Source of the DNA: Escherichia coli
GTDB lineage: Bacteria; Pseudomonadota; Gammaproteobacteria; Enterobacterales; Enterobacteriaceae
Assembly (NCBI RefSeq): GCF_030384885.1
Contig: NZ_CP128615.1
Length of the DNA: 64,000 bases
Direction: 5' to 3' (one strand)
The notes under the pieces were generated by a model, which searched no databases, was not told the DNA's origin, and saw only the letters and a list, made by a program, of their open reading frames with translations. Both the position numbers and the translations under genes were made by a program. How positions within the stretch are numbered: the first letter of the stretch is position 1; every line of letters begins with the position of its first letter. This document shows positions 1-64,000 of the stretch, piece by piece.

Positions 1-1149
1 TTTCCCTATGAATACTATTCCGTGCGGTTCAGCACCTTCTCCGGGGGGCATTTTGCCGGCTTCAGACGCTATCTGCGCCATCTGCTGTTAGACAGTGCAC
101 GCATCGATAACGAGCACGCCGCACAGGAATATACGCGCACAGTTTACAGCGTCAATGTGCCGGTAGCCGATCGGTACCGGCTTGAAAACAGTTACCGGCA
201 ACAGAAAATGCACTTCTGCACCCGGCATCTGTCAGCCATAAACGACACGCTGGATACGTATCAGTTTGGCGTGCGTTCCGGTGCTAAATCAGGTCTTGAG
301 GCGAATCTGGACATTACCGAGGACGGTATTTCCATTCGTCACCGTGGAAAAGGAAGGCAGTGCTTCATCAAAACAGAGTTTGCACTGCAGCGGCATCAGC
401 AGCAGGGAGAGCTCCACGCACTGTTGCTTGAGGAGCCGGAGAATCATCTCAGCCATGTCAGTATGAAGAGGCTGGTTAATCAGCTTGCAACTGAACGGCA
501 GACGCAGGTGTTTATTGCCACACACAGCAGCCATATCTCATCCCGCCTCGATCTGCGTAAGGCAATCCTCCTCGGGTCTGCCCGACCGGTACTGATGAAT
601 GAACTTTCCGCTGAGACTGCCGCCTTCTTCATGAAAGCACCGGACAATAATGTGCTGGAATTTGCGCTGGCCAGACGTGTGCTGCTCGTGGAGGGGGATG
701 CTGAGTTTATTCTGATCGAGGCCTTTTATCGCCGCCTGTATGGCAGGTCGCCGGAGGATGACGGGGTTCACATCATCGCTATCGGCGGAACGAGTTTCCG
801 TCGTTATCTTGAACTGGCCCGTCTTCTGGAAAATCGCGTCGCGGCCCTTCGTGATAATGACGGCAACTATCAGCAAAACTGCGATGAACGCTATGCTGAC
901 GTGCTTTGTTCCCGCTCCCGGGTATTTGCTGATCGCGATAACACCCGATCCACATTTGAAATCTGCCTGTATCAGGATAACGCTGGTCTGTGTGATGCGC
1001 TTTTCCGCGGAACACGCCGGACACTCACGGTGCAGGAATACATGCTGGCCAATAAGGCAGAAGCAGCATTCCGGCTGTTACAGCTGCACGCCGAAGAGCT
1101 GACAGTACCTGATTATATTCAGGAGGCACTGGCATGGATAAGAGAGTGA
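1..1149 (+). CDS. OLD-family ATP-dependent endonuclease (ABC-ATPase C-terminal part plus Toprim domain), 5'-partial at window edge; Gabija GajA-like
   Basis: Frame is open from base 1 (track ORF 22-1149). Translation has ATPase C-terminal motifs (LLLEEPENHLS, FIATHSSH) followed by Toprim signatures (LLVEGDAEFILIE, RDNDGNY). Stop overlaps the start of the next gene. Confidence 0.6.
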   Translation, partial: FPYEYYSVRFSTFSGGHFAGFRRYLRHLLLDSARIDNEHAAQEYTRTVYSVNVPVADRYRLENSYRQQKMHFCTRHLSAINDTLDTYQFGVRSGAKSGLEANLDITEDGISIRHRGKGRQCFIKTEFALQRHQQQGELHALLLEEPENHLSHVSMKRLVNQLATERQTQVFIATHSSHISSRLDLRKAILLGSARPVLMNELSAETAAFFMKAPDNNVLEFALARRVLLVEGDAEFILIEAFYRRLYGRSPEDDGVHIIAIGGTSFRRYLELARLLENRVAALRDNDGNYQQNCDERYADVLCSRSRVFADRDNTRSTFEICLYQDNAGLCDALFRGTRRTLTVQEYMLANKAEAAFRLLQLHAEELTVPDYIQEALAWIRE

Positions 1150-2156
1150 TATTTGCGGTTGCCGGCTCGGGCAAGACCACGCTGCTGATACAGCGGTTGA
1201 GTGAGGACCGGCGGACGCTGATCCTGACCTTCACCGTGAATAATGAAGCGCATCTCCGGGCGCAGATTATCAGACGTTTTGGCTTTATCCCGGACGGGAT
1301 CAGGGTGATGACCTGGTTTGAGTTTCTGCACGGTTTTTGCTTCAGGCCTTTCCTGCAGGAGCAGCTGGCATCGCGTGGGCTGAGCTTCGACCAGCCCCCA
1401 CCCAGAATACCGCGCACGAATGCCCGGCATTATCAGGATCCCGCCGGACGGCTGTATCACCGGAGGCTCGCACACTTACTCACAGCCCGGGGGCTGCTGC
1501 CAGATATCCGTACCCGGCTTGCCCGTTACTACGATGAACTGCTTGTCGATGAAGTCCAGGACTTTGCCGGACATGACTTTAATTTTCTGCTGGAGCTCTG
1601 CCGCGCGGAAATCACTGTGCTCTGTTGCGGCGATTTTTATCAACATACCTTTGATACAAGCCATGACGGCAACGTTAATTCAACGCTGCACGATGACATT
1701 ACGCGATATGAGGCCCGCTTCGACGCAGCAGGTTTCACGGTTGACCGGGACACGCTCAACCGGACATGGCGTTGCTCAGCTTCAGTGTGCGAGTTTATCA
1801 CCGGACAACTGAACATCCGTATCGCTGCCCATGGGATACATGCCACCCTGATTGAAACGATCACAGATGCAGAGCGCACAGCCACCCTGCACGCCGATAA
1901 TACGGTGATTAAGCTCTTCTATCGTGAACATCACCGTTACGGCTGCTATTCCATGAACTGGGGCGTCAGTAAAGGGCTCGACCACTTTCAGGATGTCTGC
2001 ATTGTGATGGGATCTTCCCACTGGAAGCTTCTGACCCGTCAGGAACTGGCAGCCCTTCCACCGTCGTCCCGTAACAGGCTGTACGTGGCATGCTCACGGG
2101 CGCGCGGCAACATTTATTTTGTTCCCGAAATTCATCTGCGCCGATTCCGGAACTGA
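1134..2156 (+). CDS. UvrD-like superfamily 1 helicase core protein (short, 340 aa), GajB-like partner of the OLD nuclease
   Basis: Walker A AVAGSGKTT, motif II LLVDEVQDF, GDFYQ, C-terminal LYVACSRARGNIYFV; start overlaps upstream OLD gene by 16 bp (operon). Confidence 0.55.
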   Translation: MDKRVIFAVAGSGKTTLLIQRLSEDRRTLILTFTVNNEAHLRAQIIRRFGFIPDGIRVMTWFEFLHGFCFRPFLQEQLASRGLSFDQPPPRIPRTNARHYQDPAGRLYHRRLAHLLTARGLLPDIRTRLARYYDELLVDEVQDFAGHDFNFLLELCRAEITVLCCGDFYQHTFDTSHDGNVNSTLHDDITRYEARFDAAGFTVDRDTLNRTWRCSASVCEFITGQLNIRIAAHGIHATLIETITDAERTATLHADNTVIKLFYREHHRYGCYSMNWGVSKGLDHFQDVCIVMGSSHWKLLTRQELAALPPSSRNRLYVACSRARGNIYFVPEIHLRRFRN

Positions 2157-2445
2157 GTCAGCTGCTTCTCAGTCGGGCACAATTCAGAAATAAAGCTGTA
2201 TGGCCAACGATGTCACTTCAGGCTGGAAAAGTGCGGATCCGGTTTTGCCTTTTTTCGGATCTGAGCGGGAAAAGTGAGAAACCAACATAGGTGTAACATA
2301 TCCATATGCCGGGCATCTGCATAGGCAAAGCATACGCATATACCTACCATCTGCATATGTAACACCTATACAAGCCGGGCTTGCAGGCATATACTTCACC
2401 TATGCGGGAATACTCCCTGGCACACTCAGCATATGAGGAAAAACC

Positions 2446-2676
2446 ATGCGCACAGTTTCGATATTTAAAAACGGCAATAACCGCGCCATCCGTCTGCCCC
2501 GGGACCTGGATTTTGATGGCGTCAGCGAGCTGGAGATCGTCCGGGAAGGGGACAGCATCATTCTGCGTCCCGTCCGGCCGACCTGGGGCTCGTTCGCGCA
2601 GCTGGACAGGGCCGATCCGGACTTTATGGCGGAGCGTGAGGATGTGGTCAGCGATGAAGGACGCTTTGAGCCATGA
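2446..2676 (+). CDS. vapB: VapB/VagC antitoxin (AbrB/SpoVT-type)
   Basis: 76-aa protein MRTVSIFKNGNNRAIRLPRDLDFDG...; 4-bp overlap with downstream PIN toxin gene; palindrome-rich promoter region upstream (2280-2445). Confidence 0.9.
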   Translation: MRTVSIFKNGNNRAIRLPRDLDFDGVSELEIVREGDSIILRPVRPTWGSFAQLDRADPDFMAEREDVVSDEGRFEP

Positions 2677-3089
2677 AGAAAACCTGGATGCTCGACACCA
2701 ACATCTGCTCGTTCATCATGCGCGAGCAGCCGGCAGCGGTGCTGAAGCGCCTGGAGCAGGCGGTGCTGCGCGGTGATCGCATTGTGGTCTCGGCCGTGAC
2801 GTATGCCGAGATGCGCTTCGGCGCCACCGGCCCGAAGGCCTCGCCGCGCCATATTCAGCTGGTCGACGCGTTCTGCGCGCGCCTCGATGCCGTCCTGCCC
2901 TGGGACCGCGCCGCGGTGGACGCCACGACGGACATCCGGGTGGCGCTGCGCCTAGCCGGGACGCCGATCGGCCCGAATGACACGGCCATTGCCGGGCACG
3001 CCATCGCGGCGGGCGCCATCCTGGTGACGAACAATGTGAGAGAGTTTGCGCGGGTCCCGGGCCTGGTGCTGGAAGACTGGGTGAAATAA
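2673..3089 (+). CDS. vapC: VapC/VagD PIN-domain toxin
   Basis: 138-aa PIN protein MKKTWMLDTNICSFIM... with conserved acidic residues; coupled to vapB. Confidence 0.9.
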   Translation: MKKTWMLDTNICSFIMREQPAAVLKRLEQAVLRGDRIVVSAVTYAEMRFGATGPKASPRHIQLVDAFCARLDAVLPWDRAAVDATTDIRVALRLAGTPIGPNDTAIAGHAIAAGAILVTNNVREFARVPGLVLEDWVK

Positions 3090-3130
3090 TCCCGTAATAA
3101 TTTCCGTGACGGAGACGACAGACATGAATG

Positions 3131-3192
3131 GGCTTTGTTGAATAAATCGAACTTTTGCTGAGTTGAAGGATCAGATCACGCATCCTCCCGAC
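3131..3192 (+). mobile_element. IS903 left-end fragment (62 bp)
   Basis: Identical to the first 62 bp of the intact IS903 copy at 23487 (GGCTTTGTTGAATAAATCGAACTTTTGCTGAG...); ends abruptly at the start of the IS3-family element. Confidence 0.8.
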
Positions 3193-3292
3193 TGGATTTG
3201 CCCCTATATTTCCAGACACCTGTTATCACTTAATGGAGTGACCCCGAGCCCGTAGACAAATCTGCCCTATAGTTTGAGCATAGGAGGAGTCT

Positions 3293-3577
3293 ATGGGCAC
3301 ATCACGTTTTACCCCTGAATTTAAGGAAGAGGCCGTCCGCCAGATCACCGAGCGGGGCTATTCTATTGCTGAAGTATCTGAACGGCTCGGCGTGTCGGCG
3401 CACAGCCTATATAAATGGCTCCGGGCTGTTAAGCCTGACAACAGTGGACAGCAGGCACAGGATTTACTGGATGCCAGAACAGAAATTCTCAGGCTGAAAG
3501 CACAGCTTAAACGCACTGAGGAAGAGCGGGATATTCTGAAAAAGGCAGCGCGGTACTTTGCAAGGGAGCCCGACTGA
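3293..3577 (+). CDS. IS3-family transposase OrfA (HTH)
   Basis: MGTSRFTPEFKEEAVRQITERGYSIAEVSERLGVS... typical IS3 OrfA with leucine-zipper-like C-terminus. Confidence 0.85.
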   Translation: MGTSRFTPEFKEEAVRQITERGYSIAEVSERLGVSAHSLYKWLRAVKPDNSGQQAQDLLDARTEILRLKAQLKRTEEERDILKKAARYFAREPD

Positions 3578-3624
3578 AGTATCGCTTTATCAACGATCAC
3601 CGTGAAATCTGGTCGATCGTTACA

Positions 3625-4212
3625 ATGTGTCGGGTCCTTAAGGTTGCCCGTGCCGGATTTTATGTCTGGCTCCATAACCCTGTATCTGCCGGAGAAAAGG
3701 ATAACCAGCGACTGCTGGAACTCATCCGCGACTCCTATACGCTGAGTGGTGGAGTTTACGGTTATCGCAGGGTTCATGGCGATCTTCGCGAAATTGGCGA
3801 AGTGTGCAGCAGAAACCGGGTTGCCAAAATCATGAGGAAAAACAGGATTCAGGCTATACATGGTTATAAAGTGCCACGCGGGAGCCGGGGACGACCGTCA
3901 CTGATAGCGCCTAATCACGTGCGGCGTGAATTTACTGTAGTGAAGCCCAATCAGGTGTGGGTCACCGACATCACCTACATCCGCACCTGGCAGGGCTGGC
4001 TGTACCTGGCAGTGGTTATCGATCTTTTTGCCCGTAATGTGGTGGGCTGGTCGATGAAGCCGACACTGTCGCGCGAGCTGGCACTGGATGCGCTGCTGAT
4101 GGCGGTCTGGCGACGTAAACCTGAAGAAAACGTCATTGTGCACAGCGATAGTAATAATGCCGATGTCAGTCTTTACCACCACTTAGTTTGCCGTTTAACC
4201 AGATTGGTGTGA
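3625..4212 (+). pseudogene. IS3-family transposase OrfB, 5' part, disrupted after the HSD motif by an IS110-family insertion
   Basis: Translation matches IS3 OrfB up to VIVHSD (about 4149) then runs into unrelated sequence and stops. Confidence 0.75.
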
Positions 4213-5525
4213 TTACTGATGCAGTGAAGACCTTCCCGCATCCTGACTCACACAGCGATCGACCTTTTGTGTCCTGCCCTGGACCCGTCGGTTGCCGGAA
4301 GCGCCTTCATGCGAGGCATCTCCTCACCGATGCGCGTGACTCAAGAAGGGCCTGACGGCTTGTCTCGTTACTGTCCTGTCCGGGTTATCTGTCTGGAGAT
4401 TCAACTCTGTTTCCTCACAGGAGCTCTGTCATGGTTGATAAAGTTACCGAAGCTGCCGTTGTGGGTGGCGTGGATACACATAAAGATTTGCACGTTGCCG
4501 CTGTCGTAGATCAGAACAATAAAGTCCTTGGGACTCAGTATTTCTCCACAACACGACAAGGTTACCGGCAGATGCTGGCATGGATGACCTCGTTTGGGAC
4601 ATTAAAGCGAATTGGTGTTGAGTGCACAGGTACCTATGGTTCCGGTTTGCTTCGTTATTTTCAGAACGCCGGGTTAGAAGTTCTTGAGGTGACTGCTCCA
4701 GACCGGATGGAGCGACGCAAACGGGGTAAAAGTGACACAATTGATGCTGAATGTGCCGCTCATGCAGCATTCTCAGGCATCAGGACAGTTACTCCCAAAA
4801 CGCGTGATGGCATGATTGAGTCCCTGCGGGTATTAAAAACTTGCCGAAAAACAGCAATATCAGCCCGCAGAGTCGCTCTCCAGATTATCCATTCAAATAT
4901 TATCTCTGCCCCGGATGAATTACGTGAACAGCTCAGAAATATGACGCGCATGCAGCTCATCAGGACCCTGGGTTCCTGGAGACCTGATGCCAGTGAATAC
5001 CGCAATGTAACCAACGTTTATCGCATTTCATTAAAGTCCCTTGCCCGACGCTATCTCGAGTTACATGACGAAATCGCTGATCTGGATGTCATGATTGCGG
5101 CAATTGTCGACGAGTTGGCACCTGAGCTGATTAAACGTAATGCTATCGGATACGAAAGCGCTTCACAGTTGCTGATCACTGCCGGAGACAATCCTCAACG
5201 GTTAAGATCAGAATCAGGATTTGCGGCACTGTGTGGTGTCAGCCCGGTCCCCGTTTCTTCTGGAAAAACGAACCGTTACCGACTTAATCGTGGTGGAGAT
5301 CGTGCTGCAAATAGTGCACTTCACATCATCGCCATCGGACGCTTACGAACTGACGCAAAAACAAAGGAATATGTCGCCAGGCGTGTAGCCGAAGGACATA
5401 CAAAAATGGAAGCGATACGCTGTCTAAAGCGATATATCTCCCGCGAAGTTTACACGTTACTGCGCAATCAAAACAGGCGGATCAACAGTATCCCGATAAC
5501 AGCTTGACTCTTAGAAGGGCGTCCA
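4150..5525 (+). mobile_element. IS110-family insertion sequence nested inside the IS3-family orfB
   Basis: About 1.38 kb insert between HSD and QGSQY codons of the IS3 orfB; encodes an IS110-type transposase; no obvious terminal inverted repeats, as usual for this family. Boundaries approximate. Confidence 0.6.
4431..5507 (+). CDS. IS110-family transposase
   Basis: 358 aa, N-terminus MVDKVTEAAVVGGVDTHKDLHVAAVVD... (DEDD-type RuvC-like fold family signature). Confidence 0.85.
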   Translation: MVDKVTEAAVVGGVDTHKDLHVAAVVDQNNKVLGTQYFSTTRQGYRQMLAWMTSFGTLKRIGVECTGTYGSGLLRYFQNAGLEVLEVTAPDRMERRKRGKSDTIDAECAAHAAFSGIRTVTPKTRDGMIESLRVLKTCRKTAISARRVALQIIHSNIISAPDELREQLRNMTRMQLIRTLGSWRPDASEYRNVTNVYRISLKSLARRYLELHDEIADLDVMIAAIVDELAPELIKRNAIGYESASQLLITAGDNPQRLRSESGFAALCGVSPVPVSSGKTNRYRLNRGGDRAANSALHIIAIGRLRTDAKTKEYVARRVAEGHTKMEAIRCLKRYISREVYTLLRNQNRRINSIPITA

Positions 5526-5589
5526 GGGCAGTCAGTATGGCAGTGATGACTGGCAGCGGTTCTGCCGGGCCAATAATCTGGTACCGAGC

Positions 5590-5802
5590 ATGAGCCGTCG
5601 CGGCAACTGCTGGGATAATGCAGTGGCAGAATCGTTCTTCAGTTCACTCAAAAAAGAGCGCATCAGGAAGCGGATATACAAAACCCGGGACATGGCCCGG
5701 GCGGATATTTTCGATTATATTGAAGTGTTCTACAACCGGGCCCGGCGCCACAGTCATCTCGGCGGCGTCAGCCCGGAGGCCTTCGAAAAGGCCTCGCAGT
5801 GA
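5590..5802 (+). pseudogene. IS3-family transposase OrfB, 3' part (frame open from about 5527: GSQY...SMSRRGNCWDNAVAESFF)
   Basis: C-terminal DDE-region motifs of IS3 transposases resume immediately after the IS110 insert. Confidence 0.75.
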
Positions 5803-5909
5803 GGACAGAAACTGTCTACCGGAGCGTGGTCACTCCACATTTAAAGAAACGAGCTTTGGTAAACATACCTGTAATGACTCCATAAAATGGCGCGTCAAAC
5901 GACACCTAA

Positions 5910-7985
5910 TCAATTAACCCCAAGCGCCTTAAACACGGCATCGACGGGGTCTGCATAAAAGCTGATCTGGAATTTTGAGAACAACTCAGCAGGAACCGTT
6001 GGAATATCTGAGGCTGAGGCCATTGGGAGCAAAATACGCTTTGCGCCACTGTCCATAGCTAACTGAAGACTGCCTGCAAGATCTTGAACAGGATTGACGA
6101 CACCACCTAAAGTCATCTCACCCAAAACAACCATCTGCTCTTGAATCGGTCGGTTCATCAGAATTGAACAGAACGCAATTAATGCAGCGAGCGATGACTT
6201 TGTACTTGGCCCCGTATTGTGGAGCTCAACAACATGGAGGTGATACTCATGATCAGAAAACTTCGCCGACGCACTGATTCTATTCAGGTTACCTTTGAAA
6301 TAATCAAAGCCAACACGCACAGCTTCTTTCGCTGCGGTATTCGAACCAAGGCCAGACACTGAGTGTTTACCAGAACCAGCCATCATCTGGGTTTCATAGC
6401 GATATAACCCAAGCTGCCCAGTGCTTCCCTGAGTAACCAAGTGCACGACACCAGCGCGAGGTAAGCCCTCAGGAATTAGCTTGCTGCCACCTTGTTCCGG
6501 TACATTGATGAAGAATTCTTCTAATGAATCGTTATCGATGTAGCTAAAGTGCACATCAAAAAATTCCATTCCGCCAAGCTTTTTCAATTGCTCTTTGACT
6601 CTACGTCTAGTTTCCAGCGCATAGGTCAGGCAGGCTCTTACATCATCTTTTGTGTACTGTGCGTCGGGGTGTAGTAGCTTTAACAAGCCCGAAACAGTTC
6701 TGCGTACAGCAATTACATCACGCTGATTAAGGTTATTACCGAGTTTGAAGAACTTATCGATAGCATCCGCAAAACTTCTTTTGCGCATTTCACGCATGTA
6801 TTCAGCAAGATAGTCTGTGATTAATCCGTAACTATTGGTGAAAAACTCAGGACGCATCTTCGGTATTTCCCATCCAGGAATATAGGAATGGAAACGGTCA
6901 AAAAAAGCAGTGTCAATCATGGCTTCAGGAAAAGGTGCCAACAGATGACTGGTCTTCACCAGTGTCTCAACGCTTTGATTGATGTTACCGACGAATACCA
7001 TGGAAGCCTTCGCTTCGATTGAATCACGACCACGGGCAAAAGACCCTGACGCCATATAATCTTTCATTATTTGGACGCCGTCTTTGTCTTTAAAGTTAAT
7101 ACCCGCTACTTCATCAAAGGCGACAACATCCCACATTCCGACCAACCCAACTTGGCGCGAGCTCATGTTATAGAACAAGTTCGCCACAGTTGTTTGTCCG
7201 CCCGAGACAAGCAATGAGTTTGGTGAGCACTCCTTGTAGACATGGCTTTTACCTGTCCCTCTTGGTCCGAGCTCACAAACGTTGTAGTTGTTTTCAACGA
7301 ATGGGATCATACGAGTGATAAGATGCCATTTCACCCGATGCTCTAAGTTGGTTGGCTCCATACCCACGGAACGAAGCAACACATCCATCCACTGATCGGT
7401 ACTAAAATGTCTTCTGGTTGAAAACACCTCATCCATGTTCATGGACGGCATTTGTATCGGTTTTAAACTCATAATGGAGAAAGGTGATGTCTTCTGACCT
7501 TCCTCAAAGAAATACTGGACGGTAATAATGCACCAGATGCCGCCAGTTAATAATTTTTCGTTGTCTTGTACTATTTTGGTCGGTACAAGGGCATCCTTGA
7601 TACCCAGGTTCGACAACGCAGCTTCATAGACGTCTTTTTTCTGGTTGAGCTTAACGCTTACTTTGTCGATGATTTTAAACGTGCCGCGTTCACGGATCAG
7701 TGACTTCACTTTCTCCGCTTCATCTGGTCGGACATAGTTCTCAGCCAAGATTTTTTTTACATTATCAAGGCCTTGCATTACAACTTCGTCGTCATCGGAC
7801 GCACAATACATGCCTAGTAAATACTCAAGCACATAGACAGGGACGTTAGCGCCTTCTTTCAATTGCTTTGTCAGATCTTTTCGAACGACACGGCCTTTAA
7901 AATATTGGTTGAGCAATGCGTCTAAATCGGCGCTTTGCATCTGATTTTTTTCGTCTTTATGATCTTGTGAAAAATCAGTTGTCAT
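5910..7985 (-). CDS. brxL: BREX protein BrxL (Lon-like protease domain protein)
   Basis: 691 aa; last gene of a brxA-brxB-brxC-pglX-pglZ-brxL syntenic block; Walker-like GPRGTGKSH and C-terminal Lon-protease-like region. Confidence 0.85.
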   Translation of the reverse strand: MTTDFSQDHKDEKNQMQSADLDALLNQYFKGRVVRKDLTKQLKEGANVPVYVLEYLLGMYCASDDDEVVMQGLDNVKKILAENYVRPDEAEKVKSLIRERGTFKIIDKVSVKLNQKKDVYEAALSNLGIKDALVPTKIVQDNEKLLTGGIWCIITVQYFFEEGQKTSPFSIMSLKPIQMPSMNMDEVFSTRRHFSTDQWMDVLLRSVGMEPTNLEHRVKWHLITRMIPFVENNYNVCELGPRGTGKSHVYKECSPNSLLVSGGQTTVANLFYNMSSRQVGLVGMWDVVAFDEVAGINFKDKDGVQIMKDYMASGSFARGRDSIEAKASMVFVGNINQSVETLVKTSHLLAPFPEAMIDTAFFDRFHSYIPGWEIPKMRPEFFTNSYGLITDYLAEYMREMRKRSFADAIDKFFKLGNNLNQRDVIAVRRTVSGLLKLLHPDAQYTKDDVRACLTYALETRRRVKEQLKKLGGMEFFDVHFSYIDNDSLEEFFINVPEQGGSKLIPEGLPRAGVVHLVTQGSTGQLGLYRYETQMMAGSGKHSVSGLGSNTAAKEAVRVGFDYFKGNLNRISASAKFSDHEYHLHVVELHNTGPSTKSSLAALIAFCSILMNRPIQEQMVVLGEMTLGGVVNPVQDLAGSLQLAMDSGAKRILLPMASASDIPTVPAELFSKFQISFYADPVDAVFKALGVN

Positions 7986-8001
7986 GTTTCACCTCAGCGC
8001 C

Positions 8002-10674
8002 TTAGAAAAAATCATCTTGGAATGCCAAATCAATGGTTACCGCGTATTGGCTATAACGGGTTCTCATTTCCGCATTCTCAAGAACTAATGTGTATTGAGC
8101 GTTTCTATCGAACTGGGAGCCAATAAGCTTTAACCTAGCTTCGCGAGTACGTTCATCCATCACTTTACTCACGCTATCAAAGTTAATCGTTTCACGACTG
8201 GAGACTTCATTACCTTGTGCATCGACGATATAGACATCCAACAACCGTGCGACGAAACGCTCGCCTACAGGGTCTGTCTGAATAAATCTGACCTTGTCGA
8301 TATTGTTTACTAATTTGATGGGCTGAGTGGCTGCTACAACACCTACCGGTTGTTTCTCATGTTTTGCTGCTTGTTCTTTTTGTAGCTCTCGCACATGTAG
8401 TACCGGTACGCAGACTTCCTGTAGCATCGCTCCGCCATGCACAAACTTAGCACCACCAACGAAGTGGAAGCGTTGAGCCGCTTTTGGAAGCAGGAACTCG
8501 GTATCACTTGAGCCATGAGCCGTATCGTTAATTGAGCCTTTCCAACAGGCTTCATCTGAAGGCAAGTTATTACCAACGATATAACGTTTCTTGGCTTCTA
8601 TCGCTCCAGCAGGTTTGGTTTTCAACGAGGTTTTGTCAGCCGCTACAAGTGCTTTTTGTTGGAAGAGGAAGCCATGGTCAGCAGTGATCACAACTCGGCT
8701 GCCGTTTAGACGGTTGATGACCCGCCCAACGAGGTCTTTTAGCTCTTCAATGGCACTACGACAGGCTTCAAACGTTTTCTCTTCAGTTGCTGCCTTATCA
8801 CCAATCGCATCAATGGTATCGTGATAGATATAAACGACTTCTACGTCTCGAACCTTGTCACGCCCCTCCTGGTTACTCCAGCTCATCAGTTCCTTAGAAC
8901 TCACTGCCATACCACCTACTTTTTGTAGGATGGCGTTGCGGTTGTCTAGACCCTGTGAAGAAATACCATCCACATAAACAGCCGTGCCTTGCTCTGGCTG
9001 GTAACTGAGCGCCTTATGAGGCAATAATGCCGCCATCCCAAGTTGGGTATAACTCGGCAAAACGCCCAACTGCGTAGACACCTCAGCCTTAAATCGCTTC
9101 TCGTTGTTAATGATAGCGCCAAGCTCATTCGCAATTTCAAAACGCAGGGCATCAGAGATGATCACAAACACTCGTTTTGTCTGTTTCAGACTCAGTCGTG
9201 TGCGAACTTCTTTTTCATAGAAGTCATACTGGTGCGGTACGCCAGAAATCTGCCACTTTTCAAGTAATTTTTCATTGGCCAAGTGACGATCCCATGCAAG
9301 GCCAAGCTCATACAAGTACCAGTTGGTATAAATGCTTTCGACTTCGTCGTCGAGCTGACGCAGTATGTCTGCACCTTTACTCAATACAGAGTGCACATGC
9401 TCATTGAACAAACGGTAAGCCTGGTCAAAACGATAAATGTCTGTGGTATAGGCGTCGTACATTGCTTTCGCGTTATCAAAGTGGAACCCATCCACATAGC
9501 GATTTCGCAAGTGCATTAACTCTTCAGCGTTGCGGATAGCTTCATAAATTGCGAAGTATTCTTTGCGTGACAATGTCCAGTGGCTAGAAAGACGTCTTGA
9601 TAAGACCGTATCAAACTGAACCCGGTCTAGCGCTTTACTGCTATCGAGCAAATCACGAACTAAACCACGGATTATGGCCTGTTCCACAGCTTCGAACGTT
9701 TCGCATTCGATAAGCTCAACCGGATGGTACTGCCCAGCACGAGTCGAAATTTCCAACTGTTGGCTAAGCACCTTAGAGATGCTTTCGTAGTAAGCGGCGA
9801 AAGAGCGGCTGTCGCGCCAGCTCACCATAAACGCCAAGGCTGTCGCCCGGCCTGATGCGCTTTTTAGAACATTGTTAAGCAACCAATCGCGTTCAACACC
9901 TTCAATTTGGCTCCAGAATTCAGTACAGAATAATTTCAACACGAAGTCTGAGAAGGTTGGCTCTTCAACTGTATAGCCAAAACCCTCACTCAGATATGCC
10001 CAGAGTGAGGTCTCAAGATCAAACTTTCCTAGCTGGCTCCATAAAGGTTGACCAAGGCTTTCATCTTCGATATAAGCCGCATATTCGCGTAGTAACCCAA
10101 GCAGAATGTCCGACAAAGACGCAGAATCAGCTTTTACAACCACTGCCATCATCTTTCTGTCTAACGACAGTTCGTCTTCGTTCTCAGTCACCCACTTTTT
10201 TAAACCGGCTATGCGCTGTTTATTGGCAAAAAAGCTCTGGCGCTTACGAATGTGCGTGCGAAGCGCCATTTTCGGAATACCCAGCTCATTAAGCAGCATT
10301 GAGCTGTGATCAGCAAAAAACTGCTCGCTATACAAACGCACGTCTAGCAACCAATCGCGGTCAGGCTCTGGCTCAGCGCTTGGAAAATAGATAAGGAATT
10401 TAGCTTCACGCTCATCTACTTCAATGCGTTTTTTCACTGCCAATACAGACTCATTGCCCATATTGAGGATGGTCAAATCATTTGGAAGCACCCGTGCAGT
10501 TTTATCCGCCGATTTATCGTCTGTTTCTTTTGCAAGCCCTTCTTTTGCAATAGAGAGGGCGTTAGCTAAATGCTCAAGCTCTTCAGTAAAGCTTTGCTCT
10601 GGGTCGTACCAAAACACAATGCGGCTTTGTTCAAATTTGGCAGCAACGCCTTGTGCCAGTTCACTAATCTGCAT
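8002..10674 (-). CDS. pglZ: BREX protein PglZ (alkaline-phosphatase superfamily)
   Basis: 890 aa; position between pglX and brxL; size and composition match PglZ. Confidence 0.85.
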   Translation of the reverse strand: MQISELAQGVAAKFEQSRIVFWYDPEQSFTEELEHLANALSIAKEGLAKETDDKSADKTARVLPNDLTILNMGNESVLAVKKRIEVDEREAKFLIYFPSAEPEPDRDWLLDVRLYSEQFFADHSSMLLNELGIPKMALRTHIRKRQSFFANKQRIAGLKKWVTENEDELSLDRKMMAVVVKADSASLSDILLGLLREYAAYIEDESLGQPLWSQLGKFDLETSLWAYLSEGFGYTVEEPTFSDFVLKLFCTEFWSQIEGVERDWLLNNVLKSASGRATALAFMVSWRDSRSFAAYYESISKVLSQQLEISTRAGQYHPVELIECETFEAVEQAIIRGLVRDLLDSSKALDRVQFDTVLSRRLSSHWTLSRKEYFAIYEAIRNAEELMHLRNRYVDGFHFDNAKAMYDAYTTDIYRFDQAYRLFNEHVHSVLSKGADILRQLDDEVESIYTNWYLYELGLAWDRHLANEKLLEKWQISGVPHQYDFYEKEVRTRLSLKQTKRVFVIISDALRFEIANELGAIINNEKRFKAEVSTQLGVLPSYTQLGMAALLPHKALSYQPEQGTAVYVDGISSQGLDNRNAILQKVGGMAVSSKELMSWSNQEGRDKVRDVEVVYIYHDTIDAIGDKAATEEKTFEACRSAIEELKDLVGRVINRLNGSRVVITADHGFLFQQKALVAADKTSLKTKPAGAIEAKKRYIVGNNLPSDEACWKGSINDTAHGSSDTEFLLPKAAQRFHFVGGAKFVHGGAMLQEVCVPVLHVRELQKEQAAKHEKQPVGVVAATQPIKLVNNIDKVRFIQTDPVGERFVARLLDVYIVDAQGNEVSSRETINFDSVSKVMDERTREARLKLIGSQFDRNAQYTLVLENAEMRTRYSQYAVTIDLAFQDDFF

Positions 10675-13600
10675 TAGTTAACCTCCGGGGCCGAACCGGT
10701 AATGGCCTTAACATCAGCCAACAGATCACCAAACTTGCCGTAATTCACTTTCACGCCATCATCCAAATCCAGTGAAATACGCATATCAGCGTAGTGTTTT
10801 AGCTTGTCATCAAACTCGCGTAGTTCAACCTGTTTCTTGATTAAGGCATCCAACTCTTTCTTGAAGCGGTTCGCTTCACTGGTCGAGTCTGCCGTTTCAA
10901 TCTGCTTCTCAAGCTGCTCTGCATAAGCATCGTATTTGCCGAGTAACGGGGTGACATACTCGGTACGCATACGCGAAAGCGTGCCCTCGTTGTAACGGTG
11001 CAGGTAAACCAGGCACTCAAAAGCCTTCTGTTTGCCTGAGCTAAACAACCAATAAATAGGACGTTTTTTGTATGTCTTCAGGTGGTCTTTGTAGAATTGA
11101 GTCGATAAATAGCGGCGGATCGTCTCAAGAGCTGATTCTGATTTTTTGGGCTTTATGGCATTTAAGCACAGAGACTCTGCAACAAAATCGAGATTTTCTT
11201 GTAAGTGTTCTTCACCCCAAACAACTTGGACAAACTCGCGGAAACGATTGGTTGCGTCGTCCTTGAACCATTCTTGGTCGGTTAGGGGAATGATGCCATT
11301 TTCGTCGGCAGCAAAAGATTGATAAGCACCTTCGGCAACGAGTTTATCAAACCCATAATTACAAGCATGAGCGTAGACTAAGCCTTCACGATCAAGAGAG
11401 TAACGCCCCATCATGCAACCAATGGAGTAACTAATGAGTTCACAGGTTGTATCAGATTTTAACTTACTTAAATCAGTAGAATTTTCATATCGAAAAGCAG
11501 GGTTAGCAAATAATGATAGTGTTGAAATATCTATTGAAACCGGCACCGAAATTCCAAAATCATTGCATATTAAAGAATTAACTTCACTTTCCAAATTGGC
11601 TTGTTCATTAACTAGATTTAACTTCACTTCATTTAGAACCTGATAAGATTCAGCAATTTTGGCACGTTTTATTTTACACAGAGGCGAACATTCAAAGTTC
11701 CATGACGTTTCGTACATATCCCAATCAACCTTTGCGTTGGAAATTAAATCGCTCACCTTTTCAAACAATGCTTCTTTGTCAGCCTTATTGAAAATTGCCG
11801 GCAATGAGGCTATTTGACTCGTTTCATAGTTAAGCGTTGGCGAAATGATTTTTAACTGTTCCAGCACTACAGATGAGTTTAACTGAGCCAATAAGGCATA
11901 TTCTTCAATTCGAGAATTAAGAAATACTGATGCACCTGCAACGTCAAATATCGCTCCTTCAGGCTGCCATCTGAACGATGGAATTCCACTCGAAATTTTT
12001 GACCAAGTTACTGAGCTACGAAAATAAAATGCACCATTTTTCACAGTTCTAGTAGGAGACCCATACAAACTTTTAGCGTATGCAAATACCTCTTCACCTG
12101 CATTTTCCCAATTAATTACGTATTCCTGATTGCCATACCATTTTCTATATGAACCGCCTTTATTATATGGAAACCATTTGAATCCTGAGGATTCAGCTTC
12201 ATCTTTAGAACTAGAGTCATACATTGAGGTGTTTACTGGAACTTCATGCCATAGCCTTAAGAATCTATTATTATCACTTGTTTGACACCCAACTCTAGTT
12301 TTAGCAACTGACGATATTGGCGCGTCCATAAATGTATTTAATATTTCCTTGGCAACCCAATAAGCAATCGGACTCCCAGGAATCTTTTTGAAATCATCCT
12401 GAGCTGTCGCTGCAAATTCATTCTCTCTATTGAGCAATGCTTTTTGCTTTTCTTCTTCATTGCCATCTATCAGCCTATAAAAGGTAGGTTGATAATGATT
12501 GATGTGCTTATTTTGAATAATCCAGGCAGTAGTCTGTACAACCTCGCCACTAATCTGACTAAAAGCGCGTGCACCGAGGTGAGCCATAGTAATAAATGTA
12601 TGGTCTTCCAATAAATTGTTTCTTAGTTGCTCATAACTCGACAAGAACATCCACGATTGCATATTGATTTGAGCATTAAATCCATATTGAGAAAGCAATT
12701 TAAATGCTCGCTCCATAAAAATGGCAAACAAGTCTGATTTACTATTTGGGTATTGTTTCTTAGCAAACTCTTTCAAATCTGCATTCATTCCTTTTGCTCC
12801 CATATAGGGAGGATTAGCAATCACAGCATCGTAACGAATAGATAAAACCAAAGCCTGGTGAACAAACTCAATCAATTGCTTCGCTGCCAGCTTCTGCATT
12901 GAGTCGCCTGACTCTTGTAGCTCTACTAGCGTGCTCAGGAGCTCTTTTAGCTGTTCATGGTCATCGCTTGGTACATCAATCAATGAACCAAAGGTCTTGG
13001 CTTGAGTAAATCTTGCCAACGTTCGCTTCAGCAGTTGGTAGCGGTTGTCTGCATTGAACGAGCTTAAATCTTGCTCTTCGTCAGAGAACAGTCCTTGTGA
13101 TGTGCCGCTTTGCCAACTTCCCGATAGGTTGAGTGCTTTCCATAAGGTCGGCAGATCAATATGGTTACTTTCCTGCAATGACAGTACATTGAGTCGCACG
13201 TTACGGGTAAAAATACGCTTGTCGTCATCTCTCGCCATCATCATCAGGGCAAAGCCAGATAGCTGTGCTGCACGATCATCTATGTCCAAGCCGAAGAGGT
13301 TGTTCTCCAGGATCATCTTTGGAATGTCACGAGAGCGGAAACCACGTTCTTCGTAGATGGCTTTTAGTACGTTGTAAGCTTCAATCAGTATGTGGCCCGA
13401 GCCACAAGCGGGATCGAGTACTTTGATGGTTTCAGGTTCAATCGATTCTGGCGTAATAGCCTTTAGCTGTTGGTTAACTTCGTCAGATTGCTGCGCAGGC
13501 TCAATGTAGTATTCCATCTGGCTTTTAATGGCAGAGTCTGGGTAGGTTTGCAGCCATTGACGACCGACTGAGTTTTGTACCAGGTACTTTACAATCCAGT

Positions 13601-14342
13601 TAGGTGTAAATAGCTGAGTAGCGGCAGGAATGTCTTCACTTTTGACTACTTTTCCGATGACCTGATCTTTCTTTTCAGAAATGTAGAATTGGTAAAGCCA
13701 ACCAATCACTTCGACTTGTTGCCAGTCCTCTTCAGGGATGCCGTCTACCAATCCACGCAGAATGGAGTCGGTACGCATTAGGTTGTCTGGTAGCAGAAGC
13801 TCTGTTTCATCGTCCAATGCGTCAAATAAGAAAGGCATCGCTTCATGTAGCTTATGGCACTGGCCTAACAGCAGTTCACGATACAGCTCTTCGTCTTTGT
13901 TGCCCGCAAGCTTGAGTTCAACAATGCGAGCTCTATCTAATCCGAGTTCATCCGCAGCGTCTTGGGCATGGTCGATAATTTCAAAGCCTTTAGGGTTGTC
14001 TGGGTGCGACAAAACACGAAAACCGTGGCCTAGATAGTCATGGATTTCCATATAGCGAATAGCACACAGACGGTTGAACCAGGTATAAGCTACTTGTTCA
14101 ATAAGTTGTGCATACCCAAGTTTCTGGCTTCTGGCTACTATGCGTTTTCTGGGCTCGGCCAGTTTACCGTCAAAACTGTTACCAGCGATTTGAAGCACAG
14201 AACCTTGTAGATTCGCTTCTGCAATTTGTAGCTCGCCCTTTTTATTCGCGGTGATACCAAAGGTATTTAATCGTTTAGCTACCGCATCCATAAATTCGCG
14301 GCGCGCTTTTGGTGCGTATTTTTTAATGTTGTTCGTATTCAT
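10674..14342 (-). CDS. pglX: BREX N6-adenine DNA methyltransferase PglX
   Basis: 1222 aa; contains the amino-methyltransferase motif IV NPPY (VIANPPYMGAKGMN) and an AdoMet-binding-like LDPACGSGHIL motif. Confidence 0.9.
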   Translation of the reverse strand: MNTNNIKKYAPKARREFMDAVAKRLNTFGITANKKGELQIAEANLQGSVLQIAGNSFDGKLAEPRKRIVARSQKLGYAQLIEQVAYTWFNRLCAIRYMEIHDYLGHGFRVLSHPDNPKGFEIIDHAQDAADELGLDRARIVELKLAGNKDEELYRELLLGQCHKLHEAMPFLFDALDDETELLLPDNLMRTDSILRGLVDGIPEEDWQQVEVIGWLYQFYISEKKDQVIGKVVKSEDIPAATQLFTPNWIVKYLVQNSVGRQWLQTYPDSAIKSQMEYYIEPAQQSDEVNQQLKAITPESIEPETIKVLDPACGSGHILIEAYNVLKAIYEERGFRSRDIPKMILENNLFGLDIDDRAAQLSGFALMMMARDDDKRIFTRNVRLNVLSLQESNHIDLPTLWKALNLSGSWQSGTSQGLFSDEEQDLSSFNADNRYQLLKRTLARFTQAKTFGSLIDVPSDDHEQLKELLSTLVELQESGDSMQKLAAKQLIEFVHQALVLSIRYDAVIANPPYMGAKGMNADLKEFAKKQYPNSKSDLFAIFMERAFKLLSQYGFNAQINMQSWMFLSSYEQLRNNLLEDHTFITMAHLGARAFSQISGEVVQTTAWIIQNKHINHYQPTFYRLIDGNEEEKQKALLNRENEFAATAQDDFKKIPGSPIAYWVAKEILNTFMDAPISSVAKTRVGCQTSDNNRFLRLWHEVPVNTSMYDSSSKDEAESSGFKWFPYNKGGSYRKWYGNQEYVINWENAGEEVFAYAKSLYGSPTRTVKNGAFYFRSSVTWSKISSGIPSFRWQPEGAIFDVAGASVFLNSRIEEYALLAQLNSSVVLEQLKIISPTLNYETSQIASLPAIFNKADKEALFEKVSDLISNAKVDWDMYETSWNFECSPLCKIKRAKIAESYQVLNEVKLNLVNEQANLESEVNSLICNDFGISVPVSIDISTLSLFANPAFRYENSTDLSKLKSDTTCELISYSIGCMMGRYSLDREGLVYAHACNYGFDKLVAEGAYQSFAADENGIIPLTDQEWFKDDATNRFREFVQVVWGEEHLQENLDFVAESLCLNAIKPKKSESALETIRRYLSTQFYKDHLKTYKKRPIYWLFSSGKQKAFECLVYLHRYNEGTLSRMRTEYVTPLLGKYDAYAEQLEKQIETADSTSEANRFKKELDALIKKQVELREFDDKLKHYADMRISLDLDDGVKVNYGKFGDLLADVKAITGSAPEVN

Positions 14343-14357
14343 ATGATCTTGCGCCTC

Positions 14358-16121
14358 TTATTCTGTCTCTACGCTGTTTGCGGGTTGTAATGCGGTTCTA
14401 ATGCGGGCAAGCAGTGTTTCCTGACGCTCGCGGTAAAAGTCCATAAACTGGTTTAGTTGTTCAGGTAATGATGTTATGGCTTGCGATTGCAGATGTGCTT
14501 GTCTTGCATTCACATCAGGCCACTGCTGCGCATACCATTCATGGGGCATTTTTTGCCGCTTCTGGTTGTTGATTGTCCCTTCCAACAGTTGAAGGTTTGG
14601 CAGCTTGTTAGATGCCTCGATGAGTTCATCTAGCTGTTCAGCTGGGACACCAACTTTTGCAAGCTTGTTACGCGTAAACAAACCTTTGGGGTAAATGTGG
14701 TCCACATGAAAGTGTCGTGAAAAATCGAATCCTGGGAACAACAAAGTCAACAAGGCAAAGGTACGCGGATTACCATAATCCAACTGCGCTAGTTCACTAA
14801 TTTCCTCTGGGTCAAAGCGCAACGATTTACCACGCTGTTGCATGGTCGCTTCAATTTTCGCTAGCGGGAAACCCGTATCACCCGATTGTTTAATGTCTGA
14901 GCGAAGCATAGTAAGCAGGGTATCCAAACCACTTCCCCAGATGCCTGACGCTTTCAACAACGACCTAATGAGCCAGTTTCTGATGCATTCTCTATCGACC
15001 GCATATTCAACCCTAGAAAGGTAGCTTGCCGTTAACTTTCGGTGGTGCAGGTAATAGGCTAACGGGAGGATGGCACTTGTTGCTCTGAGGTTTTGTGCAT
15101 TAAAACCAAAACTTGCCAGCAACTGCATTGAGAGCAATAACGCATCACGAATTGGCGTCCAGTTCTTTTCGAGAATCGCCATATTTTCCTTGTTAAAGTT
15201 CTCAACCTTAAAGCCCACGCTACCGATGTCAGAGAGCATTAAGCCTGCTTTTAAAACGAGATCTTTTGATACGTTGAATCCATCACCAACACGGTTCATC
15301 TCATCCACTAAGGCATGAATTTCTTCACGGGCATCTAACGAGCTCCACTGCGCTACGGCTATTGAAAGTAGTAAGTCTGAGTAGGACAAAGTAGTGCCGC
15401 CGCTATTCATGCGGATAAAGATATTCAGAACACGTTCAAGGCTCTGATCACTTTCTTCGTAAAACGAAATCTTATCTTTGTCATGGATAGTTCGATACAA
15501 GTGACGAAGAGTTGAGCGAGCCTCTTTGCGTTGCTCCGAGCTCAACCTAGCATCATCAGCAACTTCATCGATAAGTGCATCTTCTTCCTCTTCCATGATC
15601 CGGCCTACACGGAACCAGTATTGTTCAGATGCATCCAAAGAGGCTTTATCGTCGGTTAGGAACTCAAAGTCATACATCGACCCAGTTTCTAAGTCGGGCT
15701 GGCTTAACAGATTTAAGTGAAGCCTGCGCACTGGGAAGGCGTCATCATTGCTCCACCATTTACCTGTCAGCTTCCACGCAAATGAGCCGCGTAGGCCGAT
15801 GTTCAAAGCGGTAATCCGCTGCTGTCCATCTAGGACGGCAATGAACTCACGCTCTGGTAACTGAGTGACATTTTCACAATGGTAGTTATCTCGCTCATGG
15901 TAATGCTGCATGAACTGATAAAACTGATAGCTATGCCGGTTCTCTGGTTTTATCTTCCAGAATAGAAAGGTCCCAAACGGGTAACCTTGCAACAGGCTAT
16001 CAAATAGACGACAGATCTGTTCTGGTCGCCATACAAACTCTCGCTGGATGGCCGGTAACAGGTATTCCTGCTCAGCAACCTTGTCGAGTAATGATCTTAT
16101 TGTTCCACCCGCTTGATACAT
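14358..16121 (-). CDS. brxU: GmrSD-family type IV restriction endonuclease (DUF262 plus DUF1524), BrxU-like, embedded in the BREX locus
   Basis: 587 aa; N-terminal DUF262 motifs (LPAIQREFVW, DGQQR), C-terminal DUF1524 His-Me finger motif (HVDHIYPK); sits between brxC and pglX. Confidence 0.75.
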   Translation of the reverse strand: MYQAGGTIRSLLDKVAEQEYLLPAIQREFVWRPEQICRLFDSLLQGYPFGTFLFWKIKPENRHSYQFYQFMQHYHERDNYHCENVTQLPEREFIAVLDGQQRITALNIGLRGSFAWKLTGKWWSNDDAFPVRRLHLNLLSQPDLETGSMYDFEFLTDDKASLDASEQYWFRVGRIMEEEEDALIDEVADDARLSSEQRKEARSTLRHLYRTIHDKDKISFYEESDQSLERVLNIFIRMNSGGTTLSYSDLLLSIAVAQWSSLDAREEIHALVDEMNRVGDGFNVSKDLVLKAGLMLSDIGSVGFKVENFNKENMAILEKNWTPIRDALLLSMQLLASFGFNAQNLRATSAILPLAYYLHHRKLTASYLSRVEYAVDRECIRNWLIRSLLKASGIWGSGLDTLLTMLRSDIKQSGDTGFPLAKIEATMQQRGKSLRFDPEEISELAQLDYGNPRTFALLTLLFPGFDFSRHFHVDHIYPKGLFTRNKLAKVGVPAEQLDELIEASNKLPNLQLLEGTINNQKRQKMPHEWYAQQWPDVNARQAHLQSQAITSLPEQLNQFMDFYRERQETLLARIRTALQPANSVETE

Positions 16122-16137
16122 AGTTATCCGTTGCCTC

Positions 16138-19100
16138 TTACTTAATTCTTACTCGGTCGCCAGCTTTGACCGCAGCAATCAGCTGCTCTCTTAAAGCGGC
16201 AAGATAGGCATCAACTTCGGCTTCACTTTCAATGAATCCGGTTGTTACTGACTTAGCCATGGCATCGGTTGAGTTAATCGTTACGGTACGTTTTGCAACC
16301 GGCTGTGGCTGCACTGGTTCAGAGGCTGGCTCAGGTGCTGGAGCTGCTTTACCGGCTTTCGCTGCTTCCTCTTCGCGTGTCTGCTGTTCGAGTTCACGAC
16401 GTCTTTGCTCAGCTTCAGCTTTTTTGCGTTGATCTTCGATAAAGCCATTCAGCAACTCATAGGCTTCGTCCTCGTAACCTTCCGCTTCAGTTTGCTCACT
16501 GATAATTTGTGGTATTGAAGAGGTCGCTTCAATACGCTGTCTGCACATTTGTAACGGGCGCAGTGCTTGGTTCTGTAATTCAGACGGTGCATGAGCTTCA
16601 GCTAGCGCTTCTTTTACACGTCCGATGCGCAGATCAACACGCTCTAAGGCATGAGTGCGTTTTTCTTCAACCAATGTTGAGTTAATTTTTGCCACCTGCT
16701 CGATAAGCGGATTAATGTGGCGCAGCTGCTCATACGGCGAGGGCATATTGTAAATGCGTTCTAATTCAGTGAGCGCTTTTAATGCTTCACTGTCTTTTTC
16801 TAACGCAGGTCTATTGGCCTTAAACTTCTCGTTCAATGCGCCAGCAAGGGCTTGCCAAGTTTGAAATTGGCTATTGTAGAAGTCATCAAGATCCTCAAAG
16901 TCCTCAGCAAACTCTTCAAGGGCATCAGCGTTTTCTAAGAATCGGGTGATAAGAGCGAAGCTTGAAGTTTGCTCAAGAATACCCGCGACCAATGCAAGAC
17001 CATCGTCAATTTGAGATTTACCTGGGAAATGGCCTGTCTGTGACTTGGTTCTGAATGATTTAAGCTCTTCATTCCAAGCCAGTAATTCATCGCGCACTAA
17101 TTCGTAGAGCTCCTTTTCACCAGAGCCGGTAAAGGTTTTTGAAAAGATCTCTTTAACAAGACCAGCAGCCTTTTTGATTTGGCGCTCGTCATGTTGCCTG
17201 ATTTTATGTACACGGATCTCACCGCGTTTACGCACGCTGGTAAACGGCTCGTAAGCTTTTTTCAACGCCAGATCTGTGCCCTGGGTACTAAAAGATAACT
17301 TTCCAGCCAAGCCCAGCCTTGCAGTGAGCAATAAGATTTCATTGTCTGGCCAGCCATACGGGCGCTTGCCGAAGTGGGCAACGATGTCACGTAAGTAAAC
17401 AGGCTCATTACGCTCGACTTTTAGCGTTACGTACTGCTCAACCTCACGCGTAGCTTCTGGGTTACATTCATCCGCTTGAAGATCCAGTCCAATCTGAGCA
17501 ATATCATCAGCAACAAGTACGGCCTGTAGCTCACGCAAAACTTCACCAGGCGTCGCCTTGAGCATGTTCAATTTAGCGAAGGTGTTTTCGATAACGTATT
17601 TGTATGCTTCTTCGACGATGGCACTTGGCGTTGCTGATTTCTTCGGTAGTTTTGTGCCGATAGCGTAAACGTCAGCCTCTGCAAACAAAGCTTCAAAATC
17701 CGTTCTTAAGCGTTTTTCACGCTCAATATTTTCCATCTGCTTTTCGCGGAGAAGGTGTTCTTGCTCTGGTCGCTGTCCTGAATTTTGTTTTAAGAATCGG
17801 TCAGTTTTTATAAAGGTTGTCAGGTCATCCCAAAGACGTTTATGTTCGCCCAGCTTGACGAGCACGCACCCATCAGCCTCAAGCGTATGATTGATGCAGG
17901 CTTGATCGTGGGAGTAATTTTCAAAGTGCGAATCCAAAGGTGAAATGACTTTAATGACTAGATCTTCCAGCGTGGTGCCATCTTTTGGATGACCATTGCA
18001 AAAACGGCTCACCGCAAAGTCTTGCTTATTAATCGGGTATCGATAGGCACGATTACCTTTCAAAATACCGTCAAATACGATTGCTGAAAGCTTGTTAGAG
18101 ACCTCTGACATTTCAACGTCAGTGTGGCGGATCTCGTTTTCAATCTCTTTTTCTTCGTTGGTCAGGAAGATAAATTCATCACCATTACGCGCAATCAGCA
18201 ATTGGCGTTCAAGACGATTCAAGCTCTCTTCAATTTGTTTACGCAGCGCAATTTTATCTGCATCGATTCGATCAATTGACAGCGTCACAAGGTTGTCTAG
18301 TGTGCTTTTGACAACGTCCACATAACGGATCAAGAAAAGAGTTTTTAGAATCTTGCCATCGAATTCTGTTAAGGAATCCAACTCACAGGCTTGGTCAATC
18401 GTTCGCTTAACCGCTGGCTCCAAAAAGCTTTCAATCGGTGCATAGAAACTGTAAAACGGGATTAACACATCAAGGCCAGAGTCCTTCATCTGTTTTGCAG
18501 CTGATTGGAAAGCATCAAGTAATGAACGCTCACCCATGGCTAAGTGCTTACCCGTCGCGCCTTTTGTTCGAATTGACTCAAACACTTTTTGAACCAGCGT
18601 GTAGTGGTAAGGCACAAACGGATAGTTGTCCACGAAAGACGGAGCGTCGGTGTAGCCCTTTAGAGACGCAGTTGTCGTTTTATCAAATGTCAGCTGGTTA
18701 CGAAGAATGTCGCCCTTTTCAGCAAACACATCGATGAGGTGTGTACGAGCTTCTTCCGTTTTGGACAACAAACGCTTTTGAATAACTTCCGAGGTATTCG
18801 AGCTCGACAGCTGCAAGCGGGTACTAAAACGCCCTTGAATTTTAGAGAAGTCCTCGCCATCGCGCTTATCCATACCACCAATGGCAGCATCAATGTCTGC
18901 CTGAGAGGTAACAACGACCCAAGCTCTGCCACCACAATATGTGCCAAGATCTTCAGTAATGGTCTGAAGCTTCAACATCATTTGTGTGTTCTTACCGATA
19001 AACTGACCGACTTCATCGACTAAGAAAAGAAGGTTACGATCTCCAGTTCGATCTAAGTATTCATTAACCCACTTACAGAAGTTTCGGATATCTAGCGGGA

Positions 19101-19815
19101 AATTGTTTTCAACCTGTTCAACCCACGCTTTGGCAGACTCTAATGATTGCTCACTGGCATGAGCGAGTGCTTCTGAAAGTTCGTCTCGATAGAAGTCATA
19201 GGCGTCACGCTCCTTTTCCCAAGTTGATTGAGTCAACTCAGCAAATTTGTCCTTGAAAGACATGTATTGATTACGCTTATCAAGCTCGCGTTCTAAATGC
19301 GCAATGTGAGGAAAATCAGCGCAGTATCCTACACGCTCATTAAAGACTTTGAGGAAGACCTTAAGAATGGCATTTTCTCGGTCATCCGTATTGGCTCGTG
19401 AATCGATGTTAAAAAGAATAACATCAGTGTCTTTGGTAACAGCGTTTTGGATATCGGCCAACAGCATGGCATCGTTGATTTTGTCTTTAAAAAACTCAAA
19501 TGCTTGACGGCCTTGGCCATCCTTTTCGACAGACTTATTTTCGAGGAGGTAAGACAAAATTTTCAGGAAGTGAGACTTACCCGAACCAAAGAAGCCAGAG
19601 ATCCACACACCAATTTTTCCTGACATTGATGCGCCACTTTGCGTCACAGATGGAACGTAAGCCTCAAAGAAAGCGCGAAAATGTCGATCTAGCTCTCGGG
19701 TTACAACATACTCATCAAGTTCGACATACACACTGTCATTGTCTTTCTGTTCCGCTTTAACAACGCCGTTAATATCACGCGTCAACTTCTTGGAAAAAAT
19801 CTGTTCAATTTTCAT
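16138..19815 (-). CDS. brxC: BREX ATPase BrxC/PglY
   Basis: 1225 aa; Walker A GFFGSGKSHFLK near N-terminus; position after brxB. Confidence 0.85.
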   Translation of the reverse strand: MKIEQIFSKKLTRDINGVVKAEQKDNDSVYVELDEYVVTRELDRHFRAFFEAYVPSVTQSGASMSGKIGVWISGFFGSGKSHFLKILSYLLENKSVEKDGQGRQAFEFFKDKINDAMLLADIQNAVTKDTDVILFNIDSRANTDDRENAILKVFLKVFNERVGYCADFPHIAHLERELDKRNQYMSFKDKFAELTQSTWEKERDAYDFYRDELSEALAHASEQSLESAKAWVEQVENNFPLDIRNFCKWVNEYLDRTGDRNLLFLVDEVGQFIGKNTQMMLKLQTITEDLGTYCGGRAWVVVTSQADIDAAIGGMDKRDGEDFSKIQGRFSTRLQLSSSNTSEVIQKRLLSKTEEARTHLIDVFAEKGDILRNQLTFDKTTTASLKGYTDAPSFVDNYPFVPYHYTLVQKVFESIRTKGATGKHLAMGERSLLDAFQSAAKQMKDSGLDVLIPFYSFYAPIESFLEPAVKRTIDQACELDSLTEFDGKILKTLFLIRYVDVVKSTLDNLVTLSIDRIDADKIALRKQIEESLNRLERQLLIARNGDEFIFLTNEEKEIENEIRHTDVEMSEVSNKLSAIVFDGILKGNRAYRYPINKQDFAVSRFCNGHPKDGTTLEDLVIKVISPLDSHFENYSHDQACINHTLEADGCVLVKLGEHKRLWDDLTTFIKTDRFLKQNSGQRPEQEHLLREKQMENIEREKRLRTDFEALFAEADVYAIGTKLPKKSATPSAIVEEAYKYVIENTFAKLNMLKATPGEVLRELQAVLVADDIAQIGLDLQADECNPEATREVEQYVTLKVERNEPVYLRDIVAHFGKRPYGWPDNEILLLTARLGLAGKLSFSTQGTDLALKKAYEPFTSVRKRGEIRVHKIRQHDERQIKKAAGLVKEIFSKTFTGSGEKELYELVRDELLAWNEELKSFRTKSQTGHFPGKSQIDDGLALVAGILEQTSSFALITRFLENADALEEFAEDFEDLDDFYNSQFQTWQALAGALNEKFKANRPALEKDSEALKALTELERIYNMPSPYEQLRHINPLIEQVAKINSTLVEEKRTHALERVDLRIGRVKEALAEAHAPSELQNQALRPLQMCRQRIEATSSIPQIISEQTEAEGYEDEAYELLNGFIEDQRKKAEAEQRRRELEQQTREEEAAKAGKAAPAPEPASEPVQPQPVAKRTVTINSTDAMAKSVTTGFIESEAEVDAYLAALREQLIAAVKAGDRVRIK

Positions 19816-19833
19816 TCGGGAGGCTCCCTGCTC

Positions 19834-20427
19834 TTAATTTTTTTTACCGTCTTCAGGCACAAGCTTGAAGGCGCGATAGTAGTTTTTAGATTCGATCATG
19901 CCGAAAGGATGCAAATCCCTTCCGCTATATTCACCCGGATAGAAAAGCACTAATGGCGTGCTACCCATAACGTCTTGCAGAGCACTAAGTAACTCATGTC
20001 CTCGGATAAGAGGCCACGCACTGCCTAAGCCTGACAGCAACACAAACTCAAGTTCTGATGGCTTATATTTGTCCGCGATATACCTTGCCACTTTCTCTTG
20101 GCTCAGAGGCCCGGCTAGTGTTTTTCGAAGGCCATCAACACCGACTTGCAATTCACGCTGGCAAGCTCGGTCGAAAAGGCCTCGCTCCTCAAGCATATCT
20201 ATCAAGACTTCAAAAATATTGAGATGGACAAAGCGGTAACCACGCTTGTTGAGTTTTTCGTCAACGTGCTTAATGTGCTCTCGTACAAGCAGTTCATACT
20301 TGGCTGGATAGTCAAATACCCAAAATCCAATTTCATTGCCCAAGCCATCGTTTTTCAAAAACTTAGGGCTTTCAATTCGTTCCAGTATCAGATCAAGCCT
20401 GGTCTGAAGAGCCTTCATATTGTGCAC
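19834..20427 (-). CDS. brxB: BREX protein BrxB (DUF1788)
   Basis: 197 aa; overlaps brxA by 13 bp; size and position as in type 1 BREX. Confidence 0.8.
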   Translation of the reverse strand: MHNMKALQTRLDLILERIESPKFLKNDGLGNEIGFWVFDYPAKYELLVREHIKHVDEKLNKRGYRFVHLNIFEVLIDMLEERGLFDRACQRELQVGVDGLRKTLAGPLSQEKVARYIADKYKPSELEFVLLSGLGSAWPLIRGHELLSALQDVMGSTPLVLFYPGEYSGRDLHPFGMIESKNYYRAFKLVPEDGKKN

Positions 20428-21014
20428 TCCATTACCTCAATCAAATCTTCCCGGCCCAGACGAACTAACCAGTCTTTAACTTCTGGCATTAGGTAAACAG
20501 GTTGTATTTTCTTTGTCCTGCTATCACTCAGGTAGCCACTATCAACCAGTGCCTTAATTGCGTTGTTACCCATTTTTTTGACAGTTGAGTCAGAAAAACC
20601 GCCAAGCTCAGCATATGCCCGCACTCTCGTGTCATAAAACTCAGACCATGCATCAGCGGTTAAAGAGGGTTTATAGGTGCGACGAGCTTCGGCTAAGGTA
20701 AGTCGCATAAAATAAGCGACAACCGGAGAATGAATGAGTAATGACATCATCAGCATTTGGACATAGGCACGTTCACTCGCGGCTAAAAGATCAGTCATAA
20801 ACTCATCACCCAGGCCTTCAATACGCCAACGGATTGTTCTGGCATAACGAATAGCCGTCTGACCGGATTTTTTCTGAAGAACATTTTGCTCAACGATCAG
20901 CGACTTCCACTCATCTTCTGGAAGTTTTTTCAATAGCGATTCTGCGATTATTCTAGATTCAGTTATCAATAAACTGCCTCCGATAAGATCGCCTAAATAT
21001 TCTTTTATATTCAT
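20415..21014 (-). CDS. brxA: BREX protein BrxA (DUF1819)
   Basis: 199 aa; first structural gene of the BREX block. Confidence 0.8.
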   Translation of the reverse strand: MNIKEYLGDLIGGSLLITESRIIAESLLKKLPEDEWKSLIVEQNVLQKKSGQTAIRYARTIRWRIEGLGDEFMTDLLAASERAYVQMLMMSLLIHSPVVAYFMRLTLAEARRTYKPSLTADAWSEFYDTRVRAYAELGGFSDSTVKKMGNNAIKALVDSGYLSDSRTKKIQPVYLMPEVKDWLVRLGREDLIEVMECTI

Positions 21015-21023
21015 AAATTCATC

Positions 21024-21950
21024 TCACGATTCGCTATATCCAGGAGCGAGTGCAGCATTGTCAACGCCGTATAGTGCTTCTGGATTTTTAAGTGCTAAAT
21101 GGAACTCTCGCCCATTGCTCTTACAATTCTTTGAACAATCGATATTCCATAAACGCAGTAAATATCCAGCGAACGCAGCTCTTATCTCTACACGCAACCT
21201 ATTGTTTTCCATTGCGTAGTCCATCGATACAGCTTCTGGATGTGCTAGTTTTGGATGAGGTATCAGCTCTAGCTCAACGATTCGGTTCCATTGCTTATCC
21301 CACTGAAGAGTCTCAACTTCGTCGTTAACCTCATCCTCTAACAACTCAACTTCACTTATTCTGGTTAAAACAAAATCCCTAAATTCTCTAAGCTTTCTAT
21401 CGAATGCTCGGACATGCCATCTCAAGCCATTGTCAATCAGGGTATGAGGAACTATTTGCCTGCTCCCATGACCACTCGACAATGAGGTGTACTCAATATT
21501 AATCACAGCGCGCTTATGTATGGCTTCACTAATAGCCGCTACAACTTCCAATTTCGGCTTATTGAGATGGAATGGTGCTTCACAAGCCATAGGTGGCCTG
21601 GCCTTGCCAAGAAAGCCATCACCGAACCCTTGGCTTATCGTCGCAAGAGTTCGAACAACGTCATAATCAAACAACGGCTGGAATGCGCTCGTCTTCAAGT
21701 GCACTCTGCGCTTTTCGTCATACATAACGTTGTTAGGAGCCAACTCTTTGTACCGCGCAAAATCTTGTGTTGCCACAGACGGCGCTACGCTAAATCGCTC
21801 GGTTAAATAACTACGCCCAGCTTCACCTTTAAATAACAAAGTGAAATCAATATGAGCGAGTCGTTCTCTCTGTGCTTGGCTAAGCTCTTCAAGTCCAGTG
21901 TTGTCTTGCACTGTCAGCCTCTCAATCCATCTGGGACAAGCCCTAATCAT
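21024..21950 (-). CDS. brxR: WYL-domain transcriptional regulator BrxR (wHTH-WYL)
   Basis: 308 aa; N-terminal winged-HTH-like segment and WYL-like core (QIVPHTLIDNGLRWHVRAFD); directly upstream of brxA. True start may be an internal Met. Confidence 0.7.
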   Translation of the reverse strand: MIRACPRWIERLTVQDNTGLEELSQAQRERLAHIDFTLLFKGEAGRSYLTERFSVAPSVATQDFARYKELAPNNVMYDEKRRVHLKTSAFQPLFDYDVVRTLATISQGFGDGFLGKARPPMACEAPFHLNKPKLEVVAAISEAIHKRAVINIEYTSLSSGHGSRQIVPHTLIDNGLRWHVRAFDRKLREFRDFVLTRISEVELLEDEVNDEVETLQWDKQWNRIVELELIPHPKLAHPEAVSMDYAMENNRLRVEIRAAFAGYLLRLWNIDCSKNCKSNGREFHLALKNPEALYGVDNAALAPGYSES

Positions 21951-22269
21951 TTAAAACTAGGAAGCCATCGATTGAATGCCATCAAGCAACCTACTTTTTT
22001 TCATTAGGTATCATAGTATCAACAAGTCGTCTTGTTGGCTATAAAAATTGGCTTGACGTTGTTCGAATGTTTCTTTTCTGGCCTTGATAGAAGCTCACGC
22101 TGGAATGCCAACTGACGCAATTCATTCTCTCGAACACGCCTAGCAACTTCTGCCTGGGCTGGTAGCTGATCTTGACCCTCCATCTCCGAACAGCTTTTGT
22201 ATCTTAAGTTAACGATGTCCGCTGCCGCCGGTATTCCCTCGGGGAGTGATATCCCAGCGCGCTGTGCGG

Positions 22270-22545
22270 GTGGCTTCCATTTCCATCAGATGTCCTTCCT
22301 GCTCCGCTACTGAAGGCGTGGTGCGTAACGGCAAAAGCACTGCCGGACATCAGCGCTATCTCTGCTCTCACTGCCGTAAAACATGGCAACTACAGTTCAC
22401 TTACACCGCCTCTCAGCCCGGTACGCACCAGAAAATCATTGATATGGCCATGAATGGCGTTGGATGCCGGGCAACCGCCCGCATTATGGGCGTTGGCCTC
22501 AACACGATTTTACGTCACTTAAAAAACTCAGACCGCAGTCGGTAA
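22270..22545 (+). CDS. insA: IS1 InsA
   Basis: [43 protein letters not shown]...; track ORF 22246 start extends beyond the IS1 fragment and is not used. Confidence 0.85.
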
Positions 22546-22967
22546 CCTCACGCATACAACCGGGCAGTGACGTCATTGTTTGCGCGGAAATGGACGAACA
22601 GTGGGGTTATGTCGGCGCTAAATCACGCCAGCGCTGGTTGTTTTACGCGTATGACAGGATACGGAGGACGGTTGTGGCGCACGTATTCGGTGAACGCACG
22701 TTGTCCACGCTGGAGCGTCTTCTGGGCCTGCTGTCGGCCTTTGAGGTCGTGGTATGGATGACGGATGGCTGGCCGCTTTATGAATCACGCCTGAAGGGAG
22801 AACTGCACGTTATCAGCAAGCGATATAAGCAGCGCATTGAGCGGCATAACCTGAATCTGAGGCAGCATCTGTCAAGGCTGGGCAGGAAGTCACTGTCGTT
22901 CTCAAAATCGGTGGCGCTGCATGACAAAGTCATCGGGCATTATCTGAACATAAAACACTATCAGTAA
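22464..22967 (+). CDS. insB: IS1 InsB (expressed as InsAB' by frameshifting)
   Basis: 167 aa [27 protein letters not shown]... Confidence 0.85.
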
Positions 22968-23174
22968 GTTGGAGTCATTACCTTCTTTGCCGCCGGACAT
23001 TGTCCGGCGCAACACCAAACCGGTCTGGCGGGCTGAGCCAATCCCGCAGGCAAATTCAGCCCTTACCGGATGGCTCAGCCCCCTACTCATTGGAATTGGA
23101 TATTCAACTTTCAGGGGCTACTGCGCCAGACTTCAGTCTTTAAAGTGATTGACTTAGCGCCTGGCACACTCAAT

Positions 23175-23486
23175 TTATTTAGGTAGCGGGCCTAATTGCA
23201 CCCCATCAGGATAATACTTCCAGCCATCGCGAATTTTGACATTTTCATCCCACGGAAGTTTGTATTCGCCATTGGCAAGATCGCGCACCCAGGTCAGGTA
23301 ATTCTCGCGTTCGCCTCCCGGTTTGCCGACATAGCCCCGGCAGCCAAGGTTGAAAATATTGTTTTCCAACGCCCAGTTTTCACGCGCTTTATCCACCAGG
23401 CGCGGGAACAGCTCTGCGGTAACAATTTCCCATGGGTTGCGGTGCCCCTGCTGAATGACGTTACCGTCATAATTGCAGACCGTACC
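23175..23486 (-). pseudogene. C-terminal fragment of an unidentified gene, truncated by IS903
   Basis: Open frame runs from the IS903 boundary (23486) to stop at 23175; no N-terminus. Confidence 0.3.
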
Positions 23487-24543
23487 GGCTTTGTTGAATA
23501 AATCGAACTTTTGCTGAGTTGAAGGATCAGATCACGCATCCTCCCGACAACACAGACCATTCCGTGGCAAAGCAAAAGTTCAGAATCACCAACTGGTCCA
23601 CCTACAACAAAGCTCTCATCAACCGTGGCTCCCTCACTTTCTGGCTGGATGATGGGGCGATTCAGGCCTGGTATGAGTCGGCAACGCCTTCATCACGGGG
23701 AAGGCCCCAGCGCTATTCTGACCTTGCCATCACGACTGTGCTGGTCATTAAACGCGTATTCAGGCTGACCCTGCGCGCTGCGCAGGGCTTTATTGATTCC
23801 ATTTTTACACTGATGAATGTTCCGTTGCGCTGCCCGGATTACAGCTGTGTCAGCAGGCGGGCAAAGTCGGTTAACGTCAGTTTCAAAACGTTCACCCGGG
23901 GTGAAATCGCGCATCTGGTGATTGATTCCACCGGGCTGAAGGTCTTTGGTGAAGGCGAGTGGAAAGTCAAAAAGCATGGCCAGGAACGCCGTCGTATATG
24001 GCGAAAGTTGCATCTGGCAGTTGACAGCAACACACATGAAATCATCTGTGCAGACCTGTCGCTGAACAATGTGACGGACTCAGAAGCCTTCCCGGGTCTT
24101 ATCCGGCAGACTCACAGAAAAATCAGGGCAGCATCGGCAGACGGCGCTTACGACACCCGGCTCTGTCACGATGAACTGCGGCGTAAGAAAATCAGCGCGC
24201 TTATCCCTCCCCGAAAAGGTGCGGGTTACTGGCCCGGTGAATATGCAGACCGTAACCGTGCAGTGGCTAATCAGCGAATGACCGGGAGTAATGCGCGGTG
24301 GAAATGGACAACAGATTACAACCGTCGCTCGATAGCGGAAACGGCGATGTACCGGGTAAAACAGCTGTTCGGGGGTTCACTGACGCTGCGTGACTACGAT
24401 GGTCAGGTTGCGGAGGCTATGGCCCTGGTACGAGCGCTGAACAAAATGACGAAAGCAGGTATGCCTGAAAGCGTGCGTATTGCCTGAAAACACAACCCGC
24501 TACGGGGGAGACTTACCCGAAATCTGATTTATTCAACAAAGCC
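23487..24543 (+). mobile_element. IS903 (IS5 family), intact 1057-bp copy, no target-site duplication
   Basis: Terminal inverted repeats GGCTTTGTTGAATAAATC at both ends; flanking 9-mers differ (gaccgtacc vs agatggaat). Confidence 0.9.
23519..24487 (+). CDS. IS903 transposase
   Basis: 322 aa [45 protein letters not shown]... Confidence 0.9.
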
Positions 24544-24625
24544 AGATGGAATAGCCCCGCTCGGTGATTTGGCGGACAGCTTCTTCCTTAAATTCAGGGG
24601 TAAAACGTGGTGTGCCCATAGACTA
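24544..24625 (-). mobile_element. 82-bp remnant of an IS3-family element (orfA start region)
   Basis: Minus strand encodes MGTPRFTPEFKEEAVRQITERGYSI, near-identical to the orfA start at 3293; cut on both sides by IS903 and the IS407-like element. Confidence 0.5.
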
Positions 24626-25208
24626 TGACCTGCTCCCCGTTGATTAGTACACCCCGATGTTAGTAATGTCTTCATAAGCCACATGAGGACATCCCCATGA
24701 AGAAGCGTTTTTCCGACGAACAGATCATCAGTATTCTCCGCGAAGCCGAAGCTGGGGTACCCGCCCGTGAACTCTGCCGCAAGCATGCCATTTCCGATGC
24801 CACGTTTTACACCTGGCGTAAGAAGTATGGCGGTATGGAGGTGCCTGAAGTTAAGCGCCTGAAGTCGCTTGAGGAAGAGAACGCCAGACTCAAGAAGCTG
24901 CTTGCCGAAGCCATGCTGGATAAAGAGGCGCTTCAGGTGGCTCTTGGGCGAAAGTACTGACGACAGACCAGAAGCGGGAAGCCGTGATGCTGATGTGTGA
25001 TGCGACCGGTCTGTCGCAACGTCGTGCCTGCAGGCTTACAGGTTTGTCCCTGTCGACCTGCCGCTATGAGGCTCACCGTCCGGCTGCTGATGCGCATTTA
25101 TCAGGGCGCATCACTGAGCTGGCACTGGAGCGCAGGCGTTTTGGCTACCGTCGTATTTGGCAATTGCTGCGCCGTGAAGGGCTTCATGTTAATCATAAGC
25201 GCGTGTAG
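24626..25208 (+). mobile_element. IS3-family (IS407-group-like) element, 3'-truncated within orfB
   Basis: Begins TGACCTGCTCCCCGTTGATTAGTACACCCCGATG; orfA 24697-24960 and first 74 codons of orfB (24984-25208) only. Confidence 0.6.
24697..24960 (+). CDS. IS3-family (IS407-group) transposase OrfA
   Basis: MKKRFSDEQIISILREAEAGVPARELCRKHAISDATFYTWRKKYGG... Confidence 0.8.
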   Translation: MKKRFSDEQIISILREAEAGVPARELCRKHAISDATFYTWRKKYGGMEVPEVKRLKSLEEENARLKKLLAEAMLDKEALQVALGRKY

Positions 25209-25457
25209 TGATGCGGACTACGACGTGCGTTTGGTCCAGGACTGCTGCTACGACCCGGATCGGGATGCCCACGAAGCTCTGTTGCGTTCCGGGTTCGGCG
25301 GACGTGTACAGGTCGTGTAATTTTCGGGCCTCGCATGATCGCGGCCATAGCCGCAGGTGGATTGGTGCGAGGCAGGGCCAGTCCAAGTCAGGGTGCGGTC
25401 ATCGCGGCGCCTGCAACTCTCAAAAACCCATCGCCGTAGCGGAGGTCTTGTAATCGC

Positions 25458-26342
25458 ATGTCATTACGCACGCCCGATTTATTGTTCACAGCGATAGCAC
25501 CTGCCATTTGGGGCAGCACCTACATTGTCACCACCCAATACCTGCCGAACTTCTCACCGATGACGGTCGCGATGCTGCGGGCGTTGCCGGCGGGTTTATT
25601 GCTCGTGATGATCGTCCGACAGATTCCAACGGGAATCTGGTGGATGCGCATCTTCATCCTCGGCGCACTTAATATTTCGCTATTCTGGAGCTTGTTGTTT
25701 ATTTCGGTCTACCGCCTGCCGGGCGGGGTCGCGGCGACGGTAGGCGCTGTGCAGCCGCTGATGGTCGTGTTCATCTCTGCCGCTCTGCTAGGTAGCCCGA
25801 TACGATTGATGGCGGTCCTGGGGGCTATTTGCGGAACTGCGGGCGTGGCGCTGTTGGTGTTGACACCAAACGCAGCGCTAGATCCTGTCGGCGTCGCAGC
25901 GGGCCTGGCGGGGGCGGTTTCCATGGCGTTCGGAACCGTGCTGACCCGCAAGTGGCAACCTCCCGTGCCTCTGCTCACCTTTACCGCCTGGCAACTGGCG
26001 GCCGGAGGACTTCTGCTCGTTCCAGTAGCTTTAGTGTTTGATCCGCCAATCCCGATGCCTACAGGAACCAATGTTCTCGGCCTGGCGTGGCTCGGCCTGA
26101 TCGGAGCGGGTTTAACCTACTTCCTTTGGTTCCGGGGGATCTCGCGACTCGAACCTACAGTTGTTTCCTTACTGGGCTTTCTCAGCCCGGGGACCGCCGT
26201 GTTGCTAGGATGGTTGTTCTTGGATCAGACGCTGAGTGCGCTTCAAATCATCGGCGTCCTGCTCGTGATCGGGAGTATCTGGCTGGGCCAACGTTCCAAC
26301 CGCACTCCTAGGGCGCGTATAGCTTGCCGGAAGTCGCCTTGA
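25458..26342 (+). CDS. pecM: EamA/DMT-family transporter PecM-like
   Basis: 294 aa, multiple transmembrane segments; located downstream of tetA as in Tn1721. Confidence 0.8.
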   Translation: MSLRTPDLLFTAIAPAIWGSTYIVTTQYLPNFSPMTVAMLRALPAGLLLVMIVRQIPTGIWWMRIFILGALNISLFWSLLFISVYRLPGGVAATVGAVQPLMVVFISAALLGSPIRLMAVLGAICGTAGVALLVLTPNAALDPVGVAAGLAGAVSMAFGTVLTRKWQPPVPLLTFTAWQLAAGGLLLVPVALVFDPPIPMPTGTNVLGLAWLGLIGAGLTYFLWFRGISRLEPTVVSLLGFLSPGTAVLLGWLFLDQTLSALQIIGVLLVIGSIWLGQRSNRTPRARIACRKSP

Positions 26343-26373
26343 CCCGCATGGCATAGGCCTATCGTTTCCACGA

Positions 26374-27573
26374 TCAGCGATCGGCTCGTTGCCCTGCGCC
26401 GCTCCAAAGCCCGCGACGCAGCGCCGGCAGGCAGAGCAAGTAGAGGGCAGCGCCTGCAATCCATGCCCACCCGTTCCACGTTGTTATAGAAGCCGCATAG
26501 ATCGCCGTGAAGAGGAGGGGTCCGACGATCGAGGTCAGGCTGGTGAGCGCCGCCAGTGAGCCTTGCAGCTGCCCCTGACGTTCCTCATCCACCTGCCTGG
26601 ACAACATTGCTTGCAGCGCCGGCATTCCGATGCCACCCGAAGCAAGCAGGACCATGATCGGGAACGCCATCCATCCCCGTGTCGCGAAGGCAAGCAGGAT
26701 GTAGCCTGTGCCGTCGGCAATCATTCCGAGCATGAGTGCCCGCCTTTCGCCGAGCCGGGCGGCTACAGGGCCGGTGATCATTGCCTGGGCGAGTGAATGC
26801 AGAATGCCAAATGCGGCAAGCGAAATGCCGATCGTGGTCGCGTCCCAGTGAAAGCGATCCTCGCCGAAAATGACCCAAAGCGCGGCCGGCACCTGTCCGA
26901 CAAGTTGCATGATGAAGAAGACCGCCATCAGGGCGGCGACGACGGTCATGCCCCGGGCCCACCGGAACGAAGCGAGCGGGTTGAGAGCCTCCCGGCGTAA
27001 CGGCCGGCGTTCGCCTTTGTGCGACTCCGGCAAAAGGAAACAGCCCGTCAGGAAATTGAGGCCGTTCAAGGCTGCCGCGGCGAAGAACGGAGCGTGGGGG
27101 GAGAAACCGCCCATCAGCCCACCGAGCACAGGTCCCGCGACCATCCCGAACCCGAAACAGGCGCTCATGAAGCCGAAGTGCCGCGCGCGCTCATCGCCAT
27201 CAGTGATATCGGCAATATAAGCGCCGGCTACCGCCCCAGTCGCCCCGGTGATGCCGGCCACGATCCGCCCGATATAGAGAACCCAAAGGAAAGGCGCCGT
27301 CGCCATGATGGCGTAGTCGACAGCAGCGCCGGCCAGCGAGACGAGCAAGACCGGCCGCCGCCCGAAACGATCCGACAGCGCGCCCAGCACAGGTGCGCAG
27401 GCAAATTGCATCAACGCATACAGCGCCAGCAGAATGCCATAGTGGGCGGTGACGTCGTTCGAGTGAACCAGATCGCGCAGGAGGCCCGGCAGCACCGGCA
27501 TAATCAGGCCGATGCCGACAGCGTCGAGCGCGACAGTGCTCAGAATTACGATCAGGGGTCTGTTGGGTTTCAC
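26374..27573 (-). CDS. tetA: Tetracycline efflux MFS transporter TetA, class A
   Basis: VKPNRPLIVILSTVALDAVGIGLIMPVLPGLLRDL...; GTG start at 27573 (399 aa); the track ORF extends 25 codons further upstream. Confidence 0.95.
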   Translation of the reverse strand: MKPNRPLIVILSTVALDAVGIGLIMPVLPGLLRDLVHSNDVTAHYGILLALYALMQFACAPVLGALSDRFGRRPVLLVSLAGAAVDYAIMATAPFLWVLYIGRIVAGITGATGAVAGAYIADITDGDERARHFGFMSACFGFGMVAGPVLGGLMGGFSPHAPFFAAAALNGLNFLTGCFLLPESHKGERRPLRREALNPLASFRWARGMTVVAALMAVFFIMQLVGQVPAALWVIFGEDRFHWDATTIGISLAAFGILHSLAQAMITGPVAARLGERRALMLGMIADGTGYILLAFATRGWMAFPIMVLLASGGIGMPALQAMLSRQVDEERQGQLQGSLAALTSLTSIVGPLLFTAIYAASITTWNGWAWIAGAALYLLCLPALRRGLWSGAGQRADR

Positions 27574-27619
27574 GTCTGGCCTCCGGACCAGCCTCCGCTG
27601 GTCCGATTGAACGCGCGGA

Positions 27620-27672
27620 TTCTTTATCACTGATAAGTTGGTGGACATATTATGTTTATCAGTGATAAAGTG
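27620..27672. promoter_or_regulatory. tetA/tetR divergent promoter with two tet operator palindromes
   Basis: TTTATCACTGATAAG and TTTATCAGTGATAAAG palindromes in the tetA-tetR intergenic region. Confidence 0.6.
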
Positions 27673-27678
27673 TCAAGC

Positions 27679-28329
27679 ATGACAAAGTTGCAGCCGAATA
27701 CAGTGATCCGTGCCGCCCTGGACCTGTTGAACGAGGTCGGCGTAGACGGTCTGACGACACGCAAACTGGCGGAACGGTTGGGGGTTCAGCAGCCGGCGCT
27801 TTACTGGCACTTCAGGAACAAGCGGGCGCTGCTCGACGCACTGGCCGAAGCCATGCTGGCGGAGAATCATACGCATTCGGTGCCGAGAGCCGACGACGAC
27901 TGGCGCTCATTTCTGATCGGGAATGCCCGCAGCTTCAGGCAGGCGCTGCTCGCCTACCGCGATGGCGCGCGCATCCATGCCGGCACGCGACCGGGCGCAC
28001 CGCAGATGGAAACGGCCGACGCGCAGCTTCGCTTCCTCTGCGAGGCGGGTTTTTCGGCCGGGGACGCCGTCAATGCGCTGATGACAATCAGCTACTTCAC
28101 TGTTGGGGCCGTGCTTGAGGAGCAGGCCGGCGACAGCGATGCCGGCGAGCGCGGCGGCACCGTTGAACAGGCTCCGCTCTCGCCGCTGTTGCGGGCCGCG
28201 ATAGACGCCTTCGACGAAGCCGGTCCGGACGCAGCGTTCGAGCAGGGACTCGCGGTGATTGTCGATGGATTGGCGAAAAGGAGGCTCGTTGTCAGGAACG
28301 TTGAAGGACCGAGAAAGGGTGACGATTGA
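27679..28329 (+). CDS. tetR: Tetracycline repressor TetR, class A
   Basis: MTKLQPNTVIRAALDLLNEVGVDGLTTRKLAERLGVQQPALYWHF...; 216 aa from the internal Met. Confidence 0.95.
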   Translation: MTKLQPNTVIRAALDLLNEVGVDGLTTRKLAERLGVQQPALYWHFRNKRALLDALAEAMLAENHTHSVPRADDDWRSFLIGNARSFRQALLAYRDGARIHAGTRPGAPQMETADAQLRFLCEAGFSAGDAVNALMTISYFTVGAVLEEQAGDSDAGERGGTVEQAPLSPLLRAAIDAFDEAGPDAAFEQGLAVIVDGLAKRRLVVRNVEGPRKGDD

Positions 28330-28627
28330 TCAGGACCGCTGCCGGAGCGCAACCCACTCACTACAGCAGAGCCATGTAGACAACATCCCCTCCCCCTTTC
28401 CACCGCGTCAGACGCCCGTAGCAGCCCGCTACGGGCTTTTTCATGCCCTGCCCTAGCGTCCAAGCCTCACGGCCGCGCTCGGCCTCTCTGGCGGCCTTCT
28501 GGCGCTCCTGCTGCGGCGTCCGCTCGTGGGCCGTGGCGCGGGTCCGCGCGCCGGCCTCGTGCGCCTGGCGCTCGCGGGCGAGGTCCAGGGCGGCCGTCTT
28601 CACGTTCTGCCTTGCGCAGATGAGATA

Positions 28628-28665
28628 GGGGAGCCCGCAGAATTCGGAAAAAATCGTACGCTAAG
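28628..28665. repeat. Tn1721 internal 38-bp inverted repeat (end of the Tn1722 core)
   Basis: GGGGAGCCCGCAGAATTCGGAAAAAATCGTACGCTAAG; tnpA stop lies inside it. Confidence 0.8.
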
Positions 28666-31627
28666 GTTTTCCGGGCATCCGTAAGGGCCGAAACTTCCCG
28701 TCTTCCAGTCTGCGGCTCTGCCGCCAGACGTAATCGCCGGTTAGGTTGATGTGCTCCCAGCCCAGCGGCGACAGGAATTGCAGCAGCTCGCCGTCCACCG
28801 GCTTGCCGGCCTCGACCAACCCCTGGGTGGCGCGTTCCAGGTACACCGTGTTCCACAGCACGATAGCCGCCGTCACCAGGTTGAGGCCGCTGGCCCGGTA
28901 GCGCTGCTGCTCGAAGCTCCGATCCCTGATTTCCCCAAGGCGGTTGAAGAACACCGCCCTGGCCAGCGAGTTGCGCGCCTCACCTTTGTTCAGGCCGGCA
29001 TGCACGCGGCGGCGCAGTTCAACACTTTGCAGCCAGTCCAGGATGAACAGCGTGCGCTCGATCCGGCCCAGCTCGCGCAGGGCCACGGCCAGTCCGTTCT
29101 GGCGCGGGTAGCTGCCGAGCTTGCGCAGCATCAGCGAGGCGGTGACGGTGCCCTGCTTGATCGAGCTGGCCAGGCGCAGGATGTCGTCCCAGTGGGCACG
29201 CACGTGCTTGATGTTCAGGGTGCCGCCGATCAGCGGGCGCAACGTCGGGTAGGCTTGCACGCCCTGCGGCACGTACAGCTTGGTTTCGCCGAGGTCGCGG
29301 ATGCGCGGCGCGAAGCGGAAGCCTAGCAGGTGCATCAGGGCAAAGACGTGATCGGTGAAGCCGGCCGTGTCGGTGTAGTGCTCCTCGATCCGCAGGTCGG
29401 ACTCGTGGTACAGCAGGCCGTCGAGCACATAGGTGGAATCGCGGACGCCGACATTCACCACGCGGGTGCTGAACGGCGCGTACTGGTCGGAGATATGGGT
29501 ATAGAACAGCCGTCCCGGCTCGCTACCGTACTTCGGGTTGACGTGCCCGGTGCTCTCGCCCCGGCCACCCGCGCGGAAGCGCTGGCCATCGGAGGATGAG
29601 GTCGTGCCGTCGCCCCAGTGGGCGGCAAAGGCGTGGCGATACTGGTGGTTGACCAGCTCGGCCAAGGCCGCCGAATAGGTTTCGTCGCGGATGTGCCAGG
29701 CTTGCAGCCAGGACAGCTTGGCGTAGGTCAGGCCGGGGCTCGACTCGGCCATCTTGGTCAGCCCGAGGTTGATCGCATCACCGAGGATTGCGGACAGCAG
29801 CAACGTCCTGTCTTTGGCCTCGGCCCCGTCCTTCAAGTGGGTGAAGTGGCGGCTGAAGCCCGTCCAGTCGTCCACGTCCATCAGCAGTTCGGTGATCTTG
29901 ATGCGCGGCAGTAACTGGCTGGTTTGGTCGATCAGCGCCTGCGCCCGATCCGGCACCGCCGCATCCAGCGGGGTGATTTTCAGCCCTGACTCGGTGAGGA
30001 TGGCATCGGGCAGCTCGTTGTCCTTGGCCAGGCGGGTGACGGTGGCCAACTGCTCGTCCAGCAGCTGCAAACGCTCTTCCAGGTACTGGTCGCTGTTCGG
30101 GTTGATCGCCAGGGGCAGGGCCTGCTCGCGCTTGAGTGCGGCGAACTTCTCGGCCGGCAGCAGGTAGTCGTCGAAGTCGCGGAACTGCCGCGAGCCCTTG
30201 ACCCAGATGTCGCCGGAGCGCAGGGCGTTCTTCAGCTCGGACAGGGCGCAGATTTCGTAGAATTTCCGGTCGAGGCCTTCCGGGGTGATCACCAGCGGCT
30301 TCCAGCGCGGCTTGATGAAGGCCGTGGGTGCATCGGCCGGCACCTTGCGCAGGTTGTCGGCGTTCATCTCACGCAGGGTCTGCACGGCTGCCAGCACGCC
30401 TTGCGCGGCCGGCGCGGCGCGCAGTTCCAGCACCTCCAGCAAGGCCGGCGTGTAACGGCGCAGGGTGGCGAAGTTCTCGCCGACCAGGTGCAGGTGGTCG
30501 AAGCCTTCCGGCCGGGCCAGCAGCTCGGCCTCGCTGACGCTCTCGGTGAACTCGTCCCAGGGAATCACCGCCTCGATGGCGGCATAGGGGTCGCTGCCGC
30601 TTTCCTTCGCTTCCAGCAGCGCCTGGCCGATCCTGGAGTACAGGCGCACCTTGTCGTTGATCGCCTTGCCCTGCTTCTGGAACTGCTGCTGATGCTTGTG
30701 CTTCGCGCCGCTGAACAGCTTGACCAGGATGCGGTCATGCAGATCGACCAGCTCATCGATCACGGTCGCGGTGCTCTCCAGCACCACGGCGGCCAGGGTC
30801 GCGTAGCGGCGCTGCGGCTCGAACTTACCGAGGTCTTTGGGCGTCATCTGCCCACCCTCGCGGGCCAGCTTGAGCAGGCGGTTCTGGTGGATGTGCCGGC
30901 CCAGGCCTTCGGGCAAGTCCACCAACTGAAATGTCTTCAGCCGCTCGATGTGTTCCAGCATGTGCCGAGAGTTGGGTTTCAGCGGTGCCTGGCGCAGCCA
31001 GGTCAACCAGGTGATGCTGCTGCCGGCCTTGAGCTTCAACAGCTCGTCCAGCTTGGCCCGATGCGAGTCCGTGAGTGGTTCGACCAGGGCGCGGTAGACC
31101 CGCCGATTGGCTCGCGCAATGGCTTCCGAGCAGGCCCGGTCAATCACGCTCAGCGCCGGCAGGATGCGTCGTTTCTGCCGTAGGCTCTCCAGGGCCTGAC
31201 CGGCCAGCAGCAAGCCTTTGTCGGTCTGCTGGGCCAGCTCGGTTAGCTCGCGCACCAGGGCGCGGAAGTCGGACAGGCCGAACGGGGCCAGTTGCAGGTA
31301 GGTGCGCAGTTCCTGGGCATGCTCGCGACGGGTCACGTCGCGCTCGCCGTACTTTGCCCAGCTCGCCGGCTCGGCCTGGACTTGCTTCGCCACCCACAGG
31401 ATGACCGGCTCGGGCAGCTCGCTGTCGGTTCCCAGCGCGTAACCGGGGTAGCGCAGCAGGCAGAGCTGCACGGCGAAGCCGAGGCGGTTGGCGTCGCCGC
31501 GTCGCTGGCGGATCAGCGACAGGTCGGAGTCGTTGAAGGTGTAGTAGCGGATCAGGTCATCCTGGCTTTCCGGCAGCGCAAGCAGGGTGTCCCGCTCCGT
31601 GGCCGAGAGGATCAAGCGACGCGGCAT
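28661..31627 (-). CDS. tnpA: Tn21-subgroup Tn3-family transposase TnpA (Tn1721)
   Basis: 988 aa [31 protein letters not shown]... ending ...LTGDYVWRQ... Confidence 0.9.
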
Positions 31628-31630
31628 GTG

Positions 31631-32191
31631 TCAGTCGTCCGTGCGGAGGTACTGGTAGAGGGTTTCCCGGCTGATGTTGAACTCGCGGGCAAGCTGCGCC
31701 TTGGGCTCGCCGGCCGTCGCTCGCTGCCGCAGGGTAGCAGCCTGCTCATCGGACAGGGCTTTCTTGCGGCCCCGGTACGCGCCACGCTGCTTGGCCAAGG
31801 CGATGCCCTCACGCTGCCGCTCGCGGATCAGGGCGCGCTCGAACTCAGCGAAGGCCCCCATCACCGACAGCATCAGGTTGGCCATCGGCGAGTCCTCGCC
31901 AGTGAACACCAGGCCCTCCTTCAGGAACTCGATGCGCACGCCGCGCTGAGTCAGCTTCTGTACCAAGCGACGCAGGTCATCGAGGTTGCGGGCCAGCCGA
32001 TCCATGCTGTGCACCACCACTGTATCGCCTTCGCGGACGAAGCTCAGCAGCGCTTCGAGCTGGGGGCGCTGGGTGTCCTTGCCCGATGCCTTGTCGGTGA
32101 ACACCTTGCTCACCTGGGTTTGTTCCAGCTGGCGTTCCGGGTTCTGGTCAAAGCTGCTGACCCGGACGTAGCCGATGCGGTGCCCCTGCAC
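31631..32191 (-). CDS. tnpR: Serine resolvase TnpR (Tn1721)
   Basis: 186 aa MQGHRIGYVRVSSFDQNPERQLEQ... with catalytic serine region and C-terminal HTH. Confidence 0.9.
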   Translation of the reverse strand: MQGHRIGYVRVSSFDQNPERQLEQTQVSKVFTDKASGKDTQRPQLEALLSFVREGDTVVVHSMDRLARNLDDLRRLVQKLTQRGVRIEFLKEGLVFTGEDSPMANLMLSVMGAFAEFERALIRERQREGIALAKQRGAYRGRKKALSDEQAATLRQRATAGEPKAQLAREFNISRETLYQYLRTDD

Positions 32192-32499
32192 GATGTCTCC
32201 TTGGTTGAAGGCGGCTTAAGTGCACTTTCTGTTCCGTTGTGCCTCAAAGCCCATTTCTGTCAGGCTGAAATCTATAACCTTCGCGGGCATGTGTCAAAAA
32301 ATGGGAAAGCAGACTCTATTCTGACGAAGCGGCGCGCCCTGCCTGACATCAAGTTAGGGTATAGCCTAGATTGACATGCGCGATGCAACCCTTAACTTGC
32401 TTGCACCTATCGTTTCCATGCTAGCTTTATCGTAACGCTCAAGAAATTGGGCTTAATGCCGAAAACAATAAAATAAAACAGCCAACCCTTGAGGTTCTT

Positions 32500-34077
32500 A
32501 TGCGCCAGAATTTACCAGTGACGGGTCGAAACTTAGAACTCCCAAAAGATGCCAATATTCTTTCGACTACCTCCCCTCAAAGCCATATCACGTACGTTAA
32601 TCCTGACTTCATTAAAATCAGTGGTTTCACTGAGGAAGAACTATTAGGCCAGCCTCACAACATCGTAAGACACCCAGATATGCCGCCTGCTGCATTTGAG
32701 CATATGTGGAGTACATTAAAATCTGGCCGCTCATGGATGGGGCTAGTAAAAAATCGCTGTAAAAATGGCGACCACTATTGGGTAAGTGCTTATGTAACGC
32801 CAATAGCTAAGAATGGTTCGATTGTTGAATACCAGTCTGTAAGGACCAAGCCTGAACCTGAGCAGGTTTTGGCTGCGGAAAAATTATATGCTCAATTGAG
32901 AAGCGGGAAGGCCGCGAGGCCGAAATTGGCTGCTAGCTTTTCCGTGAAAATACTCTTGCTCATATGGGGTAGTATTATATCAAGCGCAATGGCTGCCGGC
33001 ATGCTTACTGATACATCAATAAGCAGCTTATTGTTAGCCACTTTAATGTCAGGAAGCTTAAGCTCTGTTAGTGTTTTGGCTATTCTCTCTCCTCTTGGAA
33101 GACTGGTTGAAAGAGCCAGGAATATTTCCAATAACCCATTAAGTCAATCCCTCTACACTGGGCGCACCGATGAGTTTGGCCAAATAGAGTTTGCTTTACG
33201 AATGATGCAAGCTGAAACAGGCGCCATAGTAGGTCGCATAGGTGATGCATCAAATCGGCTTAGCGAACACACCCGAGGCCTACTAAAGGATATTGAGTCA
33301 AGCAATGTACTTACAGTTGAGCAGCAGGCAGAGACAGATCAAATAGCAACGGCAGTAAACCAAATGGTGGCAAGCATTCAAGAGGTTGCGAGCAATGCAC
33401 AGCATGCTGCAGATGCGGCCGGAAGAGCAGACACTGAGACGGCATCTGGCCAGCGTCTGGTAGCCCACACAAGCCAGTCAATCACTGCCCTTGAAGGTGA
33501 AATTAGGCAAGCCACTCAGGTTATTCATGAGCTTGAAGGTCAAAGTAACGAGATATCAAAAGTTCTTGACGTTATACGAGGGATCGCCGAGCAAACGAAT
33601 TTGTTGGCACTCAACGCAGCAATTGAGGCCGCGCGTGCTGGTGAGCAGGGGCGTGGTTTTGCTGTTGTCGCCGATGAGGTTCGCAGTCTTGCTGCTCGCA
33701 CACAGCAATCGACAACGGATATTCAAAGCATGATCAGCGCTCTACAAGAGCGAGCGCAATCCGCTGTTACAGTCATGGAGCAAAGTAGTCGGCAAGCGCA
33801 CACGAGTGTAGCTCACGCAGAGGAAGCAGCTACAGCTCTTGATGGAATTGGCCAACGCGTTAACGAAATTACCGACATGAACGCGCAAATAGCGACTGCG
33901 GTCGAGCAGCAGGGAGCAGTAAGTGAAGACATAAACCGCAGTATTATCAATATACGCGATGCTGCTGATACCAATGTACAGACCGGGCAGAATAATTTGC
34001 AAAGTGCGAAATCTGTCGCTCAGTTAACTAGCGCTCTGAGCGAACTGGCAAAACAGTTTTGGGAAAAACGAGGATAA
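32500..34077 (+). CDS. Methyl-accepting chemotaxis-like protein (Tn1721 orfI / mcp)
   Basis: 525 aa with PAS-like N-terminus, two hydrophobic segments and a C-terminal MCP signalling domain ([30 protein letters not shown]). Confidence 0.8.
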
Positions 34078-34228
34078 CGCTTTTCAGTATCTCGACAGGG
34101 ATAACTTACTTTACCATCGGTTATCCCTTTTAGCCGCACAAATTTTAGCCATGGCTTTTCAGGAAGTCAGGGCTATCAGAATGGCCTTAGAAAGCCTAGT
34201 CAAAGAGCTGTCACGAGAACACCGTTAG

Positions 34229-34266
34229 CTTAGCGTACGATTTTTTCCGAATTCTGCGGTTCCCCC
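34229..34266. repeat. Tn1721 outer 38-bp terminal inverted repeat
   Basis: Reverse complement of GGGGGAACCGCAGAATTCGGAAAAAATCGTACGCTAAG. Confidence 0.8.
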
Positions 34267-34300
34267 TTAATTTCAGTATCTGTTATTACAGTTGGGTATC

Positions 34301-34372
34301 GGTGATGCTGCCAACTTACTGATTTAGTGTATGATGGTGTTTTTGAGGTGCTCCAGTGGCTTCTGTTTCTAT
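34301..34372 (+). mobile_element. IS1 left-end fragment (first 72 bp)
   Basis: GGTGATGCTGCCAACTTACTGATTTAGTGTATGATGGTG... then abuts a Tn3-family inverted repeat. Confidence 0.85.
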
Positions 34373-34806
34373 GGGGTCAGTTTGGATATCGAAAATTATT
34401 GTACGTTAAGGTCGTTTTTTGACCTTTCTACTTTAGCTGGCCTCAGCCGACGAAACTTACCGGAGGCCGGTATTCTGTTGTTTTTCCAGATGTAATCGCC
34501 TGTCAGATTGATATGCTCCCAGCCTAACGGCGACAAATGTGACAGCAGTTGCTCGTTGATCTTCACCCCTTTACGCTTCAGGGCATCGACCGCTCTTTCC
34601 ATATACACTGTATTCCACAGCGAGATAGTTGCTGTCAGCAGCGTCAGTCCACTGGCGCGGTAGCTCTGATTTTCCGGTTTACGATCCCTGATTTCACCCA
34701 GACGGTGCAGGAATACCGCGCGCGCTAGAGAGAGCTCCCATCGCTGCGCGACGGGCCCCAACCGGAGAACCAAGTTAGTTACAGCATTCAGATGAAAATT
34801 CATCAT
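34373..34806 (-). pseudogene. Tn3-family transposon end: 38-bp IR (34373-34410) plus C-terminal fragment of TnpA
   Basis: IR GGGGTCAGTTTGGATATCGAAAATTATTGTACGTTAAG; ORF fragment ...[17 protein letters not shown]...[17 protein letters not shown] matches TnpA C-termini. Confidence 0.7.
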
Positions 34807-35250
34807 AAAACCGGCGCCGGTTTGCCAGCCAGGAGCCCCTCCCCACCACTGAAAAGCGCCGCCGCCCCCGGCCGAAGGCCGGGAGTAGTGTCGCTTTTAA
34901 TGATGGGTGTTGTAACTACTCTTCGTCATCTCTGTGAGTAGTGTCGCGGTAAGTTCTGGGATACACGCTCGTAAGCGGCCCTAACGGCCCGCTAACGCGG
35001 AGATACGCCCCGACTGCGGCTGTCGCCTTGCCGGGACCACTCCGACCGCGTACAGAGGCATCTGAGCCGTTTTTAGCGGGTATAGCTTTGCAGGGAAGGG
35101 GGTGGGTGAGGCAGAACCTGTCAAAACAGCAGCCGGCTGCGCCGGGCGACGGCGCCATTTACCCGCAGTACTCCATTCAACTTCAGCTGGCGCCTCCATG
35201 CCGCTGACGCGGCATTATCTATACTTTAAGTCTGGCCACTGGAGGTAACC

Positions 35251-35335
35251 ATGTGCGGACGTTTTTCTCAGTCTATGACGCGGGAAGAGTATCTTTCTCT
35301 CCTCGCCAATGAAGCCGATCGAAATATTGCCTACG
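35251..35335 (+). pseudogene. N-terminal fragment of an SRAP (YedK/HMCES-like) peptidase gene, truncated by IS903
   Basis: MCGRFSQSMTREEYLSLLANEADRNIAY; the MCGRF N-terminus is the SRAP hallmark; cut at the IS903 end. Confidence 0.5.
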
Positions 35336-35463
35336 GGCTTTGTTGAATAAATCAGATTTCGGGTAAGTCTCCCCCGTAGCGGGTTGTGTTTTCAGGCAAT
35401 ACGCACGCTTTCAGGCATACCTGCTTTCGTCATTTTGTTCAGCGCTCGTACCAGGGCCATAGC
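35336..35463 (-). mobile_element. IS903 right-end segment (part of an IS903 copy split by Tn5393)
   Basis: 128 bp identical to the last 128 bp of IS903 in reverse orientation; continues at 42169-43102. Confidence 0.85.
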
Positions 35464-35496
35464 GGGGTCGTTTGCGGGAGGGGGCGGAATCCTACG

Positions 35497-38382
35497 CTAA
35501 GGCTTTGGCCAGCGATATTCTCCGGTGAGATTGATGTGTTCCCATCCGAGCGGCGAAACATGGGCCAAGAGATCGGGCGATAGCAGCTTTCCATCGCGTT
35601 TCTGGTTTGCAACGACCTCGCCGAGCTTCATGGTGTTCCAGAAGATGATGATGGCGGCGAGCAGATTCATGCCGGCGATGCGGTAATGCTGGCCTTCGGC
35701 GGAACGGTCGCGGATTTCACCGCGGCGGTGGAAGCTGATTGCCCGCTTCAGCGCATGATGAGCTTCGCCTTTGTTGAGCCCGATCTGGGCACGCCGTTGG
35801 AGTTCGGCATCCAGAATCCAGTCGATCATGAACAGGGTGCGCTCGACGCGACCGACTTCCCGCAGGGCTGTCGCGAGCTCGTTCTGCCGCGGATAGGAGG
35901 CGAGTTTCCGCAGAATCTGGCTTGGCGCGACGGTCCCGGCAGCAATGGTGGCGGCGATGCGCAGGATGTCGGGCCAATTGCGCTCGATCATGGCTTGGTT
36001 GACCTTTCCGCCGATCAACGCTCGCAGGTGCGCCGGGGCGGCCGACGGATTGAACGCGTAGAGCCGTTTGGATGGCAGGTCGCGGATGCGCGGAGCGAAC
36101 CGGTAGCCGAGAATGGCACATGCGGCAAAGACGTGATCGGTGAAGCCGCCCGTGTCGGTGAACTGCTCGCGGATATGGCGTCCAGCATCGTTCATCAGCA
36201 GGCCATCGAGGATGTAAGGCGCTTCGCTTGCCGTTGCAGGAATCACCTGGGTTGCGAACGGCGCATATTGGTCGGAGACGTGGCTATAGGCTTTCAGGCC
36301 CGGGGTATTGCCATATTTCGCGTTGACCAGGTTCATGGCCTCACCTTGCTCTGTAGCGACGAAGAACTGTCCGTCGCTCGAAGCCGACGTGCCCATGCCC
36401 CAGAACCGGGCCATGGGTAACGCTGCCTGTGCCTCGACCACCATGGCCAGCGCCCGGTCATAGGCTTCGCCCTCGACATGCCACCGTCCAATGCGGATCA
36501 ATTCCCAGAAGGTGTGGGTGTTTGTCGCATCCGCCATTTTGCGCAAGCCGAGGTTGATCCCTTCCGCCAAGATAACGTTCATTAGCCCGATCCGGTCAGC
36601 GCAGGGTGCTCCTGTGCGCAGATGGGTGAACGCTTCGGTGAAGCCGGTCGCCGCATCCACCTCCAGCAGGAGATCGGTGATGCGCGTGGGCGGGATCTGC
36701 TTGTAGAGATCGAGCACCAGATCTTCGGCGCCTGTCGGCGCGGCGGCTTCGAGTTTCTCGATATGCAGAACGCCGTTTTCAATCGACCCGCCCGGGATCG
36801 TGCCTGCGCGAGCGGCACGGCCAAGCTCGCGCAACCGCATGTCGAGGCGAGCTTGCCGGTCTGCCAGCCATTCCTCCGGCCGCAATGGCACAGCGAGACG
36901 ACCGCCTTCCGCGATGGATTGTGCCGGAACGAGTGCGTGTTTCAGATCGCCATAGCGCCGGGACCTAGTAAGCCAGACATCTCCGGAGCGGAACGCATCG
37001 CGCAGATGGAACAGCACCGCGATCTCCCATAGGCGAGCGTCGCCAGCCCTCTGGGCCCGAAGGTGGCGATGCCATTTCGAGCTGGGCCGCAAGAAGCTGG
37101 TCATCGCGGCATCGTTCAAACCGGTACGAAGGGCCGTCACCGCTTCCAGAAGCGGCAGTGCAACGGGCGCAGCTCGCAGATCGAGCAGGCGCAACATGCG
37201 TGGAGCGTATCGGCGGAAGCGGTGATAACCGTCGAGCACATGATTGAGCGGATCGTCGGCCATGGTGGCGGTCAGCCTGGTTGCCATTGCAACAAGGGTT
37301 TTTAAGCCGTCCCACCCTGACCCACTCGCGATGACATCGCCCAGCGGCTGGCCATCATCCTGTGCATCGACCAGGGCGCCCCCGATCTCGGCGAAGGATT
37401 TCAGGGTGTCACGCACCACCCCCGCTTCGTCTGCGACCTTTGCATGGCAAATACGCTCCGAAGCACGGTAGAGACGGCCGACGATCCGGTCGTGGGTTTC
37501 GACCACTGCGTCGGCCAACATCGCCTGCCATTCCGAGACGCAAACAGCCAAGATCGCAAGCCGCCTGTCCTCCGGGAGATCGCGCATGCCGTCGGCATAA
37601 TACCGTTCACCCTGCCTGCGCAGACGAGTCACCCGATGGGCAGGAACGCCGGCAAGCAGATCCTCGGGGAGATCGATGCGTTGCAGATATTCGAGCCGGT
37701 CGAGCAGCCGGTTGGCCGACGAAGAGTTCGAGCCAGGCTCGAACTGGCGCAGCCACACAAAACGGGTCACCCGATCATCAGCCGTCTCCTCGAGCAATGC
37801 CAGCAACTGTTCTCGGATCGACATAGGCAGCCGACTGGCGATCCTCGTCTCGATGCGTCGCTCGGCATCGACGAGAGCCGCGGCACAAAGCCGCTCGATC
37901 GTGGATGTCGCGGGAAGGACAGTGCGGGTGCGTCGGCACTCGGCTACGAAGCGACGGGCGATATCCTCGTTCGACACCGCCATCTCGGCTTCTCGGAACA
38001 ACCATTCCTTCAGCTCGCTCGCACCACGTCCGGAGAAGGTGCGGAAGCCGTAGAGCCCCCGTAACTCGGCAAGATGCTCGTGCCGTGTTTCCTCGCGGGC
38101 AGCATAGTCTACGAGATCGTCGGCACCCAGGCCAAGCTGCGCTCCGATAAATTCGATGACCTCTGCAGGGATCAGTTCGCCTGGAGCCAGCACCCGGCCG
38201 GGATAGCGCAGGACACACAATTGCAGGGCGAAGCCGAACCTGTTGTGAGCGCGCCGACGCAGCCTGATATGCCCAAGGTCTTCATCACTCAGCGTATAGT
38301 GCTTGAGCAAATCCGTCTGTGAAGTCGGCAAGCGCAACAGCGCGTCTTTCTGCCGATCGGTTAGAGTGACGCGACGCGGCAT
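35497..38382 (-). CDS. tnpA: Tn3-family transposase TnpA (Tn5393)
   Basis: 961 aa MPRRVTLTDRQKDALLRLPTSQTDLLKHYTLSDEDLG... Confidence 0.9.
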   Translation of the reverse strand: MPRRVTLTDRQKDALLRLPTSQTDLLKHYTLSDEDLGHIRLRRRAHNRFGFALQLCVLRYPGRVLAPGELIPAEVIEFIGAQLGLGADDLVDYAAREETRHEHLAELRGLYGFRTFSGRGASELKEWLFREAEMAVSNEDIARRFVAECRRTRTVLPATSTIERLCAAALVDAERRIETRIASRLPMSIREQLLALLEETADDRVTRFVWLRQFEPGSNSSSANRLLDRLEYLQRIDLPEDLLAGVPAHRVTRLRRQGERYYADGMRDLPEDRRLAILAVCVSEWQAMLADAVVETHDRIVGRLYRASERICHAKVADEAGVVRDTLKSFAEIGGALVDAQDDGQPLGDVIASGSGWDGLKTLVAMATRLTATMADDPLNHVLDGYHRFRRYAPRMLRLLDLRAAPVALPLLEAVTALRTGLNDAAMTSFLRPSSKWHRHLRAQRAGDARLWEIAVLFHLRDAFRSGDVWLTRSRRYGDLKHALVPAQSIAEGGRLAVPLRPEEWLADRQARLDMRLRELGRAARAGTIPGGSIENGVLHIEKLEAAAPTGAEDLVLDLYKQIPPTRITDLLLEVDAATGFTEAFTHLRTGAPCADRIGLMNVILAEGINLGLRKMADATNTHTFWELIRIGRWHVEGEAYDRALAMVVEAQAALPMARFWGMGTSASSDGQFFVATEQGEAMNLVNAKYGNTPGLKAYSHVSDQYAPFATQVIPATASEAPYILDGLLMNDAGRHIREQFTDTGGFTDHVFAACAILGYRFAPRIRDLPSKRLYAFNPSAAPAHLRALIGGKVNQAMIERNWPDILRIAATIAAGTVAPSQILRKLASYPRQNELATALREVGRVERTLFMIDWILDAELQRRAQIGLNKGEAHHALKRAISFHRRGEIRDRSAEGQHYRIAGMNLLAAIIIFWNTMKLGEVVANQKRDGKLLSPDLLAHVSPLGWEHINLTGEYRWPKP

Positions 38383-38507
38383 ACATGTTCCTTTTTCAAA
38401 ATCTGATAGCGTTCAAGACGCTTTGTTTATGAAGCTGGTTGAGATACATTTCCAGAGGTCAATGCAATCGTGGCCGAAGCGCCGCCTCAAACCAACGTTT
38501 GTGATAC

Positions 38508-39122
38508 ATGCTGATCGGATATGCCCGCGTCTCCAAAGCCGATGGCTCGCAGTCTCTCGACCTGCAGCACGACGCCTTGCGCGCCGCAGGTGTCGAACGG
38601 GACAATATCTATGATGATCTTGCTTCCGGCGGTCGTGATGATCGCCCTGGCTTGACTGCCTGCCTCAAGTCATTGCGTGACGGCGATGTGCTGGTGGTCT
38701 GGAAGCTCGATCGCCTCGGACGATCGCTTGCCCATCTGGTCAACACGGTGAAGGAGCTGTCAGACCGCAAGATCGGCCTGCGGGTTCTGACTGGAAAGGG
38801 CGCTCAGATCGACACCACGACTGCGTCCGGTCGCATGGTGTTCGGAATCTTCGCCACCTTGGCCGAGTTCGAGCGGGATCTGATCCGAGAGCGCACCATG
38901 GCGGGTCTCGCCTCCGCGAGAGCGCGCGGTCGCAAGGGCGGACGAAAATTCGCGCTCACCAAAGCTCAGGTGCGTCTCGCGCAAGCCGCCATGGCCCAGC
39001 GCGATACTTCAGTTTCCGATCTCTGCAAGGAACTCGGCATCGAGCGCGTCACTCTCTACCGATATGTCGGTCCCAAAGGCGAGCTCAGAGACCATGGAAA
39101 GCATGTTCTCGGACTTACGTAG
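38508..39122 (+). CDS. tnpR: Serine resolvase TnpR (Tn5393)
   Basis: 204 aa MLIGYARVSKADGSQSLDLQHDALRAAGV... Confidence 0.9.
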   Translation: MLIGYARVSKADGSQSLDLQHDALRAAGVERDNIYDDLASGGRDDRPGLTACLKSLRDGDVLVVWKLDRLGRSLAHLVNTVKELSDRKIGLRVLTGKGAQIDTTTASGRMVFGIFATLAEFERDLIRERTMAGLASARARGRKGGRKFALTKAQVRLAQAAMAQRDTSVSDLCKELGIERVTLYRYVGPKGELRDHGKHVLGLT

Positions 39123-39165
39123 TGGACTTGCCTCGGTTTCGTTCCGGTCTTTTTGAGAGCATTAT

Positions 39166-39462
39166 TTGTTATCAAGGAGACCATATATGTCATTAAAGCA
39201 TAGTGATGAATTTAAGCGTGATGCAGTTCGCATAGCACTCACTAGTGGCTTAACACGCCGTCAAGTTGCGTCAGATTTAAGTATTGGGCTTTCCACGCTT
39301 GGGAAATGGATCGCATCAATTTCCGATGAAACTAAAATTCCTACCCAAGACACTGATCTTCTGCGTGAGAATGAACGTTTACGCAAAGAGAACCGTATCC
39401 TTCGGGAGGAGAGGGAGATATTAAAAAAGGCAGCAATATTTTTCGCAGTACAAAAGCTGTGA
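39166..39462 (+). CDS. IS1133 transposase OrfA
   Basis: ...MSLKHSDEFKRDAVRIALTSGLTRRQVASDLSIGLSTLGKWI... Confidence 0.8.
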   Translation: MLSRRPYMSLKHSDEFKRDAVRIALTSGLTRRQVASDLSIGLSTLGKWIASISDETKIPTQDTDLLRENERLRKENRILREEREILKKAAIFFAVQKL

Positions 39463-40316
39463 GATTTCAGTTTATTACGGATTACCGTGGCTCTCTCTCA
39501 CGTTCACGCATATGTCGTTTGATGGGCGTAACAGATCGTGGTTTACGTGCATGGAAACGCCGTCCTCCATCACTGCGCCAGCGTCGTGATCTTATACTTC
39601 TAGCGCATATACGTGAGCAGCATCGGTTGTGTTTGGGGAGCTATGGTAGGCCGCGTATGACAGAAGAGTTGAAAGCGCTGGGCCTGCAGGTTGGGCAGCG
39701 TCGGGTTGGACGTTTGATGCGCCAGAATAACATTACAGTTGTTCGAACGCGTAAATTCAAACGGACAACGGATAGTCATCATACCTTCAACATTGCACCG
39801 AACCTATTAAAACAAGACTTTAGCGCAAGCGCACCCAACCAGAAATGGGCAGGCGATATCACTTATGTTTGGACCAGAGAAGGATGGGTCTATCTTGCTG
39901 TTATCCTTGACCTGTATTCCCGTCGCGTGATTGGCTGGGCAACAGGTGATCGATTAAAGCAGGATCTTGCATTAAGGGCACTGAATATGGCGTTGGCTTT
40001 ACGCAAACCACCACCGGGTTGTATTCAACACACAGACCGTGGGAGCCAATATTGCGCTCATGAATATCAAAAGCTACTGCTCAAACATCAATTGCTGCCG
40101 TCCATGAGCGGGAAAGGCAATTGTTTTGATAACTCCGCAGTAGAAAGCTTCTTTAAATCATTAAAGGCTGAGTTGATTTGGCGCAGACACTGGCAAACAA
40201 GGCGAGATATTGAGATTGCAATCTTCGAATATATAAATGGCTTTTATAATCCACGCCGAAGACATTCAACACTCGGCTGGAAATCGCCGGTGGCATTTGA
40301 GAAAAAAGCCGCTTAA
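39459..40316 (+). CDS. IS1133 transposase OrfB (DDE)
   Basis: 285 aa with DDE-region motifs (WAGDITYVWT...DLYSRRVIGW...HTDRGSQY). Confidence 0.85.
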   Translation: MRFQFITDYRGSLSRSRICRLMGVTDRGLRAWKRRPPSLRQRRDLILLAHIREQHRLCLGSYGRPRMTEELKALGLQVGQRRVGRLMRQNNITVVRTRKFKRTTDSHHTFNIAPNLLKQDFSASAPNQKWAGDITYVWTREGWVYLAVILDLYSRRVIGWATGDRLKQDLALRALNMALALRKPPPGCIQHTDRGSQYCAHEYQKLLLKHQLLPSMSGKGNCFDNSAVESFFKSLKAELIWRRHWQTRRDIEIAIFEYINGFYNPRRRHSTLGWKSPVAFEKKAA

Positions 40317-40422
40317 AATGAGAGATAGACCGGAACACAACCGGTGCAAGTCCATAGCAACTCGTTTCTTTTCGCAGGTTGAGCCACCTCCGCGCTTCAT
40401 CAGAAAACTGAAGGAACCTCCA

Positions 40423-41226
40423 TTGAATCGAACTAATATTTTTTTTGGTGAATCGCATTCTGACTGGTTGCCTGTCAGAGGCGGAGAATCTGGTGATTTT
40501 GTTTTTCGACGTGGTGACGGGCATGCCTTCGCGAAAATCGCACCTGCTTCCCGCCGCGGTGAGCTCGCTGGAGAGCGTGACCGCCTCATTTGGCTCAAAG
40601 GTCGAGGTGTGGCTTGCCCCGAGGTGATCAACTGGCAGGAGGAACAGGAGGGTGCATGCTTGGTGATAACGGCAATTCCGGGAGTACCGGCGGCTGATCT
40701 GTCTGGAGCGGATTTGCTCAAAGCGTGGCCGTCAATGGGGCAGCAACTTGGCGCTGTTCACAGCCTATCGGTTGATCAATGTCCGTTTGAGCGCAGGCTG
40801 TCGCGAATGTTCGGACGCGCCGTTGATGTGGTGTCCCGCAATGCCGTCAATCCCGACTTCTTACCGGACGAGGACAAGAGTACGCCGCAGCTCGATCTTT
40901 TGGCTCGTGTCGAACGAGAGCTACCGGTGCGGCTCGACCAAGAGCGCACCGATATGGTTGTTTGCCATGGTGATCCCTGCATGCCGAACTTCATGGTGGA
41001 CCCTAAAACTCTTCAATGCACGGGTCTGATCGACCTTGGGCGGCTCGGAACAGCAGATCGCTATGCCGATTTGGCACTCATGATTGCTAACGCCGAAGAG
41101 AACTGGGCAGCGCCAGATGAAGCAGAGCGCGCCTTCGCTGTCCTATTCAATGTATTGGGGATCGAAGCCCCCGACCGCGAACGCCTTGCCTTCTATCTGC
41201 GATTGGACCCTCTGACTTGGGGTTGA
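40423..41226 (+). CDS. strA: Aminoglycoside 3''-phosphotransferase APH(3'')-Ib
   Basis: TTG start; NRTNIFFGESHSDWLPVRGGESGDFVFRRGDGHAFAKIAP...; 267 aa; stop overlaps strB start. Confidence 0.95.
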   Translation: MNRTNIFFGESHSDWLPVRGGESGDFVFRRGDGHAFAKIAPASRRGELAGERDRLIWLKGRGVACPEVINWQEEQEGACLVITAIPGVPAADLSGADLLKAWPSMGQQLGAVHSLSVDQCPFERRLSRMFGRAVDVVSRNAVNPDFLPDEDKSTPQLDLLARVERELPVRLDQERTDMVVCHGDPCMPNFMVDPKTLQCTGLIDLGRLGTADRYADLALMIANAEENWAAPDEAERAFAVLFNVLGIEAPDRERLAFYLRLDPLTWG

Positions 41227-42062
41227 TGTTCATGCCGCCTGTTTTTCCTGCTCATTGGCACGTTTCGCAACCTGTTCTCATTGCGGACACCTTTTCCAGC
41301 CTCGTTTGGAAAGTTTCATTGCCAGACGGGACTCCTGCAATCGTCAAGGGATTGAAACCTATAGAAGACATTGCTGATGAACTGCGCGGGGCCGACTATC
41401 TGGTATGGCGCAATGGGAGGGGAGCAGTCCGGTTGCTCGGTCGTGAGAACAATCTGATGTTGCTCGAATATGCCGGGGAGCGAATGCTCTCTCACATCGT
41501 TGCCGAGCACGGCGACTACCAGGCGACCGAAATTGCAGCGGAACTAATGGCGAAGCTGTATGCCGCATCTGAGGAACCCCTGCCTTCTGCCCTTCTCCCG
41601 ATCCGGGATCGCTTTGCAGCTTTGTTTCAGCGGGCGCGCGATGATCAAAACGCAGGTTGTCAAACTGACTACGTCCACGCGGCGATTATAGCCGATCAAA
41701 TGATGAGCAATGCCTCGGAACTGCGTGGGCTACATGGCGATCTGCATCATGAAAACATCATGTTCTCCAGTCGCGGCTGGCTGGTGATAGATCCCGTCGG
41801 TCTGGTCGGTGAAGTGGGCTTTGGCGCCGCCAATATGTTCTACGATCCGGCTGACAGAGACGACCTTTGTCTCGATCCTAGACGCATTGCACAGATGGCG
41901 GACGCATTCTCTCGTGCGCTGGACGTCGATCCGCGTCGCCTGCTCGACCAGGCGTACGCTTATGGGTGCCTTTCCGCAGCTTGGAACGCGGATGGAGAAG
42001 AGGAGCAACGCGATCTAGCTATCGCGGCCGCGATCAAGCAGGTGCGACAGACGTCATACTAG
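41226..42062 (+). CDS. strB: Aminoglycoside 6-phosphotransferase APH(6)-Id
   Basis: MFMPPVFPAHWHVSQPVLIADTFSSLVWKVSLPDGTPAIVKG...; 278 aa. Confidence 0.95.
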   Translation: MFMPPVFPAHWHVSQPVLIADTFSSLVWKVSLPDGTPAIVKGLKPIEDIADELRGADYLVWRNGRGAVRLLGRENNLMLLEYAGERMLSHIVAEHGDYQATEIAAELMAKLYAASEEPLPSALLPIRDRFAALFQRARDDQNAGCQTDYVHAAIIADQMMSNASELRGLHGDLHHENIMFSSRGWLVIDPVGLVGEVGFGAANMFYDPADRDDLCLDPRRIAQMADAFSRALDVDPRRLLDQAYAYGCLSAAWNADGEEEQRDLAIAAAIKQVRQTSY

Positions 42063-42131
42063 ATATCAAGCGACTTCTCCTATCCCCTGGGAACACATCA
42101 ATCTTACCGGAGAATATCGTTGGCCAAAGCC

Positions 42132-43070
42132 TTAGCGTAGGATTTCGCCCTCTCCCGCAAACGACCCCATAGCCTCCGCAACCTGACCATCGTAGTCACG
42201 CAGCGTCAGTGAACCCCCGAACAGCTGTTTTACCCGGTACATCGCCGTTTCCGCTATCGAGCGACGGTTGTAATCTGTTGTCCATTTCCACCGCGCATTA
42301 CTCCCGGTCATTCGCTGATTAGCCACTGCACGGTTACGGTCTGCATATTCACCGGGCCAGTAACCCGCACCTTTTCGGGGAGGGATAAGCGCGCTGATTT
42401 TCTTACGCCGCAGTTCATCGTGACAGAGCCGGGTGTCGTAAGCGCCGTCTGCCGATGCTGCCCTGATTTTTCTGTGAGTCTGCCGGATAAGACCCGGGAA
42501 GGCTTCTGAGTCCGTCACATTGTTCAGCGACAGGTCTGCACAGATGATTTCATGTGTGTTGCTGTCAACTGCCAGATGCAACTTTCGCCATATACGACGG
42601 CGTTCCTGGCCATGCTTTTTGACTTTCCACTCGCCTTCACCAAAGACCTTCAGCCCGGTGGAATCAATCACCAGATGCGCGATTTCACCCCGGGTGAACG
42701 TTTTGAAACTGACGTTAACCGACTTTGCCCGCCTGCTGACACAGCTGTAATCCGGGCAGCGTAGCGGAACGTTCATCAGAGAAAAAATGGAATCAATAAA
42801 GCCCTGCGCAGCGCGCAGGGTCAGCCTGAATACGCGTTTAATGACCAGCACAGTCGTGATGGCAAGGTCAGAATAGCGCTGAGGTCTGCCTCGTGAAGAA
42901 GGTGTTGCTGACTCATACCAGGCCTGAATAGCTTCATCATCCAGCCAGAAAGTTATGGAGCCACGGTTGATGAGGGCTTTATTGTAGGTGGGCCAGTTGG
43001 TTATTTTGAACTTTTGCTTTGCCACGGAACGGTCTGCGTTGTCGGGAAGATGCGTGATCTGATCCTTCAA
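42132..43070 (-). pseudogene. IS903 transposase, C-terminus replaced by Tn5393 insertion
   Basis: 312-aa ORF identical in most of its length to the other IS903 transposases but ending ...AEAMGSFAGEGEILR inside the Tn5393 IR. Confidence 0.8.
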
Positions 43071-43102
43071 CTCAGCAAAAGTTCGATTTATTCAACAAAG
43101 CC
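42169..43102 (-). mobile_element. IS903 left-end 934 bp (remainder of the IS903 copy split by Tn5393)
   Basis: Includes transposase ORF 42132-43070 whose last codons now read into the Tn5393 inverted repeat; terminal IR ends at 43102. Confidence 0.85.
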
Positions 43103-43406
43103 CATTCAGTCCTCAATTTGTGCATTTTTTAAACGAAAAAAGGGTGTCTAATACGGTGAAATCATAGTATTACCAAAGTAATAAATAAAAAGTTATTTAA
43201 ATCAGTAATTTAGATTTGATTTGTAATACCTGGGTAATACCGCAGCATGGCTAAATTTTGTTTTTTTTCTTTTAAATCAGTGCGATAGCGTGATTTATCA
43301 CGCTGCGTTAGGTGTATAGCAGGTTAAGGGATAAAAAATCATCTTTTTTTGGTAGGGCGATCTCCGTAGGTTAAGGGGCATTTGGCTAAAAAGCGTCCTA
43401 TTCTTT

Positions 43407-43430
43407 GATGGTCATGCTTGCATGACCATC
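43407..43430. promoter_or_regulatory. Perfect 11-bp-arm palindrome GATGGTCATGC-TT-GCATGACCATC (operator-like)
   Basis: Read directly from sequence; lies just upstream of an array of 11-bp direct repeats. Confidence 0.4.
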
Positions 43431-43440
43431 TGAGCAACCA

Positions 43441-43592
43441 AAAACTACAGATAAACTACAGATAAACTACAAAAAACGTTTTGCCTTAGTGTTGTAAGAC
43501 TACAAATAGACTACAATAAAACTACAAATAAACTACAAAAAACGTGACAGACTACAAATAGACTACAATAAAACTACAGATAAACTACAAAA
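43441..43592. repeat. Eleven 11-bp direct repeats (consensus about RACTACARWTA) in three clusters; centromere- or iteron-like
   Basis: aaactacagat x2, aaactacaaaa, gactacaaata, gactacaataa, aaactacaaata ... in helical phase (11-bp period). Confidence 0.7.
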
Positions 43593-43650
43593 CTCGATTG
43601 ACCCCTTCTTACGAGTGTTGTAGAGTCATTTTCATACAACGGAGGGGGTT

Positions 43651-43830
43651 ATGAATAAACCAGCAGATCTGAAACCCCGCAACTTATCGGCTGCTGTCAG
43701 ATTGCGCCTAAATGAAATCGAGAACTGGCTGGACAGAGGGCTAACGCGGCATGAAATTGCTGAAATCCTCGACAGCGAATACAGCTTTTCGGTAACAGCC
43801 AAAGGGCTTGAGATGGATGGCACTGTATAG
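43651..43830 (+). CDS. Small hypothetical DNA-binding-like protein (59 aa)
   Basis: GGAGGGGG RBS then MNKPADLKPRNLSAAVRLRLNEIENWLDRGLTRHEIAEILDSEYSF...; below the 60-aa cutoff of the ORF track. Confidence 0.35.
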   Translation: MNKPADLKPRNLSAAVRLRLNEIENWLDRGLTRHEIAEILDSEYSFSVTAKGLEMDGTV

Positions 43831-44124
43831 AACGCGGCAAAACCGAAAAAATGTATTGCACAATACGCATGATAAGAGTAGCGCGAAGGGTGCAGCGGAA
43901 AGTGTATTGCACAATACACAACCGTCTGAGCCTGAAGTGCAGGAAAGTAAAAAAGCAGAGAGTCCCGGCATTATTGATAAAGAATTCTTCAAGAAAATCG
44001 GTGAGAATTTCGACCCTAAGAAGTTCAACAAAAAATTCTGAGGTGATTTATGAAAGTAGCGGTAATTAATTACAGTGGCAGTGTTCGTAAAACCTTAATT
44101 TCATCTTACCTGTTAGCCCCGCGC

Positions 44125-45181
44125 GGCTTTGTTGAATAAATCAGATTTCGGGTAAGTCTCCCCCGTAGCGGGTTGTGTTTTCAGGCAATACGCACGCTTT
44201 CAGGCATACCTGCTTTCGTCATTTTGTTCAGCGCTCGTACCAGGGCCATAGCCTCTGCAACCTGACCATCGTAGTCACGCAGTGTCAGTGAACCTCCGAA
44301 CAGCTGTTTTACCCGGTACATCGCCGTTTCCGCTATCGAGCGACGGTTGTAATCTGTTGTCCATTTCCACCGCGCATTACTCCCGGTCAGCCGCTGATTC
44401 GCAACAGCACGGTTACGGTCTGCATATTCACCGGGCCAGTAACCCGCGCCTTTTCGGGGCGGGATAAGCGCGCTGATTTTCTTACGCCGCAGTTCATCGT
44501 GACAGAGTTGGGTGTCGTAAGCGCCGTCTGCCGATGCTGCCCTGATTTTTCTGTGAGTCTGCCGGATAAGACCCGGGAAGGCTTCTGAGTCCGTCACATT
44601 GTTCAGCGACAGGTTTGCACAGATGATTTCATGTGTGTTGCTGTCAACTGCCAGATGCAACTTTCGCCATATACGACGGCGTTCCTGGCCATGCTTTTTG
44701 ACTTTCCATTCGCCTTCACCAAAGACCTTCAGCCCGGTGGAATCAATCACCAGATGCGCGATTTCACCCCGGGTGAACGTTTTGAAACTGACATTAACCG
44801 ACTTTGCGCGCTTGCTGACACTGGTGTAATCCGGGCAGCGCAACGGAACATTCATCAGTGTAAAAATGGAATCAATAAAACCCTGTGCAGCCCGCAGGGT
44901 CAACCTGAACACGCGTTTAATGACCAGAACGGTGGTGATGGCGAGATCAGAATAGCGCTGAGGTCTTCCCCGTGATGAAGGCGTTGCCGACTCATACCAG
45001 GCCTGAATAGCTTCATCATCCAGCCAGAAAGTTATGGAGCCACGGTTGATGAGGGCTTTATTGTAGGTGGGCCAGTTGGTTATTTTGAACTTTTGCTTTG
45101 CCACGGAATGGTCTGCGTTGTCGGGAAGATGCGTGATCTGATCCTTCAACTCAGCAAAAGTTCGATTTATTCAACAAAGCC
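44125..45181 (-). mobile_element. IS903, intact copy, no target-site duplication
   Basis: Terminal IRs present; transposase 44181-45149; flanking 9-mers differ. Confidence 0.9.
44181..45149 (-). CDS. IS903 transposase
   Basis: 322 aa [33 protein letters not shown]... Confidence 0.9.
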   Translation of the reverse strand: MKDQITHLPDNADHSVAKQKFKITNWPTYNKALINRGSITFWLDDEAIQAWYESATPSSRGRPQRYSDLAITTVLVIKRVFRLTLRAAQGFIDSIFTLMNVPLRCPDYTSVSKRAKSVNVSFKTFTRGEIAHLVIDSTGLKVFGEGEWKVKKHGQERRRIWRKLHLAVDSNTHEIICANLSLNNVTDSEAFPGLIRQTHRKIRAASADGAYDTQLCHDELRRKKISALIPPRKGAGYWPGEYADRNRAVANQRLTGSNARWKWTTDYNRRSIAETAMYRVKQLFGGSLTLRDYDGQVAEAMALVRALNKMTKAGMPESVRIA

Positions 45182-45673
45182 GTCTGTGTTGTAAAATGGC
45201 GCCGAAAGCCCGGCGTAGCCGGTTGCCGGGCTATAAATTCTGCCACCCTACCCCCTGCCCTGATTAGCCTTAACTCGCGAACAGCAATGAAGAAGTCAAA
45301 GTAATCCCTTTTAACCCCGGTGAGCGGGCTTTACGGCGTTTACGACGTAAAGGGCGTGATTTCCGGGGCCTAAGCGGCGGCAGCTTGCTGCTGACGCTTA
45401 GGGGGATGTTCATCAACTATTTCAGCGACACCAGGGAACTTAACACGGTAGCTGCAAAGCCCTAATCCCGCTCACCGCCACGCAGCTGCCGTACGTCCCC
45501 CACGGGGGTGCGCAGTGCTGCGCGCGGGAACGGCGGCCCGTCTGCGGGACGCGGCGCCGTACTGCGCGTTAGCGGCCGCACGCGGCCGGTTACGGGGGAC
45601 ACTCCGCCATACGACCAGCGACCCGCTGAGCTGCACAATCCACAGATAACACAAGCTACATACATGTCGATAT

Positions 45674-46245
45674 GGGAATCGGCCCACCTTGCCGGGCGCC
45701 GGTGCCGTGTGGAAATCCGCCCACCTTGCCGCGCGCCGGTGCCGTGTGGGAATCCGCCCACCTTGCCGCGCGCCGGTGCCGTGTGGGAATCCGCCCACCT
45801 TGCCGGGCGCCGGTGCTGTGTGGAAATCCGCCCACCTTACCGGGCGCCGGTGCTGTGTGGAAATCCGCCCATCTTGCCGGGCGCCGGTGCCGTGTGGGAA
45901 TCCGCCCACCTTACCGGGCGCCGGTGCCGTGTGGGAATCCGCCCACCTTACCGGGCGCCGGTGCCGTGTGGGAATCCGCCCACCTTACCGGGCGCCGGTG
46001 CTGTGTGGAAATCCGCCCACCTTGCCGCGCGCCGGTGCCGTGTGGGAATCCGCCCACCTTGCCGCGCGCCGGTGCCGTGTGGGAATCCGCCCACCTTGCC
46101 GGGCGCCGGTGCTGTGTGGAAATCCGCCCACCTTACCGGGCGCCGGTGCTGTGTGGAAATCCGCCCATCTTGCCGGGCGCCGGTGCCGTGTGGGAATCCG
46201 CCCACCTTACCGGGCGCCGGTGCTGTGTGGAAATCCGCCCATCTT
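45674..46245. repeat. Tandem array of about 15.5 copies of a 37-bp repeat (GAATCCGCCCACCTTGCCGCGCGCCGGTGCCGTGTGG with point variants)
   Basis: Contiguous head-to-tail repeats without spacers; downstream of a truncated repA paralog, i.e. in the position of an incC/incA-type iteron array. Confidence 0.85.
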
Positions 46246-46292
46246 CATGACAAAAATTTGTCAAATGACAGGCTCATGTGTGCTGATTTATG

Positions 46293-46595
46293 TCAGACGG
46301 GATTTTGCTTATCAATTATTGAGAACAGAAATTTTCCTGAATCATCAATACTATACTTAGCAAGTAAAGGTGTTTTCTCATTTATCTGCTTGAGTGCAGG
46401 ATCAAGGAAAGATCGTTTCAACTCTGCCAAGTTCTTCTGCTGGGATTCCGGTAAGACGAAACGGTCATTTAACCAAGCATGAGTAGTAACCCATAAGCCT
46501 GAAGATTTGAATTGAGCAAGACTTTCATAAAGGCGGATCGTCCGGGGATTTCGAAGACTGCCACAATCGCGGAGCGAGTAGGTGGTGAACTGGTT
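46293..46595 (-). pseudogene. C-terminal fragment of a second Rep_3-family RepA, truncated by IS1
   Basis: Minus-strand translation ...YSLRDCGSLRNPRTIRLYESLAQFKSSGLWVTTHAWLNDRFVLPESQQ... aligns with the C-terminus of the intact RepA at 54177-55043. Confidence 0.6.
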
Positions 46596-46610
46596 GGTAA
46601 TGACTCCAAC

Positions 46611-47114
46611 TTACTGATAGTGTTTTATGTTCAGATAATGCCCGATGACTTTGTCATGCAGCGCCACCGATTTTGAGAACGACAGTGACTTCCTGCCCAG
46701 CCTTGCCAGATGCTGCCTCAGATTCTGGTTATGCCGCTCAATTCGCTGCGTATATCGCTTGCTGATAACGTGCAGTTCTCCCTTCAGGCGGGATTCATAA
46801 AGCGGCCAGCCATCCGTCATCCATACCACGACCTCAAAGGCCGACAGCAGGCCCGGAAGACGCTCCAGCGTGGCCAGAGTACGCTCACCAAAGACGCGTG
46901 CCACCACCGTCCTGCACATCCTGCCATAGGCGTAAAATAACCAGCGCTGACGTGATTTAGCCCCGACGTAGCCCCACTGTTCGTCCATTTCCGCGCAGAC
47001 AATGACGTCACTGCCCGGTTGTATGCGTGAGGTTACCGACTGCGGTCTGAGTTTTTTAAGTGACGTAAAATCGTGTTGAGGCCAACGCCCATAATGCGGG
47101 CGGTTGCCCGGCAT
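46611..47114 (-). CDS. insB: IS1 InsB
   Basis: 167 aa, 95 percent-range similarity to the other insB in the window. Confidence 0.85.
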
Positions 47115-47308
47115 CCAACGCCATTCATGGCCATATCAATGATTTTCTGGTGCGTACCGGGCTGAGAGGCGGTGTAAGTGAACTGTAGCTGCCATGTTTT
47201 ACGGCAGTGAGAGCAGAGATAGCGCTGATGTCCGGCAGTACTTTTACCGTTACGCACCACGCCTTCAGTAGCTGAGCAGGAGGGACAACTGATGGAGATG
47301 GAAGCCAC
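47033..47308 (-). CDS. insA: IS1 InsA
   Basis: [30 protein letters not shown]... Confidence 0.85.
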
Positions 47309-47379
47309 TGGAGCACCTCAAAGACACCATCGTACACTAAATCAGTAAGTTGGCACCATTATCCGGCAGGCGATCTGGA

Positions 47380-49300
47380 TTATCGTCACGCTGTTAAATA
47401 TGTCGCGGTAGGGATACCCGTTACCGGATACCCCCCGCACAGATCCCGGCGTGCGCGATTTACGCACCGGGCTCCTGCCTCGGGTGTCTGGCGGTGAACC
47501 GCTCCACAGGCCATGGATGAAGAACCCGAACCCTTGGTAGCCATGCGGCTGCCAGTTTGTTTGCTTTCGTCCAGGTCGTATCATCCTTCTGGCTCCTGCG
47601 CCTGAGCGCCCGGCGCCAGAGGTTTGTTACGTGTGTCCTGAACTTCTGCATGGTGGGGAAGTTGCCCGGTACCGAGTGATAGTTCAGGTATCCCTGAACC
47701 ACTCTCCTGAGCCATTTTCCCTGTTCGGGGATTGAGTAATGCCAGCGCCTTCGCAGACCGTCTTTGATGGCTTTCAGAGTTGCCGTCATCCGATCCCGGC
47801 GGGTCTTTCGTATCAGCATGAACCTGCCGTTGCGATCTTTCCCGCTGATGTGCGTGAACCCGAGGAAGTTGAACGTTTCTGGTTTGCCTTTTCCCCTGAT
47901 GGCACGGTTTTCGGCAGCGAAGCGGCCGAACTCCATCAGACGGGTTTTCTCCGGGTGAACCGTGAGTCCGAACTCCCTCAGTCTGCGCTGCATGGCTATA
48001 CGGAAGCGCCGGGCATCGTATCGTTTGTCGAACCCGATGACGATGTCATCGGCGTATCTGACCATTACCACATTGCCTGTGGCATAGCGACGTCGCCACT
48101 GATGCGCCCACAGATCGAAGACGTAGTGGAGGTATATGTTTGCCAGCAGCGGTGAGATGACCGCACCCTGTGGGGTGCCTTCCTCCGTTGCTCGCCATTG
48201 ACCCTCCTCCAACGTCCCGGCTGTGAGCCACTTACGTATGAGCCTGATTACGCTCCGGTCGCCGATCCGATGCTCTGTGAACCTGATCAGCCATTCGTGG
48301 CTCACCCTGTCGAAGAACTGACTGATGTCGGCATCCAGTACCCAGTTTACGTTAGTGCGTACCAGCCCTGTGGCCAGTGCGTCCAGTGCATCGTGCTGGC
48401 TTCGCCCGGGTCTGAACCCGTATGAGAACCCCATAAAGTCGTTTTCATAGACTGCGTTCAGGATTTTCACCAGCGCATACTGGACGATCTTGTCCTCCAG
48501 CGAGGCGATGCCGAGCGGGCGTTGTTTTCCATCCGCTTTTGGGATGTAGTGACGCCTGCCGGGCTGCGCCCTGTAGCTGCCCTAATGTAGCCTCCGGTGC
48601 AGATCTGTTATGTTGTTCTTCATGTTTCCGGCGTAGTCCATCCACCTGATGCCATCCACTCCGGCGGCCGCTTTCCTGCTCAGGGAGAGGAATGCGGCTT
48701 CCAGTGCTTCGACTGTCAGCAGGTGGAACAATGCTGTAAACCGTTCTTTCTTCCGCTGCTTCGCAGCTTCCCGCACGCGTGACAGCCTCTGTGACATGCT
48801 TTCCCGGCTCTGTGTCCGGCGCATGTGTGGCTGTTCCGCGTTCCCCTTGGCCCCGCTCCTTCGCTCCACTGACTCCGCTCCTTTCGGGTTGTTCGCCTGC
48901 TTCGCCGCTACTATGAGCGAGTCCGACTTCTCCTCTCCGTACATCACCGGCTATGACTCCTCGTCTTCCCGGTGCGGGCCGTCTCCGACACTGGCAGATG
49001 GTCAGAGGGGAGATCTCCCGGTTCCCGCGTAGAGATCGTATTGACATGCCAGGGTCTCAGACCCCGCCGGGTCCATGTGGCACTCGCAGTATCGCACCCT
49101 ATGATGTTGCCTTCCGTTAACAGTACAACGTCGGCACCCGGTAATTTAATATACATTTCGTGGCTCAATGGCTGGCCTGTCAACACCCCTGTCAACGCTT
49201 CGCCCCATACCTCGCGGTATGCAACGCATGACTCGGGGACCTTGTGGATTGCTGGTCCTTCAATGGTCGGGGACTTTCACCCCTTGATCTCTACCGGTCT
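47380..49300 (-). mobile_element. Group II intron (bacterial, ORF in domain IV), boundaries approximate
   Basis: Encodes an intron-type reverse transcriptase/maturase; domain-V-like hairpin GAGCCCGGTGCGTAAATCGCGCACGCCGGG near 47458-47490 just 3' of the ORF; a GTGCG 5'-consensus-like motif is seen but is too close to the ORF to be the certain 5' end. Confidence 0.55.
47460..48947 (-). pseudogene. Group II intron reverse transcriptase/maturase, split by a frameshift near 48470-48600
   Basis: N-terminal ORF 48582-48947 (domain 0: ...AAAGVDGIRWMDYAGN...) and C-terminal ORF 47460-48470 (RT motifs incl. VRYADD and maturase X-domain VQGYLNYH) are in different frames. Confidence 0.7.
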
Positions 49301-49311
49301 CCCGGTGAACA

Positions 49312-49327
49312 CTGTATGTATAACCAG
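49312..49327 (+). promoter_or_regulatory. LexA (SOS) box upstream of the umuD-like gene
   Basis: CTGTATGTATAACCAG, one mismatch from CTGT-N8-ACAG, about 25 bp upstream of the RBS. Confidence 0.5.
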
Positions 49328-49352
49328 TAAAATTAGAGTGTCAGGAGGAAAG

Positions 49353-49784
49353 ATGAAACTACAACTTTTCAGCACCGGGAAAGAACTCCCGCCACAGGCC
49401 CATCCATTGTTTGCCGATCTGGCCAGCTGCGGTTTTCCCAGCCCTGCTGCTGACTATGTCGAGTCCGATCTGGATCTCCATGATTACTGCATACGGCATC
49501 CGAGCGCGACGTACTACCTGCGTGCCAGCGGAGACAGCATGGCCGACGGCAGTCTGTACAATGGCGATCTGCTGGTTGTGGACAGTGCTGAAAAGCCGCG
49601 GCACGGCGATATCGTTGTCGCCAGCATGCAGGGGGAGTTTACGGTGAAACGGCTTCTGCTGACGCCGCGACTGACGCTGCAGCCCATGAATGCCTCCTGG
49701 TCGCCGATTTATCCTGATCCCGACGAGCTGGATATCTTTGGCGTCGTCACGCATATCATCCACCGCCCGAGGGAGATGTACTGA
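49353..49784 (+). CDS. umuD: UmuD/MucA/ImpA-family SOS mutagenesis protein (S24 peptidase)
   Basis: ...[20 protein letters not shown]...[22 protein letters not shown]...[10 protein letters not shown]; the 270-aa track ORF is an upstream read-through. Confidence 0.85.
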
Positions 49785-51055
49785 TGTTTGCCCTGGCCGA
49801 TGTGAACAGCTTCTATGCCAGCTGTGAACGTGTTTTCCGCCCGGATTTGAAAGGAAAGCCGATAGTCGTCCTGAGCAACAACGACGGGAATGTAATCGCT
49901 CGCAGTGCCGAGGCGAAGCCCTGGATCAAAATGGAAACTCCGTGGTTTCAGATAAAAAACGAAAGATACCCGGAAAAAATATATGCGTTTTCAAGTAACT
50001 ATGAACTTTATGCCTCGATGTTGGCGCGCGTGATGAACAGCCTGGAGGAACTGGCCCCCAGAGTGGAACAGTATTCAATTGATGAGATGTTCCTCGATTT
50101 GACCGGCGTGGAGCACTGTATGGAGCTTGAGGACTTCGGCCGGCAGCTGCGTCAGCACGTGTATGACTGTACCCACCTGACCATTGGCGTGGGCGCCGGA
50201 CCAACGAAGACCCTCGCAAAATCAGCCCAGTGGGCCTCAAAAGAGTGGAAACAGTTTCGTGGCGTACTTGCTCTGACCAGGGGAAATCCGCAGAGAACGC
50301 GGAAACTGCTTTCACTGCAGCCGGTTGAAGAAATCTGGGGGGTGGGTAACCGTATTGCACGCAAGCTGAATGTACTGGGCATTAAGACCGCGCTCGATCT
50401 CGCCCTGACGAACCCGGCCTTCATCCGCAAAAATTTTTCTGTGGTCCTTGAGCGAACGGTACGGGAACTGAACGGGGAAAGCTGCCTTTCGCTTGAGGAA
50501 GCCCCTCCGACGAAACAGCAAATTGTCTGCAGCCGCAGTTTTGGCGTGAAGATCACGGAGTACGAGTCACTCCGTCAGGCTATCTGTCAGCACGCAGAGC
50601 GGGCCTCTGAAAAACTGCGTAAAGAGCACCAGTATTGCCGGCATATTTCCGTTTTCATCAAAACGTCTCCGTTCGCCATTAAAGAGCCTTACTACGGCAA
50701 CGTGGCTACGGAAAAACTTCTTACACCCACTCAGGACACCAGGGACATCATTGCAGCCGCTACAACGGCTCTGGAGCGTATCTGGAGGGATGGGCACCGG
50801 TATGCCAAAGCCGGAGTTATGCTGAATGACTTCACCGGCTCCGGCGTTTCGCAGCTGCAGCTGTTCGACGAACGCCCGCCACGCCCTTACAGTGCTGAGC
50901 TGATGAAGGTTCTGGACGGGATCAACAACTCAGGGCTGGGTAAAGTATGGTTTGCGGGGCGGGGTATTGCCCCGGAATGGCAGATGAAACGGGAGATGCT
51001 TTCTCCTGCTTATACGACACGATGGTCAGATATTCCTTCAGCGAAACTGGCGTAA
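49784..51055 (+). CDS. umuC: UmuC/MucB/ImpB-family Y-family translesion DNA polymerase
   Basis: 423 aa [41 protein letters not shown]...; start overlaps umuD-like stop. Confidence 0.9.
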
Positions 51056-51059
51056 AACT

Positions 51060-51140
51060 TTGGCGATTTCACCTTGAAATTCTCAGCCTAAACTGCCTAA
51101 TTACAATAAGTTAGATGTGAAATCGCCATGGCGAAATTAT
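51060..51140. promoter_or_regulatory. P1-type partition site parS
   Basis: Heptamer ATTTCAC/GTGAAAT and hexamer TCGCCA/TGGCGA boxes flanking an AT-rich (IHF-like) core, immediately downstream of parB. Confidence 0.6.
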
Positions 51141-52114
51141 TGACTCAAATTTCTGTCAAGGACCTCGTTGATAGCCTTGTCCAGTTCATCCTGAATCACT
51201 TTTGACATACGGCTAAACTCATAAGTCAGCGTACGCCCTTTCACACGCTTACGCGCGAACTTGTCCTTTTCTTCAAAAGACCAGAGTGGGGAAACCACTG
51301 ACTTTTCCTTGGGAGATGGATCTATCAATGCCTGAGATGCCTGAGAAATCAGCTTCAGTATACTGGCTTTCTGTTCGTCTTCTGGTCGCTCGCCTTCACT
51401 CAAAATTGCATCGAGCTGAGCTGATACAGACTGAATGAGTTCTTCAGGCGTTAATCCCTTTTCACTGAGTTTTTCATTAACTTCTAAAAGAAGTTTATAG
51501 TCACTAAACGATAGCTCCGACTGAACCGGGAACAGAGAAATCAAGTCTTGCGGTACGGCCGCCGCCTGCAGCGCCCTGGTAACTTTAGCTTGAGATAACC
51601 CCTCCAGTTCAGCAATTTCCTTTTGATTAAATCCGGACTCTTTAAGAGCGATCAATCTCAGGCCAATCTCCCGAAGATTATGTTCTTTAGCTGTCTGGAT
51701 ATCTTTAGCCAGTTGGCGAGCTTCATCAGCTGATAAATGCTCTTCGGTAACCATTACATCAAGGCCTGTACGGACAAAAATTGCTGAGGCTCGCCGTCTT
51801 GAACCATCCAGTATCTCAATCCTTTCACTTTGCTTAATACCAATACAGGGAAAGAACTGCTGAAACTTAATCGTCTGGATAATGGATTTCAGGGATTCCC
51901 TGGTCAGTGCAAGTTGATCTCTTCCGTTGTTTTCCTGGTTTACGAAGGTCTTACTTTCAACTTCAGATGCAGGCACCCGAACAAACCTGAACGTTACCTT
52001 CCTGCCGGTTTTTAAGGTAAATACCTGGCTTCTACCGGTGTCCGTCATTTCCGCAATTGACGCCTGGGTATTTAACTGTCTGCCGATGGTTTTTCTTTTC
52101 TCATTCGACATCAC
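51137..52114 (-). CDS. parB: P1-type partition protein ParB
   Basis: 325 aa; ...EILDGSRRRAS...GLSQAKVTRALQAA...RFARKRVKGR... strongly resembles P1 ParB. Confidence 0.9.
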   Translation of the reverse strand: MMSNEKRKTIGRQLNTQASIAEMTDTGRSQVFTLKTGRKVTFRFVRVPASEVESKTFVNQENNGRDQLALTRESLKSIIQTIKFQQFFPCIGIKQSERIEILDGSRRRASAIFVRTGLDVMVTEEHLSADEARQLAKDIQTAKEHNLREIGLRLIALKESGFNQKEIAELEGLSQAKVTRALQAAAVPQDLISLFPVQSELSFSDYKLLLEVNEKLSEKGLTPEELIQSVSAQLDAILSEGERPEDEQKASILKLISQASQALIDPSPKEKSVVSPLWSFEEKDKFARKRVKGRTLTYEFSRMSKVIQDELDKAINEVLDRNLSQ

Positions 52115-53316
52115 ATACCTCCGTTAGTACGAATGAACTCGATGCGATCAAAGACTGCCTTCGCAAAGTCTTCCGCTGCTGATTTTGCGCTTTTTAGTGC
52201 CTCTGTACTTCCATCATAGGTTGCTGGATTTGCTGAAATAACTGTGTCAAAAGTCTCCCCACAACGTTCGAAACCATCCAGTCTTGGCAGAACCATGTCT
52301 AGCATATCGGCACCGAAAACCTCTTTGGCCTGACTATGGCAAATTTTGTGATCAGACTTGTTCAGGATCTTGGACATGAAGCCGACATTACCGATGAGAT
52401 TGCAGGTGTGCCCATCCATTTCGATGGAATCTATGAGGGCAGGGAGGCTGGCCACAAACTTCAGGGAAGAATGAAAATCAACCGTCGCCGGTGGAAGAGG
52501 GGTCAACATCAGGTCTGCCGCCCCAATGCAGTTTTTCAGGAACGCATCAAGGTGAGGACCACTATCAAGGAAAATAAAGTCGTAGTCATGCTGGAGCTTG
52601 TCGATAATGTTCTCTTTAAGCACCGCATGAATATTTTTCCCTGGCAGATGTTCTTCACACAATCCCTTCCAGCCTTCAGCAAGGAATGCATCGTCAATGG
52701 AAGCGGGGATTACATCAACACCAGGGATAATAGACGGTACTATAAAATCGGAAAGTAATTCTTCACGAGACACGTTCTGGAGCATGGCCTGAGCAGCCGT
52801 ATTTTCAACCAAGCCCACTGAATTCTCATGGCTCAGGAACATTGTCAGAGATGCCTGCGGATCGAAATCGATGGCCAGAATACGCAGGTCTTCGAACAGA
52901 AGCTGAGGATGAGCTCGAAAAGCATGTGATAATGAAGCGGTAGAAACTGTCTTGGAACCACCACCTTTAAGATTACATACAAAAATCGTAAAGGCTTTAT
53001 CGAAGCGATCCCTGTACTTCGGTACTTTACGATGGTTATACAGATCGATGACATTCTGAATCGTCATCGCGTATTTCATCGTATTACCAGAAGGTTTCTT
53101 TTTAAAAATGTAGCCACCGGCTTCCATTTCGGACACAGCATACTCAACACTGCCTTTACTGAGCTTAGGCAGCTTATACAGAGCGGCTTTGCTGTATTCC
53201 TGATAGAACTCGGTAAGCTTCAATTCCTCTTTTTGCTGTCGGATACTTTCGCTCAAAGATGTCAGAAGCTTACCTGCACGTGTAGCGACTTTCCGTAACT
53301 GCTCAATATTGTCCAT
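52111..53316 (-). CDS. parA: P1-type partition ATPase ParA (type Ia)
   Basis: 401 aa; Walker A-containing NLKGGGSKTVSTASLSHA and N-terminal DNA-binding extension as in P1 ParA. Confidence 0.9.
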   Translation of the reverse strand: MDNIEQLRKVATRAGKLLTSLSESIRQQKEELKLTEFYQEYSKAALYKLPKLSKGSVEYAVSEMEAGGYIFKKKPSGNTMKYAMTIQNVIDLYNHRKVPKYRDRFDKAFTIFVCNLKGGGSKTVSTASLSHAFRAHPQLLFEDLRILAIDFDPQASLTMFLSHENSVGLVENTAAQAMLQNVSREELLSDFIVPSIIPGVDVIPASIDDAFLAEGWKGLCEEHLPGKNIHAVLKENIIDKLQHDYDFIFLDSGPHLDAFLKNCIGAADLMLTPLPPATVDFHSSLKFVASLPALIDSIEMDGHTCNLIGNVGFMSKILNKSDHKICHSQAKEVFGADMLDMVLPRLDGFERCGETFDTVISANPATYDGSTEALKSAKSAAEDFAKAVFDRIEFIRTNGGM

Positions 53317-53707
53317 TTATCACCTCATGACGTTTTTTGTCATTTTGAACAAAAAGTGTCATGTTGCAAGAAAAAAATCATATTGTTTTGATTTCGCTCT
53401 CAACAGAAGGGGGATGAAGCTCGACGGGCGTGCTACTAAATCACACTGCAGCAACACGCAGACGCACTTTTGACCATCAACAGCAACTCATACAAAAGGG
53501 CTTTGAGAAAGGTATTCAACTTGCAAGACAGGAGAGTCATTCAGAAGGATTCTGATTTTAGTTACGACCAGTGCAATGCTGAGCCTTATGTATCAGCGCT
53601 CGCCGCAGCCATGTAACCGAGCGTAGCGAGCGAACTGGCGAGGAAGCGAAGAGGAACCGTTCCGGCAGATAGCTCTTACGCTCAGCACAAGAAGAGTTTT
53701 CCATCCT

Positions 53708-54125
53708 CTGTGGGAAACAGGTCAACTTTAATGGACGCTCCGGACTATGGGAAACAGGTCAACTTCGCGGACGGCCCGGACTATGGGAAACAGGTCAACT
53801 TCACGGGCGGCCGGGAGTGTGGGGAACAGGTCAACTTCGCGGACGGCCCGGATTATGGGAAACAGGTCAACTTCGCGGGCGGCCGGGACTGTGGGAAACA
53901 GGTCAACTTTGCAGACGGCCCGGACTGTGGGAAACAGGTCAACTTCGCGGGCGGCCGGGAGTGTGGGGAACAGGTCAACTTCGCGGACGGCCCGGACTAA
54001 GGGAAACAGGTCAGCTTCTCGGACGGCCCGGACTATGGGAAACAGGTCAACTTCTCGGACGGTCGGGAGTGTGGGAAACAGGTCAAGTTAGGCAAGCACT
54101 ATGGGAAACACAGCAAGTTCAGTAT
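53708..54125. repeat. Array of about 11 direct 36-bp repeats (TGGGAAACAGGTCAACTT core); iteron/copy-control locus downstream of repA
   Basis: Regular 36-bp period read directly; located between repA stop and parA start. Confidence 0.85.
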
Positions 54126-54176
54126 CCCCCCATATGTCAGCAACAAACTAAGGGGGGAGGAAATAAAAATTACAGA

Positions 54177-55043
54177 CTATTGTTTTTTATCAAGAAAATT
54201 AAACAGCAAGCGACCATCTTCTTCAGTGGTATATGTTACCTTTAATGGCGTCTTCTCATTAATTTTCTTCAGAGCAGGTTCCAGGAAGGTACGCTTCATT
54301 TCAGCAATATTGTTTTTCTGCGAGGCAGGGAGCATAAACCTTTCACATAACCAGTCATGTGTGGTGATCCAGACACCAGTGCTCCGGAACTGACACAGGC
54401 TTTCATAAAGCCGGATGACACGAACACTATTAAGCTGGCCACAGTCATAGAGAGAATAGGTAGTGAACTGGGAGGTTAAGCCGACCAGGAATGGCATGAC
54501 CTTGTAGTTAAATTCAATCTGCCAGGAACCCCGGCCTCGCTTCATTCCTGCTTCAGCCAGCCACGGACGTTTAACTTCTTCAAACTCACCTTCTTTTGGA
54601 TAAAAGGTAACCGTTGATTCGCCCAGAGCATTTACCCCAGCCTTCACATCACGACTGGCGACAGACGTAGCGACATTGAAGTATTTGACGTAATCGGAAA
54701 CGCTGATTTTGAAGAGCGGCAATACGTCAGAGTCATCTTCCTGGCTGTCATTAAAATAGGCCTGCATGAGGCATAACCACAGCACACGTTTTGCCTGAAG
54801 AGGCAGGTAATATGCAGCTTCGGTCAATTCGTTAGATTGCTTTATACTGGCGCGTTTTTTAAACGTTTTAGTAGCTGGCAAGAGTGCTTGAGTATCCATT
54901 TCAATGCCTATGGGTAAATTTTTACCCACCCATAATGACAGTGAAAACAGAAATTGCAAGCTATCGCGATACTTATCCACCGGAAAAATCTGCACTTTAT
55001 CCACAAGTGGATAATTGAGAACTGAACTTGACCTCTTTCCCAT
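54177..55043 (-). CDS. repA: Rep_3-family replication initiator RepA (RepE of F-like)
   Basis: 288 aa; ...IKQSNELTEAAYYLPLQAKRVLWLCL...VIRLYESLCQFR... parallels F RepE. Confidence 0.85.
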   Translation of the reverse strand: MGKRSSSVLNYPLVDKVQIFPVDKYRDSLQFLFSLSLWVGKNLPIGIEMDTQALLPATKTFKKRASIKQSNELTEAAYYLPLQAKRVLWLCLMQAYFNDSQEDDSDVLPLFKISVSDYVKYFNVATSVASRDVKAGVNALGESTVTFYPKEGEFEEVKRPWLAEAGMKRGRGSWQIEFNYKVMPFLVGLTSQFTTYSLYDCGQLNSVRVIRLYESLCQFRSTGVWITTHDWLCERFMLPASQKNNIAEMKRTFLEPALKKINEKTPLKVTYTTEEDGRLLFNFLDKKQ

Positions 55044-55260
55044 AGCTTGTTGATGCGTATCCCATAGCTTGTTGACACAAAACCCACTGATACGTGATTA
55101 ATTTCCCATATTATGTTTACCAGTTGCCCATACAGGCCCCCTCTCAGGCCGCACTGTACGCGGCTTTCAGGCTCCCTAAAAGATGTAAAATAAAGAAAAA
55201 GAATAAAAAAGTACTTTATAAAAATATGCCCGTGGATAAGTGGATAACCCCGAGGGGAGG
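55030..55260. promoter_or_regulatory. Probable replication origin: short repeats over the repA start, AT-rich stretch, two tandem DnaA boxes (55231-55249)
   Basis: CCCATAGCTTGTTGA x2, A/T-rich 55170-55230, GTGGATAAGTGGATAAC. Confidence 0.5.
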
Positions 55261-55772
55261 TGATTTTTCAGGCATTGAGCGTAAGCAGAATTTATAAGTT
55301 TTGTTCCCTGGTGCTTCCTCGCTCACTCGGGGCTTCGCCCTGTCGCTCGACTGCGGCGAGCACTGCTGGCTCGATCATATCCGTGGCCGGAAGATACTAC
55401 TCCTCCCCCGAGTCGCTCTCCAGAGCCGGCTACAGCGAGACAACCCGCACGAAGATTTCTATCGTCCCTGCAGACATATTCGAATCGTTTTTATTAACCC
55501 TGGCTTCCGTCGTGACAGAACACTACGTCCTGTAAAAGGGGGACTAAGGCCCCTGAATCACACACCTGAATAATGCGGAGTTTTACGATAATGTCATTGC
55601 TGGAAACTTTCCTGACCGCTTCTCAGGGGGCAACAATCCTGTTCCTTGCCATGCTGATCTACTGGCAAAAGCGATAAATCCAAGCGGGCTGGCCTTTGGC
55701 CAGCTTCGCTGTATAAGGGGAAAAATGCGGCATATCCAGACATTTCACTAGGCAATTTGAATTCAGATATCT

Positions 55773-56063
55773 ATGCTTGGGATCCGGTCAACAGGAGGTA
55801 ACAAGATGAAACTTGAAACTATACAGATAGATAATACCGTAAGGAGTGGTCTTAATTCTTTCACTGACGGGGTGATTATTCGTGATACAAAGGTATTGAT
55901 CACGCTCAATCTCCCGGATGGACAGAAAACCACTATTGAGGGGGAATGGCGGCATATGTCGGACGCCAACAGGTTGTCAGAACGTATTACGATGCTTCAG
56001 CATGCGATCTATGAGCAGTATGAGGAATACAGAGCAGATATTCCCGTCAGCTGGTCCAGATAA
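55773..56063 (+). CDS. Hypothetical protein (probable start at internal MKLETIQ, preceded by AGGAGG)
   Basis: ORF only; no recognisable motif. Confidence 0.3.
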   Translation: MLGIRSTGGNKMKLETIQIDNTVRSGLNSFTDGVIIRDTKVLITLNLPDGQKTTIEGEWRHMSDANRLSERITMLQHAIYEQYEEYRADIPVSWSR

Positions 56064-56120
56064 CGTCTGACAGACCTCCCCGGCGAGCAGGACGTTCGCC
56101 AGCATCATTCTCCTAAGTAC

Positions 56121-56899
56121 TTAAATATTCCCTTTCAGCATGGCTACCGCATCCGCTTCGGGCATCTGAAACTGAACTCGATGCCGCGCAGCAACATCAA
56201 GTGCGAACACCTTCGTATAGACTTCCGTCGAGCTAATCGATTTGTGGCCCATCAGGCTCTGCAAAACCTTCAGTGGTATGCCGGCATACAGCACATATGC
56301 ATCGCGTAGGAGTGGCGGAACGTATGCGGGGTGACCGGCACCGAGAATGTCACCCCGTCGACGGCGGCCGCTTCAACCGCTTCGCCAATCCAGGTCCGTA
56401 CTGTCCGGTCGGTGATGTCCCAGATGCGGGCTTTCTCTGTTCTGCCGGTACGCTTGTTGCGTCTTTCCAGCGGAATTTTCAGGGTGGCCACCATCATCTG
56501 CAGCTGGCTGACGTAGTGGTGATCGGAAAGCGGAACCAGACGATGAGCCTGGCTACCGGCGGGAGCTCGGCCGGCTGTCCTGGCCGCTTTTTCGGTGCGC
56601 TGCTTAAGCGTGGCCAGCTGCACGAACGGATACGGTGGCACCAGCGAAAAATCCCCCCGGGTCAGCGCCAGCGCCTCGTTGATACGTGCGCCGGTGTTCC
56701 AGAGGGTTGCCAGCAGCATCTTGCGGTGCAAATCGGGCACATAATGGAGCAGGGCGCTGACTTCCGGTGCCAGCAGGTATTTCGGTAGTTCATCTTGAAC
56801 GAGCGCCATCTGGCGCAGGGCCAGCGCGGCGGGATAGTCAATGGCCACCGGCATTTGCGCCGGCTGCTGCGGGTGAGAATATGATAAGAGGCCGCTCAT
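56121..56899 (-). pseudogene. Tyrosine site-specific recombinase (ResD/XerD-like resolvase), frameshifted
   Basis: N-terminal 209 codons (track 56270-56899) end at ...TFRHSYAMHM; the conserved C-terminus ...LYAGIPLKVLQSLMGHKSISSTEVYTKV... continues in another frame (2-bp shift near 56285). Confidence 0.7.
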
Positions 56900-57639
56900 T
56901 GGTTTGACATTCCATCAGGTATCACTAATTGATTCCACTCCCTGTTGCGGGTAGCTTCAGCAGCGCGCAGGGCTCTTTCGCGCCTCCAGACTTTACGAAA
57001 CACGGAAACTGCAGACCATTCATCATGACCTGTAAGACGTGTTTCGGGCATCCCGGTTGCCTTGCGCAGACGGACGGCAAGAATGACAGCGTTGATGCCC
57101 AAGCGCGTGAACTGATACTGCCGTTCCCTGAAATAGTCCTTATGCCAAGGAGGGTCGGAGTATTCGGCGGCATATGCAATTGCCCTGTGGGCCTCATCCT
57201 GGAGCACCGGCAGTTCACGGATGCGATACATAAGACGTGGCTCTAAAGTCCGCCAGTCACCGGAGACATCGATCAGATTCAGTTCAGGGTAATTCGTGAC
57301 AGCTTTTCTCTCAGGCTGGGGGGCATCATCATCCTGGCCGTCATCCGTCACAACCCGGAAACAACCCTCAGCATACCGTTCAAGCATGAATACCAACTCG
57401 GTGGCAATGTAATGCAGTTCCTTTTTCATTTTATCTTCTGACGCCTGTCTCTCACGCTTAAGCGTGAAATAATGTGTCAGCCAGATGCCAGTGAGTGTTA
57501 TACCCCCAGTAAGCAGGCCAGTGATAAGCCCGGTTGCCACGTTTCCCCAGATCCCCGCCCCTTGATTAATCAGCTGTACGGAAACCGGATGGGATGTCGC
57601 AGCAACTATACTCTCAGTTGCGGCCTGTATATCAGTCAT
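56896..57639 (-). CDS. Hypothetical membrane protein (247 aa)
   Basis: Predicted TM segment GIWGNVATGLITGLLTGGITLTGIWL; start overlaps the recombinase gene. Confidence 0.4.
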   Translation of the reverse strand: MTDIQAATESIVAATSHPVSVQLINQGAGIWGNVATGLITGLLTGGITLTGIWLTHYFTLKRERQASEDKMKKELHYIATELVFMLERYAEGCFRVVTDDGQDDDAPQPERKAVTNYPELNLIDVSGDWRTLEPRLMYRIRELPVLQDEAHRAIAYAAEYSDPPWHKDYFRERQYQFTRLGINAVILAVRLRKATGMPETRLTGHDEWSAVSVFRKVWRRERALRAAEATRNREWNQLVIPDGMSNQ

Positions 57640-57689
57640 TGATCATTTACCCCTTTATATTCCTGAGAAATCCCGCCCTCTGTCCGTAG

Positions 57690-58040
57690 TCAGCGGCCGG
57701 CAGCCAGCTCTTCAGCCAGTTTCACAAACCTTTTGTGCTCAGTCTGCAGGTAATGGCTGTAAATCCGGGCATCACGTTCTGTCAGTCCGGATGGATTGCC
57801 GGTGAAGTAACGTTGCAGCACCGCAATACAGTGATTGTAGGTATCGAGATCATATTCCCAGTTTCCCAGCTCACCGGCCGCATCCAGTTCCTGGCGAAAC
57901 TGCTCGTATTTACGGAGCAGAATGCCAAGACCTAATTCTGTTGCAGCATAAAGATTATTTTCTCCTGGCGCGGAAATCGCATTACGGATTTTTTCAAAAG
58001 CATAACTGAAATCATTTCTCTCATTGAATGCAGTAAACAT
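57690..58040 (-). CDS. Hypothetical protein (116 aa)
   Basis: ORF only; co-oriented with and 50 bp upstream of the membrane protein gene. Confidence 0.4.
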   Translation of the reverse strand: MFTAFNERNDFSYAFEKIRNAISAPGENNLYAATELGLGILLRKYEQFRQELDAAGELGNWEYDLDTYNHCIAVLQRYFTGNPSGLTERDARIYSHYLQTEHKRFVKLAEELAAGR

Positions 58041-58610
58041 GTCCTTTCCTCAGTTGAATAGTTAGCCGTGCAATTTTACCACACCTCAATCATCGTCAGA
58101 TGAGTGCCACTCTGTCGCGACAGTGACTTTCACGAGAGTGATTTTCACATACTAAAATAATAAGCAGCCATATAACAACGTAATTAAATTACCTGACGGC
58201 CGCTCTGGCCGGATCCGACTTTTATGTTATTCCACAGTTTCCGGAAGTGTACCACGCACACGGAATAACCACAGCGCCCTTTCAGGGTGGTGAGCGGCCG
58301 GTCACGGGGCAGGGGAGGGGCACAACATATATGGTCACTGACAGCTGGAAACACCGCTACATCTTGTGTTTCCGGGCCGCTGCGCGCCGGCGGGGCTGAA
58401 TCAGATCCGGAACTGGTGGTTTTCGGATCTGCGGTGGAGAAATGAGAAAACAGGATATGCGCAGCATATCCACATGCCACGCATCTGCATAGGGCAGACA
58501 TACGCATATGTCAGTCATCTGCATATGTTACACCTATACAGACCAGTCCGGCAGGCATATACTGCACATATGTACTCACACATCATGCATGATCAGCCGG
58601 AGGAACATCC

Positions 58611-58841
58611 ATGCGCACAGTTTCGATATTTAAAAACGGCAATAACCGCGCCATCCGTCTGCCCCGGGACCTGGATTTTGACGGCGTCAGCGAGCTGGAG
58701 ATCGTCCGGGAAGGGGACAGCATCATTCTGCGTCCCGTCCGGCCGACCTGGGGCTCGTTCGCGCAGCTGGACAGGGCCGATCCGGACTTTATGGCGGAGC
58801 GTGAGGATGTGGTCAGCGATGAAGGACGCTTTGAGCCATGA
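58611..58841 (+). CDS. vapB: VapB/VagC antitoxin, second copy
   Basis: Protein identical to the copy at 2446; promoter region related but diverged. Confidence 0.9.
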   Translation: MRTVSIFKNGNNRAIRLPRDLDFDGVSELEIVREGDSIILRPVRPTWGSFAQLDRADPDFMAEREDVVSDEGRFEP

Positions 58842-58931
58842 AGAAAACCTGGATGCTCGACACTAACATCTGCTCGTTCATCATGCGCGAGCAGCCGGCA
58901 GCGGTGCTGAAGCGCCTGGAGCAGGCGGTGC

Positions 58932-58932
<1 letters not shown>
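58838..58932 (+). pseudogene. vapC: vapC, truncated after about 31 codons by an IS21-family element
   Basis: MKKTWMLDTNICSFIMREQPAAVLKRLEQAVL then IS terminal sequence TGTCAACGCCACGATG. Confidence 0.85.
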
Positions 58933-60440
<1,508 letters not shown>

Positions 60441-60604
60441 AAAACTGTCAGCGCTGCGAGGACGAAGAAAGTATTACGGCTAAAGCCGTAATACCTCCCC
60501 ATCCAGCTTCAAGCTATGTAGAAACTTATGTGGGTAGAGCAGTCCCGACAGGGCAGTACCGCATTGACAGGCCGTCAGGGCCACTTACGAGCTTGTATGA
60601 CAAG

Positions 60605-60642
60605 GGGGGCCGTCTGGATATAGCGAATTATTGTACGGTAAG
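60605..60642. repeat. Tn3-family 38-bp inverted-repeat-like sequence
   Basis: GGGGGCCGTCTGGATATAGCGAATTATTGTACGGTAAG, 30 of 38 matches to the IR at 34373 and in the same orientation. Confidence 0.45.
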
Positions 60643-61764
60643 CCTTTTTTGAACAGCCTTACCTATTGCTATAGAGGGGAACTCCTACGTTATACGCCGC
60701 TTTCAGGGGATTCGACCTTAATGAGACAACTCAAATATGATCGACAACTTAAACGCGATAGTTGCTGATAAAATCAATCCATTACGCGTTTCAATTGATT
60801 AAATAATGCACTTAATGTACAAAAATTCCCGATCTCAAAACTGAACCCTAAAGATACCAGGCATCTCCCCCAGGAAGCGCCCTCATGCGTTTTCCTGTTC
60901 CGCCCCTGCCACCTACCTTCTGTTTCATACTTGTTGTATTATTGTTTTTGTTTTCAATCCCCAAGGAGACGTCGCTATATGACTGTGCGGGAGACAGAGG
61001 AAAACATTGAACAAATCTTCCCTGAGCTTTCGAACTTAATTGATATTATTAATAAATGGCTTTCCCATGGAAACATTGATCCTGAACTGGCACACTTCAT
61101 CATTTATCTTCTTGATTACCTAACCACCACACACAAAAGCATATAAAAATTTTCCTTGCACATCCATTTTTTTGCGAATATTATTATTCCTGCTGAATAT
61201 GATTCAATATCGCACGCTACTCATCCATCCCAGGATAATGAGTACATAGGTTGAAGTTTCAACACCCCCATTACGGGGGTGTTTTTTTTACCAATAAACA
61301 CAAATCACACCATCGCCATACTCTGTTTGCCAGACATCGATTGGTAAATATGCGTAACTCGCTATAATACAAAAAGAAAAATCAGAACCAGAAACCAGTT
61401 TCCAGATAAAAAACACCCTCCCGAAGGAGGGGACAGACACATTCATATTTCCCAAAACAGGAATTTTTATTTTTATGACGCATTAATGAAGTTACTTCAT
61501 CTCCAGTAGATTAACTTCATTTAAAGTGGCGATCAATCATATTTATTACGACTCTAAACTATTACAACAACCACAATAAGATATCACCTCAAATATAAAA
61601 GATAACTCTTACAAAAACGTTCCGAAAACAAAAAATACAGATAAACACCAATAAAAAACAGAAAACTCTTACACATTTAAAGATGGTAAAATAATATAGA
61701 ACTGTTAGTCTAATGGAGAAGGCGCATCTGATTCAGAGCAATCTATTGCGAAGAATCAGAGTAA

Positions 61765-61806
61765 CAGGGCCCCATGATATAATCATGGGGCCCTGTTGCT
61801 TTTACA
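61765..61806 (+). terminator. Strong intrinsic terminator-like hairpin
   Basis: 14-bp perfect stem CAGGGCCCCATGAT/ATCATGGGGCCCTG with 3-nt loop followed by TTGCTTTT. Confidence 0.45.
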
Positions 61807-62184
61807 GATGTAAAAACGACCAATCATTTAACATCTGTTATCGGCACCGCCCCGGACGGGTTCGGCGCAAATATGGTATGGTACCAGCCCGGCAATTCAC
61901 CTGCCGTGCAATCTGACGAAGCAGTACCGGCGTATGCAGATATATCGTCCAGACATATCTGCCGCATTCAGGCGGTGAGTAAAGCCTTCTCTCTCAAAAG
62001 AGGAGCAACAGTTATCCACAGATTCTGGGGATAACTGCGAAAAGAATATGTGCCAGGAAAGTCGGCTCCCGGGAAAAAGACCGCTGGCGGCGCAGCTGCT
62101 GGATACGAAAGCTGAGCTGAAAGGATCCCGGGAGGACGTCCGTAAACTTCAGTCCCTGGCCCGTCATGACGGGAAGGTGAAAAA

Positions 62185-62826
62185 GTGAATGCGGATACCT
62201 GGACCCGCCTGCAGGCCTTCCGACATGCTCTGGAGCTGACTTCCTGTGAGGCTTCTCTCACCGCCGGGTATGATCACCTGAAGGATTTCCCGGCCGGTTG
62301 CAGCGAGCTGGCCAGCCAGACGCTGACTGATTATCTGACGGAAGACGGCAGCAACCTGTACTCCTGTATTGTCGGTATGCAGTGGGATAATGGTCCTGGC
62401 AGATACGGCCACGTCATTGCCGCCCCTGCCAGGGACTATATCGACCTGACCCTTGATCAGTTTCCAGGCTATCATAACCGGATTGTGGCAGAGCCCGTTG
62501 AGTCCGGCGGACAGCTCGCGGCAGACCTCAACAGGGAGCCTGCCATCAGTACAGCTGATGGAATAGTGGCCAGCGCATCAGATAAGGTTAATTACATTAC
62601 TGAACAGAAAAATCGCCAGCCAATGGTGATCATTACAGAATGTTACAAGCTGATCAGAATAACGGCAAGATTTATACCAATGTGCCAGTCATCTCAACTC
62701 TTCCAGCACCAGGTATTCCCTCGCTTATTTATCATTTCAGACGTTGGCTCCTGCAGTTTGTCCAGGAACACCTTAGATCGTTTAGCTACTGACTGGAAGG
62801 TGACACTGTCCATCCTGTCGCTATAG
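62185..62826 (+). CDS. Hypothetical protein (GTG start), translationally coupled to a 46-codon upstream ORF (62049-62189)
   Basis: GTGA start/stop overlap; no recognised motifs; 3' part overlaps a convergent ORF so extent is uncertain. Confidence 0.3.
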   Translation: MNADTWTRLQAFRHALELTSCEASLTAGYDHLKDFPAGCSELASQTLTDYLTEDGSNLYSCIVGMQWDNGPGRYGHVIAAPARDYIDLTLDQFPGYHNRIVAEPVESGGQLAADLNREPAISTADGIVASASDKVNYITEQKNRQPMVIITECYKLIRITARFIPMCQSSQLFQHQVFPRLFIISDVGSCSLSRNTLDRLATDWKVTLSILSL

Positions 62827-64000
62827 GGCTTGATATAAACCTGGCAGGCAAGGGATCTGGTTAACTCCTTTCCTTCCATAAAGTGTTTGAAGATCCAGAG
62901 ATACGTATCCACAAGCTCCAGCCCTGTACTCTGTGTCCCCGACTGGAAGACCTGCGGTTCAGCTGGTATTTCCGTTACATCCATGACCGGTGTCTGCGCA
63001 GCAGTGCCTGTCATCAGGATCCTGTCACTCTTTCGACCGACAGCTTATGGCATACAGTTGGGCTCGTAAGATCCAGAGTCAATAACTGACAGGGTTTATT
63101 CTGTCATCCTCCGGCAACAAAGGCATATACGATATTCACTTATTTTGTCGGCCCAACGGCTTTTTACAGTAGCTCGTTTTGCCCAACTGATGCTACAGCT
63201 CTTTGGTTTGCTTCATCACGGATATCAGCTCCGACACAGGCACAGCTGACTGGTTGCAACGTCTGCACTTCTCTGGACCTGAAACGTCAATTATCAGGAT
63301 TCTGACGATTAGTCTTAAGACTGTCGGTAAATTAAGTGATGCCAGTTGTCAGGATATTCATGGAGCCAGTCTGCATGCGCCTCTGGCGTTGAGACAAACA
63401 TATGAAGTGTATTTCGGATATGACTGTACGCTCAGGAAGTACGGCAGATTCCGTCAAAAATTACCTGTAAAGACAGACTTCAGAAAAAACAGTGCTCGCC
63501 GCAGACCGGTGACCGGGCGAAGCCCGCGAACCGGCGAGGAAGCGCAATATATCTGTAGTTACAGTGAGCAGGTACGCCCTGAAGCCTTCATAATCGGTAG
63601 TGTATGCTGTTTTTCCGGAATGATTTATCCACATATCCAGAGGCCCGATCCAGTAAATAGATCCATGAATGATCAATAAAGGATCCATTAAAGATCCCCA
63701 TATCGCTACAAACCTTGTTACTCATGGGCCGGGACCACGATCACATAAGCTGTGGCATGTTACTGATAAACTGTAATATGCTAATGATAAGCTGTATTCA
63801 GTAATGCATATACTGAAGTAAGCTAATGACATAAACTATGGTCAGTACGCCAGACTCTGTTGTTAAATACAGACTGCAGGTTTTTCTTCAGTCAGTTAGC
63901 GGGGCTCTGACACACGATTTGCTGTTTATTCTTTTACTGTCCACAGGCAGGAGGCTTTCTGGAAAACGAAAATTCAGACATCAAAAAACTGTTCGGCGAG

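Follow-up and report, generated by a model that had tools for sequence, protein, structure and literature searches.

The first 2156 nucleotides of the window (the whole stretch of Escherichia coli DNA analysed here, 64,000 nucleotides of contig NZ_CP128615.1) very probably carry a complete two-gene Gabija defence system, gajAB, which belongs to a compact subtype, is located on a resistance plasmid and has its 5' end outside the window. The original prediction, made from the DNA letters alone, had proposed a Gabija-like (class 2 OLD) pair, and this identification holds, since the PADLOC GajA and GajB models match the two proteins end to end. Judged from these sequence relationships, the function of the pair is likely to be Gabija-type DNA-targeting defence.

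The layout of the locus is given in Table 1. As originally predicted, the 5' end of the first gene lies outside the window: gajA is read in frame 1 without interruption from base 1 up to its TGA stop codon and runs off the 5' edge, with the first 138 codons, Walker A among them, beyond the window start. An ORF check found no in-frame start for gajB before the ATG at 1134. The two genes overlap by 16 nt, and an AGGAGG sequence is placed 7 nt ahead of the gajB ATG. The DNA of this part of the window is 100% identical to that of the E. coli plasmid p5735-2. Comparison with a 90%-identical IncF variant gives dN/dS values of 0.09 for gajA and 0.12 for gajB (overall range 0.09-0.19), and both genes are thus real, not chance, reading frames under purifying selection. 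Minus-strand ORFs within the same interval are all of 130 residues or fewer and were taken as shadows of the plus-strand genes. We treat the neighbouring vapBC toxin-antitoxin genes as context and make no claim that they belong to the system.

Table 1. Features of the gajAB locus and its neighbourhood, in window coordinates
Feature	Position	Strand	Description
gajA, 3' part	1-1149	+	Final 382 codons with stop codon; the full OLD-family / GajA-type gene has 520 codons
ABC ATPase Walker B / D-loop, LLLEEPE	421-441	+	Residues 279-285 of the full protein; read from sequence
ABC ATPase H-loop, ATHSSH	517-534	+	Residues 311-316
Toprim nuclease core	670-861	+	Residues 362-425; Pfam PF20469 OLD-like_TOPRIM, 1e-16
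Toprim EGD, catalytic E369	691-699	+	Motif read from sequence
Toprim DND, catalytic D423/D425	853-861	+	Motif read from sequence
Translational-coupling junction	1121-1149	+	AGGAGG 1121-1126, gajB ATG 1134, gajA stop 1147-1149
gajB, complete	1134-2156	+	340-aa compact SF1A helicase; predicted 1A, 1B-like insert and 2A, without 2B
Helicase motif I (Walker A), AVAGSGKTT	1155-1181	+	Residues 8-16; A10, G11, G13, K14 and T15 invariant in 89 sequences
1B-like accessory insert	1314-1535	+	Approximately residues 61-134; predicted to follow the third strand of the core and precede that of motif II
Helicase motif II, DEVQD (DEXQD box)	1548-1562	+	Residues 139-143; D139 and E140 invariant (n = 89)
Helicase motif III, GDFYQ	1629-1643	+	Residues 166-170; G166, D167 and Q170 invariant (n = 89)
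Motif IV (R213) to motif V (K280 G281)	1770-1976	+	About 65 residues; expected site of 2B, which the model and profile alignment lack
Helicase motif VI, YVACSR	2082-2099	+	Residues 317-322; Y317 and R322 invariant (n = 89)
vapB 2446-2676, vapC 2673-3089	2446-3089	+	Neighbouring toxin-antitoxin pair; VapB/VapC annotated in matching plasmids

The 382 GajA residues encoded in the window (139-520) match the C-terminus of the 520-residue protein WP_063073409.1 of p5735-2 at 100% identity, and this homologue was used for the full-length tests. We infer the N-terminal ATPase half of GajA from p5735-2, which is identical across the 2156 bases in the window. The original prediction depended on an N-terminal Walker A ATPase appearing once the gene was completed, and the p5735-2 gene supplies one, GDNESGKST, with its lysine at K37. 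The predicted combination of an ABC ATPase with an OLD-family Toprim domain was likewise recovered, the Walker B, H-loop, EGD and DND motifs all being present. Pfam places AAA_15 at residues 4-52 and 226-317 and OLD-like_TOPRIM at residues 362-425, fusing ATPase and Toprim in one polypeptide. The closest solved relative is Bacillus cereus GajA (5e-10), in which LIEEPE and STHSPE align with the LLLEEPE and ATHSSH motifs of the present protein.

The PADLOC GajA model PDLC00102 matches the partial window protein at 9.8e-77 and the full-length homologue at 1.5e-101, covering residues 4-517 of 520. The next-best PADLOC model from outside Gabija, that of phage P2 Old, gives a far weaker match (8e-19); P2 Old is a class 1 member of the same ATPase-Toprim family and stands alone, with no helicase partner. 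No NCBIfam model reached its cut-off for GajA or GajB. Matches to PARIS, Septu/PtuA, retron Eco8 and MADS ATPases were rejected because they are confined to the Walker A region. The AriA model of PARIS covers residues 4-52 only; AriA and AriB are moreover separate ATPase and Toprim/DUF4435 proteins without a helicase, whereas here the two domains are fused and a helicase is the partner. Septu or retron Ec78 PtuA was similarly set aside, the NCBIfam PtuA match scoring 36 bits where the cut-off is 500, over residues 4-49 only, with no HNH partner.

The features by which Gabija is recognized are present, in that a UvrD-like SF1 helicase gene lies adjacent on the same strand and both proteins match PADLOC Gabija HMMs. 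The catalytic residues are also in place: K37, E369 and D423/D425 in GajA, and K14 and D139/E140 in GajB, the latter invariant in 89 relatives. In class 2 OLD systems the ATPase-Toprim protein is encoded in tandem with a UvrD/PcrA/Rep-like helicase, whereas class 1 genes stand alone, and the present OLD gene has just such a tandem helicase gene. OLD nucleases were reportedly classified by Schiltz et al. in 2019, with the Burkholderia pseudomallei and Xanthomonas OLD proteins in class 2; to our knowledge, the structural studies of these two did not address a compact partner helicase.

All of the SF1 motifs originally noted in GajB (I, II, III and VI) were found, together with Ia, IV and V. Across 89 family members, T34 of motif Ia, R213 of motif IV and K280 and G281 of motif V are invariant, Q142 and D143 of motif II are at least 90% conserved, and the start codon and N-terminus are conserved. 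The DEVQD box aligns with DEYQD of PcrA. The PADLOC GajB model PDLC00148 matches residues 1-330 of 340 at 1.7e-47, and the PADLOC HMMs for compact GajB relatives have 365-369 positions; Pfam helicase matches are weak, at E 0.005 or worse. An AlphaFold2 model built with the 89-sequence alignment has a closed fold with a pLDDT of 97.3, and shows the helicase core expected from the original prediction; with the single sequence, AlphaFold2 gave a pLDDT of 36. The two RecA-like core domains with motifs I, Ia, II, III, IV, V and VI identify the protein as SF1A, nearest both in fold and in profile to Rep, PcrA and UvrD. These housekeeping helicases (E. coli Rep and UvrD, B. stearothermophilus PcrA) are 620-720 residues long with full 1B and 2B domains and carry an N-terminal adenine-recognition segment, whereas GajB begins only 7 residues ahead of motif I. 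An engineered form of Rep from which 2B is missing also ranks among the closest known proteins.

The original prediction that the helicase lacks accessory domains was half right. The model and the profile alignment indicate that 2B is absent and that a 1B-like insert is retained, with helices at 61-78, 109-118 and 122-132. Residues between motifs IV and V leave little space for 2B, positions 229-278 of the compact family profile standing opposite PcrA residues 303-562. The domain boundaries derive from secondary structure and profile alignment rather than residue-level superposition. At 74 residues, the insert is a reduced version relative to SF1A accessory domains and is similar in size to the 83-residue Nacc/1B domain of B. 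cereus GajB (PMC10681800).

Comparison with the B. cereus VD045 prototype (GajA 578 aa, GajB 494 aa; PDB 8sm3, 8j4t, 8jqb, 8iud) brings out both likeness and difference. Both systems consist of two co-oriented genes. Their GajA proteins each join an ABC ATPase to a Toprim domain and share the Walker B, H-loop and acidic Toprim residues, and in each GajB a DEXQD box and a 1B-like insert accompany the SF1A core. GajA here is 58 residues and GajB about 150 residues shorter than the B. cereus proteins; B. cereus GajB has a 103-residue Cacc/2B domain that our GajB is predicted to lack, and the 2A domain here is shorter. Sequence similarity between the two helicases is at noise level (E 0.7), and at E <= 0.01 the compact family profile matched PcrA, Rep and UvrD, and not B. 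cereus GajB. The four-subdomain GajB (1A, 1B, 2A, 2B) is a feature of the prototype and not a formal criterion for Gabija. The setting also differs, being here an enterobacterial plasmid with vapBC alongside. A defence-associated UvrD-like helicase that naturally lacks 2B is DarH of DarHTG (PMC13069673); its partners are the DarT/DarG toxin-antitoxin pair rather than an OLD nuclease, and it resembles GajB in the absence of 2B. ApsAB was considered as a Gabija-like anti-plasmid relative and rejected, being an SF2 helicase-nuclease with an Argonaute-like protein (PMC11096173).

Whilst the helicase was rightly described as compact relative to B. cereus GajB, it is not unusual for its own family. 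Full-length relatives form 602 clusters at E < 1e-10 from several phyla, nearly all of 323-385 residues, so GajB is not a truncation and its size is ordinary. The pairing with an OLD nuclease is conserved. In each of five distant compact helicases (27-35% identity) with a readable upstream gene, a compact OLD-Toprim gene lies directly upstream and overlaps the helicase gene by 8-19 nt; three of these upstream genes are complete (530-549 aa) and one is ended by a contig edge. In a sixth case the upstream gene is cut to 61 residues and gave no domain match. In a phage collection we found only two distant matches (28% identity), both in Listeria records. Against this background, the idea that gajB has decayed to a truncated gene in a locus that is now an inactive remnant has scarcely any probability. 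It draws on the length deficit relative to B. cereus GajB and on the weak Pfam matches, yet the relatives are of similar size, the catalytic motifs are all invariant, the N-terminus is conserved, the model is confident and closed, and gajB is under selective constraint (dN/dS as above). Computation refutes it as far as computation can.

It is also very improbable that gajAB is a DNA repair or recombination accessory, acting on host or plasmid DNA damage rather than in immunity. The kinship of GajB with the repair and replication helicases Rep, PcrA and UvrD would fit such a role, as would umuC, which the window also carries. The end-to-end matches, however, are to defence-specific HMMs, the pair is part of a mosaic accessory region where BREX and toxin-antitoxin genes are its neighbours, and an OLD nuclease with a helicase is the defining architecture of Gabija, whose prototype acts in phage defence (PMC10781630).

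Among 5426 complete E. coli genomes, 761 (~14%) carry the gajAB pair, with 772 of its 781 E. coli occurrences on plasmids; it is also found in 2838 PLSDB plasmids. On p5735-2 and two other related plasmids (3/3 inspected), vapBC lies 74-75 nt upstream of gajAB on the same strand. Simple consensus scans of the p5735-2 gap found no terminator-like site and no promoter-like match, a result that does not show co-transcription. The pCTXM15_005008 copy lies beside a RepFIB replicon, sopAB and ccdAB. This strongly plasmid-borne distribution, together with the vapBC and replicon linkage, speaks for a rival reading in which the plasmid and not the host benefits from the pair. It would then act against competing plasmids or other mobile elements, or form part of a vapBC-gajAB maintenance module, and phage defence would take second place or be lacking. 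Two published points agree with this: in P. aeruginosa, Gabija targets the unprotected ends of linear DNA and not features specific to phage, and Wu et al. suggest that such plasmid systems help the plasmid to repel competing mobile elements (bioRxiv 10.1101/2022.08.21.504612). We nevertheless consider this reading unlikely. Phage defence is still compatible with these observations through the same biochemical mechanism, the distant compact family members inspected show no vapBC link, and the scans of the p5735-2 gap look for matches to simple consensus sequences.

The system had in fact been encountered before. The originally suggested minimal variant is not new, because the exact GajA and GajB proteins occur on hundreds of public contigs and plasmid Gabija beside VapBC has already been described. 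Gabija is annotated here by standard defence tools, and Wu et al. reported that PADLOC-called Gabija on conjugative plasmids of E. coli is accompanied by tmn and by type II toxin-antitoxin systems such as VapBC, with CP083423.1 as reference plasmid (bioRxiv 10.1101/2022.08.21.504612). This picture suits the window pair as well as its 90%-identical IncF relatives, and the Wu et al. plasmid Gabija is presumably the same compact pair. Two gajAB neighbours in related plasmids, a Sll1717-family P-loop ATPase and a protein with DUF4238, had no PADLOC match, and the tmn link is therefore unconfirmed for these loci. The experiments of Wu et al. used the longer ECOR49 Gabija and not the plasmid systems they catalogued. 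Primer sequence and mutant numbering led us to reject ECOR49 Gabija as the present system: the ECOR49 GajA begins with MRIETVYIKGL and carries K35, H317 and E379, and the ECOR49 GajB carries K27/T28 and D183/E184. Our literature search found no published experiment on the compact Gabija subtype, and searches by accession number and keyword found no description of a compact or 2B-less GajB.

Reading gajAB as Gabija, we can propose how it would work. GajA is a class 2 OLD nuclease in which an ABC-type nucleotide-binding domain is joined to a DNA-cleaving Toprim domain, and GajB is a translationally coupled SF1A (UvrD/Rep/PcrA-like) ATPase/helicase. In the prototype both proteins are needed and form a 4:4 complex with contacts through the GajB 1B domain (PMC10781630); by analogy with this and the P. 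aeruginosa system, GajA and GajB would form a complex here too. Nucleotide bound to GajA would restrain the Toprim nuclease until linear or replicating phage DNA, sensed as DNA ends or as dropping NTP pools, frees it to nick or cleave DNA, and the GajB ATPase would then act on the resulting ends. In the model, the compact GajB keeps the 1B-like insert, the part that contacts GajA in B. cereus, with the 2B regulatory domain wholly missing. Because 2B rotates in the B. cereus complex and is absent here, the details of regulation may differ from B. cereus Gabija.

More speculatively, and with a chance that we rate as low, the lack of 2B may make this widespread plasmid subtype work unlike the prototype. 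GajB might be an unregulated motor that truly unwinds DNA, which is conceivable given that helicase activity has not been observed with B. cereus GajB; the complex might have another stoichiometry and so escape phage inhibitors such as Gad1; or the pair might act with the upstream vapBC as a four-gene unit whose main targets are linear DNA or plasmids entering the cell, and not phage.

The gajAB system is real but ordinary, and it was already known. Among defence cargoes it is one of the commonest on clinical resistance plasmids of the IncF type and of Klebsiella, and its presence in ~14% of complete E. coli genomes and ~2800 PLSDB plasmids means that its activity bears on phage therapy and plasmid competition. 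All mechanistic studies of Gabija to date have relied on GajB proteins longer than this one, the four-subdomain prototype from B. cereus among them, so a natural GajB predicted to lack 2B would be a useful comparison for the role of that domain in the complex. Neither its abundance nor this comparison would surprise a specialist, and its importance is modest; its one point of interest is how Gabija works without a 2B domain.

In plus-strand frame 1 no stop codon occurs from base 1 until the TGA at 1147-1149 (gajA, the OLD/GajA-type gene). A second plus-strand ORF (gajB) starts with an ATG at 1134, ends at 2156 and specifies a protein of 340 aa; it overlaps gajA by 16 nt, and the two are therefore translationally coupled. 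The sequence AGGAGG at 1121-1126 lies 7 nt 5' of the gajB ATG, inspection of the reading frame revealed no earlier in-frame start, and every minus-strand ORF within 1-2156 is 130 aa or shorter. Across window 1-2156 the E. coli plasmid p5735-2 (NZ_CP154889.1) has 100% DNA identity. Its first gene has 520 codons (WP_063073409.1, annotated 'ATP-dependent nuclease') and its second encodes 340 aa (WP_089606841.1, annotated 'DNA helicase UvrD'); both the 382 GajA residues in the window and the window's 340-aa protein agree with these products at every position. The 138 residues that the window gajA misses contain, in p5735-2, the Walker A sequence GDNESGKST (K37). Judged from that copy, with the window's own upstream DNA unseen, the completed GajA would have the N-terminal Walker A on which the original prediction of an OLD nuclease depended, and the prediction therefore stands.

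Both proteins are recognized by the PADLOC models for Gabija, in agreement with the Gabija-like identity first proposed. GajA residues 4-517 align with positions 3-531 of the 532 in PDLC00102 (1.5e-101), and GajB residues 1-330 match PDLC00148 (1.7e-47), a model of only 369 positions; a second short model, PDLC00140 (365 positions), also matches GajB (1.9e-42). The PADLOC model for P2 Old reaches only 8e-19 against GajA, and the nearest solved protein by sequence is the GajA of the Gabija prototype from B. cereus (5e-10). A reading of GajA as PARIS AriA was rejected, the match to the AriA model being confined to the Walker A region. In the full-length protein, Pfam places an ABC/SMC-type ATPase (AAA_15) in two parts, residues 4-52 and 226-317, and C-terminal to it OLD-like_TOPRIM (residues 362-425, E 1e-16). 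The predicted C-terminal ABC-ATPase motifs and Toprim EGD and DND motifs were all located in the window sequence (see table). A role for the pair in DNA repair is very improbable, being opposed both by these defence-specific HMM matches and by the defence-island context.

GajB is seen weakly by Pfam (UvrD-helicase 0.005, Viral_helicase1 0.007), and no NCBIfam model matched it above cut-off. Of 1.84 billion cluster representatives, 952 are related to it at E <= 1e-3, and 602 of these still at E <= 1e-10. When 89 relatives are aligned, the columns without variation coincide with the SF1 motifs, including the predicted motifs I, II, III and VI. The helicase had been called unusually compact; it is indeed only 340 aa, but this size is not unusual, as the apparently full-length relatives among the best 150 are nearly all of 323-385 aa.

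Features of the window (nucleotide positions unless residues are indicated)
Feature	Position	Strand	Remark
GajA Walker B	421-441	+	LLLEEPE
GajA H-loop	517-534	+	ATHSSH
GajA Toprim Glu	691-699	+	EGD
GajA Toprim DxD	853-861	+	DND
GajB motif I	residues A10, G11, G13, K14, T15		invariant in 89
GajB motif Ia	residue T34		invariant in 89
GajB motif II	residues D139, E140, Q142, D143		D139, E140 invariant in 89; Q142, D143 nearly so
GajB motif III	residues G166, D167, Q170		invariant in 89
GajB motif IV	residue R213		invariant in 89
GajB motif V	residues K280, G281		invariant in 89
GajB motif VI	residues Y317, R322		invariant in 89
IS3-family element (ISEc15-like)	3293-5802		split
IS3 orfA	3293-3577
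IS3 orfB, N-terminal part	3625-4212
IS110-family transposase	4431-5507		inserted in IS3
IS3 orfB, C-terminal part	5590-5802
Type 1 BREX system	5910-19815	-
BrxL	5910-7985	-
PglZ	8002-10674	-
PglX	10674-14342	-
Extra 587-aa gene between pglX and brxC	14358-16121	-	PADLOC HEC-05 candidate family, 6e-234
BrxC	16138-19815	-
308-aa ORF just past BREX genes	21024-21950	-
Resistance/transposon region	23519-38382
IS5-family transposase	23519-24487
Carboxylate/amino acid/amine (drug/metabolite exporter) transporter	25458-26342
tet(A)	26374-27648
Tn3-family transposase, first	28661-31627
PAS-domain methyl-accepting chemotaxis-like protein	32500-34077
Tn3-family transposase, second	35497-38382
umuC	49784-51055
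ParA-type partition ATPase	52111-53316
RepE-like replication initiator	54177-55043

AlphaFold2 gave a pLDDT of 36 for GajB from the single sequence, and of 97.3 (pTM 0.92) with the 89-sequence alignment. A profile of the compact family aligns with PcrA, an SF1A helicase with 1B and 2B domains, in two blocks (3e-18): profile 5-229 with PcrA 28-303, spanning motifs I through IV, and profile 278-335 with PcrA 562-620, containing motifs V and VI. Thus about 260 residues of PcrA, the whole of 2B included, are replaced by about 50. Core strand 3 (56-60) is separated from the motif II strand (135-139) by a 74-residue insert, in which the model has helices at 61-78, 109-118 and 122-132. In B. cereus GajB the Nacc/1B subdomain is of similar length, with 83 residues (73-155); the 103-residue Cacc/2B (314-416) of that protein has no counterpart in the window helicase (PMC10681800). 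With domain boundaries taken from secondary structure and profile alignment rather than residue-level superposition, the claim that both accessory domains are lacking therefore holds for 2B and fails for 1B, of which a similar insert is kept. Its retention is notable because the GajA-GajB and GajB-GajB contacts of the B. cereus complex both lie in 1B (PMC10781630). By analogy, the insert is likely to be the GajA docking surface of the compact subtype. Rotation of 2B regulates Rep and UvrD; with this regulating element gone, we speculate that the compact motor is possibly less regulated. DarH, of the defence system DarHTG, is a UvrD-like helicase naturally without 2B (PMC13069673), and Rep minus 2B retains helicase activity, in work cited there. 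We found no open-access or bioRxiv paper in which a compact or 2B-less GajB is described or tested.

Six distant compact homologues (27-35% identity, from unrelated metagenomes) were inspected for their neighbors. In five, the helicase lies directly 3' of an OLD-Toprim or OLD-like gene, with an overlap of 8-19 nt; of the five upstream genes, three are full-length (530-549 aa), a fourth is shortened to 253 aa by the contig end, and the fifth, shortened to 163 aa, was counted without domain look-up. The upstream gene of the sixth is cut to 61 aa by the contig end and has no domain match. Compact helicases of 334-385 aa that resemble the GajB model (TM 0.84-0.98) are present in AFDB50, from Pseudomonas, Vibrio, Acinetobacter, Prevotella, Streptococcus, Bacillus, Listeria, lactobacilli, Bifidobacterium, Treponema and Brachyspira. 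The conserved pairing and this spread therefore indicate a coherent, widespread compact Gabija subtype and not a local truncation. Comparison with a 90%-identical IncF variant gives dN/dS values of 0.087 (gajA) and 0.122 (gajB). That the pair is an inactive remnant is scarcely credible, given the sequence conservation and the family-wide helicase size. Two unannotated 23.8-kb 'Listeria phage' records, OR846759.1 (6101-7180) and OR848108.1 (16634-17713), each carry a gene for a compact helicase resembling GajB, which aligns over 98% of the query at 28% identity; they are the sole GajB matches in 50,697 phage records.

The 2156-base pair sequence is matched in 761 of 5426 complete E. coli genomes, with 772 of the 781 matching places on plasmids. 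In PLSDB, 2838 plasmids match window 1-2400 (Klebsiella 1701, Escherichia 763, Enterobacter 161, and others), and the exact proteins are encoded by 286 and 190 public contigs, where their names are generic. In an earlier PADLOC survey of E. coli genomes, Gabija was among the plasmid-carried systems, co-localizing with tmn and type II toxin-antitoxins such as VapBC in the 'leading region', where it may help its plasmid to withstand rival mobile elements (Wu et al., bioRxiv 10.1101/2022.08.21.504612). All three related plasmids inspected have a vapBC pair 74-75 nt 5' of gajAB on the same strand. Scans of this gap in p5735-2 gave no terminator-like site and no promoter-like match, so co-transcription with vapBC is possible. 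The pair might instead serve the plasmid, acting with vapBC in its competition or maintenance; such a role would fit the same biochemistry as defence, and we hold it to be unlikely.

A second vapBC lies 3' of gajAB at 2446-3089, and in this plasmid lineage gajAB can sit between two different vapBC pairs (related-plasmid locus L001, 4870-5513); in p5735-2 an IS21-family element has cut the downstream vapC short. The window has a mosaic junction at about 2236-2246 (within 2157-2460). Left of it the window is identical to p5735-2-type plasmids; right of it, plasmids such as pPK8568-156kb match at 99.5-100% identity, and these have vapBC, IS elements and BREX but lack gajAB upstream. Coverage of window 1-9000 stays below 80% in every PLSDB record, and recombination appears to have occurred in the shared region upstream of vapB. 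Nested imperfect inverted and direct repeats occupy 2286-2405, upstream of vapB; they include 40-nt arms with 75% complementarity (2287-2326 and 2330-2369) as well as repeated CATCTGCATA and CATAT units. Other vapB copies have part of this pattern upstream of them, so the repeats may be VapBC operator sites. In related plasmids, two genes lying upstream of vapBC-gajAB drew no PADLOC match: one for a 557-aa 'P-loop ATPase, Sll1717 family' (locus L002, 1196-2869, minus strand) and one for a 349-aa DUF4238 protein (L001, 3509-4558, minus strand). They might serve defence or plasmid maintenance without having been catalogued as such.

Beyond the second vapBC lies an IS3-family element into which an IS110-family element has inserted, followed by type 1 BREX on the minus strand. 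The IS3 element is uninterrupted in the related plasmids NC_004998.1 and NC_024960.1. The HEC-05 gene looks like an accessory defence gene embedded in BREX, and NCBIfam gave no match for the 308-aa ORF at E <= 1e-10. Across 26-32 kb the GC content climbs to 0.62-0.66. Given tet(A), the Tn3-family transposases, umuC and the ParA/RepE-like replicon, the window is part of a resistance plasmid.

To the established two-gene architecture, conserved catalytic residues of both enzymes, fold, purifying selection and conserved synteny, the prototype adds a probable course of action. GajA and GajB would assemble into a complex in which the Toprim nuclease is restrained by nucleotide bound to the ATPase domain of GajA; infection would free the nuclease to cut DNA, and the GajB ATPase would work on the ends so made. 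Alternatively the complex might attack linear DNA ends, as proposed for P. aeruginosa Gabija, whose targets would be ends without RecBCD protection (PMC12407980). The Gabija studied experimentally by Wu et al. (10.1101/2022.08.21.504612) is that of ECOR49, which is not the window system: the primer-encoded GajA N-terminus (MRIETVYIKGL) and the numbering of the mutants (GajA K35, H317, E379, D495 and K528; GajB K27/T28 and D183/E184) show a different, longer system. The window pair is an already catalogued and very common plasmid Gabija system. Its sole unusual feature is a GajB without 2B, which is typical of a large subfamily modelled by standard tools.

Follow-up and report, generated by a model that had tools for sequence, protein, structure and literature searches.

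Probable seam of an IncR–IncFIB/FIC plasmid cointegrate next to a BREX/BrxU defence island in Escherichia coli

The first 22 kb of the analysed DNA (the window, a 64-kb stretch of an Escherichia coli replicon) are likely to represent the seam of a plasmid cointegrate and not a single defence island. According to the proposed scheme, an IncR circle and an IncFIB/FIC circle would have fused through one reciprocal exchange inside 28-bp rfsF-type sites, one of which lay ahead of vapB on each plasmid. By analogy with the experimental work of others on rfsF, this exchange was most likely site-specific recombination of the ResD type, and it would have brought gajAB to a position 3.7 kb from BREX and 290 bp ahead of the IncR copy of vapBC. 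Every component was known before, and the novelty is confined to the fusion. The visible part of the replicon is 64 kb, the remainder being presumably IncF DNA. The Gabija-like pair, vapBC, nested IS elements and BREX locus named by the first-pass annotation were all found near the places assigned to them; its list omitted BrxU, BrxR, the 41-bp IS2 end and the IS3-family end at 22167. Since the defence genes in Table 1 are a listing of gene content and not a statistical pattern, a chance test is not applicable.

TABLE 1. Features of the window, with their coordinates and the evidence for their assignment.
Feature	Position	Strand	Evidence
gajA-like gene, last 382 codons	1..1149	+	PADLOC GajA E=6e-73; frame open from base 1
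gajB-like short SF1 helicase, 340 aa	1134..2156	+	PADLOC GajB E=1.7e-47
rfsF-type site A, GGATCCGGTT-TTGCCTTT-TTTCGGATCT	2235..2262	.	Junction alignment; site listing; rfsF pattern from PMC8299605
vapB (= vagC) antitoxin	2446..2676	+	NF040493, 92.5 bits, cut-off 60
vapC (= vagD) PIN-domain toxin	2673..3089	+	VapC models E=6e-35 and 6e-32, below equivalog cut-offs
IS903-group left-end fragment, 62 bp (dIS102 in literature)	3131..3192	+	100% identity to 23487-23548; PMC9412624
IS2 end fragment, 41 bp	3193..3233	+	Sequence read directly; PMC9412624 description of same locus
ISEc15 (IS3 family), 1230 bp without insert	3234..5837	+	NF033516 matches; ends read directly
IS110-family element, 1374 bp, nested in ISEc15 orfB	4150..5523	+	NF033542, 195 bits, cut-off 140; exact empty site
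brxL (Lon-like)	5910..7985	-	TIGR02653, 1347 bits
pglZ	8002..10674	-	TIGR02687, 945 bits
pglX methyltransferase + specificity factor	10674..14342	-	NF033452, 1528 bits
brxU, GmrSD-family type IV restriction enzyme	14358..16121	-	584/587 identical to PDB 7P9K; PADLOC HEC-05, 776 bits; PMC8565348
brxC	16138..19815	-	NF033441, 1221 bits
brxB (DUF1788)	19834..20418	-	PADLOC BrxB E=6e-71; pPK8568 annotation
brxA (DUF1819)	20415..21014	-	PADLOC BrxA E=5e-108
brxR, WYL-domain regulator	21024..21950	-	PDB 7QFZ, 646 bits over 295 aa; PADLOC WYL
IS3-family terminal fragment	22167..22269	.	Between BREX and IS1; annotated 'IS3 family transposase' in ~1,700 plasmids
IS1 without ~53 bp of left end, 713 bp	22270..22982	+	Versus 766-bp full copy at 46596-47361
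Complete IS903-group element	23487..24543	+	Comparison with 62-bp fragment; IS903-family annotation in pPK8568
resD, tyrosine recombinase of IncR backbone, frameshifted	56121..56899	-	779-bp alignment to intact AR_0011 gene, one 2-bp gap; ORF table
rfsF site B, AGATCCGGAA-CTGGTGGT-TTTCGGATCT	58403..58430	.	Junction alignment; strict match to published pattern
Second vapB + first 32 vapC codons (IncF copy)	58611..58933	+	99.9% identity to p14EC033d; ORF table

Window positions 2245–58402 (~56 kb) comprise an entire IncR plasmid. The segments 2236–25207 and 45673–58933 are 99.3–100% identical to the E. coli AR_0011 plasmid NZ_CP024857.1, and the backbone carries, in this order, repB with 36-bp iterons, parAB, umuCD, a group II intron, resD, rfsF and vagCD (= vapBC), followed by dIS903/IS102, dIS2, ISEc15 with its nested IS110-family element and the pEFER-type BREX island. 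The locus rfsF-vagCD-dIS102-dIS2-ISEc15::ISKpn60 has the same order of elements, with vagCD directly after rfsF and ISEc15 interrupted at one fixed position, and the iterons of the window (36 bp x 10.4 copies) agree exactly with those reported for IncR (Calia et al., 2022; PMC9412624); vagCD adjoining rfsF and then this fixed scar occur in 41 IncR plasmids (PMC9412624). In the window, however, foreign IncF DNA splits the backbone-side rfsF (58403) from vagCD (2446). Foreign DNA at this place has already been reported in IncR plasmids, but only in a few (PMC9412624). The remaining parts of the window, 1–2244 and 58404–64000, are IncFIB/FIC plasmid DNA: the first differs from plasmid p14EC033d at 2 of 2244 positions, and the second is 99.89% identical to the stretch after gajB in p14EC033d. 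These two 'parents', p14EC033d and AR_0011, are database proxies and not true ancestors, and the same junction pattern would be expected if they were resolution products of a cointegrate.

Both junctions between the two plasmids are hybrid rfsF-type sites. In site A the left arm is of IncF origin, while the remainder of the spacer and the right flank are IncR; site B is the reciprocal, with an IncR left arm followed by the remainder of the spacer and right flank of IncF. Comparison with the parental sites of IncR (AGATCCGGAA-CTGCCTTT-TTTCGGATCT) and IncF (GGATCCGGTT-TTGGTGGT-TTTCGGATCT) places the crossover inside the 8-bp spacer. To the right of spacer position 3, all diagnostic positions, among them ~35 differences over the following 180 bp and two SNPs in vapB itself, correspond to the right-hand parent at both junctions. 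Such reciprocal hybrids with a crossover in the spacer bear the sequence signature of rfsF replicon fusion. At the published rfsF fusion site (AGATCCGNAANNNNNNNNTTNCGGATCT), where an 8-bp spacer separates two inverted arms of 10 bp as in the window, whole plasmids of the F and Klebsiella types integrate between two sites and resolve, with the junction within the spacer (Xu et al., 2021; PMC8299605). Site B agrees fully with this pattern and is its sole strict match in the window, reported on both strands because it is palindromic. The present case differs from the published ones in pairing an IncR plasmid with one of the E. coli IncFIB/FIC type, in its heterologous spacers and in the frameshift of the resD close by. 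Some findings speak against the proposed exchange. Neither site A nor the parental site of IncF matches the strict pattern, their left arm being degenerate (GGATCCGGTT versus AGATCCGNAA). The spacers of the parental sites differ at five of the eight positions. Differing spacers normally hinder exchange by tyrosine recombinases. The frameshift in the IncR resD, a 2-bp TG insertion near 56293 ahead of the catalytic C-terminus, implies that the recombinase came from elsewhere or that resD was inactivated afterwards.

Fusion via RecA-dependent homologous recombination between the two vapBC regions (~530 bp, 90% identical), in place of site-specific exchange at rfsF, is improbable. Homologous recombination is a documented path to IncR hybrids, and the two copies share ~325 bp of near-identical vapB sequence, but the crossover lies to the left of all good homology, within 2–3 bp inside the 28-bp site, where no more than 7+2 bp of flanking sequence are identical. 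In both copies the two SNPs of vapB and the divergent promoter sequence of 180 bp follow the right-hand parent, which also argues against this route and for the rfsF-type exchange.

The first-pass annotation had described the three modules as one mobile defence island assembled and shuffled by insertion sequences and separated only by IS debris. This description suits the BREX/BrxU block, a discrete island with limits at IS ends, and several features speak for it more widely: IS ends mark most of the variation points near BREX (3131, 5523/5535, 22166 and 22270), the GC content of the block is foreign, BREX is located between the 62-bp IS903 end and the complete IS903-group element in direct orientation, and the plasmids that carry the block include IncR, IncF, IncX-like and large hybrid types. 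As an account of all three modules it is nevertheless unlikely. The 290-bp gap between gajB and vapB contains no IS-derived sequence, its content being the vapBC promoter and an rfsF-type site; vapBC belongs to the IncR backbone as its vagCD addiction module; and the Gabija pair comes from a different replicon, joined at a reciprocal rfsF-type crossover whose partner junction lies 56 kb away, so that for Gabija the single-island reading is already largely refuted.

The expectation of a recurrent island was likewise contradicted by related plasmids. The BREX/BrxU block was found at >96% identity in 55–58 plasmids, which represent several genera and Inc types, but of the 58 PLSDB plasmids that match the BREX probe in full, none has the gajAB probe at any place (0/58), while Gabija without BREX was present in ~1,740 PLSDB plasmids. 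No PLSDB record contained Gabija and BREX in one place, the best covering only 2236–22400, and a two-part Gabija/BREX probe revealed no place with ≥80% coverage. Window 1–8000 was found in one place in none of 5,426 complete E. coli genomes. The exact junctions at sites A and B are absent from PLSDB, which, like the 0.5-kb repeat common to both plasmids (capable of misleading assemblers) and the 2-bp resD indel (a possible sequencing error), would fit an in silico joining of two co-resident plasmids through the vapBC repeat, but such an artefact is very improbable, as a misjoin would change over where the repeat copies are highly identical, with both sites keeping their parental form, whereas the two sites are reciprocal hybrids that change parent at the same 2–3 bp, where the repeat copies are least alike.

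The type 1 BREX locus (5910–21950) is complete as judged from its sequence: brxL, pglZ, pglX, brxC, brxB and brxA each match their specific models, and brxU is embedded between brxC and pglX. The BREX/BrxU block (5838–22166) is a discrete defence island of the published pEFER type, with a lower GC content (0.39–0.47) than the flanks (0.52–0.59); its limits and variation points lie at the IS ends listed above and at 5616. Like the pEFER island of Escherichia fergusonii ATCC 35469 (Picton et al., 2021; PMC8565348), it has the order brxR-brxA-brxB-brxC-brxU-pglX-pglZ-brxL, an IncR backbone, an ISEc15 3' fragment adjoining brxL and a right homology limit at 22166. The DNA is ~97% identical over 5616–11442 and 12793–22166, BrxU is identical at 584 of 587 residues and BrxR matches PDB 7QFZ. 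The flank upstream of brxR differs, comprising an IS3 end and a truncated IS1 in the window and brxS/brxT in pEFER.

The second difference is the central cassette of pglX (11448–12797, aa 516–965, GC 0.39), swapped relative to pEFER, with no DNA match to pEFER across 11442–12793. The PglX proteins are 74% identical overall (BLASTP), with ends ~97–98% and the centre ~38% identical by estimate from the alignment. Because of this divergent centre, the motif methylated in the window is unlikely to be the GCTAAT of pEFER; comparison of the cassette with solved PglX/BrxX proteins of known motif revealed no close match. The function of the pEFER-type island has been published (PMC8565348), and established work on near-identical proteins suggests that PglX would set the 6-bp motif methylated by BREX, which would block phage DNA lacking this methylation, that BrxU would cut phage DNA with modified cytosines, and that BrxR would regulate the BREX locus.

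ISEc15, named after the PGAP annotation 'IS3-like element ISEc15' of an intact copy, has inverted repeats TGGAGTGACC... and comprises orfA (3293–3577) and orfB, the latter in two pieces (3625–4149 and 5524–5802). Plasmid pHNTH9F11-1 carries the uninterrupted ISEc15 site (...CACAGCGAT/CAGGGCAGT...). The preceding 41-bp end is taken to be IS2, from the inverted repeat of that element alongside the locus description in PMC9412624. The IS110-family element, with its transposase at 4431–5507, is probably ISKpn60, a name taken only from PMC9412624. On the other side of BREX, the fragment 22167–22269, which lies at the end of an IS3 element in p1_115069 and is the only stretch matched by ~1,700 plasmids, marks a conserved right-hand boundary of the block, where pEFER homology stops. 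The truncated IS1 recognized earlier on the right is indeed a copy without its left end.

The visible part of gajA, cut by the window edge, encodes the C-terminal part of an ABC-type ATPase and an OLD-type TOPRIM nuclease domain. Since its match to the PADLOC GajA profile starts at position 155 (155–531 of 532), ~138 first codons probably lie before base 1. The full-length homologue in p14EC033d (520 aa) contains AAA_15 and OLD-like TOPRIM PF20469 (E=1e-16) domains and matches B. cereus GajA in PDB at E=5e-10. The GajB-like protein has the motifs GSGKT, DEVQD and VACSRARG, with weak or marginal matches to Pfam UvrD. As in Gabija of Bacillus cereus VD045, the two genes overlap (by 16 nt), an ATPase/TOPRIM nuclease preceding an SF1/UvrD-like helicase, and the PADLOC Gabija models match the pair strongly. 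However, GajA and GajB are shorter (520 and 340 aa versus 578 and 494 aa in VD045), a direct sequence comparison with solved GajB gives no significant similarity (E=0.7), and relatives of the window pair always have their own vapBC ahead. The home of gajAB is a conserved vapBC-gajAB block in at least 1,583 IncF-type plasmids, adjoining an rfsF-type site in the IncFIB/FIC lineage. The literature yielded no experimental test of this Gabija subtype; by analogy, the ATPase/TOPRIM nuclease and helicase may provide a further anti-phage nuclease.

The VapB protein encoded at 2446 (WP_001261276.1) is shared with IncR plasmids. Like other VapBC/VagCD/MvpAT modules, the locus combines an AbrB-type antitoxin and a PIN toxin with a 4-nt overlap (ATGA). 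The best models for VapC are tRNA(fMet)-specific families, but because the scores lie under the equivalog cut-offs (120 versus 140 bits and 110 versus 143), the RNA target is only putative. No PADLOC defence model matched vapBC, and a plasmid-maintenance role is described for the IncR vagCD (PMC9412624); by analogy, VapBC would stabilise the plasmid via post-segregational killing. In the second, IncF copy, vapC is cut off by an IS21-family fragment (IS21 matches).

The Gabija-like pair, vapBC, nested insertion sequences and BREX genes at the left of the window were described in the first-pass annotation as one mobile defence island shuffled by insertion sequences. Each element listed there (the Gabija-like pair, vapBC, an IS903 fragment, the nested IS, BREX and a truncated IS1) was confirmed by the ORF map and family searches. 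The unity of the island fared less well: IS ends do mark variation around BREX, but vapBC is a backbone gene of an IncR plasmid, and gajAB comes from an IncF plasmid, most likely via rfsF. Most probably, an IncR plasmid, carrying the BREX/BrxU/BrxR island, its own vagCD genes (the vapBC of the window) and an IS scar, joined an IncF plasmid by rfsF replicon fusion, which set the Gabija-like pair of the IncF plasmid beside vagCD, the IS scar and BREX of the IncR plasmid.

Coordinates of features in the window
Feature	Coordinates	Strand	Remarks
gajA-like	1-1149		open frame from base 1; residues 139-520 (last 382) of a 520-aa protein
gajB-like	1134-2156		340 aa; overlaps gajA; PADLOC GajB E=1.7e-47
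Site A	2235-2262		hybrid rfsF-type site, GGATCCGGTT-TTGCCTTT-TTTCGGATCT
vapB, vapC	2446-2676, 2673-3089		AbrB/PIN pair, 4-nt overlap 2673-2676; VapB NF040493 above cut-off; VapC E=6e-35
IS903-group left end	3131-3192		62 bp, 100% identical to start of complete copy 23487-24543
IS2 end	3193-3233		41 bp
ISEc15 (IS3 family)	3234-5837		inverted repeats TGGAGTGACC...
IS110-family element	4150-5523		1374 bp; splits ISEc15 orfB
BREX block	5910-21950	minus	brxL, pglZ, pglX, DUF262 gene (brxU), brxC, brxB, brxA, WYL gene (brxR); all intact
IS3-family terminal fragment	22167-22269
IS1	22270-22982		without about 53 bp of left end
Formamidase (amiF) gene fragment	22983-23486		about 0.5 kb between truncated IS1 and complete IS903; named from AR_0011 annotation
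IS1222-type frameshift element	24927-25044
Resistance region	25208-42062		tet(A)/tetR, Tn3-family transposase, methyl-accepting chemotaxis gene (Tn1721-like); second Tn3-family transposon, aph(3'')-Ib/aph(6)-Id (strAB)
Tandem array	45673-46245		37-bp unit, 15.5 copies, 93% matches
Group II intron reverse transcriptase ORF	47460-48470		intron beside umuD
Group II intron D1-D4	49052-49277		Rfam
resD	56121-56899	minus	2-bp TG insertion near 56293
Site B	58403-58430		reciprocal hybrid rfsF-type site, AGATCCGGAA-CTGGTGGT-TTTCGGATCT
Second vapB and first 32 codons of vapC (IncF copy)	58611-58933		about 90% identical to 2252-2768
IS21-family fragment	58992-60417		cuts off IncF vapC
UptR small RNA	61192-61283		in IncF part; Rfam

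Two plasmids serve as proxies of the parents. The E. coli IncR plasmid of AR_0011 (NZ_CP024857.1) matches positions 2236-25207 and 45673-58933 with 99.3-100% identity, and pPK8568-156kb is 100% identical over 2246-24543. The IncFIB/FIC plasmid p14EC033d differs from positions 1-2244 at only 2 positions. Positions 58404-64000 correspond, at 99.89% identity, to what comes after gajB in p14EC033d, up to a point just short of the RepFIB gene there. Judged by these identities, the Gabija-like pair originates from a plasmid other than the BREX carrier. The rest of the window holds IncR features: repB with 36-bp iterons (10.4 copies), parAB, umuDC, a group II intron and resD.

In both parents, a palindrome of 28 bp lies upstream of vapB; it reads AGATCCGGAA-CTGCCTTT-TTTCGGATCT in the IncR parent and GGATCCGGTT-TTGGTGGT-TTTCGGATCT in the IncF parent, and is identified as rfsF. 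The rfsF site (AGATCCGNAANNNNNNNNTTNCGGATCT; 28-bp pattern AGATCCGNAA-N8-TTNCGGATCT) is known from reversible whole-plasmid fusion with the junction in the spacer (Xu et al., PMC8299605). The junctions were mapped by five-way alignment (A1) and site listing. The left side of each site in the window matches one parent and the right side the other, which holds for about 35 differences across the following 180 bp and also for two vapB SNPs, and this switch of parent places the crossover between spacer positions 1 and 4. The hybrid spacers TTGCCTTT and CTGGTGGT, compared with the parental CTGCCTTT and TTGGTGGT, indicate that the exchange was reciprocal and that its junction falls within the spacer. 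Site B fits the published rfsF pattern exactly, while site A and the IncF parental site depart from it, their left arm GGATCCGGTT having three deviations.

Site-specific fusion at rfsF is ranked first among the explanations of this structure, ahead of homologous recombination and misassembly, since a homologous crossover is expected elsewhere and misassembly does not yield reciprocal hybrids. Weighing on it are the heterologous spacers, the one imperfect site and the frameshifted resD of the window. Homologous recombination within vapBC would draw on 325 bp of near-identical vapB sequence, where its crossover would be expected; it was rejected because the observed crossover falls in a stretch of 2-3 bp within the 28-bp site, to the left of all good homology. 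Repeat-driven misassembly would not result in reciprocal hybrid sites. Compared with the intact AR_0011 gene, the TG insertion in resD shifts the frame ahead of the His/Tyr region and removes the catalytic C-terminus. This insertion could be either a lock on the cointegrate or a sequencing error, and a second resD may be present on the IncF part beyond the window. The toxin gene of the IncF vapBC copy is destroyed, since the IS21-family fragment cuts vapC.

Recurrence of the arrangement was examined in PLSDB with a two-part probe, comprising 3 kb of brxU-brxC and 1.5 kb of gajAB. The full BREX part was found in 58 plasmids with a single matching place in each, so that gajAB accompanies it in 0 of 58; by this count the cluster is not a recurrent island. 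Conversely, about 1,740 PLSDB records contain gajAB without BREX. No place in PLSDB covers at least 80% of the probe and no record there has both modules in one place, the best covering only 2236-22400; among the 5,426 complete E. coli genomes, positions 1-8000 never occur together at a single locus. Hybrid junction A is not in PLSDB, its best matches being the parental types (90-91% identical), and junction B has only relatives of 96-97% there. Neither PLSDB nor the set of 5,426 complete E. coli genomes contains the exact cointegrate, which is thus novel with respect to these databases. Its parts are all known: the literature already describes the BREX/BrxU island and BrxR, the scar locus of IncR plasmids and the mechanism of rfsF fusion.

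All six genes of the type 1 BREX core (brxA, brxB, brxC, pglX, pglZ as well as brxL) are intact ORFs in one operon-like cluster, with specific NCBIfam or PADLOC matches far above cut-off. PglX (NF033452, 1528 bits) contains the NPPY catalytic motif of N6-adenine methyltransferases within 'IANPPYMG' at residues 509-516. The DUF262 protein is identical to crystallised BrxU (PDB 7P9K) at 584 of 587 residues, and the motifs 'crlfds', 'ldgqqr' and 'vdhiyp' were found in this alignment; a DUF262 NTPase with RLFDS and DGQQR and a DUF1524 HNH domain with DHIYP are the hallmarks of BrxU/GmrSD type IV restriction enzymes (PMC8565348). The WYL protein matches BrxR of Escherichia fergusonii (PDB 7QFZ) with 646 bits across all 295 residues, and brxR comes first in the cluster, as expected of a wHTH-WYL-dimerisation regulator at the head of a defence locus. 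The GC content of the block is below that of its flanks. Within PLSDB, 55-58 plasmids carry the block, and their hosts are Escherichia, Salmonella, Klebsiella, Raoultella, Enterobacter and Moellerella. An Rfam scan gave no match in 1-22270.

By its sequence, the block is the published pEFER-type island, pEFER being a plasmid of E. fergusonii, with gene order and lengths alike and DNA about 97% identical across 5616-11442 and 12793-22166. The pEFER island provides BREX-dependent protection with GCTAAT methylation and counters phages with modified cytosines in a BrxU-dependent manner (Picton et al., PMC8565348). Only pglX departs clearly from pEFER: its central cassette (11448-12797, minus strand, aa 516-965; GC 0.39) is swapped and is about 38% identical to that of pEFER, compared with about 97-98% at both ends, as estimated from the BLASTP alignment (74% overall). 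Type 1 BREX is characterised by hemi-methylation of a non-palindromic 6-bp motif and by phage exclusion that depends on PglX. Since PglX is the BREX specificity factor (PMC11341690) and its cassette is swapped, the PglX of the window is expected to target a motif other than GCTAAT. Solved PglX/BrxX proteins match the central cassette with only 374-396 bits over 445 aa; with no characterised PglX close to the cassette, the motif is not predictable. The same pglX allele (WP_061350060.1) is present in AR_0011 and pPK8568. To the right of BREX, beyond the IS903/IS3 elements, the AR_0011 plasmid, the closest IncR relative, carries the PADLOC candidate PDC-M26 (at 144-4924 of that plasmid; 724-aa ATPase and 867-aa nuclease), which is absent from the window. 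Homology to AR_0011 breaks off at 25207, inside an IS3-family element; from there the window continues with sequence of a tet(A)/Tn3-family transposon.

The gajA-like protein is recognized by PADLOC GajA models (E=6e-73). Its full-length homologue in p14EC033d, which differs by 2 nt in the shared part, combines an ATPase of the AAA_15/ABC type with an OLD-type TOPRIM domain (PF20469) and resembles solved GajA of B. cereus (E=5e-10). The gajB-like protein has the SF1 helicase motifs I, II and VI (GSGKT, DEVQD and VACSRARG), but canonical GajB comprises 494 aa instead of 340, Pfam matches are at E>0.005 and solved GajB at E=0.7. Because of this short GajB and the marginal Pfam and PDB similarity, 'Gabija-like' is a fair label, with full membership short of proof. 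NCBIfam had no match for the pair, and PADLOC and Pfam were needed. A conserved vapBC-gajAB block holds it in p14EC033d and Klebsiella IncF plasmids, and at least 1,583 PLSDB records contain most of 1-2450. A literature search for Gabija on IncF and Klebsiella plasmids found no anti-phage test of this plasmid subtype.

In the published IncR backbone, rfsF-resD and vagCD are followed by dIS102-dIS2-ISEc15, and in 41 plasmids ISEc15 carries ISKpn60, inserted at a single fixed position (Calia et al., PMC9412624). Because this backbone has the same vagCD-IS order, vapBC is a maintenance gene of the IncR replicon and not island cargo. The 'nested IS' likewise is an old inherited scar. No PADLOC model matches vapC. 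The empty target of the IS110-family element (...CACAGCGAT directly joined to CAGGGCAGT...) is seen uninterrupted in pHNTH9F11-1. Breakpoints among relatives coincide with IS ends at 3131, 5523/5535, 5616 and 22166, so that IS activity has shaped the BREX surroundings. An IS903 composite transposon enclosing BREX, suggested by the direct 62-bp repeat, was rejected: the left copy is a 62-bp stump cut by IS2, neither IS2 nor IS903 resumes to the right of ISEc15, and no target-site duplication was found. An IS3-family element present in two copies around BREX was likewise rejected: the fragment at 22167, the IS1222-like element at 24544-25207 and ISEc15 are different elements sharing only a 79-nt stretch (94%).

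Every relative examined, including L003 (976-10937) and L002 (around 900), has an rfsF-like palindrome directly upstream of each of its vapBC copies. In L003, a Klebsiella IncF plasmid (K. quasipneumoniae NZ_CP014073.1), a strict rfsF site upstream of pifC is followed by a CBASS cyclase and a 2TM effector; next come a variant rfsF site, then vapBC and gajAB, then a nuclease of the HNH/type IV-like kind, making the surroundings of rfsF rich in defence genes. At 9560-9590, downstream of gajB, L003 carries another palindrome, GGTTCCGG...CCGGAACC, in the place that is taken in the E. coli IncF lineage by the degenerate left arm of rfsF, GGATCCGGTT; it may be a diverged site or a terminator. As such palindromes precede each vapBC copy, pifC/CBASS and vapBC-gajAB, ResD-type recombination could swap defence modules. 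That enterobacterial plasmids repeatedly take up defence and addiction cargo at rfsF-type sites, and not at insertion sequences, is a tentative and rather unlikely generalization. If it held, rfsF fusion of whole replicons could pool complementary systems, here Gabija, BREX and BrxU, and the degenerate arm, heterologous spacer and frameshifted resD could lock the fusion in place.

Adjacency of genes on a multidrug-resistance plasmid can mimic a defence island where replicon fusion is the actual cause. Here, a non-conjugative IncR plasmid with BREX, BrxU, tet(A) and strAB appears to be inserted whole into an IncF plasmid. It would thereby gain a conjugation route, and a single replicon would unite three anti-phage systems with different targets, a point of relevance for phage therapy of such strains.

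Two further features lie in the IncR part. The amiF fragment is a stray chromosomal remnant. The 37-bp array, which in AR_0011 adjoins a truncated replication-initiator gene, probably consists of iterons that belonged to a second, now defunct replicon.

What the first reader, a model, noticed from the sequence alone, without database searches (positions are those of the whole stretch)
3193..5882. Nested insertion: IS110-family element inside the transposase gene of an IS3-family element
The IS3-family orfB is split exactly between its HSD and QGSQY codons by a 1.38-kb element encoding an IS110-type transposase, with the orfB reading frame resuming after the insert. This suggests the IS110-like element targeted a specific sequence inside another IS.
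Basis: seen in the sequence. Interest (0 to 1): 0.35.

Follow-up and report, generated by a model that had tools for sequence, protein, structure and literature searches.

The report
RNA-guided IS nested inside ISEc15
A small RNA-guided jumping gene (an ISEc21-type IS110-family element, probably ISKpn60) sits at its usual programmed target, the catalytic-aspartate codon of the transposase gene of another jumping gene (ISEc15); this is real, but it is already described and widespread on enterobacterial plasmids.

Summary
The host is ISEc15 (IS3 family, window 3234-5837). A 1374-bp IS110-family element at 4150-5523 splits its orfB between GAT (the D of HSD) and CAG (the Q of QGSQY). There is no target duplication, and the reading phase is kept because 1374 = 3 x 458. 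An uninterrupted ISEc15 occupies the identical vapC-ISEc15-brxL locus in plasmid pHNTH9F11-1.

The guest is 92.6% nt and 348/358 aa identical to ISEc21, with the same length, ends and guide sequences. Siddiquee et al. [quoted passage not shown] IncR-plasmid literature already records ISEc15 next to vagCD disrupted by ISKpn60.

In the window, the guide loop (4237-4299) matches the ISEc15 site perfectly, 9/9 on the left and 8/8 on the right. Among relatives from 80 loci (68-100% aa identity), 55 of 59 unique left flanks carry the same codons, and the guides covary with the flanks. A second loop (4336-4381) matches, and covaries with, the element's own ends. That is consistent with an IS621-like donor-binding loop, but no core dinucleotide is shared.

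Interest is low.

The parts
3131..3192 (.). Remnant of an IS903/IS102-type (IS5-family) end, between vapC and the IS2 remnant. Context only, not part of the nested pair.
   Evidence: It matches the ends of the ~1-kb repeats elsewhere in the window. In E. coli genomes it matches places annotated as IS903B family. The literature describes a delta-IS102/delta-IS2/ISEc15 locus beside vagCD.
3193..3233 (.). 41-bp remnant of the end of IS2 (IS3 family), truncated by ISEc15.
   Evidence: Query positions 71/73-113 match places annotated 'IS3-like element IS2 family transposase' at 98-100% identity.
3234..4149 (+). ISEc15 left part. It holds the left inverted repeat (TGGAGTGACC...), orfA (3293-3577), an A6G frameshift motif near 3540, and the proximal part of orfB (3574-4149), which ends in ...V-H-S-D.
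   Evidence: Together with 5524-5837 it is 1229/1230 identical to the annotated 'IS3-like element ISEc15 family transposase, programmed frameshift' in L001. Pfam hits are HTH_Tnp_1, HTH_21 and rve positions 3-73 of 102.
4150..5523 (+). IS110-family element of the ISEc21 group (probably ISKpn60). It is 1374 bp, in the same orientation as orfB, with no terminal inverted repeats and no target duplication.
   Evidence: Boundaries come from comparing empty and occupied sites. It aligns without gaps to the ISEc21 reference at 92.6% identity, with identical ends. Other copies start exactly at 4150 with a different left flank (one search hits H24-H38).
4150..4159 (+). Left end of the IS110-type element (AGTAATAATG). 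It would be the right-donor half-site and the -10-like AATAAT of the promoter formed when the ends are joined in a circle.
   Evidence: It is conserved as AGTAAKAAT or AGTCAKA across 59 relatives and covaries with the RNA segment at 4367-4375. The junction promoter is read from the sequence. Junction promoter formation was shown for ISEc21 in PMC11187229.
4237..4299 (+). Target-binding loop, equal to the seekRNA core (IS positions 88-150). An outer stem and an inner GAC/GUC hairpin enclose an internal loop.
   Evidence: RNAalifold on 53 unique relatives gives an outer stem with many compensatory pairs (CG/UA/GC/AU) and an inner stem present in 53/53 sequences. The minimal active ISEc21 seekRNA is positions 89-147.
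4251..4260 (+). Left target guide, CACAGCGATC. It has the same sense as the top strand of the left half-site.
   Evidence: It is identical to window 4141-4149 (9/9) plus the first base of the right half-site. In the family it matches its own flank better than shuffled flanks (6.51 vs 5.82 of 9; 0 of 20000 shuffles reach the observed value).
4273..4283 (+). Right target guide, CCTGCCCTGGA. Its reverse complement is TC+CAGGGCAG+G.
   Evidence: CAGGGCAG equals window 5524-5531 (8/8). The preceding TC equals the last two bases of the IS right end, in 50 of 52 relatives, and does not match the target.
4336..4381 (+). Candidate donor-binding loop (IS positions 187-232): GUGAC-[UCAAGAAGGGCCU]-GAC..hairpin..GUC-[UCGUUACUGUCCU]-GUCC. 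AGAAGGGC (4344-4351) equals the IS right end. The reverse complement of GTTACTGTC (4367-4375) equals GAC+AGTAA(C), the left junction.
   Evidence: IS left-end position 4 (A or C) covaries perfectly with the RNA (39 A:A, 20 C:C, 0 discordant). RDG versus left end scores 5.24 vs 4.68 of 6, with 0 of 20000 shuffles reaching it. The pair next to the inner stem varies as CG 20, GU 19, GC 4, AU 4. The outer helix was not resolved.
4431..5507 (+). Transposase/recombinase gene (358 aa) with an N-terminal DEDD RuvC-like domain and a C-terminal Tnp domain. Motif residues read from the sequence: D15, E64, D102, D105 and S276-S277-G278.
   Evidence: Pfam PF01548 at 3.4e-20 and PF02371 at 1.9e-12. It is 348/358 identical to TnpEc21. 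This exact protein was seen on at least 1000 contigs.
5504..5523 (+). Right end of the IS110-type element. TTGACT (5504-5509) is -35-like and overlaps the tnp stop codon. AGAAGGGCGTC would be the left-donor half-site.
   Evidence: CTTGAC..TTAGAAGGGCGTC is conserved in almost all 80 loci. Joining the ends gives TTGACT-N17-AATAAT.
5524..5837 (+). ISEc15 right part. It holds the distal orfB (5524-5802, beginning Q-G-S-Q-Y) and the right inverted repeat (...GGTCACTCCA).
   Evidence: It continues the L001 ISEc15 sequence directly after position 4149. Pfam hits are rve 74-102 of 102, rve_2 and rve_3.

Best explanation
An ISEc21-group IS110-family insertion sequence (most likely the one ISfinder calls ISKpn60) has inserted by RNA-guided site-specific recombination into its natural target. 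That target is the DNA encoding H-S-D|Q-G-S-Q-Y, the second catalytic Asp of the DDE motif, in the transposase gene orfB of the IS3-family element ISEc15.

Steps, with what is shown and what is inferred:
1. The element leaves a donor site as a circle in which its ends abut. This creates a promoter (TTGACT-17-AATAAT) that drives the 281-nt upstream non-coding region and tnp. The sequence is consistent with this. It was shown experimentally for ISEc21, not here.
2. The RNA folds into a target-binding loop (window 4237-4299). Its 5' side (CACAGCGAUC) has the sense of the left half-site and would pair with the bottom strand. [quoted passage not shown] Shown here: perfect 9+8 complementarity to ISEc15, a covarying stem, and guides that covary with flanks in the family. 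Physical pairing is inferred from the IS621 and ISEc21 experiments.
3. A second loop (4336-4381) matches the element's own right and left ends and would hold the donor. Covariation is shown here. Function is inferred by analogy with the IS621 donor-binding loop.
4. The DEDD/Ser recombinase exchanges strands between T|C of the target and C|A of the donor junction. No base is duplicated (shown).

Consequences (inferred):
- ISEc15 can no longer make its DDE transposase.
- Its inverted repeats remain, so it could still be moved in trans and carry its guest.
- The guest keeps both target halves around it, which ISEc21 needs for excision.

In this window the 2605-bp nested unit is an inherited block shared by hundreds of enterobacterial plasmids.
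For: - Boundaries and empty site. L001 is the same vapC-ISEc15-brxL locus without the insert; 300/300 left-flank bases are identical and the ISEc15 is 1229/1230 identical.
- Family assignment. The insert is 92.6% nt and 348/358 aa identical to ISEc21, aligns without gaps, and has the same ends.
- Guides: they are identical to those of ISEc21 and match the ISEc15 site 9/9 and 8/8.
- Relatives: 80 loci at 68-100% aa identity are broken at orfB residues 192|193 in diverse IS3-family genes. Of the unique flanks, 55/59 have [H/N/Y/F]-[S/T]-D on the left and 46/52 have [Q/R]-G on the right.
- Guide-flank and guide-end covariation exceeds 20000 shuffles, whereas a control pairing does not.
- Target-loop structure with compensatory pairs. 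Donor-loop hairpin covariation.
- Internal control: a second, intact IS3-family orfB at 39459-40316 has the same protein motif (HTD|RGSQY) but matches the guides only 6/9 and 5/8, and it is unoccupied.
- Literature:
  - ISEc21's target was traced to the second-D codons of IS3-family transposases. The NCR is required. The seekRNA is positions 89-147. There is no duplication, and a circle with a junction promoter forms (PMC11187229).
  - ISEc15 next to vagCD was disrupted at the same nucleotide by ISKpn60 in 41 IncR plasmids (PMC9412624).
  - LTG/RTG strand rules and handshake guides come from PMC11208160 and PMC11208158.
- Spread: the whole nested unit is covered at >=80% in 251 PLSDB plasmids, many at 100% identity.
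Against: - Nothing was tested experimentally for this copy.
- The name ISKpn60 could not be checked against a reference sequence.
- Identity to ISEc21 (92.6% nt) is below the usual isoform threshold, so activity is extrapolated from a relative.
- Guide-flank matching in the family is imperfect. Several relatives sit at sites whose Ser codon is AGC while their guide reads TCN, giving 3-4 mismatches of 9.
- The shuffle test does not remove shared ancestry.
- Unlike IS621, no core dinucleotide is shared by donor and target. The IS621 mechanism therefore cannot be transferred in detail.
- A 58-nt seekRNA alone sufficed in the published ISEc21 assay, so a need for the second loop is not established.
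- Rfam has no model that hits the region.
- The whole-NCR MFE fold is not better than shuffles (z = -0.49).
Confidence: 0.93

Rival explanations
1. The 1.37-kb segment is a native part of this IS3-family element, such as a passenger gene or an intron/intein-like insert inherited with it, and not a separate mobile element.
For: Its length is a multiple of three and it lies in the same orientation as orfB. The nested unit is inherited as one block in many plasmids.
Against: - Uninterrupted ISEc15 copies exist at 99.4-99.6% identity (1230 bp). One sits at the identical locus.
- ISEc24 also lacks the segment.
- The segment occurs with a different left flank.
- The segment also occurs in many unrelated IS3-family hosts.
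- It contains in-frame stop codons.
Confidence: 0.01
2. The IS110-family element inserted here by chance or by loose regional preference, with no sequence-specific targeting of IS3-family genes.
For: At least one ISEc21/ISKpn60 insertion outside an IS3 gene is reported, in mrkH (PMC12217459). A few relatives have non-IS3 flanks (L014, L036-L038, L056, L085).
Against: - 55 of 59 unique left flanks and 46 of 52 right flanks carry the same codons at the same junction, always in the same orientation.
- The site matches the guides 17/17.
- The second IS3-family orfB in the window matches the guides poorly and is unoccupied.
Confidence: 0.02
3. Targeting is specific, but the transposase protein reads the target DNA directly and the RNA matches are incidental.
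For: The target is strongly conserved. Much of the guide-flank agreement therefore reflects invariant positions (the shuffled mean is already 5.8 of 9).
Against: - Variable positions covary. Examples of flank / guide pairs are CATACCGAC / CATACCGAC, AACACCGAT / AACACCGAT and CGCGG / CGCGG.
- The guides sit in a structured internal loop whose stems covary.
- Deleting the NCR abolishes ISEc21 movement, and reprogramming the seekRNA redirects it (PMC11187229).
Confidence: 0.03
4. The insertion into ISEc15 is a recent event in the lineage this window comes from, rather than an inherited block.
For: The element looks intact, with a full ORF, ends and guides. It is flanked by both target halves, so it should be mobile. 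Empty ISEc15 alleles at the same locus still circulate.
Against: The complete 2605-bp unit is 100% identical in plasmids of Klebsiella, Escherichia and Raoultella. It was reported at the same nucleotide beside vagCD in 41 IncR plasmids. A single old event followed by spread is the more economical reading.
Confidence: 0.1

Closest known systems
ISEc21 (IS110 family; Siddiquee et al. 2024, Nat Commun, PMC11187229)
   Same: - Same length (1374 bp), with identical terminal sequences (AGTAATAATG...TTAGAAGGGCGTC).
- A 358-aa transposase that is 348/358 identical.
- An upstream 281-nt non-coding region with identical guide segments at positions 102-111 and 124-134.
- The same target (the second-D codon of the DDE motif in IS3-family orfB), the same orientation, and no duplication.
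   Different: - 101 substitutions (92.6% nt identity), so by the usual ISfinder rule it is a distinct named element, not an ISEc21 isoform.
- The host IS is ISEc15, not ISCfr6, ISEc92 or ISEc93.
- ISEc15 matches the shared guides perfectly (17/17). The ISEc21 reference site (CATAGCGAC|CAGGGAAG) has 3 mismatches.
ISKpn60 in ISEc15 beside vagCD on IncR plasmids (PMC9412624)
   Same: The gene order is the same: vagCD (vapBC), delta-IS102, delta-IS2, then ISEc15 interrupted by an IS110-family element at one fixed nucleotide.
   Different: The name could not be verified, because no ISKpn60 reference sequence is available to these tools. On the other side this window carries a BREX brxL gene, as in the 407-kb plasmid pHNTH9F11-1, not a typical small IncR backbone.
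IS621 and its bridge RNA (Durrant et al. 2024, PMC11208160; Hiraizumi et al. 2024, PMC11208158)
   Same: - A DEDD + Tnp-domain recombinase.
- A non-coding RNA upstream of tnp.
- An internal loop whose 5' side has the sense of the left target and whose 3' side is complementary to the right target.
- A second loop of the same design that matches the element's ends.
- Bases next to the right-hand guides that match the non-cognate partner, like handshake guides.
   Different: - A different subgroup: the transposase is 358 aa against about 326 aa, and there is no Rfam or close sequence relationship.
- No shared CT-type core. The two bases 5' of the exchange point are AY in the target and TC in the donor, and nothing is duplicated.
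- The target is a protein-coding motif of another IS, not a REP sequence.
IS4321/IS5075 and other IS1111-group elements that insert into the ends of other mobile elements (named from my own knowledge; IS1111 group as described in PMC11187229)
   Same: IS-in-mobile-element targeting by a DEDD transposase with an RNA guide. The target is a conserved sequence carried by another transposable element.
   Different: In the IS1111 group the non-coding region lies downstream of tnp, there are subterminal inverted repeats, and the order of the top- and bottom-strand matches is reversed. Their targets are terminal repeats or attC sites, not a coding motif.

Membership tests
IS110 family | Transposase with an N-terminal DEDD (RuvC-like) domain, PF01548 | tested here: met
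   PF01548 scores 72.8 bits against a cutoff of 29, over residues 13-150. D15, E64, D102 and D105 are present as sequence motifs. Assigning them as the catalytic residues is an inference.
IS110 family | C-terminal Transposase_20 domain (PF02371) with a conserved Ser-Gly | tested here: met
   PF02371 scores 47.8 bits against a cutoff of 21.3, over residues 238-315. An S276-S277-G278 motif is present.
IS110 family | No terminal inverted repeats and no target-site duplication | tested here: met
   The ends AGTAATAATG and AGAAGGGCGTC are not inverted copies of each other. Comparing empty and occupied sites shows no duplicated base.
IS110 family | Long non-coding region upstream of tnp that encodes a guide RNA | tested here: met
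   The 281-nt region at 4150-4430 holds a structured loop with 9-nt and 8-nt matches to the two halves of the target.
IS110 family | Circular intermediate with abutted ends that forms a promoter | not testable with these tools
   Joining the ends would give TTGACT-N17-AATAAT. Circle formation was shown for ISEc21 but not for this copy.
ISEc21 itself (isoform, by the usual ISfinder criteria of >=95% nt or >=98% aa identity; from my own knowledge) | Near-identity to the ISEc21 reference | tested here: not met
   1273/1374 nt (92.6%) and 348/358 aa (97.2%) against NZ_LT903847.1 1802057-1803430. It is a close relative with the same guides, not an isoform.
ISKpn60 | Identity to the ISfinder ISKpn60 entry | not testable with these tools
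   No reference sequence is held. The only support is the published description of ISKpn60 in ISEc15 beside vagCD and the interchangeable use of the two names in PMC12217459. The cluster look-up gave no IS name.
IS3 family (ISEc15) | orfA (HTH) and orfB (rve DDE integrase core) joined by a programmed -1 frameshift, with terminal inverted repeats TG...CA | tested here: met
   HTH_Tnp_1, HTH_21, rve and rve_2/rve_3 are found. With the insert removed, the element is 1229/1230 identical to a copy PGAP annotates as 'IS3-like element ISEc15 family transposase, programmed frameshift'. The ends read TGGAGTGACC...GGTCACTCCA.
IS3 family (ISEc15) | 3-4 bp target duplication flanking the element | tested here: inconclusive
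   No matching short repeat is seen at 3231-3233 versus 5838-5840, nor in L002 or L003. Here the element abuts a truncated IS2.
Bridge RNA of the IS621 type | Target-binding internal loop with a left guide (top-strand sense) and a right guide (complementary to the top strand) | tested here: met
   It coincides with the minimal ISEc21 seekRNA at positions 89-147.
Bridge RNA of the IS621 type | Donor-binding internal loop that pairs with the element's joined ends | tested here: inconclusive
   Sequence matches to both ends, perfect covariation at left-end position 4 (39 A:A and 20 C:C) and covariation in the inner hairpin all support it. The outer helix was not resolved, and the published 58-nt RNA worked without it.
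Bridge RNA of the IS621 type | Core dinucleotide shared by target and donor, covered by all four guides and present at both junctions | tested here: not met
   There is no duplicated or shared base at the junctions when the Asp codon is GAT, and only one (C) when it is GAC. The positions 5' of the exchange point are AY in the target and TC in the donor.

The most novel reading that the evidence does not exclude
The whole ISEc21 clade may carry a complete two-loop bridge RNA and not only the published 58-74-nt seekRNA. This would cover the relatives found at 68-100% aa identity in alpha-, beta- and gammaproteobacteria.

Under this reading, the second loop (IS positions ~187-232) reads the element's own ends. 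The positions that form the shared 'core' in IS621 are here programmed purely as handshake pairs: the right target guide carries the donor's TC, and the right donor guide carries the target's GAC. Donor and target would then need no common core, and insertion would leave no duplication. That would make the clade a natural core-free variant of bridge recombination, specialised as a hyperparasite of IS3-family transposase genes.
Probability: 0.3. Interest if true: 0.4.

Novelty: already known. Interest (0 to 1): 0.15.

Why it matters
For this window it matters little. It is a correctly spotted but already published arrangement. It serves as an annotation marker for a plasmid lineage: vagCD/vapBC, delta-IS102, delta-IS2, then ISEc15 carrying an ISEc21-type element.

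More generally it is a clean natural example of RNA-guided DNA insertion. The guide is tuned to a sequence kept constant by protein function, the catalytic Asp of a rival transposase. That sequence is therefore multi-copy, mobile and harmless to the host cell.

Two things may interest people engineering bridge recombinases. The family-wide data here extend the published six-host observation to dozens of IS3-family hosts. They also point to a donor loop and a core-free exchange geometry. These are refinements of a known mechanism, not a new kind of system.

Tried and rejected
- Rfam 15 scan of 3000-6200 at E<=1 gave no hit, so no curated bridge/seekRNA family covers this.
- MFE folding of the whole 291-nt NCR was no better than shuffles (z = -0.49) and did not reveal the loops. 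Only the family alignment did.
- RNAalifold on positions 140-245 paired GGGC with GUCC. Those pairs are invariant and so uninformative, and I do not rely on them.
- My hand-proposed outer helix for the donor loop (GAUGC with UUAUC) was not supported column by column. Only 2-44 of 53 sequences paired, probably because of register differences.
- I looked for an ISEc15 target duplication and found none.
- The exact-protein cluster look-up gave only generic names such as 'IS110 family (RNA-guided) transposase', not an IS name.
- I considered a shared 2-nt core (TC or AT) as in IS621. I rejected it because the observed junctions GAT|AGTAAT and GCGTC|CAGGG do not fit any shared core.
- I considered heteroduplex resolution of unlike cores. 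I rejected it as the general rule because all 57 GAY left junctions keep the target's bases and 50 of 52 right junctions keep the donor's TC. This fits top-strand-determined products, as proposed for another IS110 element in bioRxiv 10.1101/2025.10.25.684509.
- tblastn with ISEc15 OrfB at E<=1e-3 missed many distant IS3 hosts on the short C-terminal side (37 of 65 detected). Flank codon motifs were used instead.


Full report
**1. What is in the sequence**

ORF listing and reading of 2400-6600 show the following, all on the + strand:
- a vapB/vapC-like pair at 2446-3089
- a short orfA at 3293-3577
- an orfB that runs from 3574 and stops making sense after ...V-H-S-D at 4149
- a 358-aa ORF at 4431-5507
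- the remainder of orfB from 5524 (Q-G-S-Q-Y...) to 5802
- brxL on the minus strand (5910-7985)

Pfam assigns the 358-aa protein to DEDD_Tnp_IS110 (PF01548, 3e-20) and Transposase_20 (PF02371, 2e-12). orfA hits HTH_Tnp_1. The proximal part of orfB hits HTH_21 and rve profile positions 3-73. The distal part hits rve positions 74-102 plus rve_2/rve_3. One integrase-core domain is therefore split in two by an IS110-type gene.

**2. Exact boundaries and the empty site**

A query made by joining the two halves found uninterrupted 1230-bp copies annotated 'IS3-like element ISEc15 family transposase' at 99.4-99.6% identity. It also found ISEc24 at 88.6%.

One ISEc15 copy, in plasmid pHNTH9F11-1, lies between the same vapC and brxL genes as in the window. 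The 300 bases to its left are identical to the window, and its ISEc15 differs at 1 of 1230 positions.

Alignment gives the empty site ...GTGCACAGCGAT|CAGGGCAGTCAG... and the occupied site ...CACAGCGAT[AGTAATAATGCC...TTAGAAGGGCGTC]CAGGGCAGT.... From this:
- The insert is 4150-5523, which is 1374 bp.
- Its position is unambiguous. The last base of the insert differs from the last base of the left flank, and the first base of the insert differs from the first base of the right flank.
- Nothing is duplicated.
- ISEc15 spans 3234-5837.

This is preceded by an IS903/IS102-type end at 3131-3192. That matches the published 'delta-IS102, delta-IS2, ISEc15' locus beside vagCD (PMC9412624).

**3. Identity of the guest**

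The literature search led to two sources.
- PMC9412624 reports ISEc15 beside vagCD disrupted at the same nucleotide by ISKpn60 in 41 IncR plasmids.
- Siddiquee et al. 2024 (PMC11187229) characterised ISEc21.

I fetched the reference copy they used (NZ_LT903847.1 1802057-1803430). PGAP annotates it as 'IS110-like element ISEc21 family transposase'. The window's element aligns to it without gaps over 1374 bp at 92.6% identity, and the proteins are 348/358 identical. The first 13 and last 20 bases are identical, and so is the non-coding region from 56 to 115 and from 117 to 136, which holds the guide segments.

By the usual ISfinder thresholds (my own knowledge) this makes it a separate named element of the ISEc21 group. 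The published context makes ISKpn60 the likely name, but I could not verify that (one search gave only generic names). PMC12217459 uses both names for one insertion.

**4. Mechanism: what is already shown elsewhere**

For ISEc21, Siddiquee et al. showed the following:
- The element forms a circle with abutted ends that creates a promoter.
- The upstream non-coding region is needed in cis or in trans.
- A 74-nt seekRNA co-purifies with the transposase, and a 58-nt version (positions 89-147) suffices.
- Insertion is oriented and makes no duplication.
- Changing the guide redirects insertion.

For IS621, Durrant et al. defined the bridge RNA:
[quoted passage not shown] - A second loop does the same for the donor.

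Hiraizumi et al. showed top-strand cleavage 3' of the core. They also showed 'handshake' bases that pair with the non-cognate DNA after exchange.

**5. Mechanism: what this window and its relatives show**

*Guides in the window.* IS positions 102-111 (window 4251-4260) read CACAGCGATC. This equals the 9 bases left of the insertion plus the first base to its right. Positions 124-134 (4273-4283) read CCTGCCCTGGA, whose reverse complement is TC-CAGGGCAG-G. CAGGGCAG is the 8 bases right of the insertion. ISEc15 is thus a perfect 17/17 match. The ISEc21 reference site has three mismatches to the same guides.

*Relatives.* A scan of one genome per species with the transposase returned 80 loci at 68-100% aa identity, from Enterobacterales, Pseudomonas, Halomonas, Burkholderiales, Rhizobiales, Rhodobacterales and others.
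- tblastn with ISEc15 OrfB shows the flanks to be IS3-family orfB genes (26-99% identity) broken at residue 192|193 and always co-oriented.
- Of 59 unique loci with an intact left end, 55 have [H/N/Y/F]-[S/T]-D codons on the left.
- Of 52 with a right flank, 46 begin with [Q/R]-G.

*Covariation of guides with flanks.* Guides match their own flanks better than shuffled flanks. The left guide scores 6.51 vs 5.82 of 9 and the right guide 4.94 vs 4.56 of 8. In each case 0 of 20000 shuffles reach the observed value, whereas a control pairing does not differ. Shared ancestry inflates such tests. Even so, individual cases are telling: CATACCGAC / CATACCGAC, AACACCGAT / AACACCGAT, and CGCGG / CGCGG.

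*Target-loop structure.* RNAalifold on 53 unique sequences puts both guides in one internal loop. The loop is closed by an outer stem with several compensatory pair types and an inner GAC/GUC hairpin. This is the design of a target-binding loop, and it coincides with the published minimal seekRNA.

**6. A second loop**

Downstream, positions 187-232 (window 4336-4381) repeat the same layout with the same loop lengths: GUGAC-[UCAAGAAGGGCCU]-GAC...GUC-[UCGUUACUGUCCU]-GUCC.
- AGAAGGGC equals the element's right end.
- The reverse complement of (G)UUACUGUC is GAC-AGTAA, which is the left junction.
- Across the family the left end is either AGTAA or AGTCA, and the RNA is correspondingly UUACU or GUGACU. 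The counts are 39 and 20 with no exception.
- One AGCAA end has a GCU partner.
- The pair next to the inner stem varies as CG 20, GU 19, GC 4, AU 4.

I read this as a donor-binding loop. Its outer helix was not resolved. The published assay did not need it when only a 58-nt RNA was supplied deliberately, so its function remains an inference. A 2025 preprint argues that IS110 elements use both a truncated target-loop RNA and the full bridge RNA, and that integration is mainly a top-strand event. That would reconcile these observations.

**7. How it differs from IS621**

Donor and target share no core.
- The two bases 5' of the exchange point are A-Y in the target (GAY) and T-C in the donor (GTC).
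- The right target guide carries the donor's TC (50 of 52 relatives).
- The right donor guide carries GAC, the target's bases (28 of 59 exactly; the other 29 targets have GAT).
- Junctions always keep the top-strand configuration.

This is recorded as an unexplained refinement, not a claim.

**8. Internal control and spread**

The window holds a second IS3-family element whose orfB (39459-40316) is intact. Its site CACACAGAC|CGTGGGAG (H-T-D|R-G-S) matches the guides only 6/9 and 5/8, and it is unoccupied.

The complete 2605-bp nested unit is found at >=80% coverage in 251 PLSDB plasmids, many at 100% identity, in Klebsiella, Escherichia, Raoultella and others. In complete E. coli genomes, 477 of 5426 hold a place covering >=80% of the 1501-bp probe. 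The exact transposase protein was seen on at least 1000 contigs. The arrangement here is therefore most economically an inherited block.

**9. Verdict**

The feature belongs to a kind that has been experimentally dissected (ISEc21 seekRNA/bridge-RNA-guided insertion into IS3-family DDE codons). This specific host-guest pair is already in the plasmid literature. Novelty: already known. Interest: low (0.15).

The only points that go a little beyond the papers I read are three:
- the breadth of the clade-wide specialisation
- the covariation evidence for a donor loop
- the core-free, handshake-like geometry

Noticed in passing
window 3131-3233: Two stacked IS remnants lie between vapC and ISEc15: an IS903/IS102-type end (3131-3192) and an IS2 end (3193-3233). 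The locus is therefore a four-deep pile of insertions: IS102, then IS2, then ISEc15, then the ISEc21-type element.
   Followed up: partly
window 39166-40316: A second IS3-family element has an intact orfB (39459-40316, 41% identical to ISEc15 OrfB). Its HTD|RGSQY site is CACACAGAC|CGTGGGAG, which matches the guides poorly (6/9 and 5/8), and it is unoccupied.
   Followed up: partly
window 24546-24624 (minus strand): A 79-bp fragment is 94% identical to the start of ISEc15 orfA (3288-3366). It sits next to one arm of a ~1-kb inverted repeat and is probably a remnant of another ISEc15-like copy.
   Followed up: no
window 45525-46356 and 53662-54161: Two long tandem arrays, with periods of 37 bp (about 22 units) and 36 bp (about 14 units). 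They look like iterons and are possibly plasmid replication or partition repeats.
   Followed up: no
window 23486-24543, 42167-43118, 44125-45182: Three ~1-kb copies (95-97% identical) of an element whose end matches the IS903/IS102-type remnant at 3131-3192. Two are inverted relative to the first.
   Followed up: no
window 58420-58933 versus 2252-2768: A second, diverged (about 90%) copy of the vapB region and its upstream sequence lies 56 kb away, with no adjacent ISEc15.
   Followed up: no
L085 (NZ_CP049968.1, pCO_Eco4457-1) 1480-1510; also hits H24-H38: In about 15 large E. coli plasmids, the same IS110-type element keeps the ISEc15 right flank. Its left flank, however, is an unrelated gene ending in CTAAGAAGGGCTCAC, which mimics the element's own right end (TTAGAAGGGCGTC). 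This looks like a rearrangement through a donor-like pseudo-site.
   Followed up: partly
L036-L038 (Pusillimonas/Neopusillimonas), also L014: Relatives whose left flank ends in ...AGAAGGGGTC (like a right end) and whose right flank begins AGTAAAAGA (like a left end). These are insertions into a junction-like or donor-like sequence, or tandem copies, not into an IS3 gene.
   Followed up: no
L024, L032, L034, L043, L048, L061-L064 and others: Several relatives sit at sites that mismatch their left guide at the Ser/Thr codon (for example flank CACAGCGAC against guide CACTCTGAT). Either 3-4 mismatches of 9 are tolerated, or these copies moved together with their host IS after the guides drifted.
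   Followed up: no
window 4273-4274 and 4373-4375, with family data: The bases next to the right-hand guides match the non-cognate partner: TC from the donor in the target loop, and GAC from the target in the donor loop. No core is shared, unlike the CT core of IS621.
   Followed up: partly
window 5910-7985 (minus strand) and 1134-2156: The nested IS lies next to a BREX brxL gene (Lon-like protease). A P-loop/UvrD-like ORF lies upstream of vapBC, so the surroundings look like a defence and toxin-antitoxin island on a large plasmid.
   Followed up: no

Follow-up and report, generated by a model that had tools for sequence, protein, structure and literature searches.

The closest described relative of the locus analyzed here is the defence island of pEFER, the plasmid of Escherichia fergusonii ATCC 35469 (NC_011743), for which the defence phenotypes, the methylation motif GCTAAT and the biochemistry of BrxU have been reported (PMC8565348). 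In that island BREX was found experimentally to act on unmodified DNA and the embedded BrxU on modified DNA, with BrxU cleaving DNA containing 5mC, 5hmC or glucosyl-5hmC in a nucleotide-dependent manner (PMC8565348). Repression by BrxR and its R-BOX operators were demonstrated for the same plasmid (PMC9122601). Specificity is conferred by PglX, whose domain boundaries, including those of the TRD and the spacer, are known; the structures of Salmonella PglX and E. coli BrxX have a helical bundle at the N-terminus and lack a nuclease domain (PMC11341690). For E. coli BrxX, the role of a loop that reads the sixth base and the other base-reading residues have been described (PMC11842806). The BREX loci of E. 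coli HS (BrxX motif GGTAAG; PDB 9ewz/8zek) and Salmonella D23580 (PglX motif GATCAG; PDB 8c45) have neither brxU nor brxR, whereas the locus described below has both.

Identity and organization of the island

We analyzed 64,000 nucleotides of E. coli DNA (contig NZ_CP128615.1 of assembly GCF_030384885.1), referred to as the window. According to the ORF listing, eight long, intact ORFs, all on the minus strand, span positions 5910-21950 in the order brxR-brxA-brxB-brxC-brxU-pglX-pglZ-brxL, which is the order found in pEFER (Table 1). By blastn, the DNA is 96.9% identical to pEFER over window positions 5616-11442 and 97.3% over 12793-22166, and seven of the eight proteins are 97-99.7% identical to those of the pEFER island, PglX being the exception. 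The junctions measure 9 nt (brxR-brxA), -4 (brxA-brxB), 18 (brxB-brxC), 16 (brxC-brxU), 15 (brxU-pglX), -1 (pglX-pglZ) and 16 nt (pglZ-brxL); neighboring genes therefore abut or overlap. All six BREX core proteins were assigned by PADLOC, NCBIfam and Pfam, which gives a complete type 1 gene set. The NCBIfam models for BREX_BrxC, BREX_1_MTaseX, PglZ type A and BrxL scored far above their curated cut-offs, PglZ and PglX falling into the BREX-1 type A family and the BREX-1 subfamily, respectively, while models of other BREX types were far below theirs; Pfam assigned WYL, BrxA, BrxB and GmrSD_N within the island. Two complete plasmids contain the 17 kb island in one uninterrupted piece at 100% identity.

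We are thus highly confident that the locus is a plasmid defence island of the pEFER type, in which type 1 BREX is combined with the WYL repressor BrxR and with the type IV gene brxU between brxC and pglX. The earlier note, made from the sequence alone, had described a complete type 1 BREX locus of eight overlapping or abutting genes with a WYL regulator and an embedded GmrSD-like type IV gene, and had proposed profile-HMM searches, a contiguity check and a comparison with published BREX plasmids; each of these bore it out, the published match being pEFER of E. fergusonii. The note overlooked the identity to pEFER, the mosaic nature of PglX, the start sites of brxR and brxB and the lack of the upstream brxS/brxT genes. 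The island is already known, being a near-identical copy of the published pEFER BREX/BrxR/BrxU island (Picton et al. 2021, 2022), and it is ordinary apart from the rare, uncharacterized DNA-recognition module of its PglX. Its discovery value is accordingly small: the architecture, both defence activities, the regulator and most structures have been published for the near-identical island.

Table 1. Features of the defence island and of its surroundings in the window
Feature	Position	Strand	Basis
Island core common to pEFER, broken only by the pglX cassette	5616-22166	.	blastn to pEFER
Candidate operon terminator, GC-rich hairpin then T-run, ~210 nt 3' of brxL	5683-5702	-	consensus scan
brxL, Lon-related AAA+ protein, 691 aa	5910-7985	-	TIGR02653, PADLOC BrxL
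pglZ, BREX-1 PglZ type A, 890 aa	8002-10674	-	TIGR02687
pglX, BREX-1 N6-adenine methyltransferase and specificity subunit, 1222 aa, mosaic allele	10674-14342	-	NF033452
pglX specificity cassette, aa ~665-966, TRD and two spacer helices	11446-12348	-	DNA breakpoints, GC
PglX MTase-domain loop, aa 589-603, LGARAFSQISGEVVQ, corresponds to E. coli BrxX sixth-base reader	12534-12578	-	alignment
brxU, type IV restriction enzyme gene, 587 aa	14358-16121	-	PDB 7p9k identity, PADLOC HEC-05, Pfam GmrSD_N
brxC, P-loop ATPase, 1225 aa	16138-19815	-	NF033441
brxB, DUF1788, 194 aa from ATG	19834-20418	-	PADLOC BrxB, Pfam PF08747
brxA, DUF1819, 199 aa	20415-21014	-	PADLOC BrxA, Pfam PF08849
brxR, wHTH-WYL transcriptional repressor, 295 aa from GTG	21024-21911	-	PDB 7qfz, Pfam WYL
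R-BOX2, putative second BrxR operator, in 3' part of brxR, upstream of brxA	21194-21220	-	pEFER identity
R-BOX1, putative BrxR operator just downstream of brxR promoter	21986-22012	-	pEFER comparison
tet(A)/tetR	26374-28329
aph(3'')-Ib/aph(6)-Id	40237-42062
umuC	49784-51055
parAB	51137-53316
rep gene, IncR pEFER type	54177-55043

BrxL (1347 bits with TIGR02653, cut-off 628) carries the Walker A motif GPRGTGKS at residue 240, is identical to the pEFER protein at 689 of 691 positions (99.7%) and is related to PDB 8emc. PglZ (945 bits with TIGR02687, cut-off 270; related to PDB 9nv3) matches pEFER PglZ at 875 of 890 positions (98%), with an indel of 5 aa around residues 46-60. BrxC (1221 bits with NF033441, cut-off 400; related to PDB 9zdx) is identical to its pEFER counterpart at 1209 of 1225 positions (99%) and has the Walker A motif recognized earlier, GFFGSGKS, at residue 74. 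The PADLOC models for BrxA and BrxB gave E-values of 5e-108 and 6e-71, and BrxA matched the pEFER BrxA structure (PDB 7zge) with E = 8e-125. For brxB we place the start at ATG 20418, 4 nt into brxA, and not at GTG 20427 of the 197-aa ORF (19834-20427); the ATG is the RefSeq start in the identical plasmids. The candidate terminator downstream of brxL, a hairpin with 6 G-C pairs among its 7 pairs, belongs to the part of the island that is homologous to pEFER. An Rfam scan found no RNA family inside the island, and no repeats that bracket it, as a composite transposon would have, were found, the sole inverted repeat belonging to IS903.

The mechanism can be outlined by analogy, each step being drawn from near-identical or homologous proteins. 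BrxR would bind the R-BOX inverted repeats and repress the brxR and brxA promoters. Within a larger BrxB/C/X/Z assembly, PglX would N6-methylate host DNA at the adenine in position 5 of a non-palindromic 6-bp motif; unmethylated motifs on incoming DNA would be recognized through PglX, and replication of the recognized DNA would be blocked by the BREX complex, of which PglZ (nuclease), BrxC (ATPase) and BrxL (AAA+ ring) are part. Acting independently of BREX, BrxU would pass from dimer to monomer upon nucleotide binding, cut DNA with 5mC, 5hmC or glucosyl-5hmC and so catch phages that evade BREX by DNA modification. The division of labor suggested by the earlier note, BREX against unmodified and the embedded enzyme against modified DNA, is thus experimental for pEFER (PMC8565348) and would hold here by analogy.

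BrxR, its putative operators and the upstream junction

The first gene, assigned to WYL by PADLOC as well as by Pfam, encodes a wHTH-WYL protein at the head of the locus that matches BrxR (PDB 7qfz) with E = 1e-193 at ~97% identity, the alignment starting at ORF residue 14; it also matches CapW and Acinetobacter BrxR. The ORF extends over 21024-21950 (308 aa from ATG 21950), but the experimentally used start corresponds to GTG 21911 (295 aa), the published brxR start codon being pEFER 12921 (PMC9122601). R-BOX2, ACTACGCAATGGAAAACAATAGGTTGC, is identical to pEFER 13612-13638. R-BOX1, GATACCTAATGAAAAAAAGTAGGTTGC, differs by three substitutions from the pEFER sequence GAAACCTACTGAAAAACAGTAGGTTGC, which lowers the inverted-repeat symmetry, counted from the sequence, from 10/11 in pEFER to 7/11; its IR2 half-site is conserved at 10 of 11 positions, and the element remains a putative operator. 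This variant of the operator region was present at an identity of at least 99% in 16 of 61 plasmids. A consensus promoter scan missed the brxR promoter that had been mapped by experiment and returned fewer promoter-like sites than were found in shuffles; therefore, no promoter conclusions were drawn.

Homology to pEFER ends at window position 22166, beyond which IS1 sequence follows. On the pEFER side it begins at 12666, within an annotated ORF (12496-12813), and brxT is cut at the IS1-side junction; the brxS (IS3 fragment)/brxT region of pEFER, which supplies the upstream accessory genes of the pBrxXL clone, is absent. This loss, together with the three R-BOX1 substitutions, bears on another explanation, namely that BREX, in spite of intact genes, is inactive or misregulated in this copy (through an incompatible PglX, loss of brxS/brxT or a degraded R-BOX1), leaving only BrxU to defend. 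In its favor, one sentence of the BrxR study states that genes upstream of brxR are necessary for host methylation (PMC9122601), while the function of brxS/brxT was called unclear in the earlier work (PMC8565348). On the other hand, a single half-site is enough for repression in pEFER (PMC9122601). The window also keeps the 154 bp that precede R-BOX1, and with them the mapped promoter region. BREX of E. coli HS and of Salmonella is reportedly functional without brxS/brxT, which we count against an inactive BREX arm.

BrxU is nearly identical to the crystallized pEFER enzyme

The product of the embedded gene, detected by PADLOC as HEC-05 (BrxU), is identical at 584 of 587 positions (99.5%) to the crystallized pEFER BrxU (PDB 7p9k), from which it differs only by D63H, K141Q and S582N. 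Residues S42, Q101, R102, D474 and H475, whose mutation abolished defence by pEFER BrxU (PMC8565348), are all conserved, and none of the three substitutions falls on a residue shown to be essential. The N-terminal DUF262 domain (Pfam GmrSD_N, 8e-34) contains RLFDS at 38 and DGQQR at 98; the C-terminal DUF1524 HNH domain is evident from DHIYP at 474 and the identity to 7p9k, the Pfam GmrSD_C match being weak (E = 0.013).

PglX carries an exchanged specificity cassette

PglX scored 1528 bits with NF033452, three times the cut-off of 500, and has the motifs of a gamma-class N6-adenine methyltransferase, DPACGSG at 310 and, as noted before, NPPY at 510. PADLOC's best model for it was nevertheless REase_MTase_IIG (PDLC03600, 1781 bits versus 1589 for the PglX model), and PglX is structurally closest to MmeI (PMC11341690), so that a stand-alone type IIG/IIL restriction-modification enzyme outside BREX has to be weighed. 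We regard this as hardly credible: besides the BREX_1_MTaseX score, the protein is collinear over its full length with E. coli HS BrxX and Salmonella D23580 PglX, with which it shares the NPPY and SAM motifs, its first 227 residues line up with the Salmonella PglX helical bundle where an MmeI-like enzyme would have an endonuclease domain, and the gene sits inside brxABC...pglZ-brxL.

Compared with pEFER PglX, this BREX-1 PglX is a mosaic. Overall identity is 74%, residues 1-515 and the ~210 residues from ~1010 to the end being nearly identical, whereas between them (residues ~516-1005) most 30-aa segments are 20-60% identical, and those of the TRD ~20-50%. At the DNA level, 11443-12792 has no megablast-level similarity to pEFER. 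Against three other alleles of the island the breakpoints lie at 11422-11445 and 12349-12355, while against pEFER the far edge is at 12793. The cassette has a GC content of 0.367, compared with 0.456-0.459 in flanking pglX, and identity profiles against four other alleles confirmed the mosaic pattern. Other alleles of the island (S. Typhi pK91, the chromosome of E. coli NMBU_W05E18 and ~55 PLSDB plasmids) share the backbone at 94-98% DNA identity and the same cassette junctions, ~aa 665 and ~aa 966-973, but each carries its own TRD-plus-spacer cassette, 20-66% identical to that of the window per 30-aa segment. The cassette of the window is rare: among 72,556 plasmids only 2 carry it at an identity of at least 99%, and among 5,426 E. 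coli genomes only 4 do; the plasmid allele that comes next is 52% identical at the protein level.

A foreign cassette could by itself disable PglX, since swaps of the BrxX loop and TRD often abolish defence (PMC11842806). Against this, the cassette edges coincide with structural domain boundaries (limits from PMC11341690), the other natural alleles use the same junctions, and four different plasmids, 65-156 kb in size, keep the exact PglX allele at 99.9-100% identity, with all reading frames open. Taken together with the upstream evidence, we judge an inactive BREX arm to be improbable.

We lean slightly toward an exchange of specificity of the following form: plasmid-borne islands of the pEFER type would switch specificity by swapping TRD-plus-spacer cassettes at the PglX hinge; the low-GC cassette of the window would derive from a distantly related BREX-1 lineage, the closest relatives of which have a two-gene PglX; its motif would be an undescribed one, predicted as NNNAAG; and the hinge would serve as a recombination joint and, in the split relatives, as an insertion point for defence genes. 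The island is of some practical use as a natural experiment in BREX specificity: resistance plasmids from E. coli, Klebsiella and Salmonella, S. Typhi among them, combine one backbone with at least four recognition cassettes, which is relevant to the host range of phage therapy and to the joint travel of defence and resistance genes.

Predicted recognition motif

Since the cassette is unrelated at the DNA level to the pEFER allele, the motif is probably not GCTAAT, and PglX lacks the GCTAAT-specific recognition module of pBrxXL. One could argue that GCTAAT recognition survived the swap, given that the first 515 and the last ~210 residues hardly differ from those of pEFER PglX, which also shares N838 and a small residue at 802. 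We find this very unlikely, because the divergent TRD is the reader of bases 1-4 and because the loop for the sixth base belongs to the G6 type of E. coli and Salmonella: in LGARAFSQISGEVVQ, 14 of 15 residues equal those of E. coli HS BrxX 587-601 and of Salmonella PglX, including the G6-reading Glu equivalent to E598, whereas pEFER PglX (T6) has a shorter, unrelated loop there. The imported cassette combined with this G-type loop would thus direct PglX to a motif other than that of pEFER.

The TRD of the window is only ~40% identical to those of E. coli HS BrxX and Salmonella D23580 PglX. At the A4-reading position it has Asn as in E. coli BrxX, N838 being the equivalent of N823, together with A802; N838 with A/G802 is common to all four island alleles compared, and the pair therefore does not discriminate between them. 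The base-1 reader is K768, in contrast to Arg in both characterized enzymes, and the base-2 positions are V684/Q687 (K/D in E. coli, A/S in Salmonella). For the position -2 covariation of Went et al. (K782/D801), the combination K782 and V801 gives a mixed signal, so no call was made for base 3. From N838/A802 and the loop Glu we tentatively predict NNNAAG. Engineered PglX/BrxX specificity variants were mostly inactive or relaxed (PMC11341690, PMC11842806), so a motif prediction based on residues is weak. Literature searches by accession and strain name returned nothing relevant on a motif for this allele. In the supplement of Went et al. (machine-read and noisy), none of the 32 PglX homologues with motifs matches the TRD of the window, and only Eco6201I shares a short stretch, SLYGSPTR, with it. 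The rules that relate PglX residues to DNA sequence would gain one data point from this rare allele's motif.

Relatives with a split pglX

Relatives of the TRD of the window occur in BREX loci in which pglX is split at the hinge, and other defence genes often lie between the two parts. In three BREX-1 loci, from a metagenome contig (L005; ENA ERZ23879330 NODE_156), Yersinia enterocolitica (L012) and Klebsiella aerogenes (L011), the order brxC-brxU-like-pglX is as in the window, but pglX is divided into two genes at the hinge (aa 640/643 of the window protein), whereas it is fused in the window; the remainder of these loci is only ~60-75% identical to the window. The protein database search returned no full-length PglX, the query's own included, and hence gives no frequency of fused versus split forms. 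In L005, a SIR2 and a HerA-like gene lie between the pglX halves, and the TRD of the C-half is 86-100% identical to that of the window over aa 669-870; the two therefore probably have the same specificity.

Plasmid setting

The plasmid-like, IS-rich and resistance-linked setting proposed earlier was borne out: the window has an IncR backbone resembling that of pEFER, with rep, parAB and umuDC, as well as tet(A), strAB and Tn3-family and IS elements throughout. The identical 17 kb are present on one IncR plasmid and one conjugative IncF plasmid. Defence and resistance genes are thus physically linked, the island residing on an IncR multidrug-resistance plasmid and also on conjugative IncF plasmids. 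An AAA ATPase and nuclease pair that adjoins the island in plasmid CP024857 was considered as window content and rejected, as the window diverges after 25207. Downstream of the island, the window has IS110 and vapBC where pEFER has a Tn3-family transposon; strAB is shared by both plasmids, whereas the tetracycline gene is tet(A) in the window and tet(B) in pEFER.

The island is of the pEFER type

Eight long ORFs, all on the minus strand, were found between 5910 and 21950, exactly where the earlier note had placed them, and they are intact and tightly joined (gaps of -4 to 18 nt). In transcription order, PADLOC assigned them to WYL, BrxA, BrxB, BrxC, HEC-05 (its name for BrxU), PglX, PglZ and BrxL (E-values of 7e-18 down to 0). 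BrxC, PglX (BREX-1), PglZ (type A) and BrxL each scored far over the curated NCBIfam cut-off, and Pfam matched WYL, BrxA, BrxB and GmrSD_N. Profile searches of the kind proposed in that note assigned all eight proteins, and the observation is confirmed, far beyond chance. Scanning the proteins recovered these motifs: Walker A GFFGSGKS in BrxC (residue 74), DPACGSG (310) and NPPY (510) in PglX, GPRGTGKS in BrxL (240), and RLFDS (38), DGQQR (98) and DHIYP (474) in BrxU. According to the published BrxR, brxR starts with GTG at 21911 (295 aa); RefSeq models it as the longer ORF that opens with ATG 21950. For brxB the start is ATG 20418, with a 4-nt overlap into the brxA stop. Within the pEFER-homologous core, a GC-rich hairpin and T-run form a plausible candidate for the operon terminator.

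The note's refuting condition of a non-contiguous region did not hold, as megablast against PLSDB found 5500-22500 contiguous and 100% identical in two complete E. coli plasmids, the IncR plasmid of AR_0011 (NZ_CP024857) and a conjugative IncF plasmid (NZ_CP080127). At least 80% of this stretch is covered by about 55 further plasmids from Escherichia, Salmonella, Klebsiella and Raoultella, and the exact island sequence is already in RefSeq with PGAP annotation.

The architecture is that of the defence island of the Escherichia fergusonii ATCC 35469 plasmid pEFER (NC_011743), which protects against 17-22 of 30 coliphages and in which BREX (pglX-dependent, motif GCTAAT) and BrxU hit different phage classes (Picton et al. 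2021, PMC8565348). The pEFER BrxU is enough by itself against its phage class; nucleotide drives its switch from dimer to monomer, and DNA with modified cytosine is then cut (PMC8565348). BrxR is a WYL-domain repressor; at the brxR and brxA promoters it recognises a pair of inverted repeats, R-BOX1 and R-BOX2 (Picton et al. 2022, PMC9122601). Identity to the pEFER proteins was 584/587 for BrxU (crystallised chain 7p9k), about 97% for BrxR over the 295 residues of 7qfz, 1209/1225 for BrxC, 875/890 for PglZ and 689/691 for BrxL, and BrxA matched 7zge with E = 8e-125. None of the BrxU substitutions (D63H, K141Q, S582N) affects a residue where mutation abolished defence. The IncR backbone genes rep, parAB and umuDC are also common to the window and pEFER (97-98% DNA identity). 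Given the near-identical proteins and the common backbone, the reading as a complete type 1 BREX system with a WYL regulator and an embedded type IV gene is correct, and it matches the published system. A system of this kind, with this architecture and logic, is already known, and the only uncharacterised part of the island is the allele of the PglX recognition cassette. The single indel relative to pEFER PglZ (5 residues) lies in a charged stretch at residues ~46-60 (EGLAKETDDKSADKTA versus EVGDSAADITA in pEFER); solved PglZ structures align with the window protein only from about residue 65.

Features of the window and of the compared loci (positions refer to the window unless a locus is named)
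Feature	Position	Strand	Remarks
Gabija-like pair	1-2156	+	GajA-like ORF 22-1149; GajB-like 1134-2156
vapBC	2446-3089
IS110-family transposase gene	4431-5507	+	NCBIfam "RNA-guided transposase"; ~110 bp past brxL-side core end (5616)
Candidate terminator	5702-5683
pglX cassette	~11446-12348	-	aa ~665-966; DNA breakpoints versus other island alleles
R-BOX1	21986-22012	-	three substitutions versus pEFER within 27 bp
tet(A)/tetR	26374-28329		~4.4 kb from brxR
Tn3-family transposase genes	28661-31627, 35497-38382
aph(3'')-Ib, aph(6)-Id	40237-42062
Group II intron	47460-49277	-	Rfam group-II-D1D4-6 at 49052-49277, 187 bits
rep, parAB, umuC	49784-55043
209-aa ORF	56270-56899		weak tyrosine-recombinase similarity
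PDC-S67 ORF	56896-57639	-	247 aa; 4e-45
UptR small RNA (E. coli), Rfam	61192-61283	+	123 bits; gathering score 100
Island, E. coli NMBU_W05E18	L009:2550-18438		IS3 and IS1 fragments flanking
Split pglX, metagenome (ENA ERZ23879330 NODE_156)	L005:4586-11776		SIR2 and DUF87/HerA-like ATPase between halves
Split pglX	L006:460-7650		same arrangement as L005
Split pglX, Aeromonas	L007:4326-11797		1007-aa reverse transcriptase and 228-aa protein between halves
Split pglX	L008:3222-11791		539-aa and 67-aa proteins and 998-aa reverse transcriptase between halves
Split pglX, Klebsiella aerogenes	L011:7776-11797		nothing between halves
Split pglX, Yersinia enterocolitica	L012:8010-11797		nothing between halves
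Split pglX, Methanomethylovorans	L013:6662-11695		498-aa protein without Pfam match between halves

PglX carries a rare recognition cassette

Aligned with pEFER PglX (74% identity overall), the window PglX is a mosaic: residues 1-515 and ~1010 to the end are nearly identical, whereas the part between them is poorly conserved, and pEFER has no DNA similarity to window pglX across 11443-12792. Against the alleles of the S. Typhi plasmid pK91 and the NMBU_W05E18 chromosome, the unmatched block is narrower and defines the cassette. In the Salmonella PglX structure the target recognition domain (TRD) spans residues 662-849 and two spacer helices residues 850-960 (PMC11341690), and the cassette coincides with these elements. 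The regional dip in GC content arises because the cassette has a GC of only 0.367, against 0.456-0.459 in the flanking pglX. Rare at 99% identity or more, the cassette is carried by 2 of the 72,556 plasmids in PLSDB and by 4 of 5,426 complete E. coli genomes. The best other plasmid allele has 52% protein identity, and the closest TRDs elsewhere in a protein search came from metagenomes (81%), Shewanella sp. (75%) and Oceanimonas baumannii (69%). The same island, from brxR to brxL and with brxU embedded, is also present on the NMBU_W05E18 chromosome and on pK91, an IncFIB plasmid, where PglX (1229 and 1209 aa, respectively) has a separate TRD cassette in each.

Predicted BREX motif

PglX is the specificity factor for methylation and defence alike (PMC11341690; PMC11842806). 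In the complex of E. coli BrxX with GGTAAG, G1 is read by R751, the second base pair by K681 and D684, the third by Q784, A4 by N823, and G6 by the loop 587-601 via E598 (PMC11842806). Alignments placed N838 of the window PglX at the position of N823, together with A802; Went et al. linked such a pair to an A preceding the methylated base (PMC11341690). The window loop, LGARAFSQISGEVVQ, is of the E. coli/Salmonella type (14/15 identical, Glu kept), whereas in pEFER PglX, with T at position 6, it is shortened. K768 stands where BrxX has the G1-reading Arg, V684 and Q687 occupy the second-base positions and V801 the third-base position. From the N838/A802 pair and the loop with its Glu, our tentative prediction for the motif is NNNAAG, with bases 1-3 uncalled; it would differ from GCTAAT at position 6 at least. 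We word this cautiously because N838 and A/G802 are common to all four island alleles compared, and because most engineered specificity changes failed or relaxed specificity (PMC11341690; PMC11842806).

Upstream region and function of the island

Homology to pEFER stops at window position 22166 (pEFER 12666), so that the brxS/brxT region is absent; beyond this point come IS1 and, next, IS903. Upstream of R-BOX1, about 154 bp are kept, including the mapped promoter region. Both operators are present. R-BOX2 is identical to that of pEFER; R-BOX1 differs at three positions, which reduces its inverted-repeat symmetry from 10/11 in pEFER to 7/11, and the ~200 bp around it are almost unchanged. This variant is not peculiar to the window copy, since 16 of 61 plasmids with the region carry it at 99% identity or more; the 97% matches, among those sampled, include an E. 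fergusonii plasmid.

These comparisons are best explained if the island is functional and of the pEFER type but differs in its BREX motif; as in the pEFER papers, the BREX arm would then act via the PglX motif and the BrxU arm against modified-cytosine DNA. The analysis itself establishes that the genes are intact, belong to the named families and are nearly identical to characterised proteins, that catalytic residues are conserved and the operators present, and that the setting is a plasmid; activity, regulation and motif are what we infer for the window island. As the main alternative, the BREX arm could be inactive or misregulated, owing to its chimeric PglX, to the loss of the brxS/brxT region or to the changes in R-BOX1. 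We regard this as quite unlikely because the cassette-bearing allele has been kept on four different plasmids, the junctions of the cassette match domain boundaries that other natural alleles also use, and in pEFER one operator half-site was enough for repression (PMC9122601).

Split pglX genes in the nearest TRD relatives

For the nearest TRD relatives, pglX consisted of two genes in all six distinct contexts retrieved, which were BREX-1 loci. The N-half (618-664 aa) contains the methyltransferase and the C-half (564-598 aa) contains the TRD and the C-terminal domain; the split corresponds to residues 640/643 of window PglX, at the methyltransferase/TRD hinge. Four arrangements have genes between the halves, with junctions that are usually 4-nt overlaps. 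A BrxU-like gene lies between brxC and pglX in the L005, K. aerogenes and Y. enterocolitica loci (63% identical in L005). The search for TRD relatives returned zero full-length PglX, the query's own being missing too; the index may miss long proteins, and therefore the frequency of split pglX cannot be stated from these contexts. A literature search for "split PglX"-type wording gave no match, and the BREX survey papers searched are also silent.

Plasmid context and other elements

The plasmid background next to resistance transposons, as described in the earlier note, was borne out by tet(A)/tetR, the aph genes, Tn3-family transposases and rep/parAB/umuC. IncR plasmids are typed mobilizable or non-mobilizable; the same island is also found on a conjugative IncF plasmid and, flanked by IS elements, in an E. 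coli chromosome. Downstream of the island the window has IS110, then vapBC and the Gabija-like pair, whereas pEFER has a Tn3-family transposon.

The Gabija-like pair adjoins vapBC, ~3.7 kb from brxL. Only the C-terminal part of the GajA-like ATPase/OLD protein is present (PADLOC GajA 6e-73), as the gene leaves the window at the left edge, and the GajB-like UvrD helicase is short (340 aa, PADLOC 2e-47). At least 80% of the 2.3 kb with this pair is covered by 1,586 PLSDB plasmids. pEFER itself has been suspected of having a third defence system away from its island (PMC8565348). The ORF matching the PADLOC candidate defence family PDC-S67 is followed, with a 4-nt overlap, by the 209-aa ORF. The UptR match is to a small RNA of E. 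coli, here on plasmid-like sequence. The reverse transcriptase/maturase of the group II intron is represented by two overlapping ORFs (48445-49047 and 47460-48470), as against a single 502-aa ltrA in related plasmids, suggesting that ltrA may be frameshifted here.
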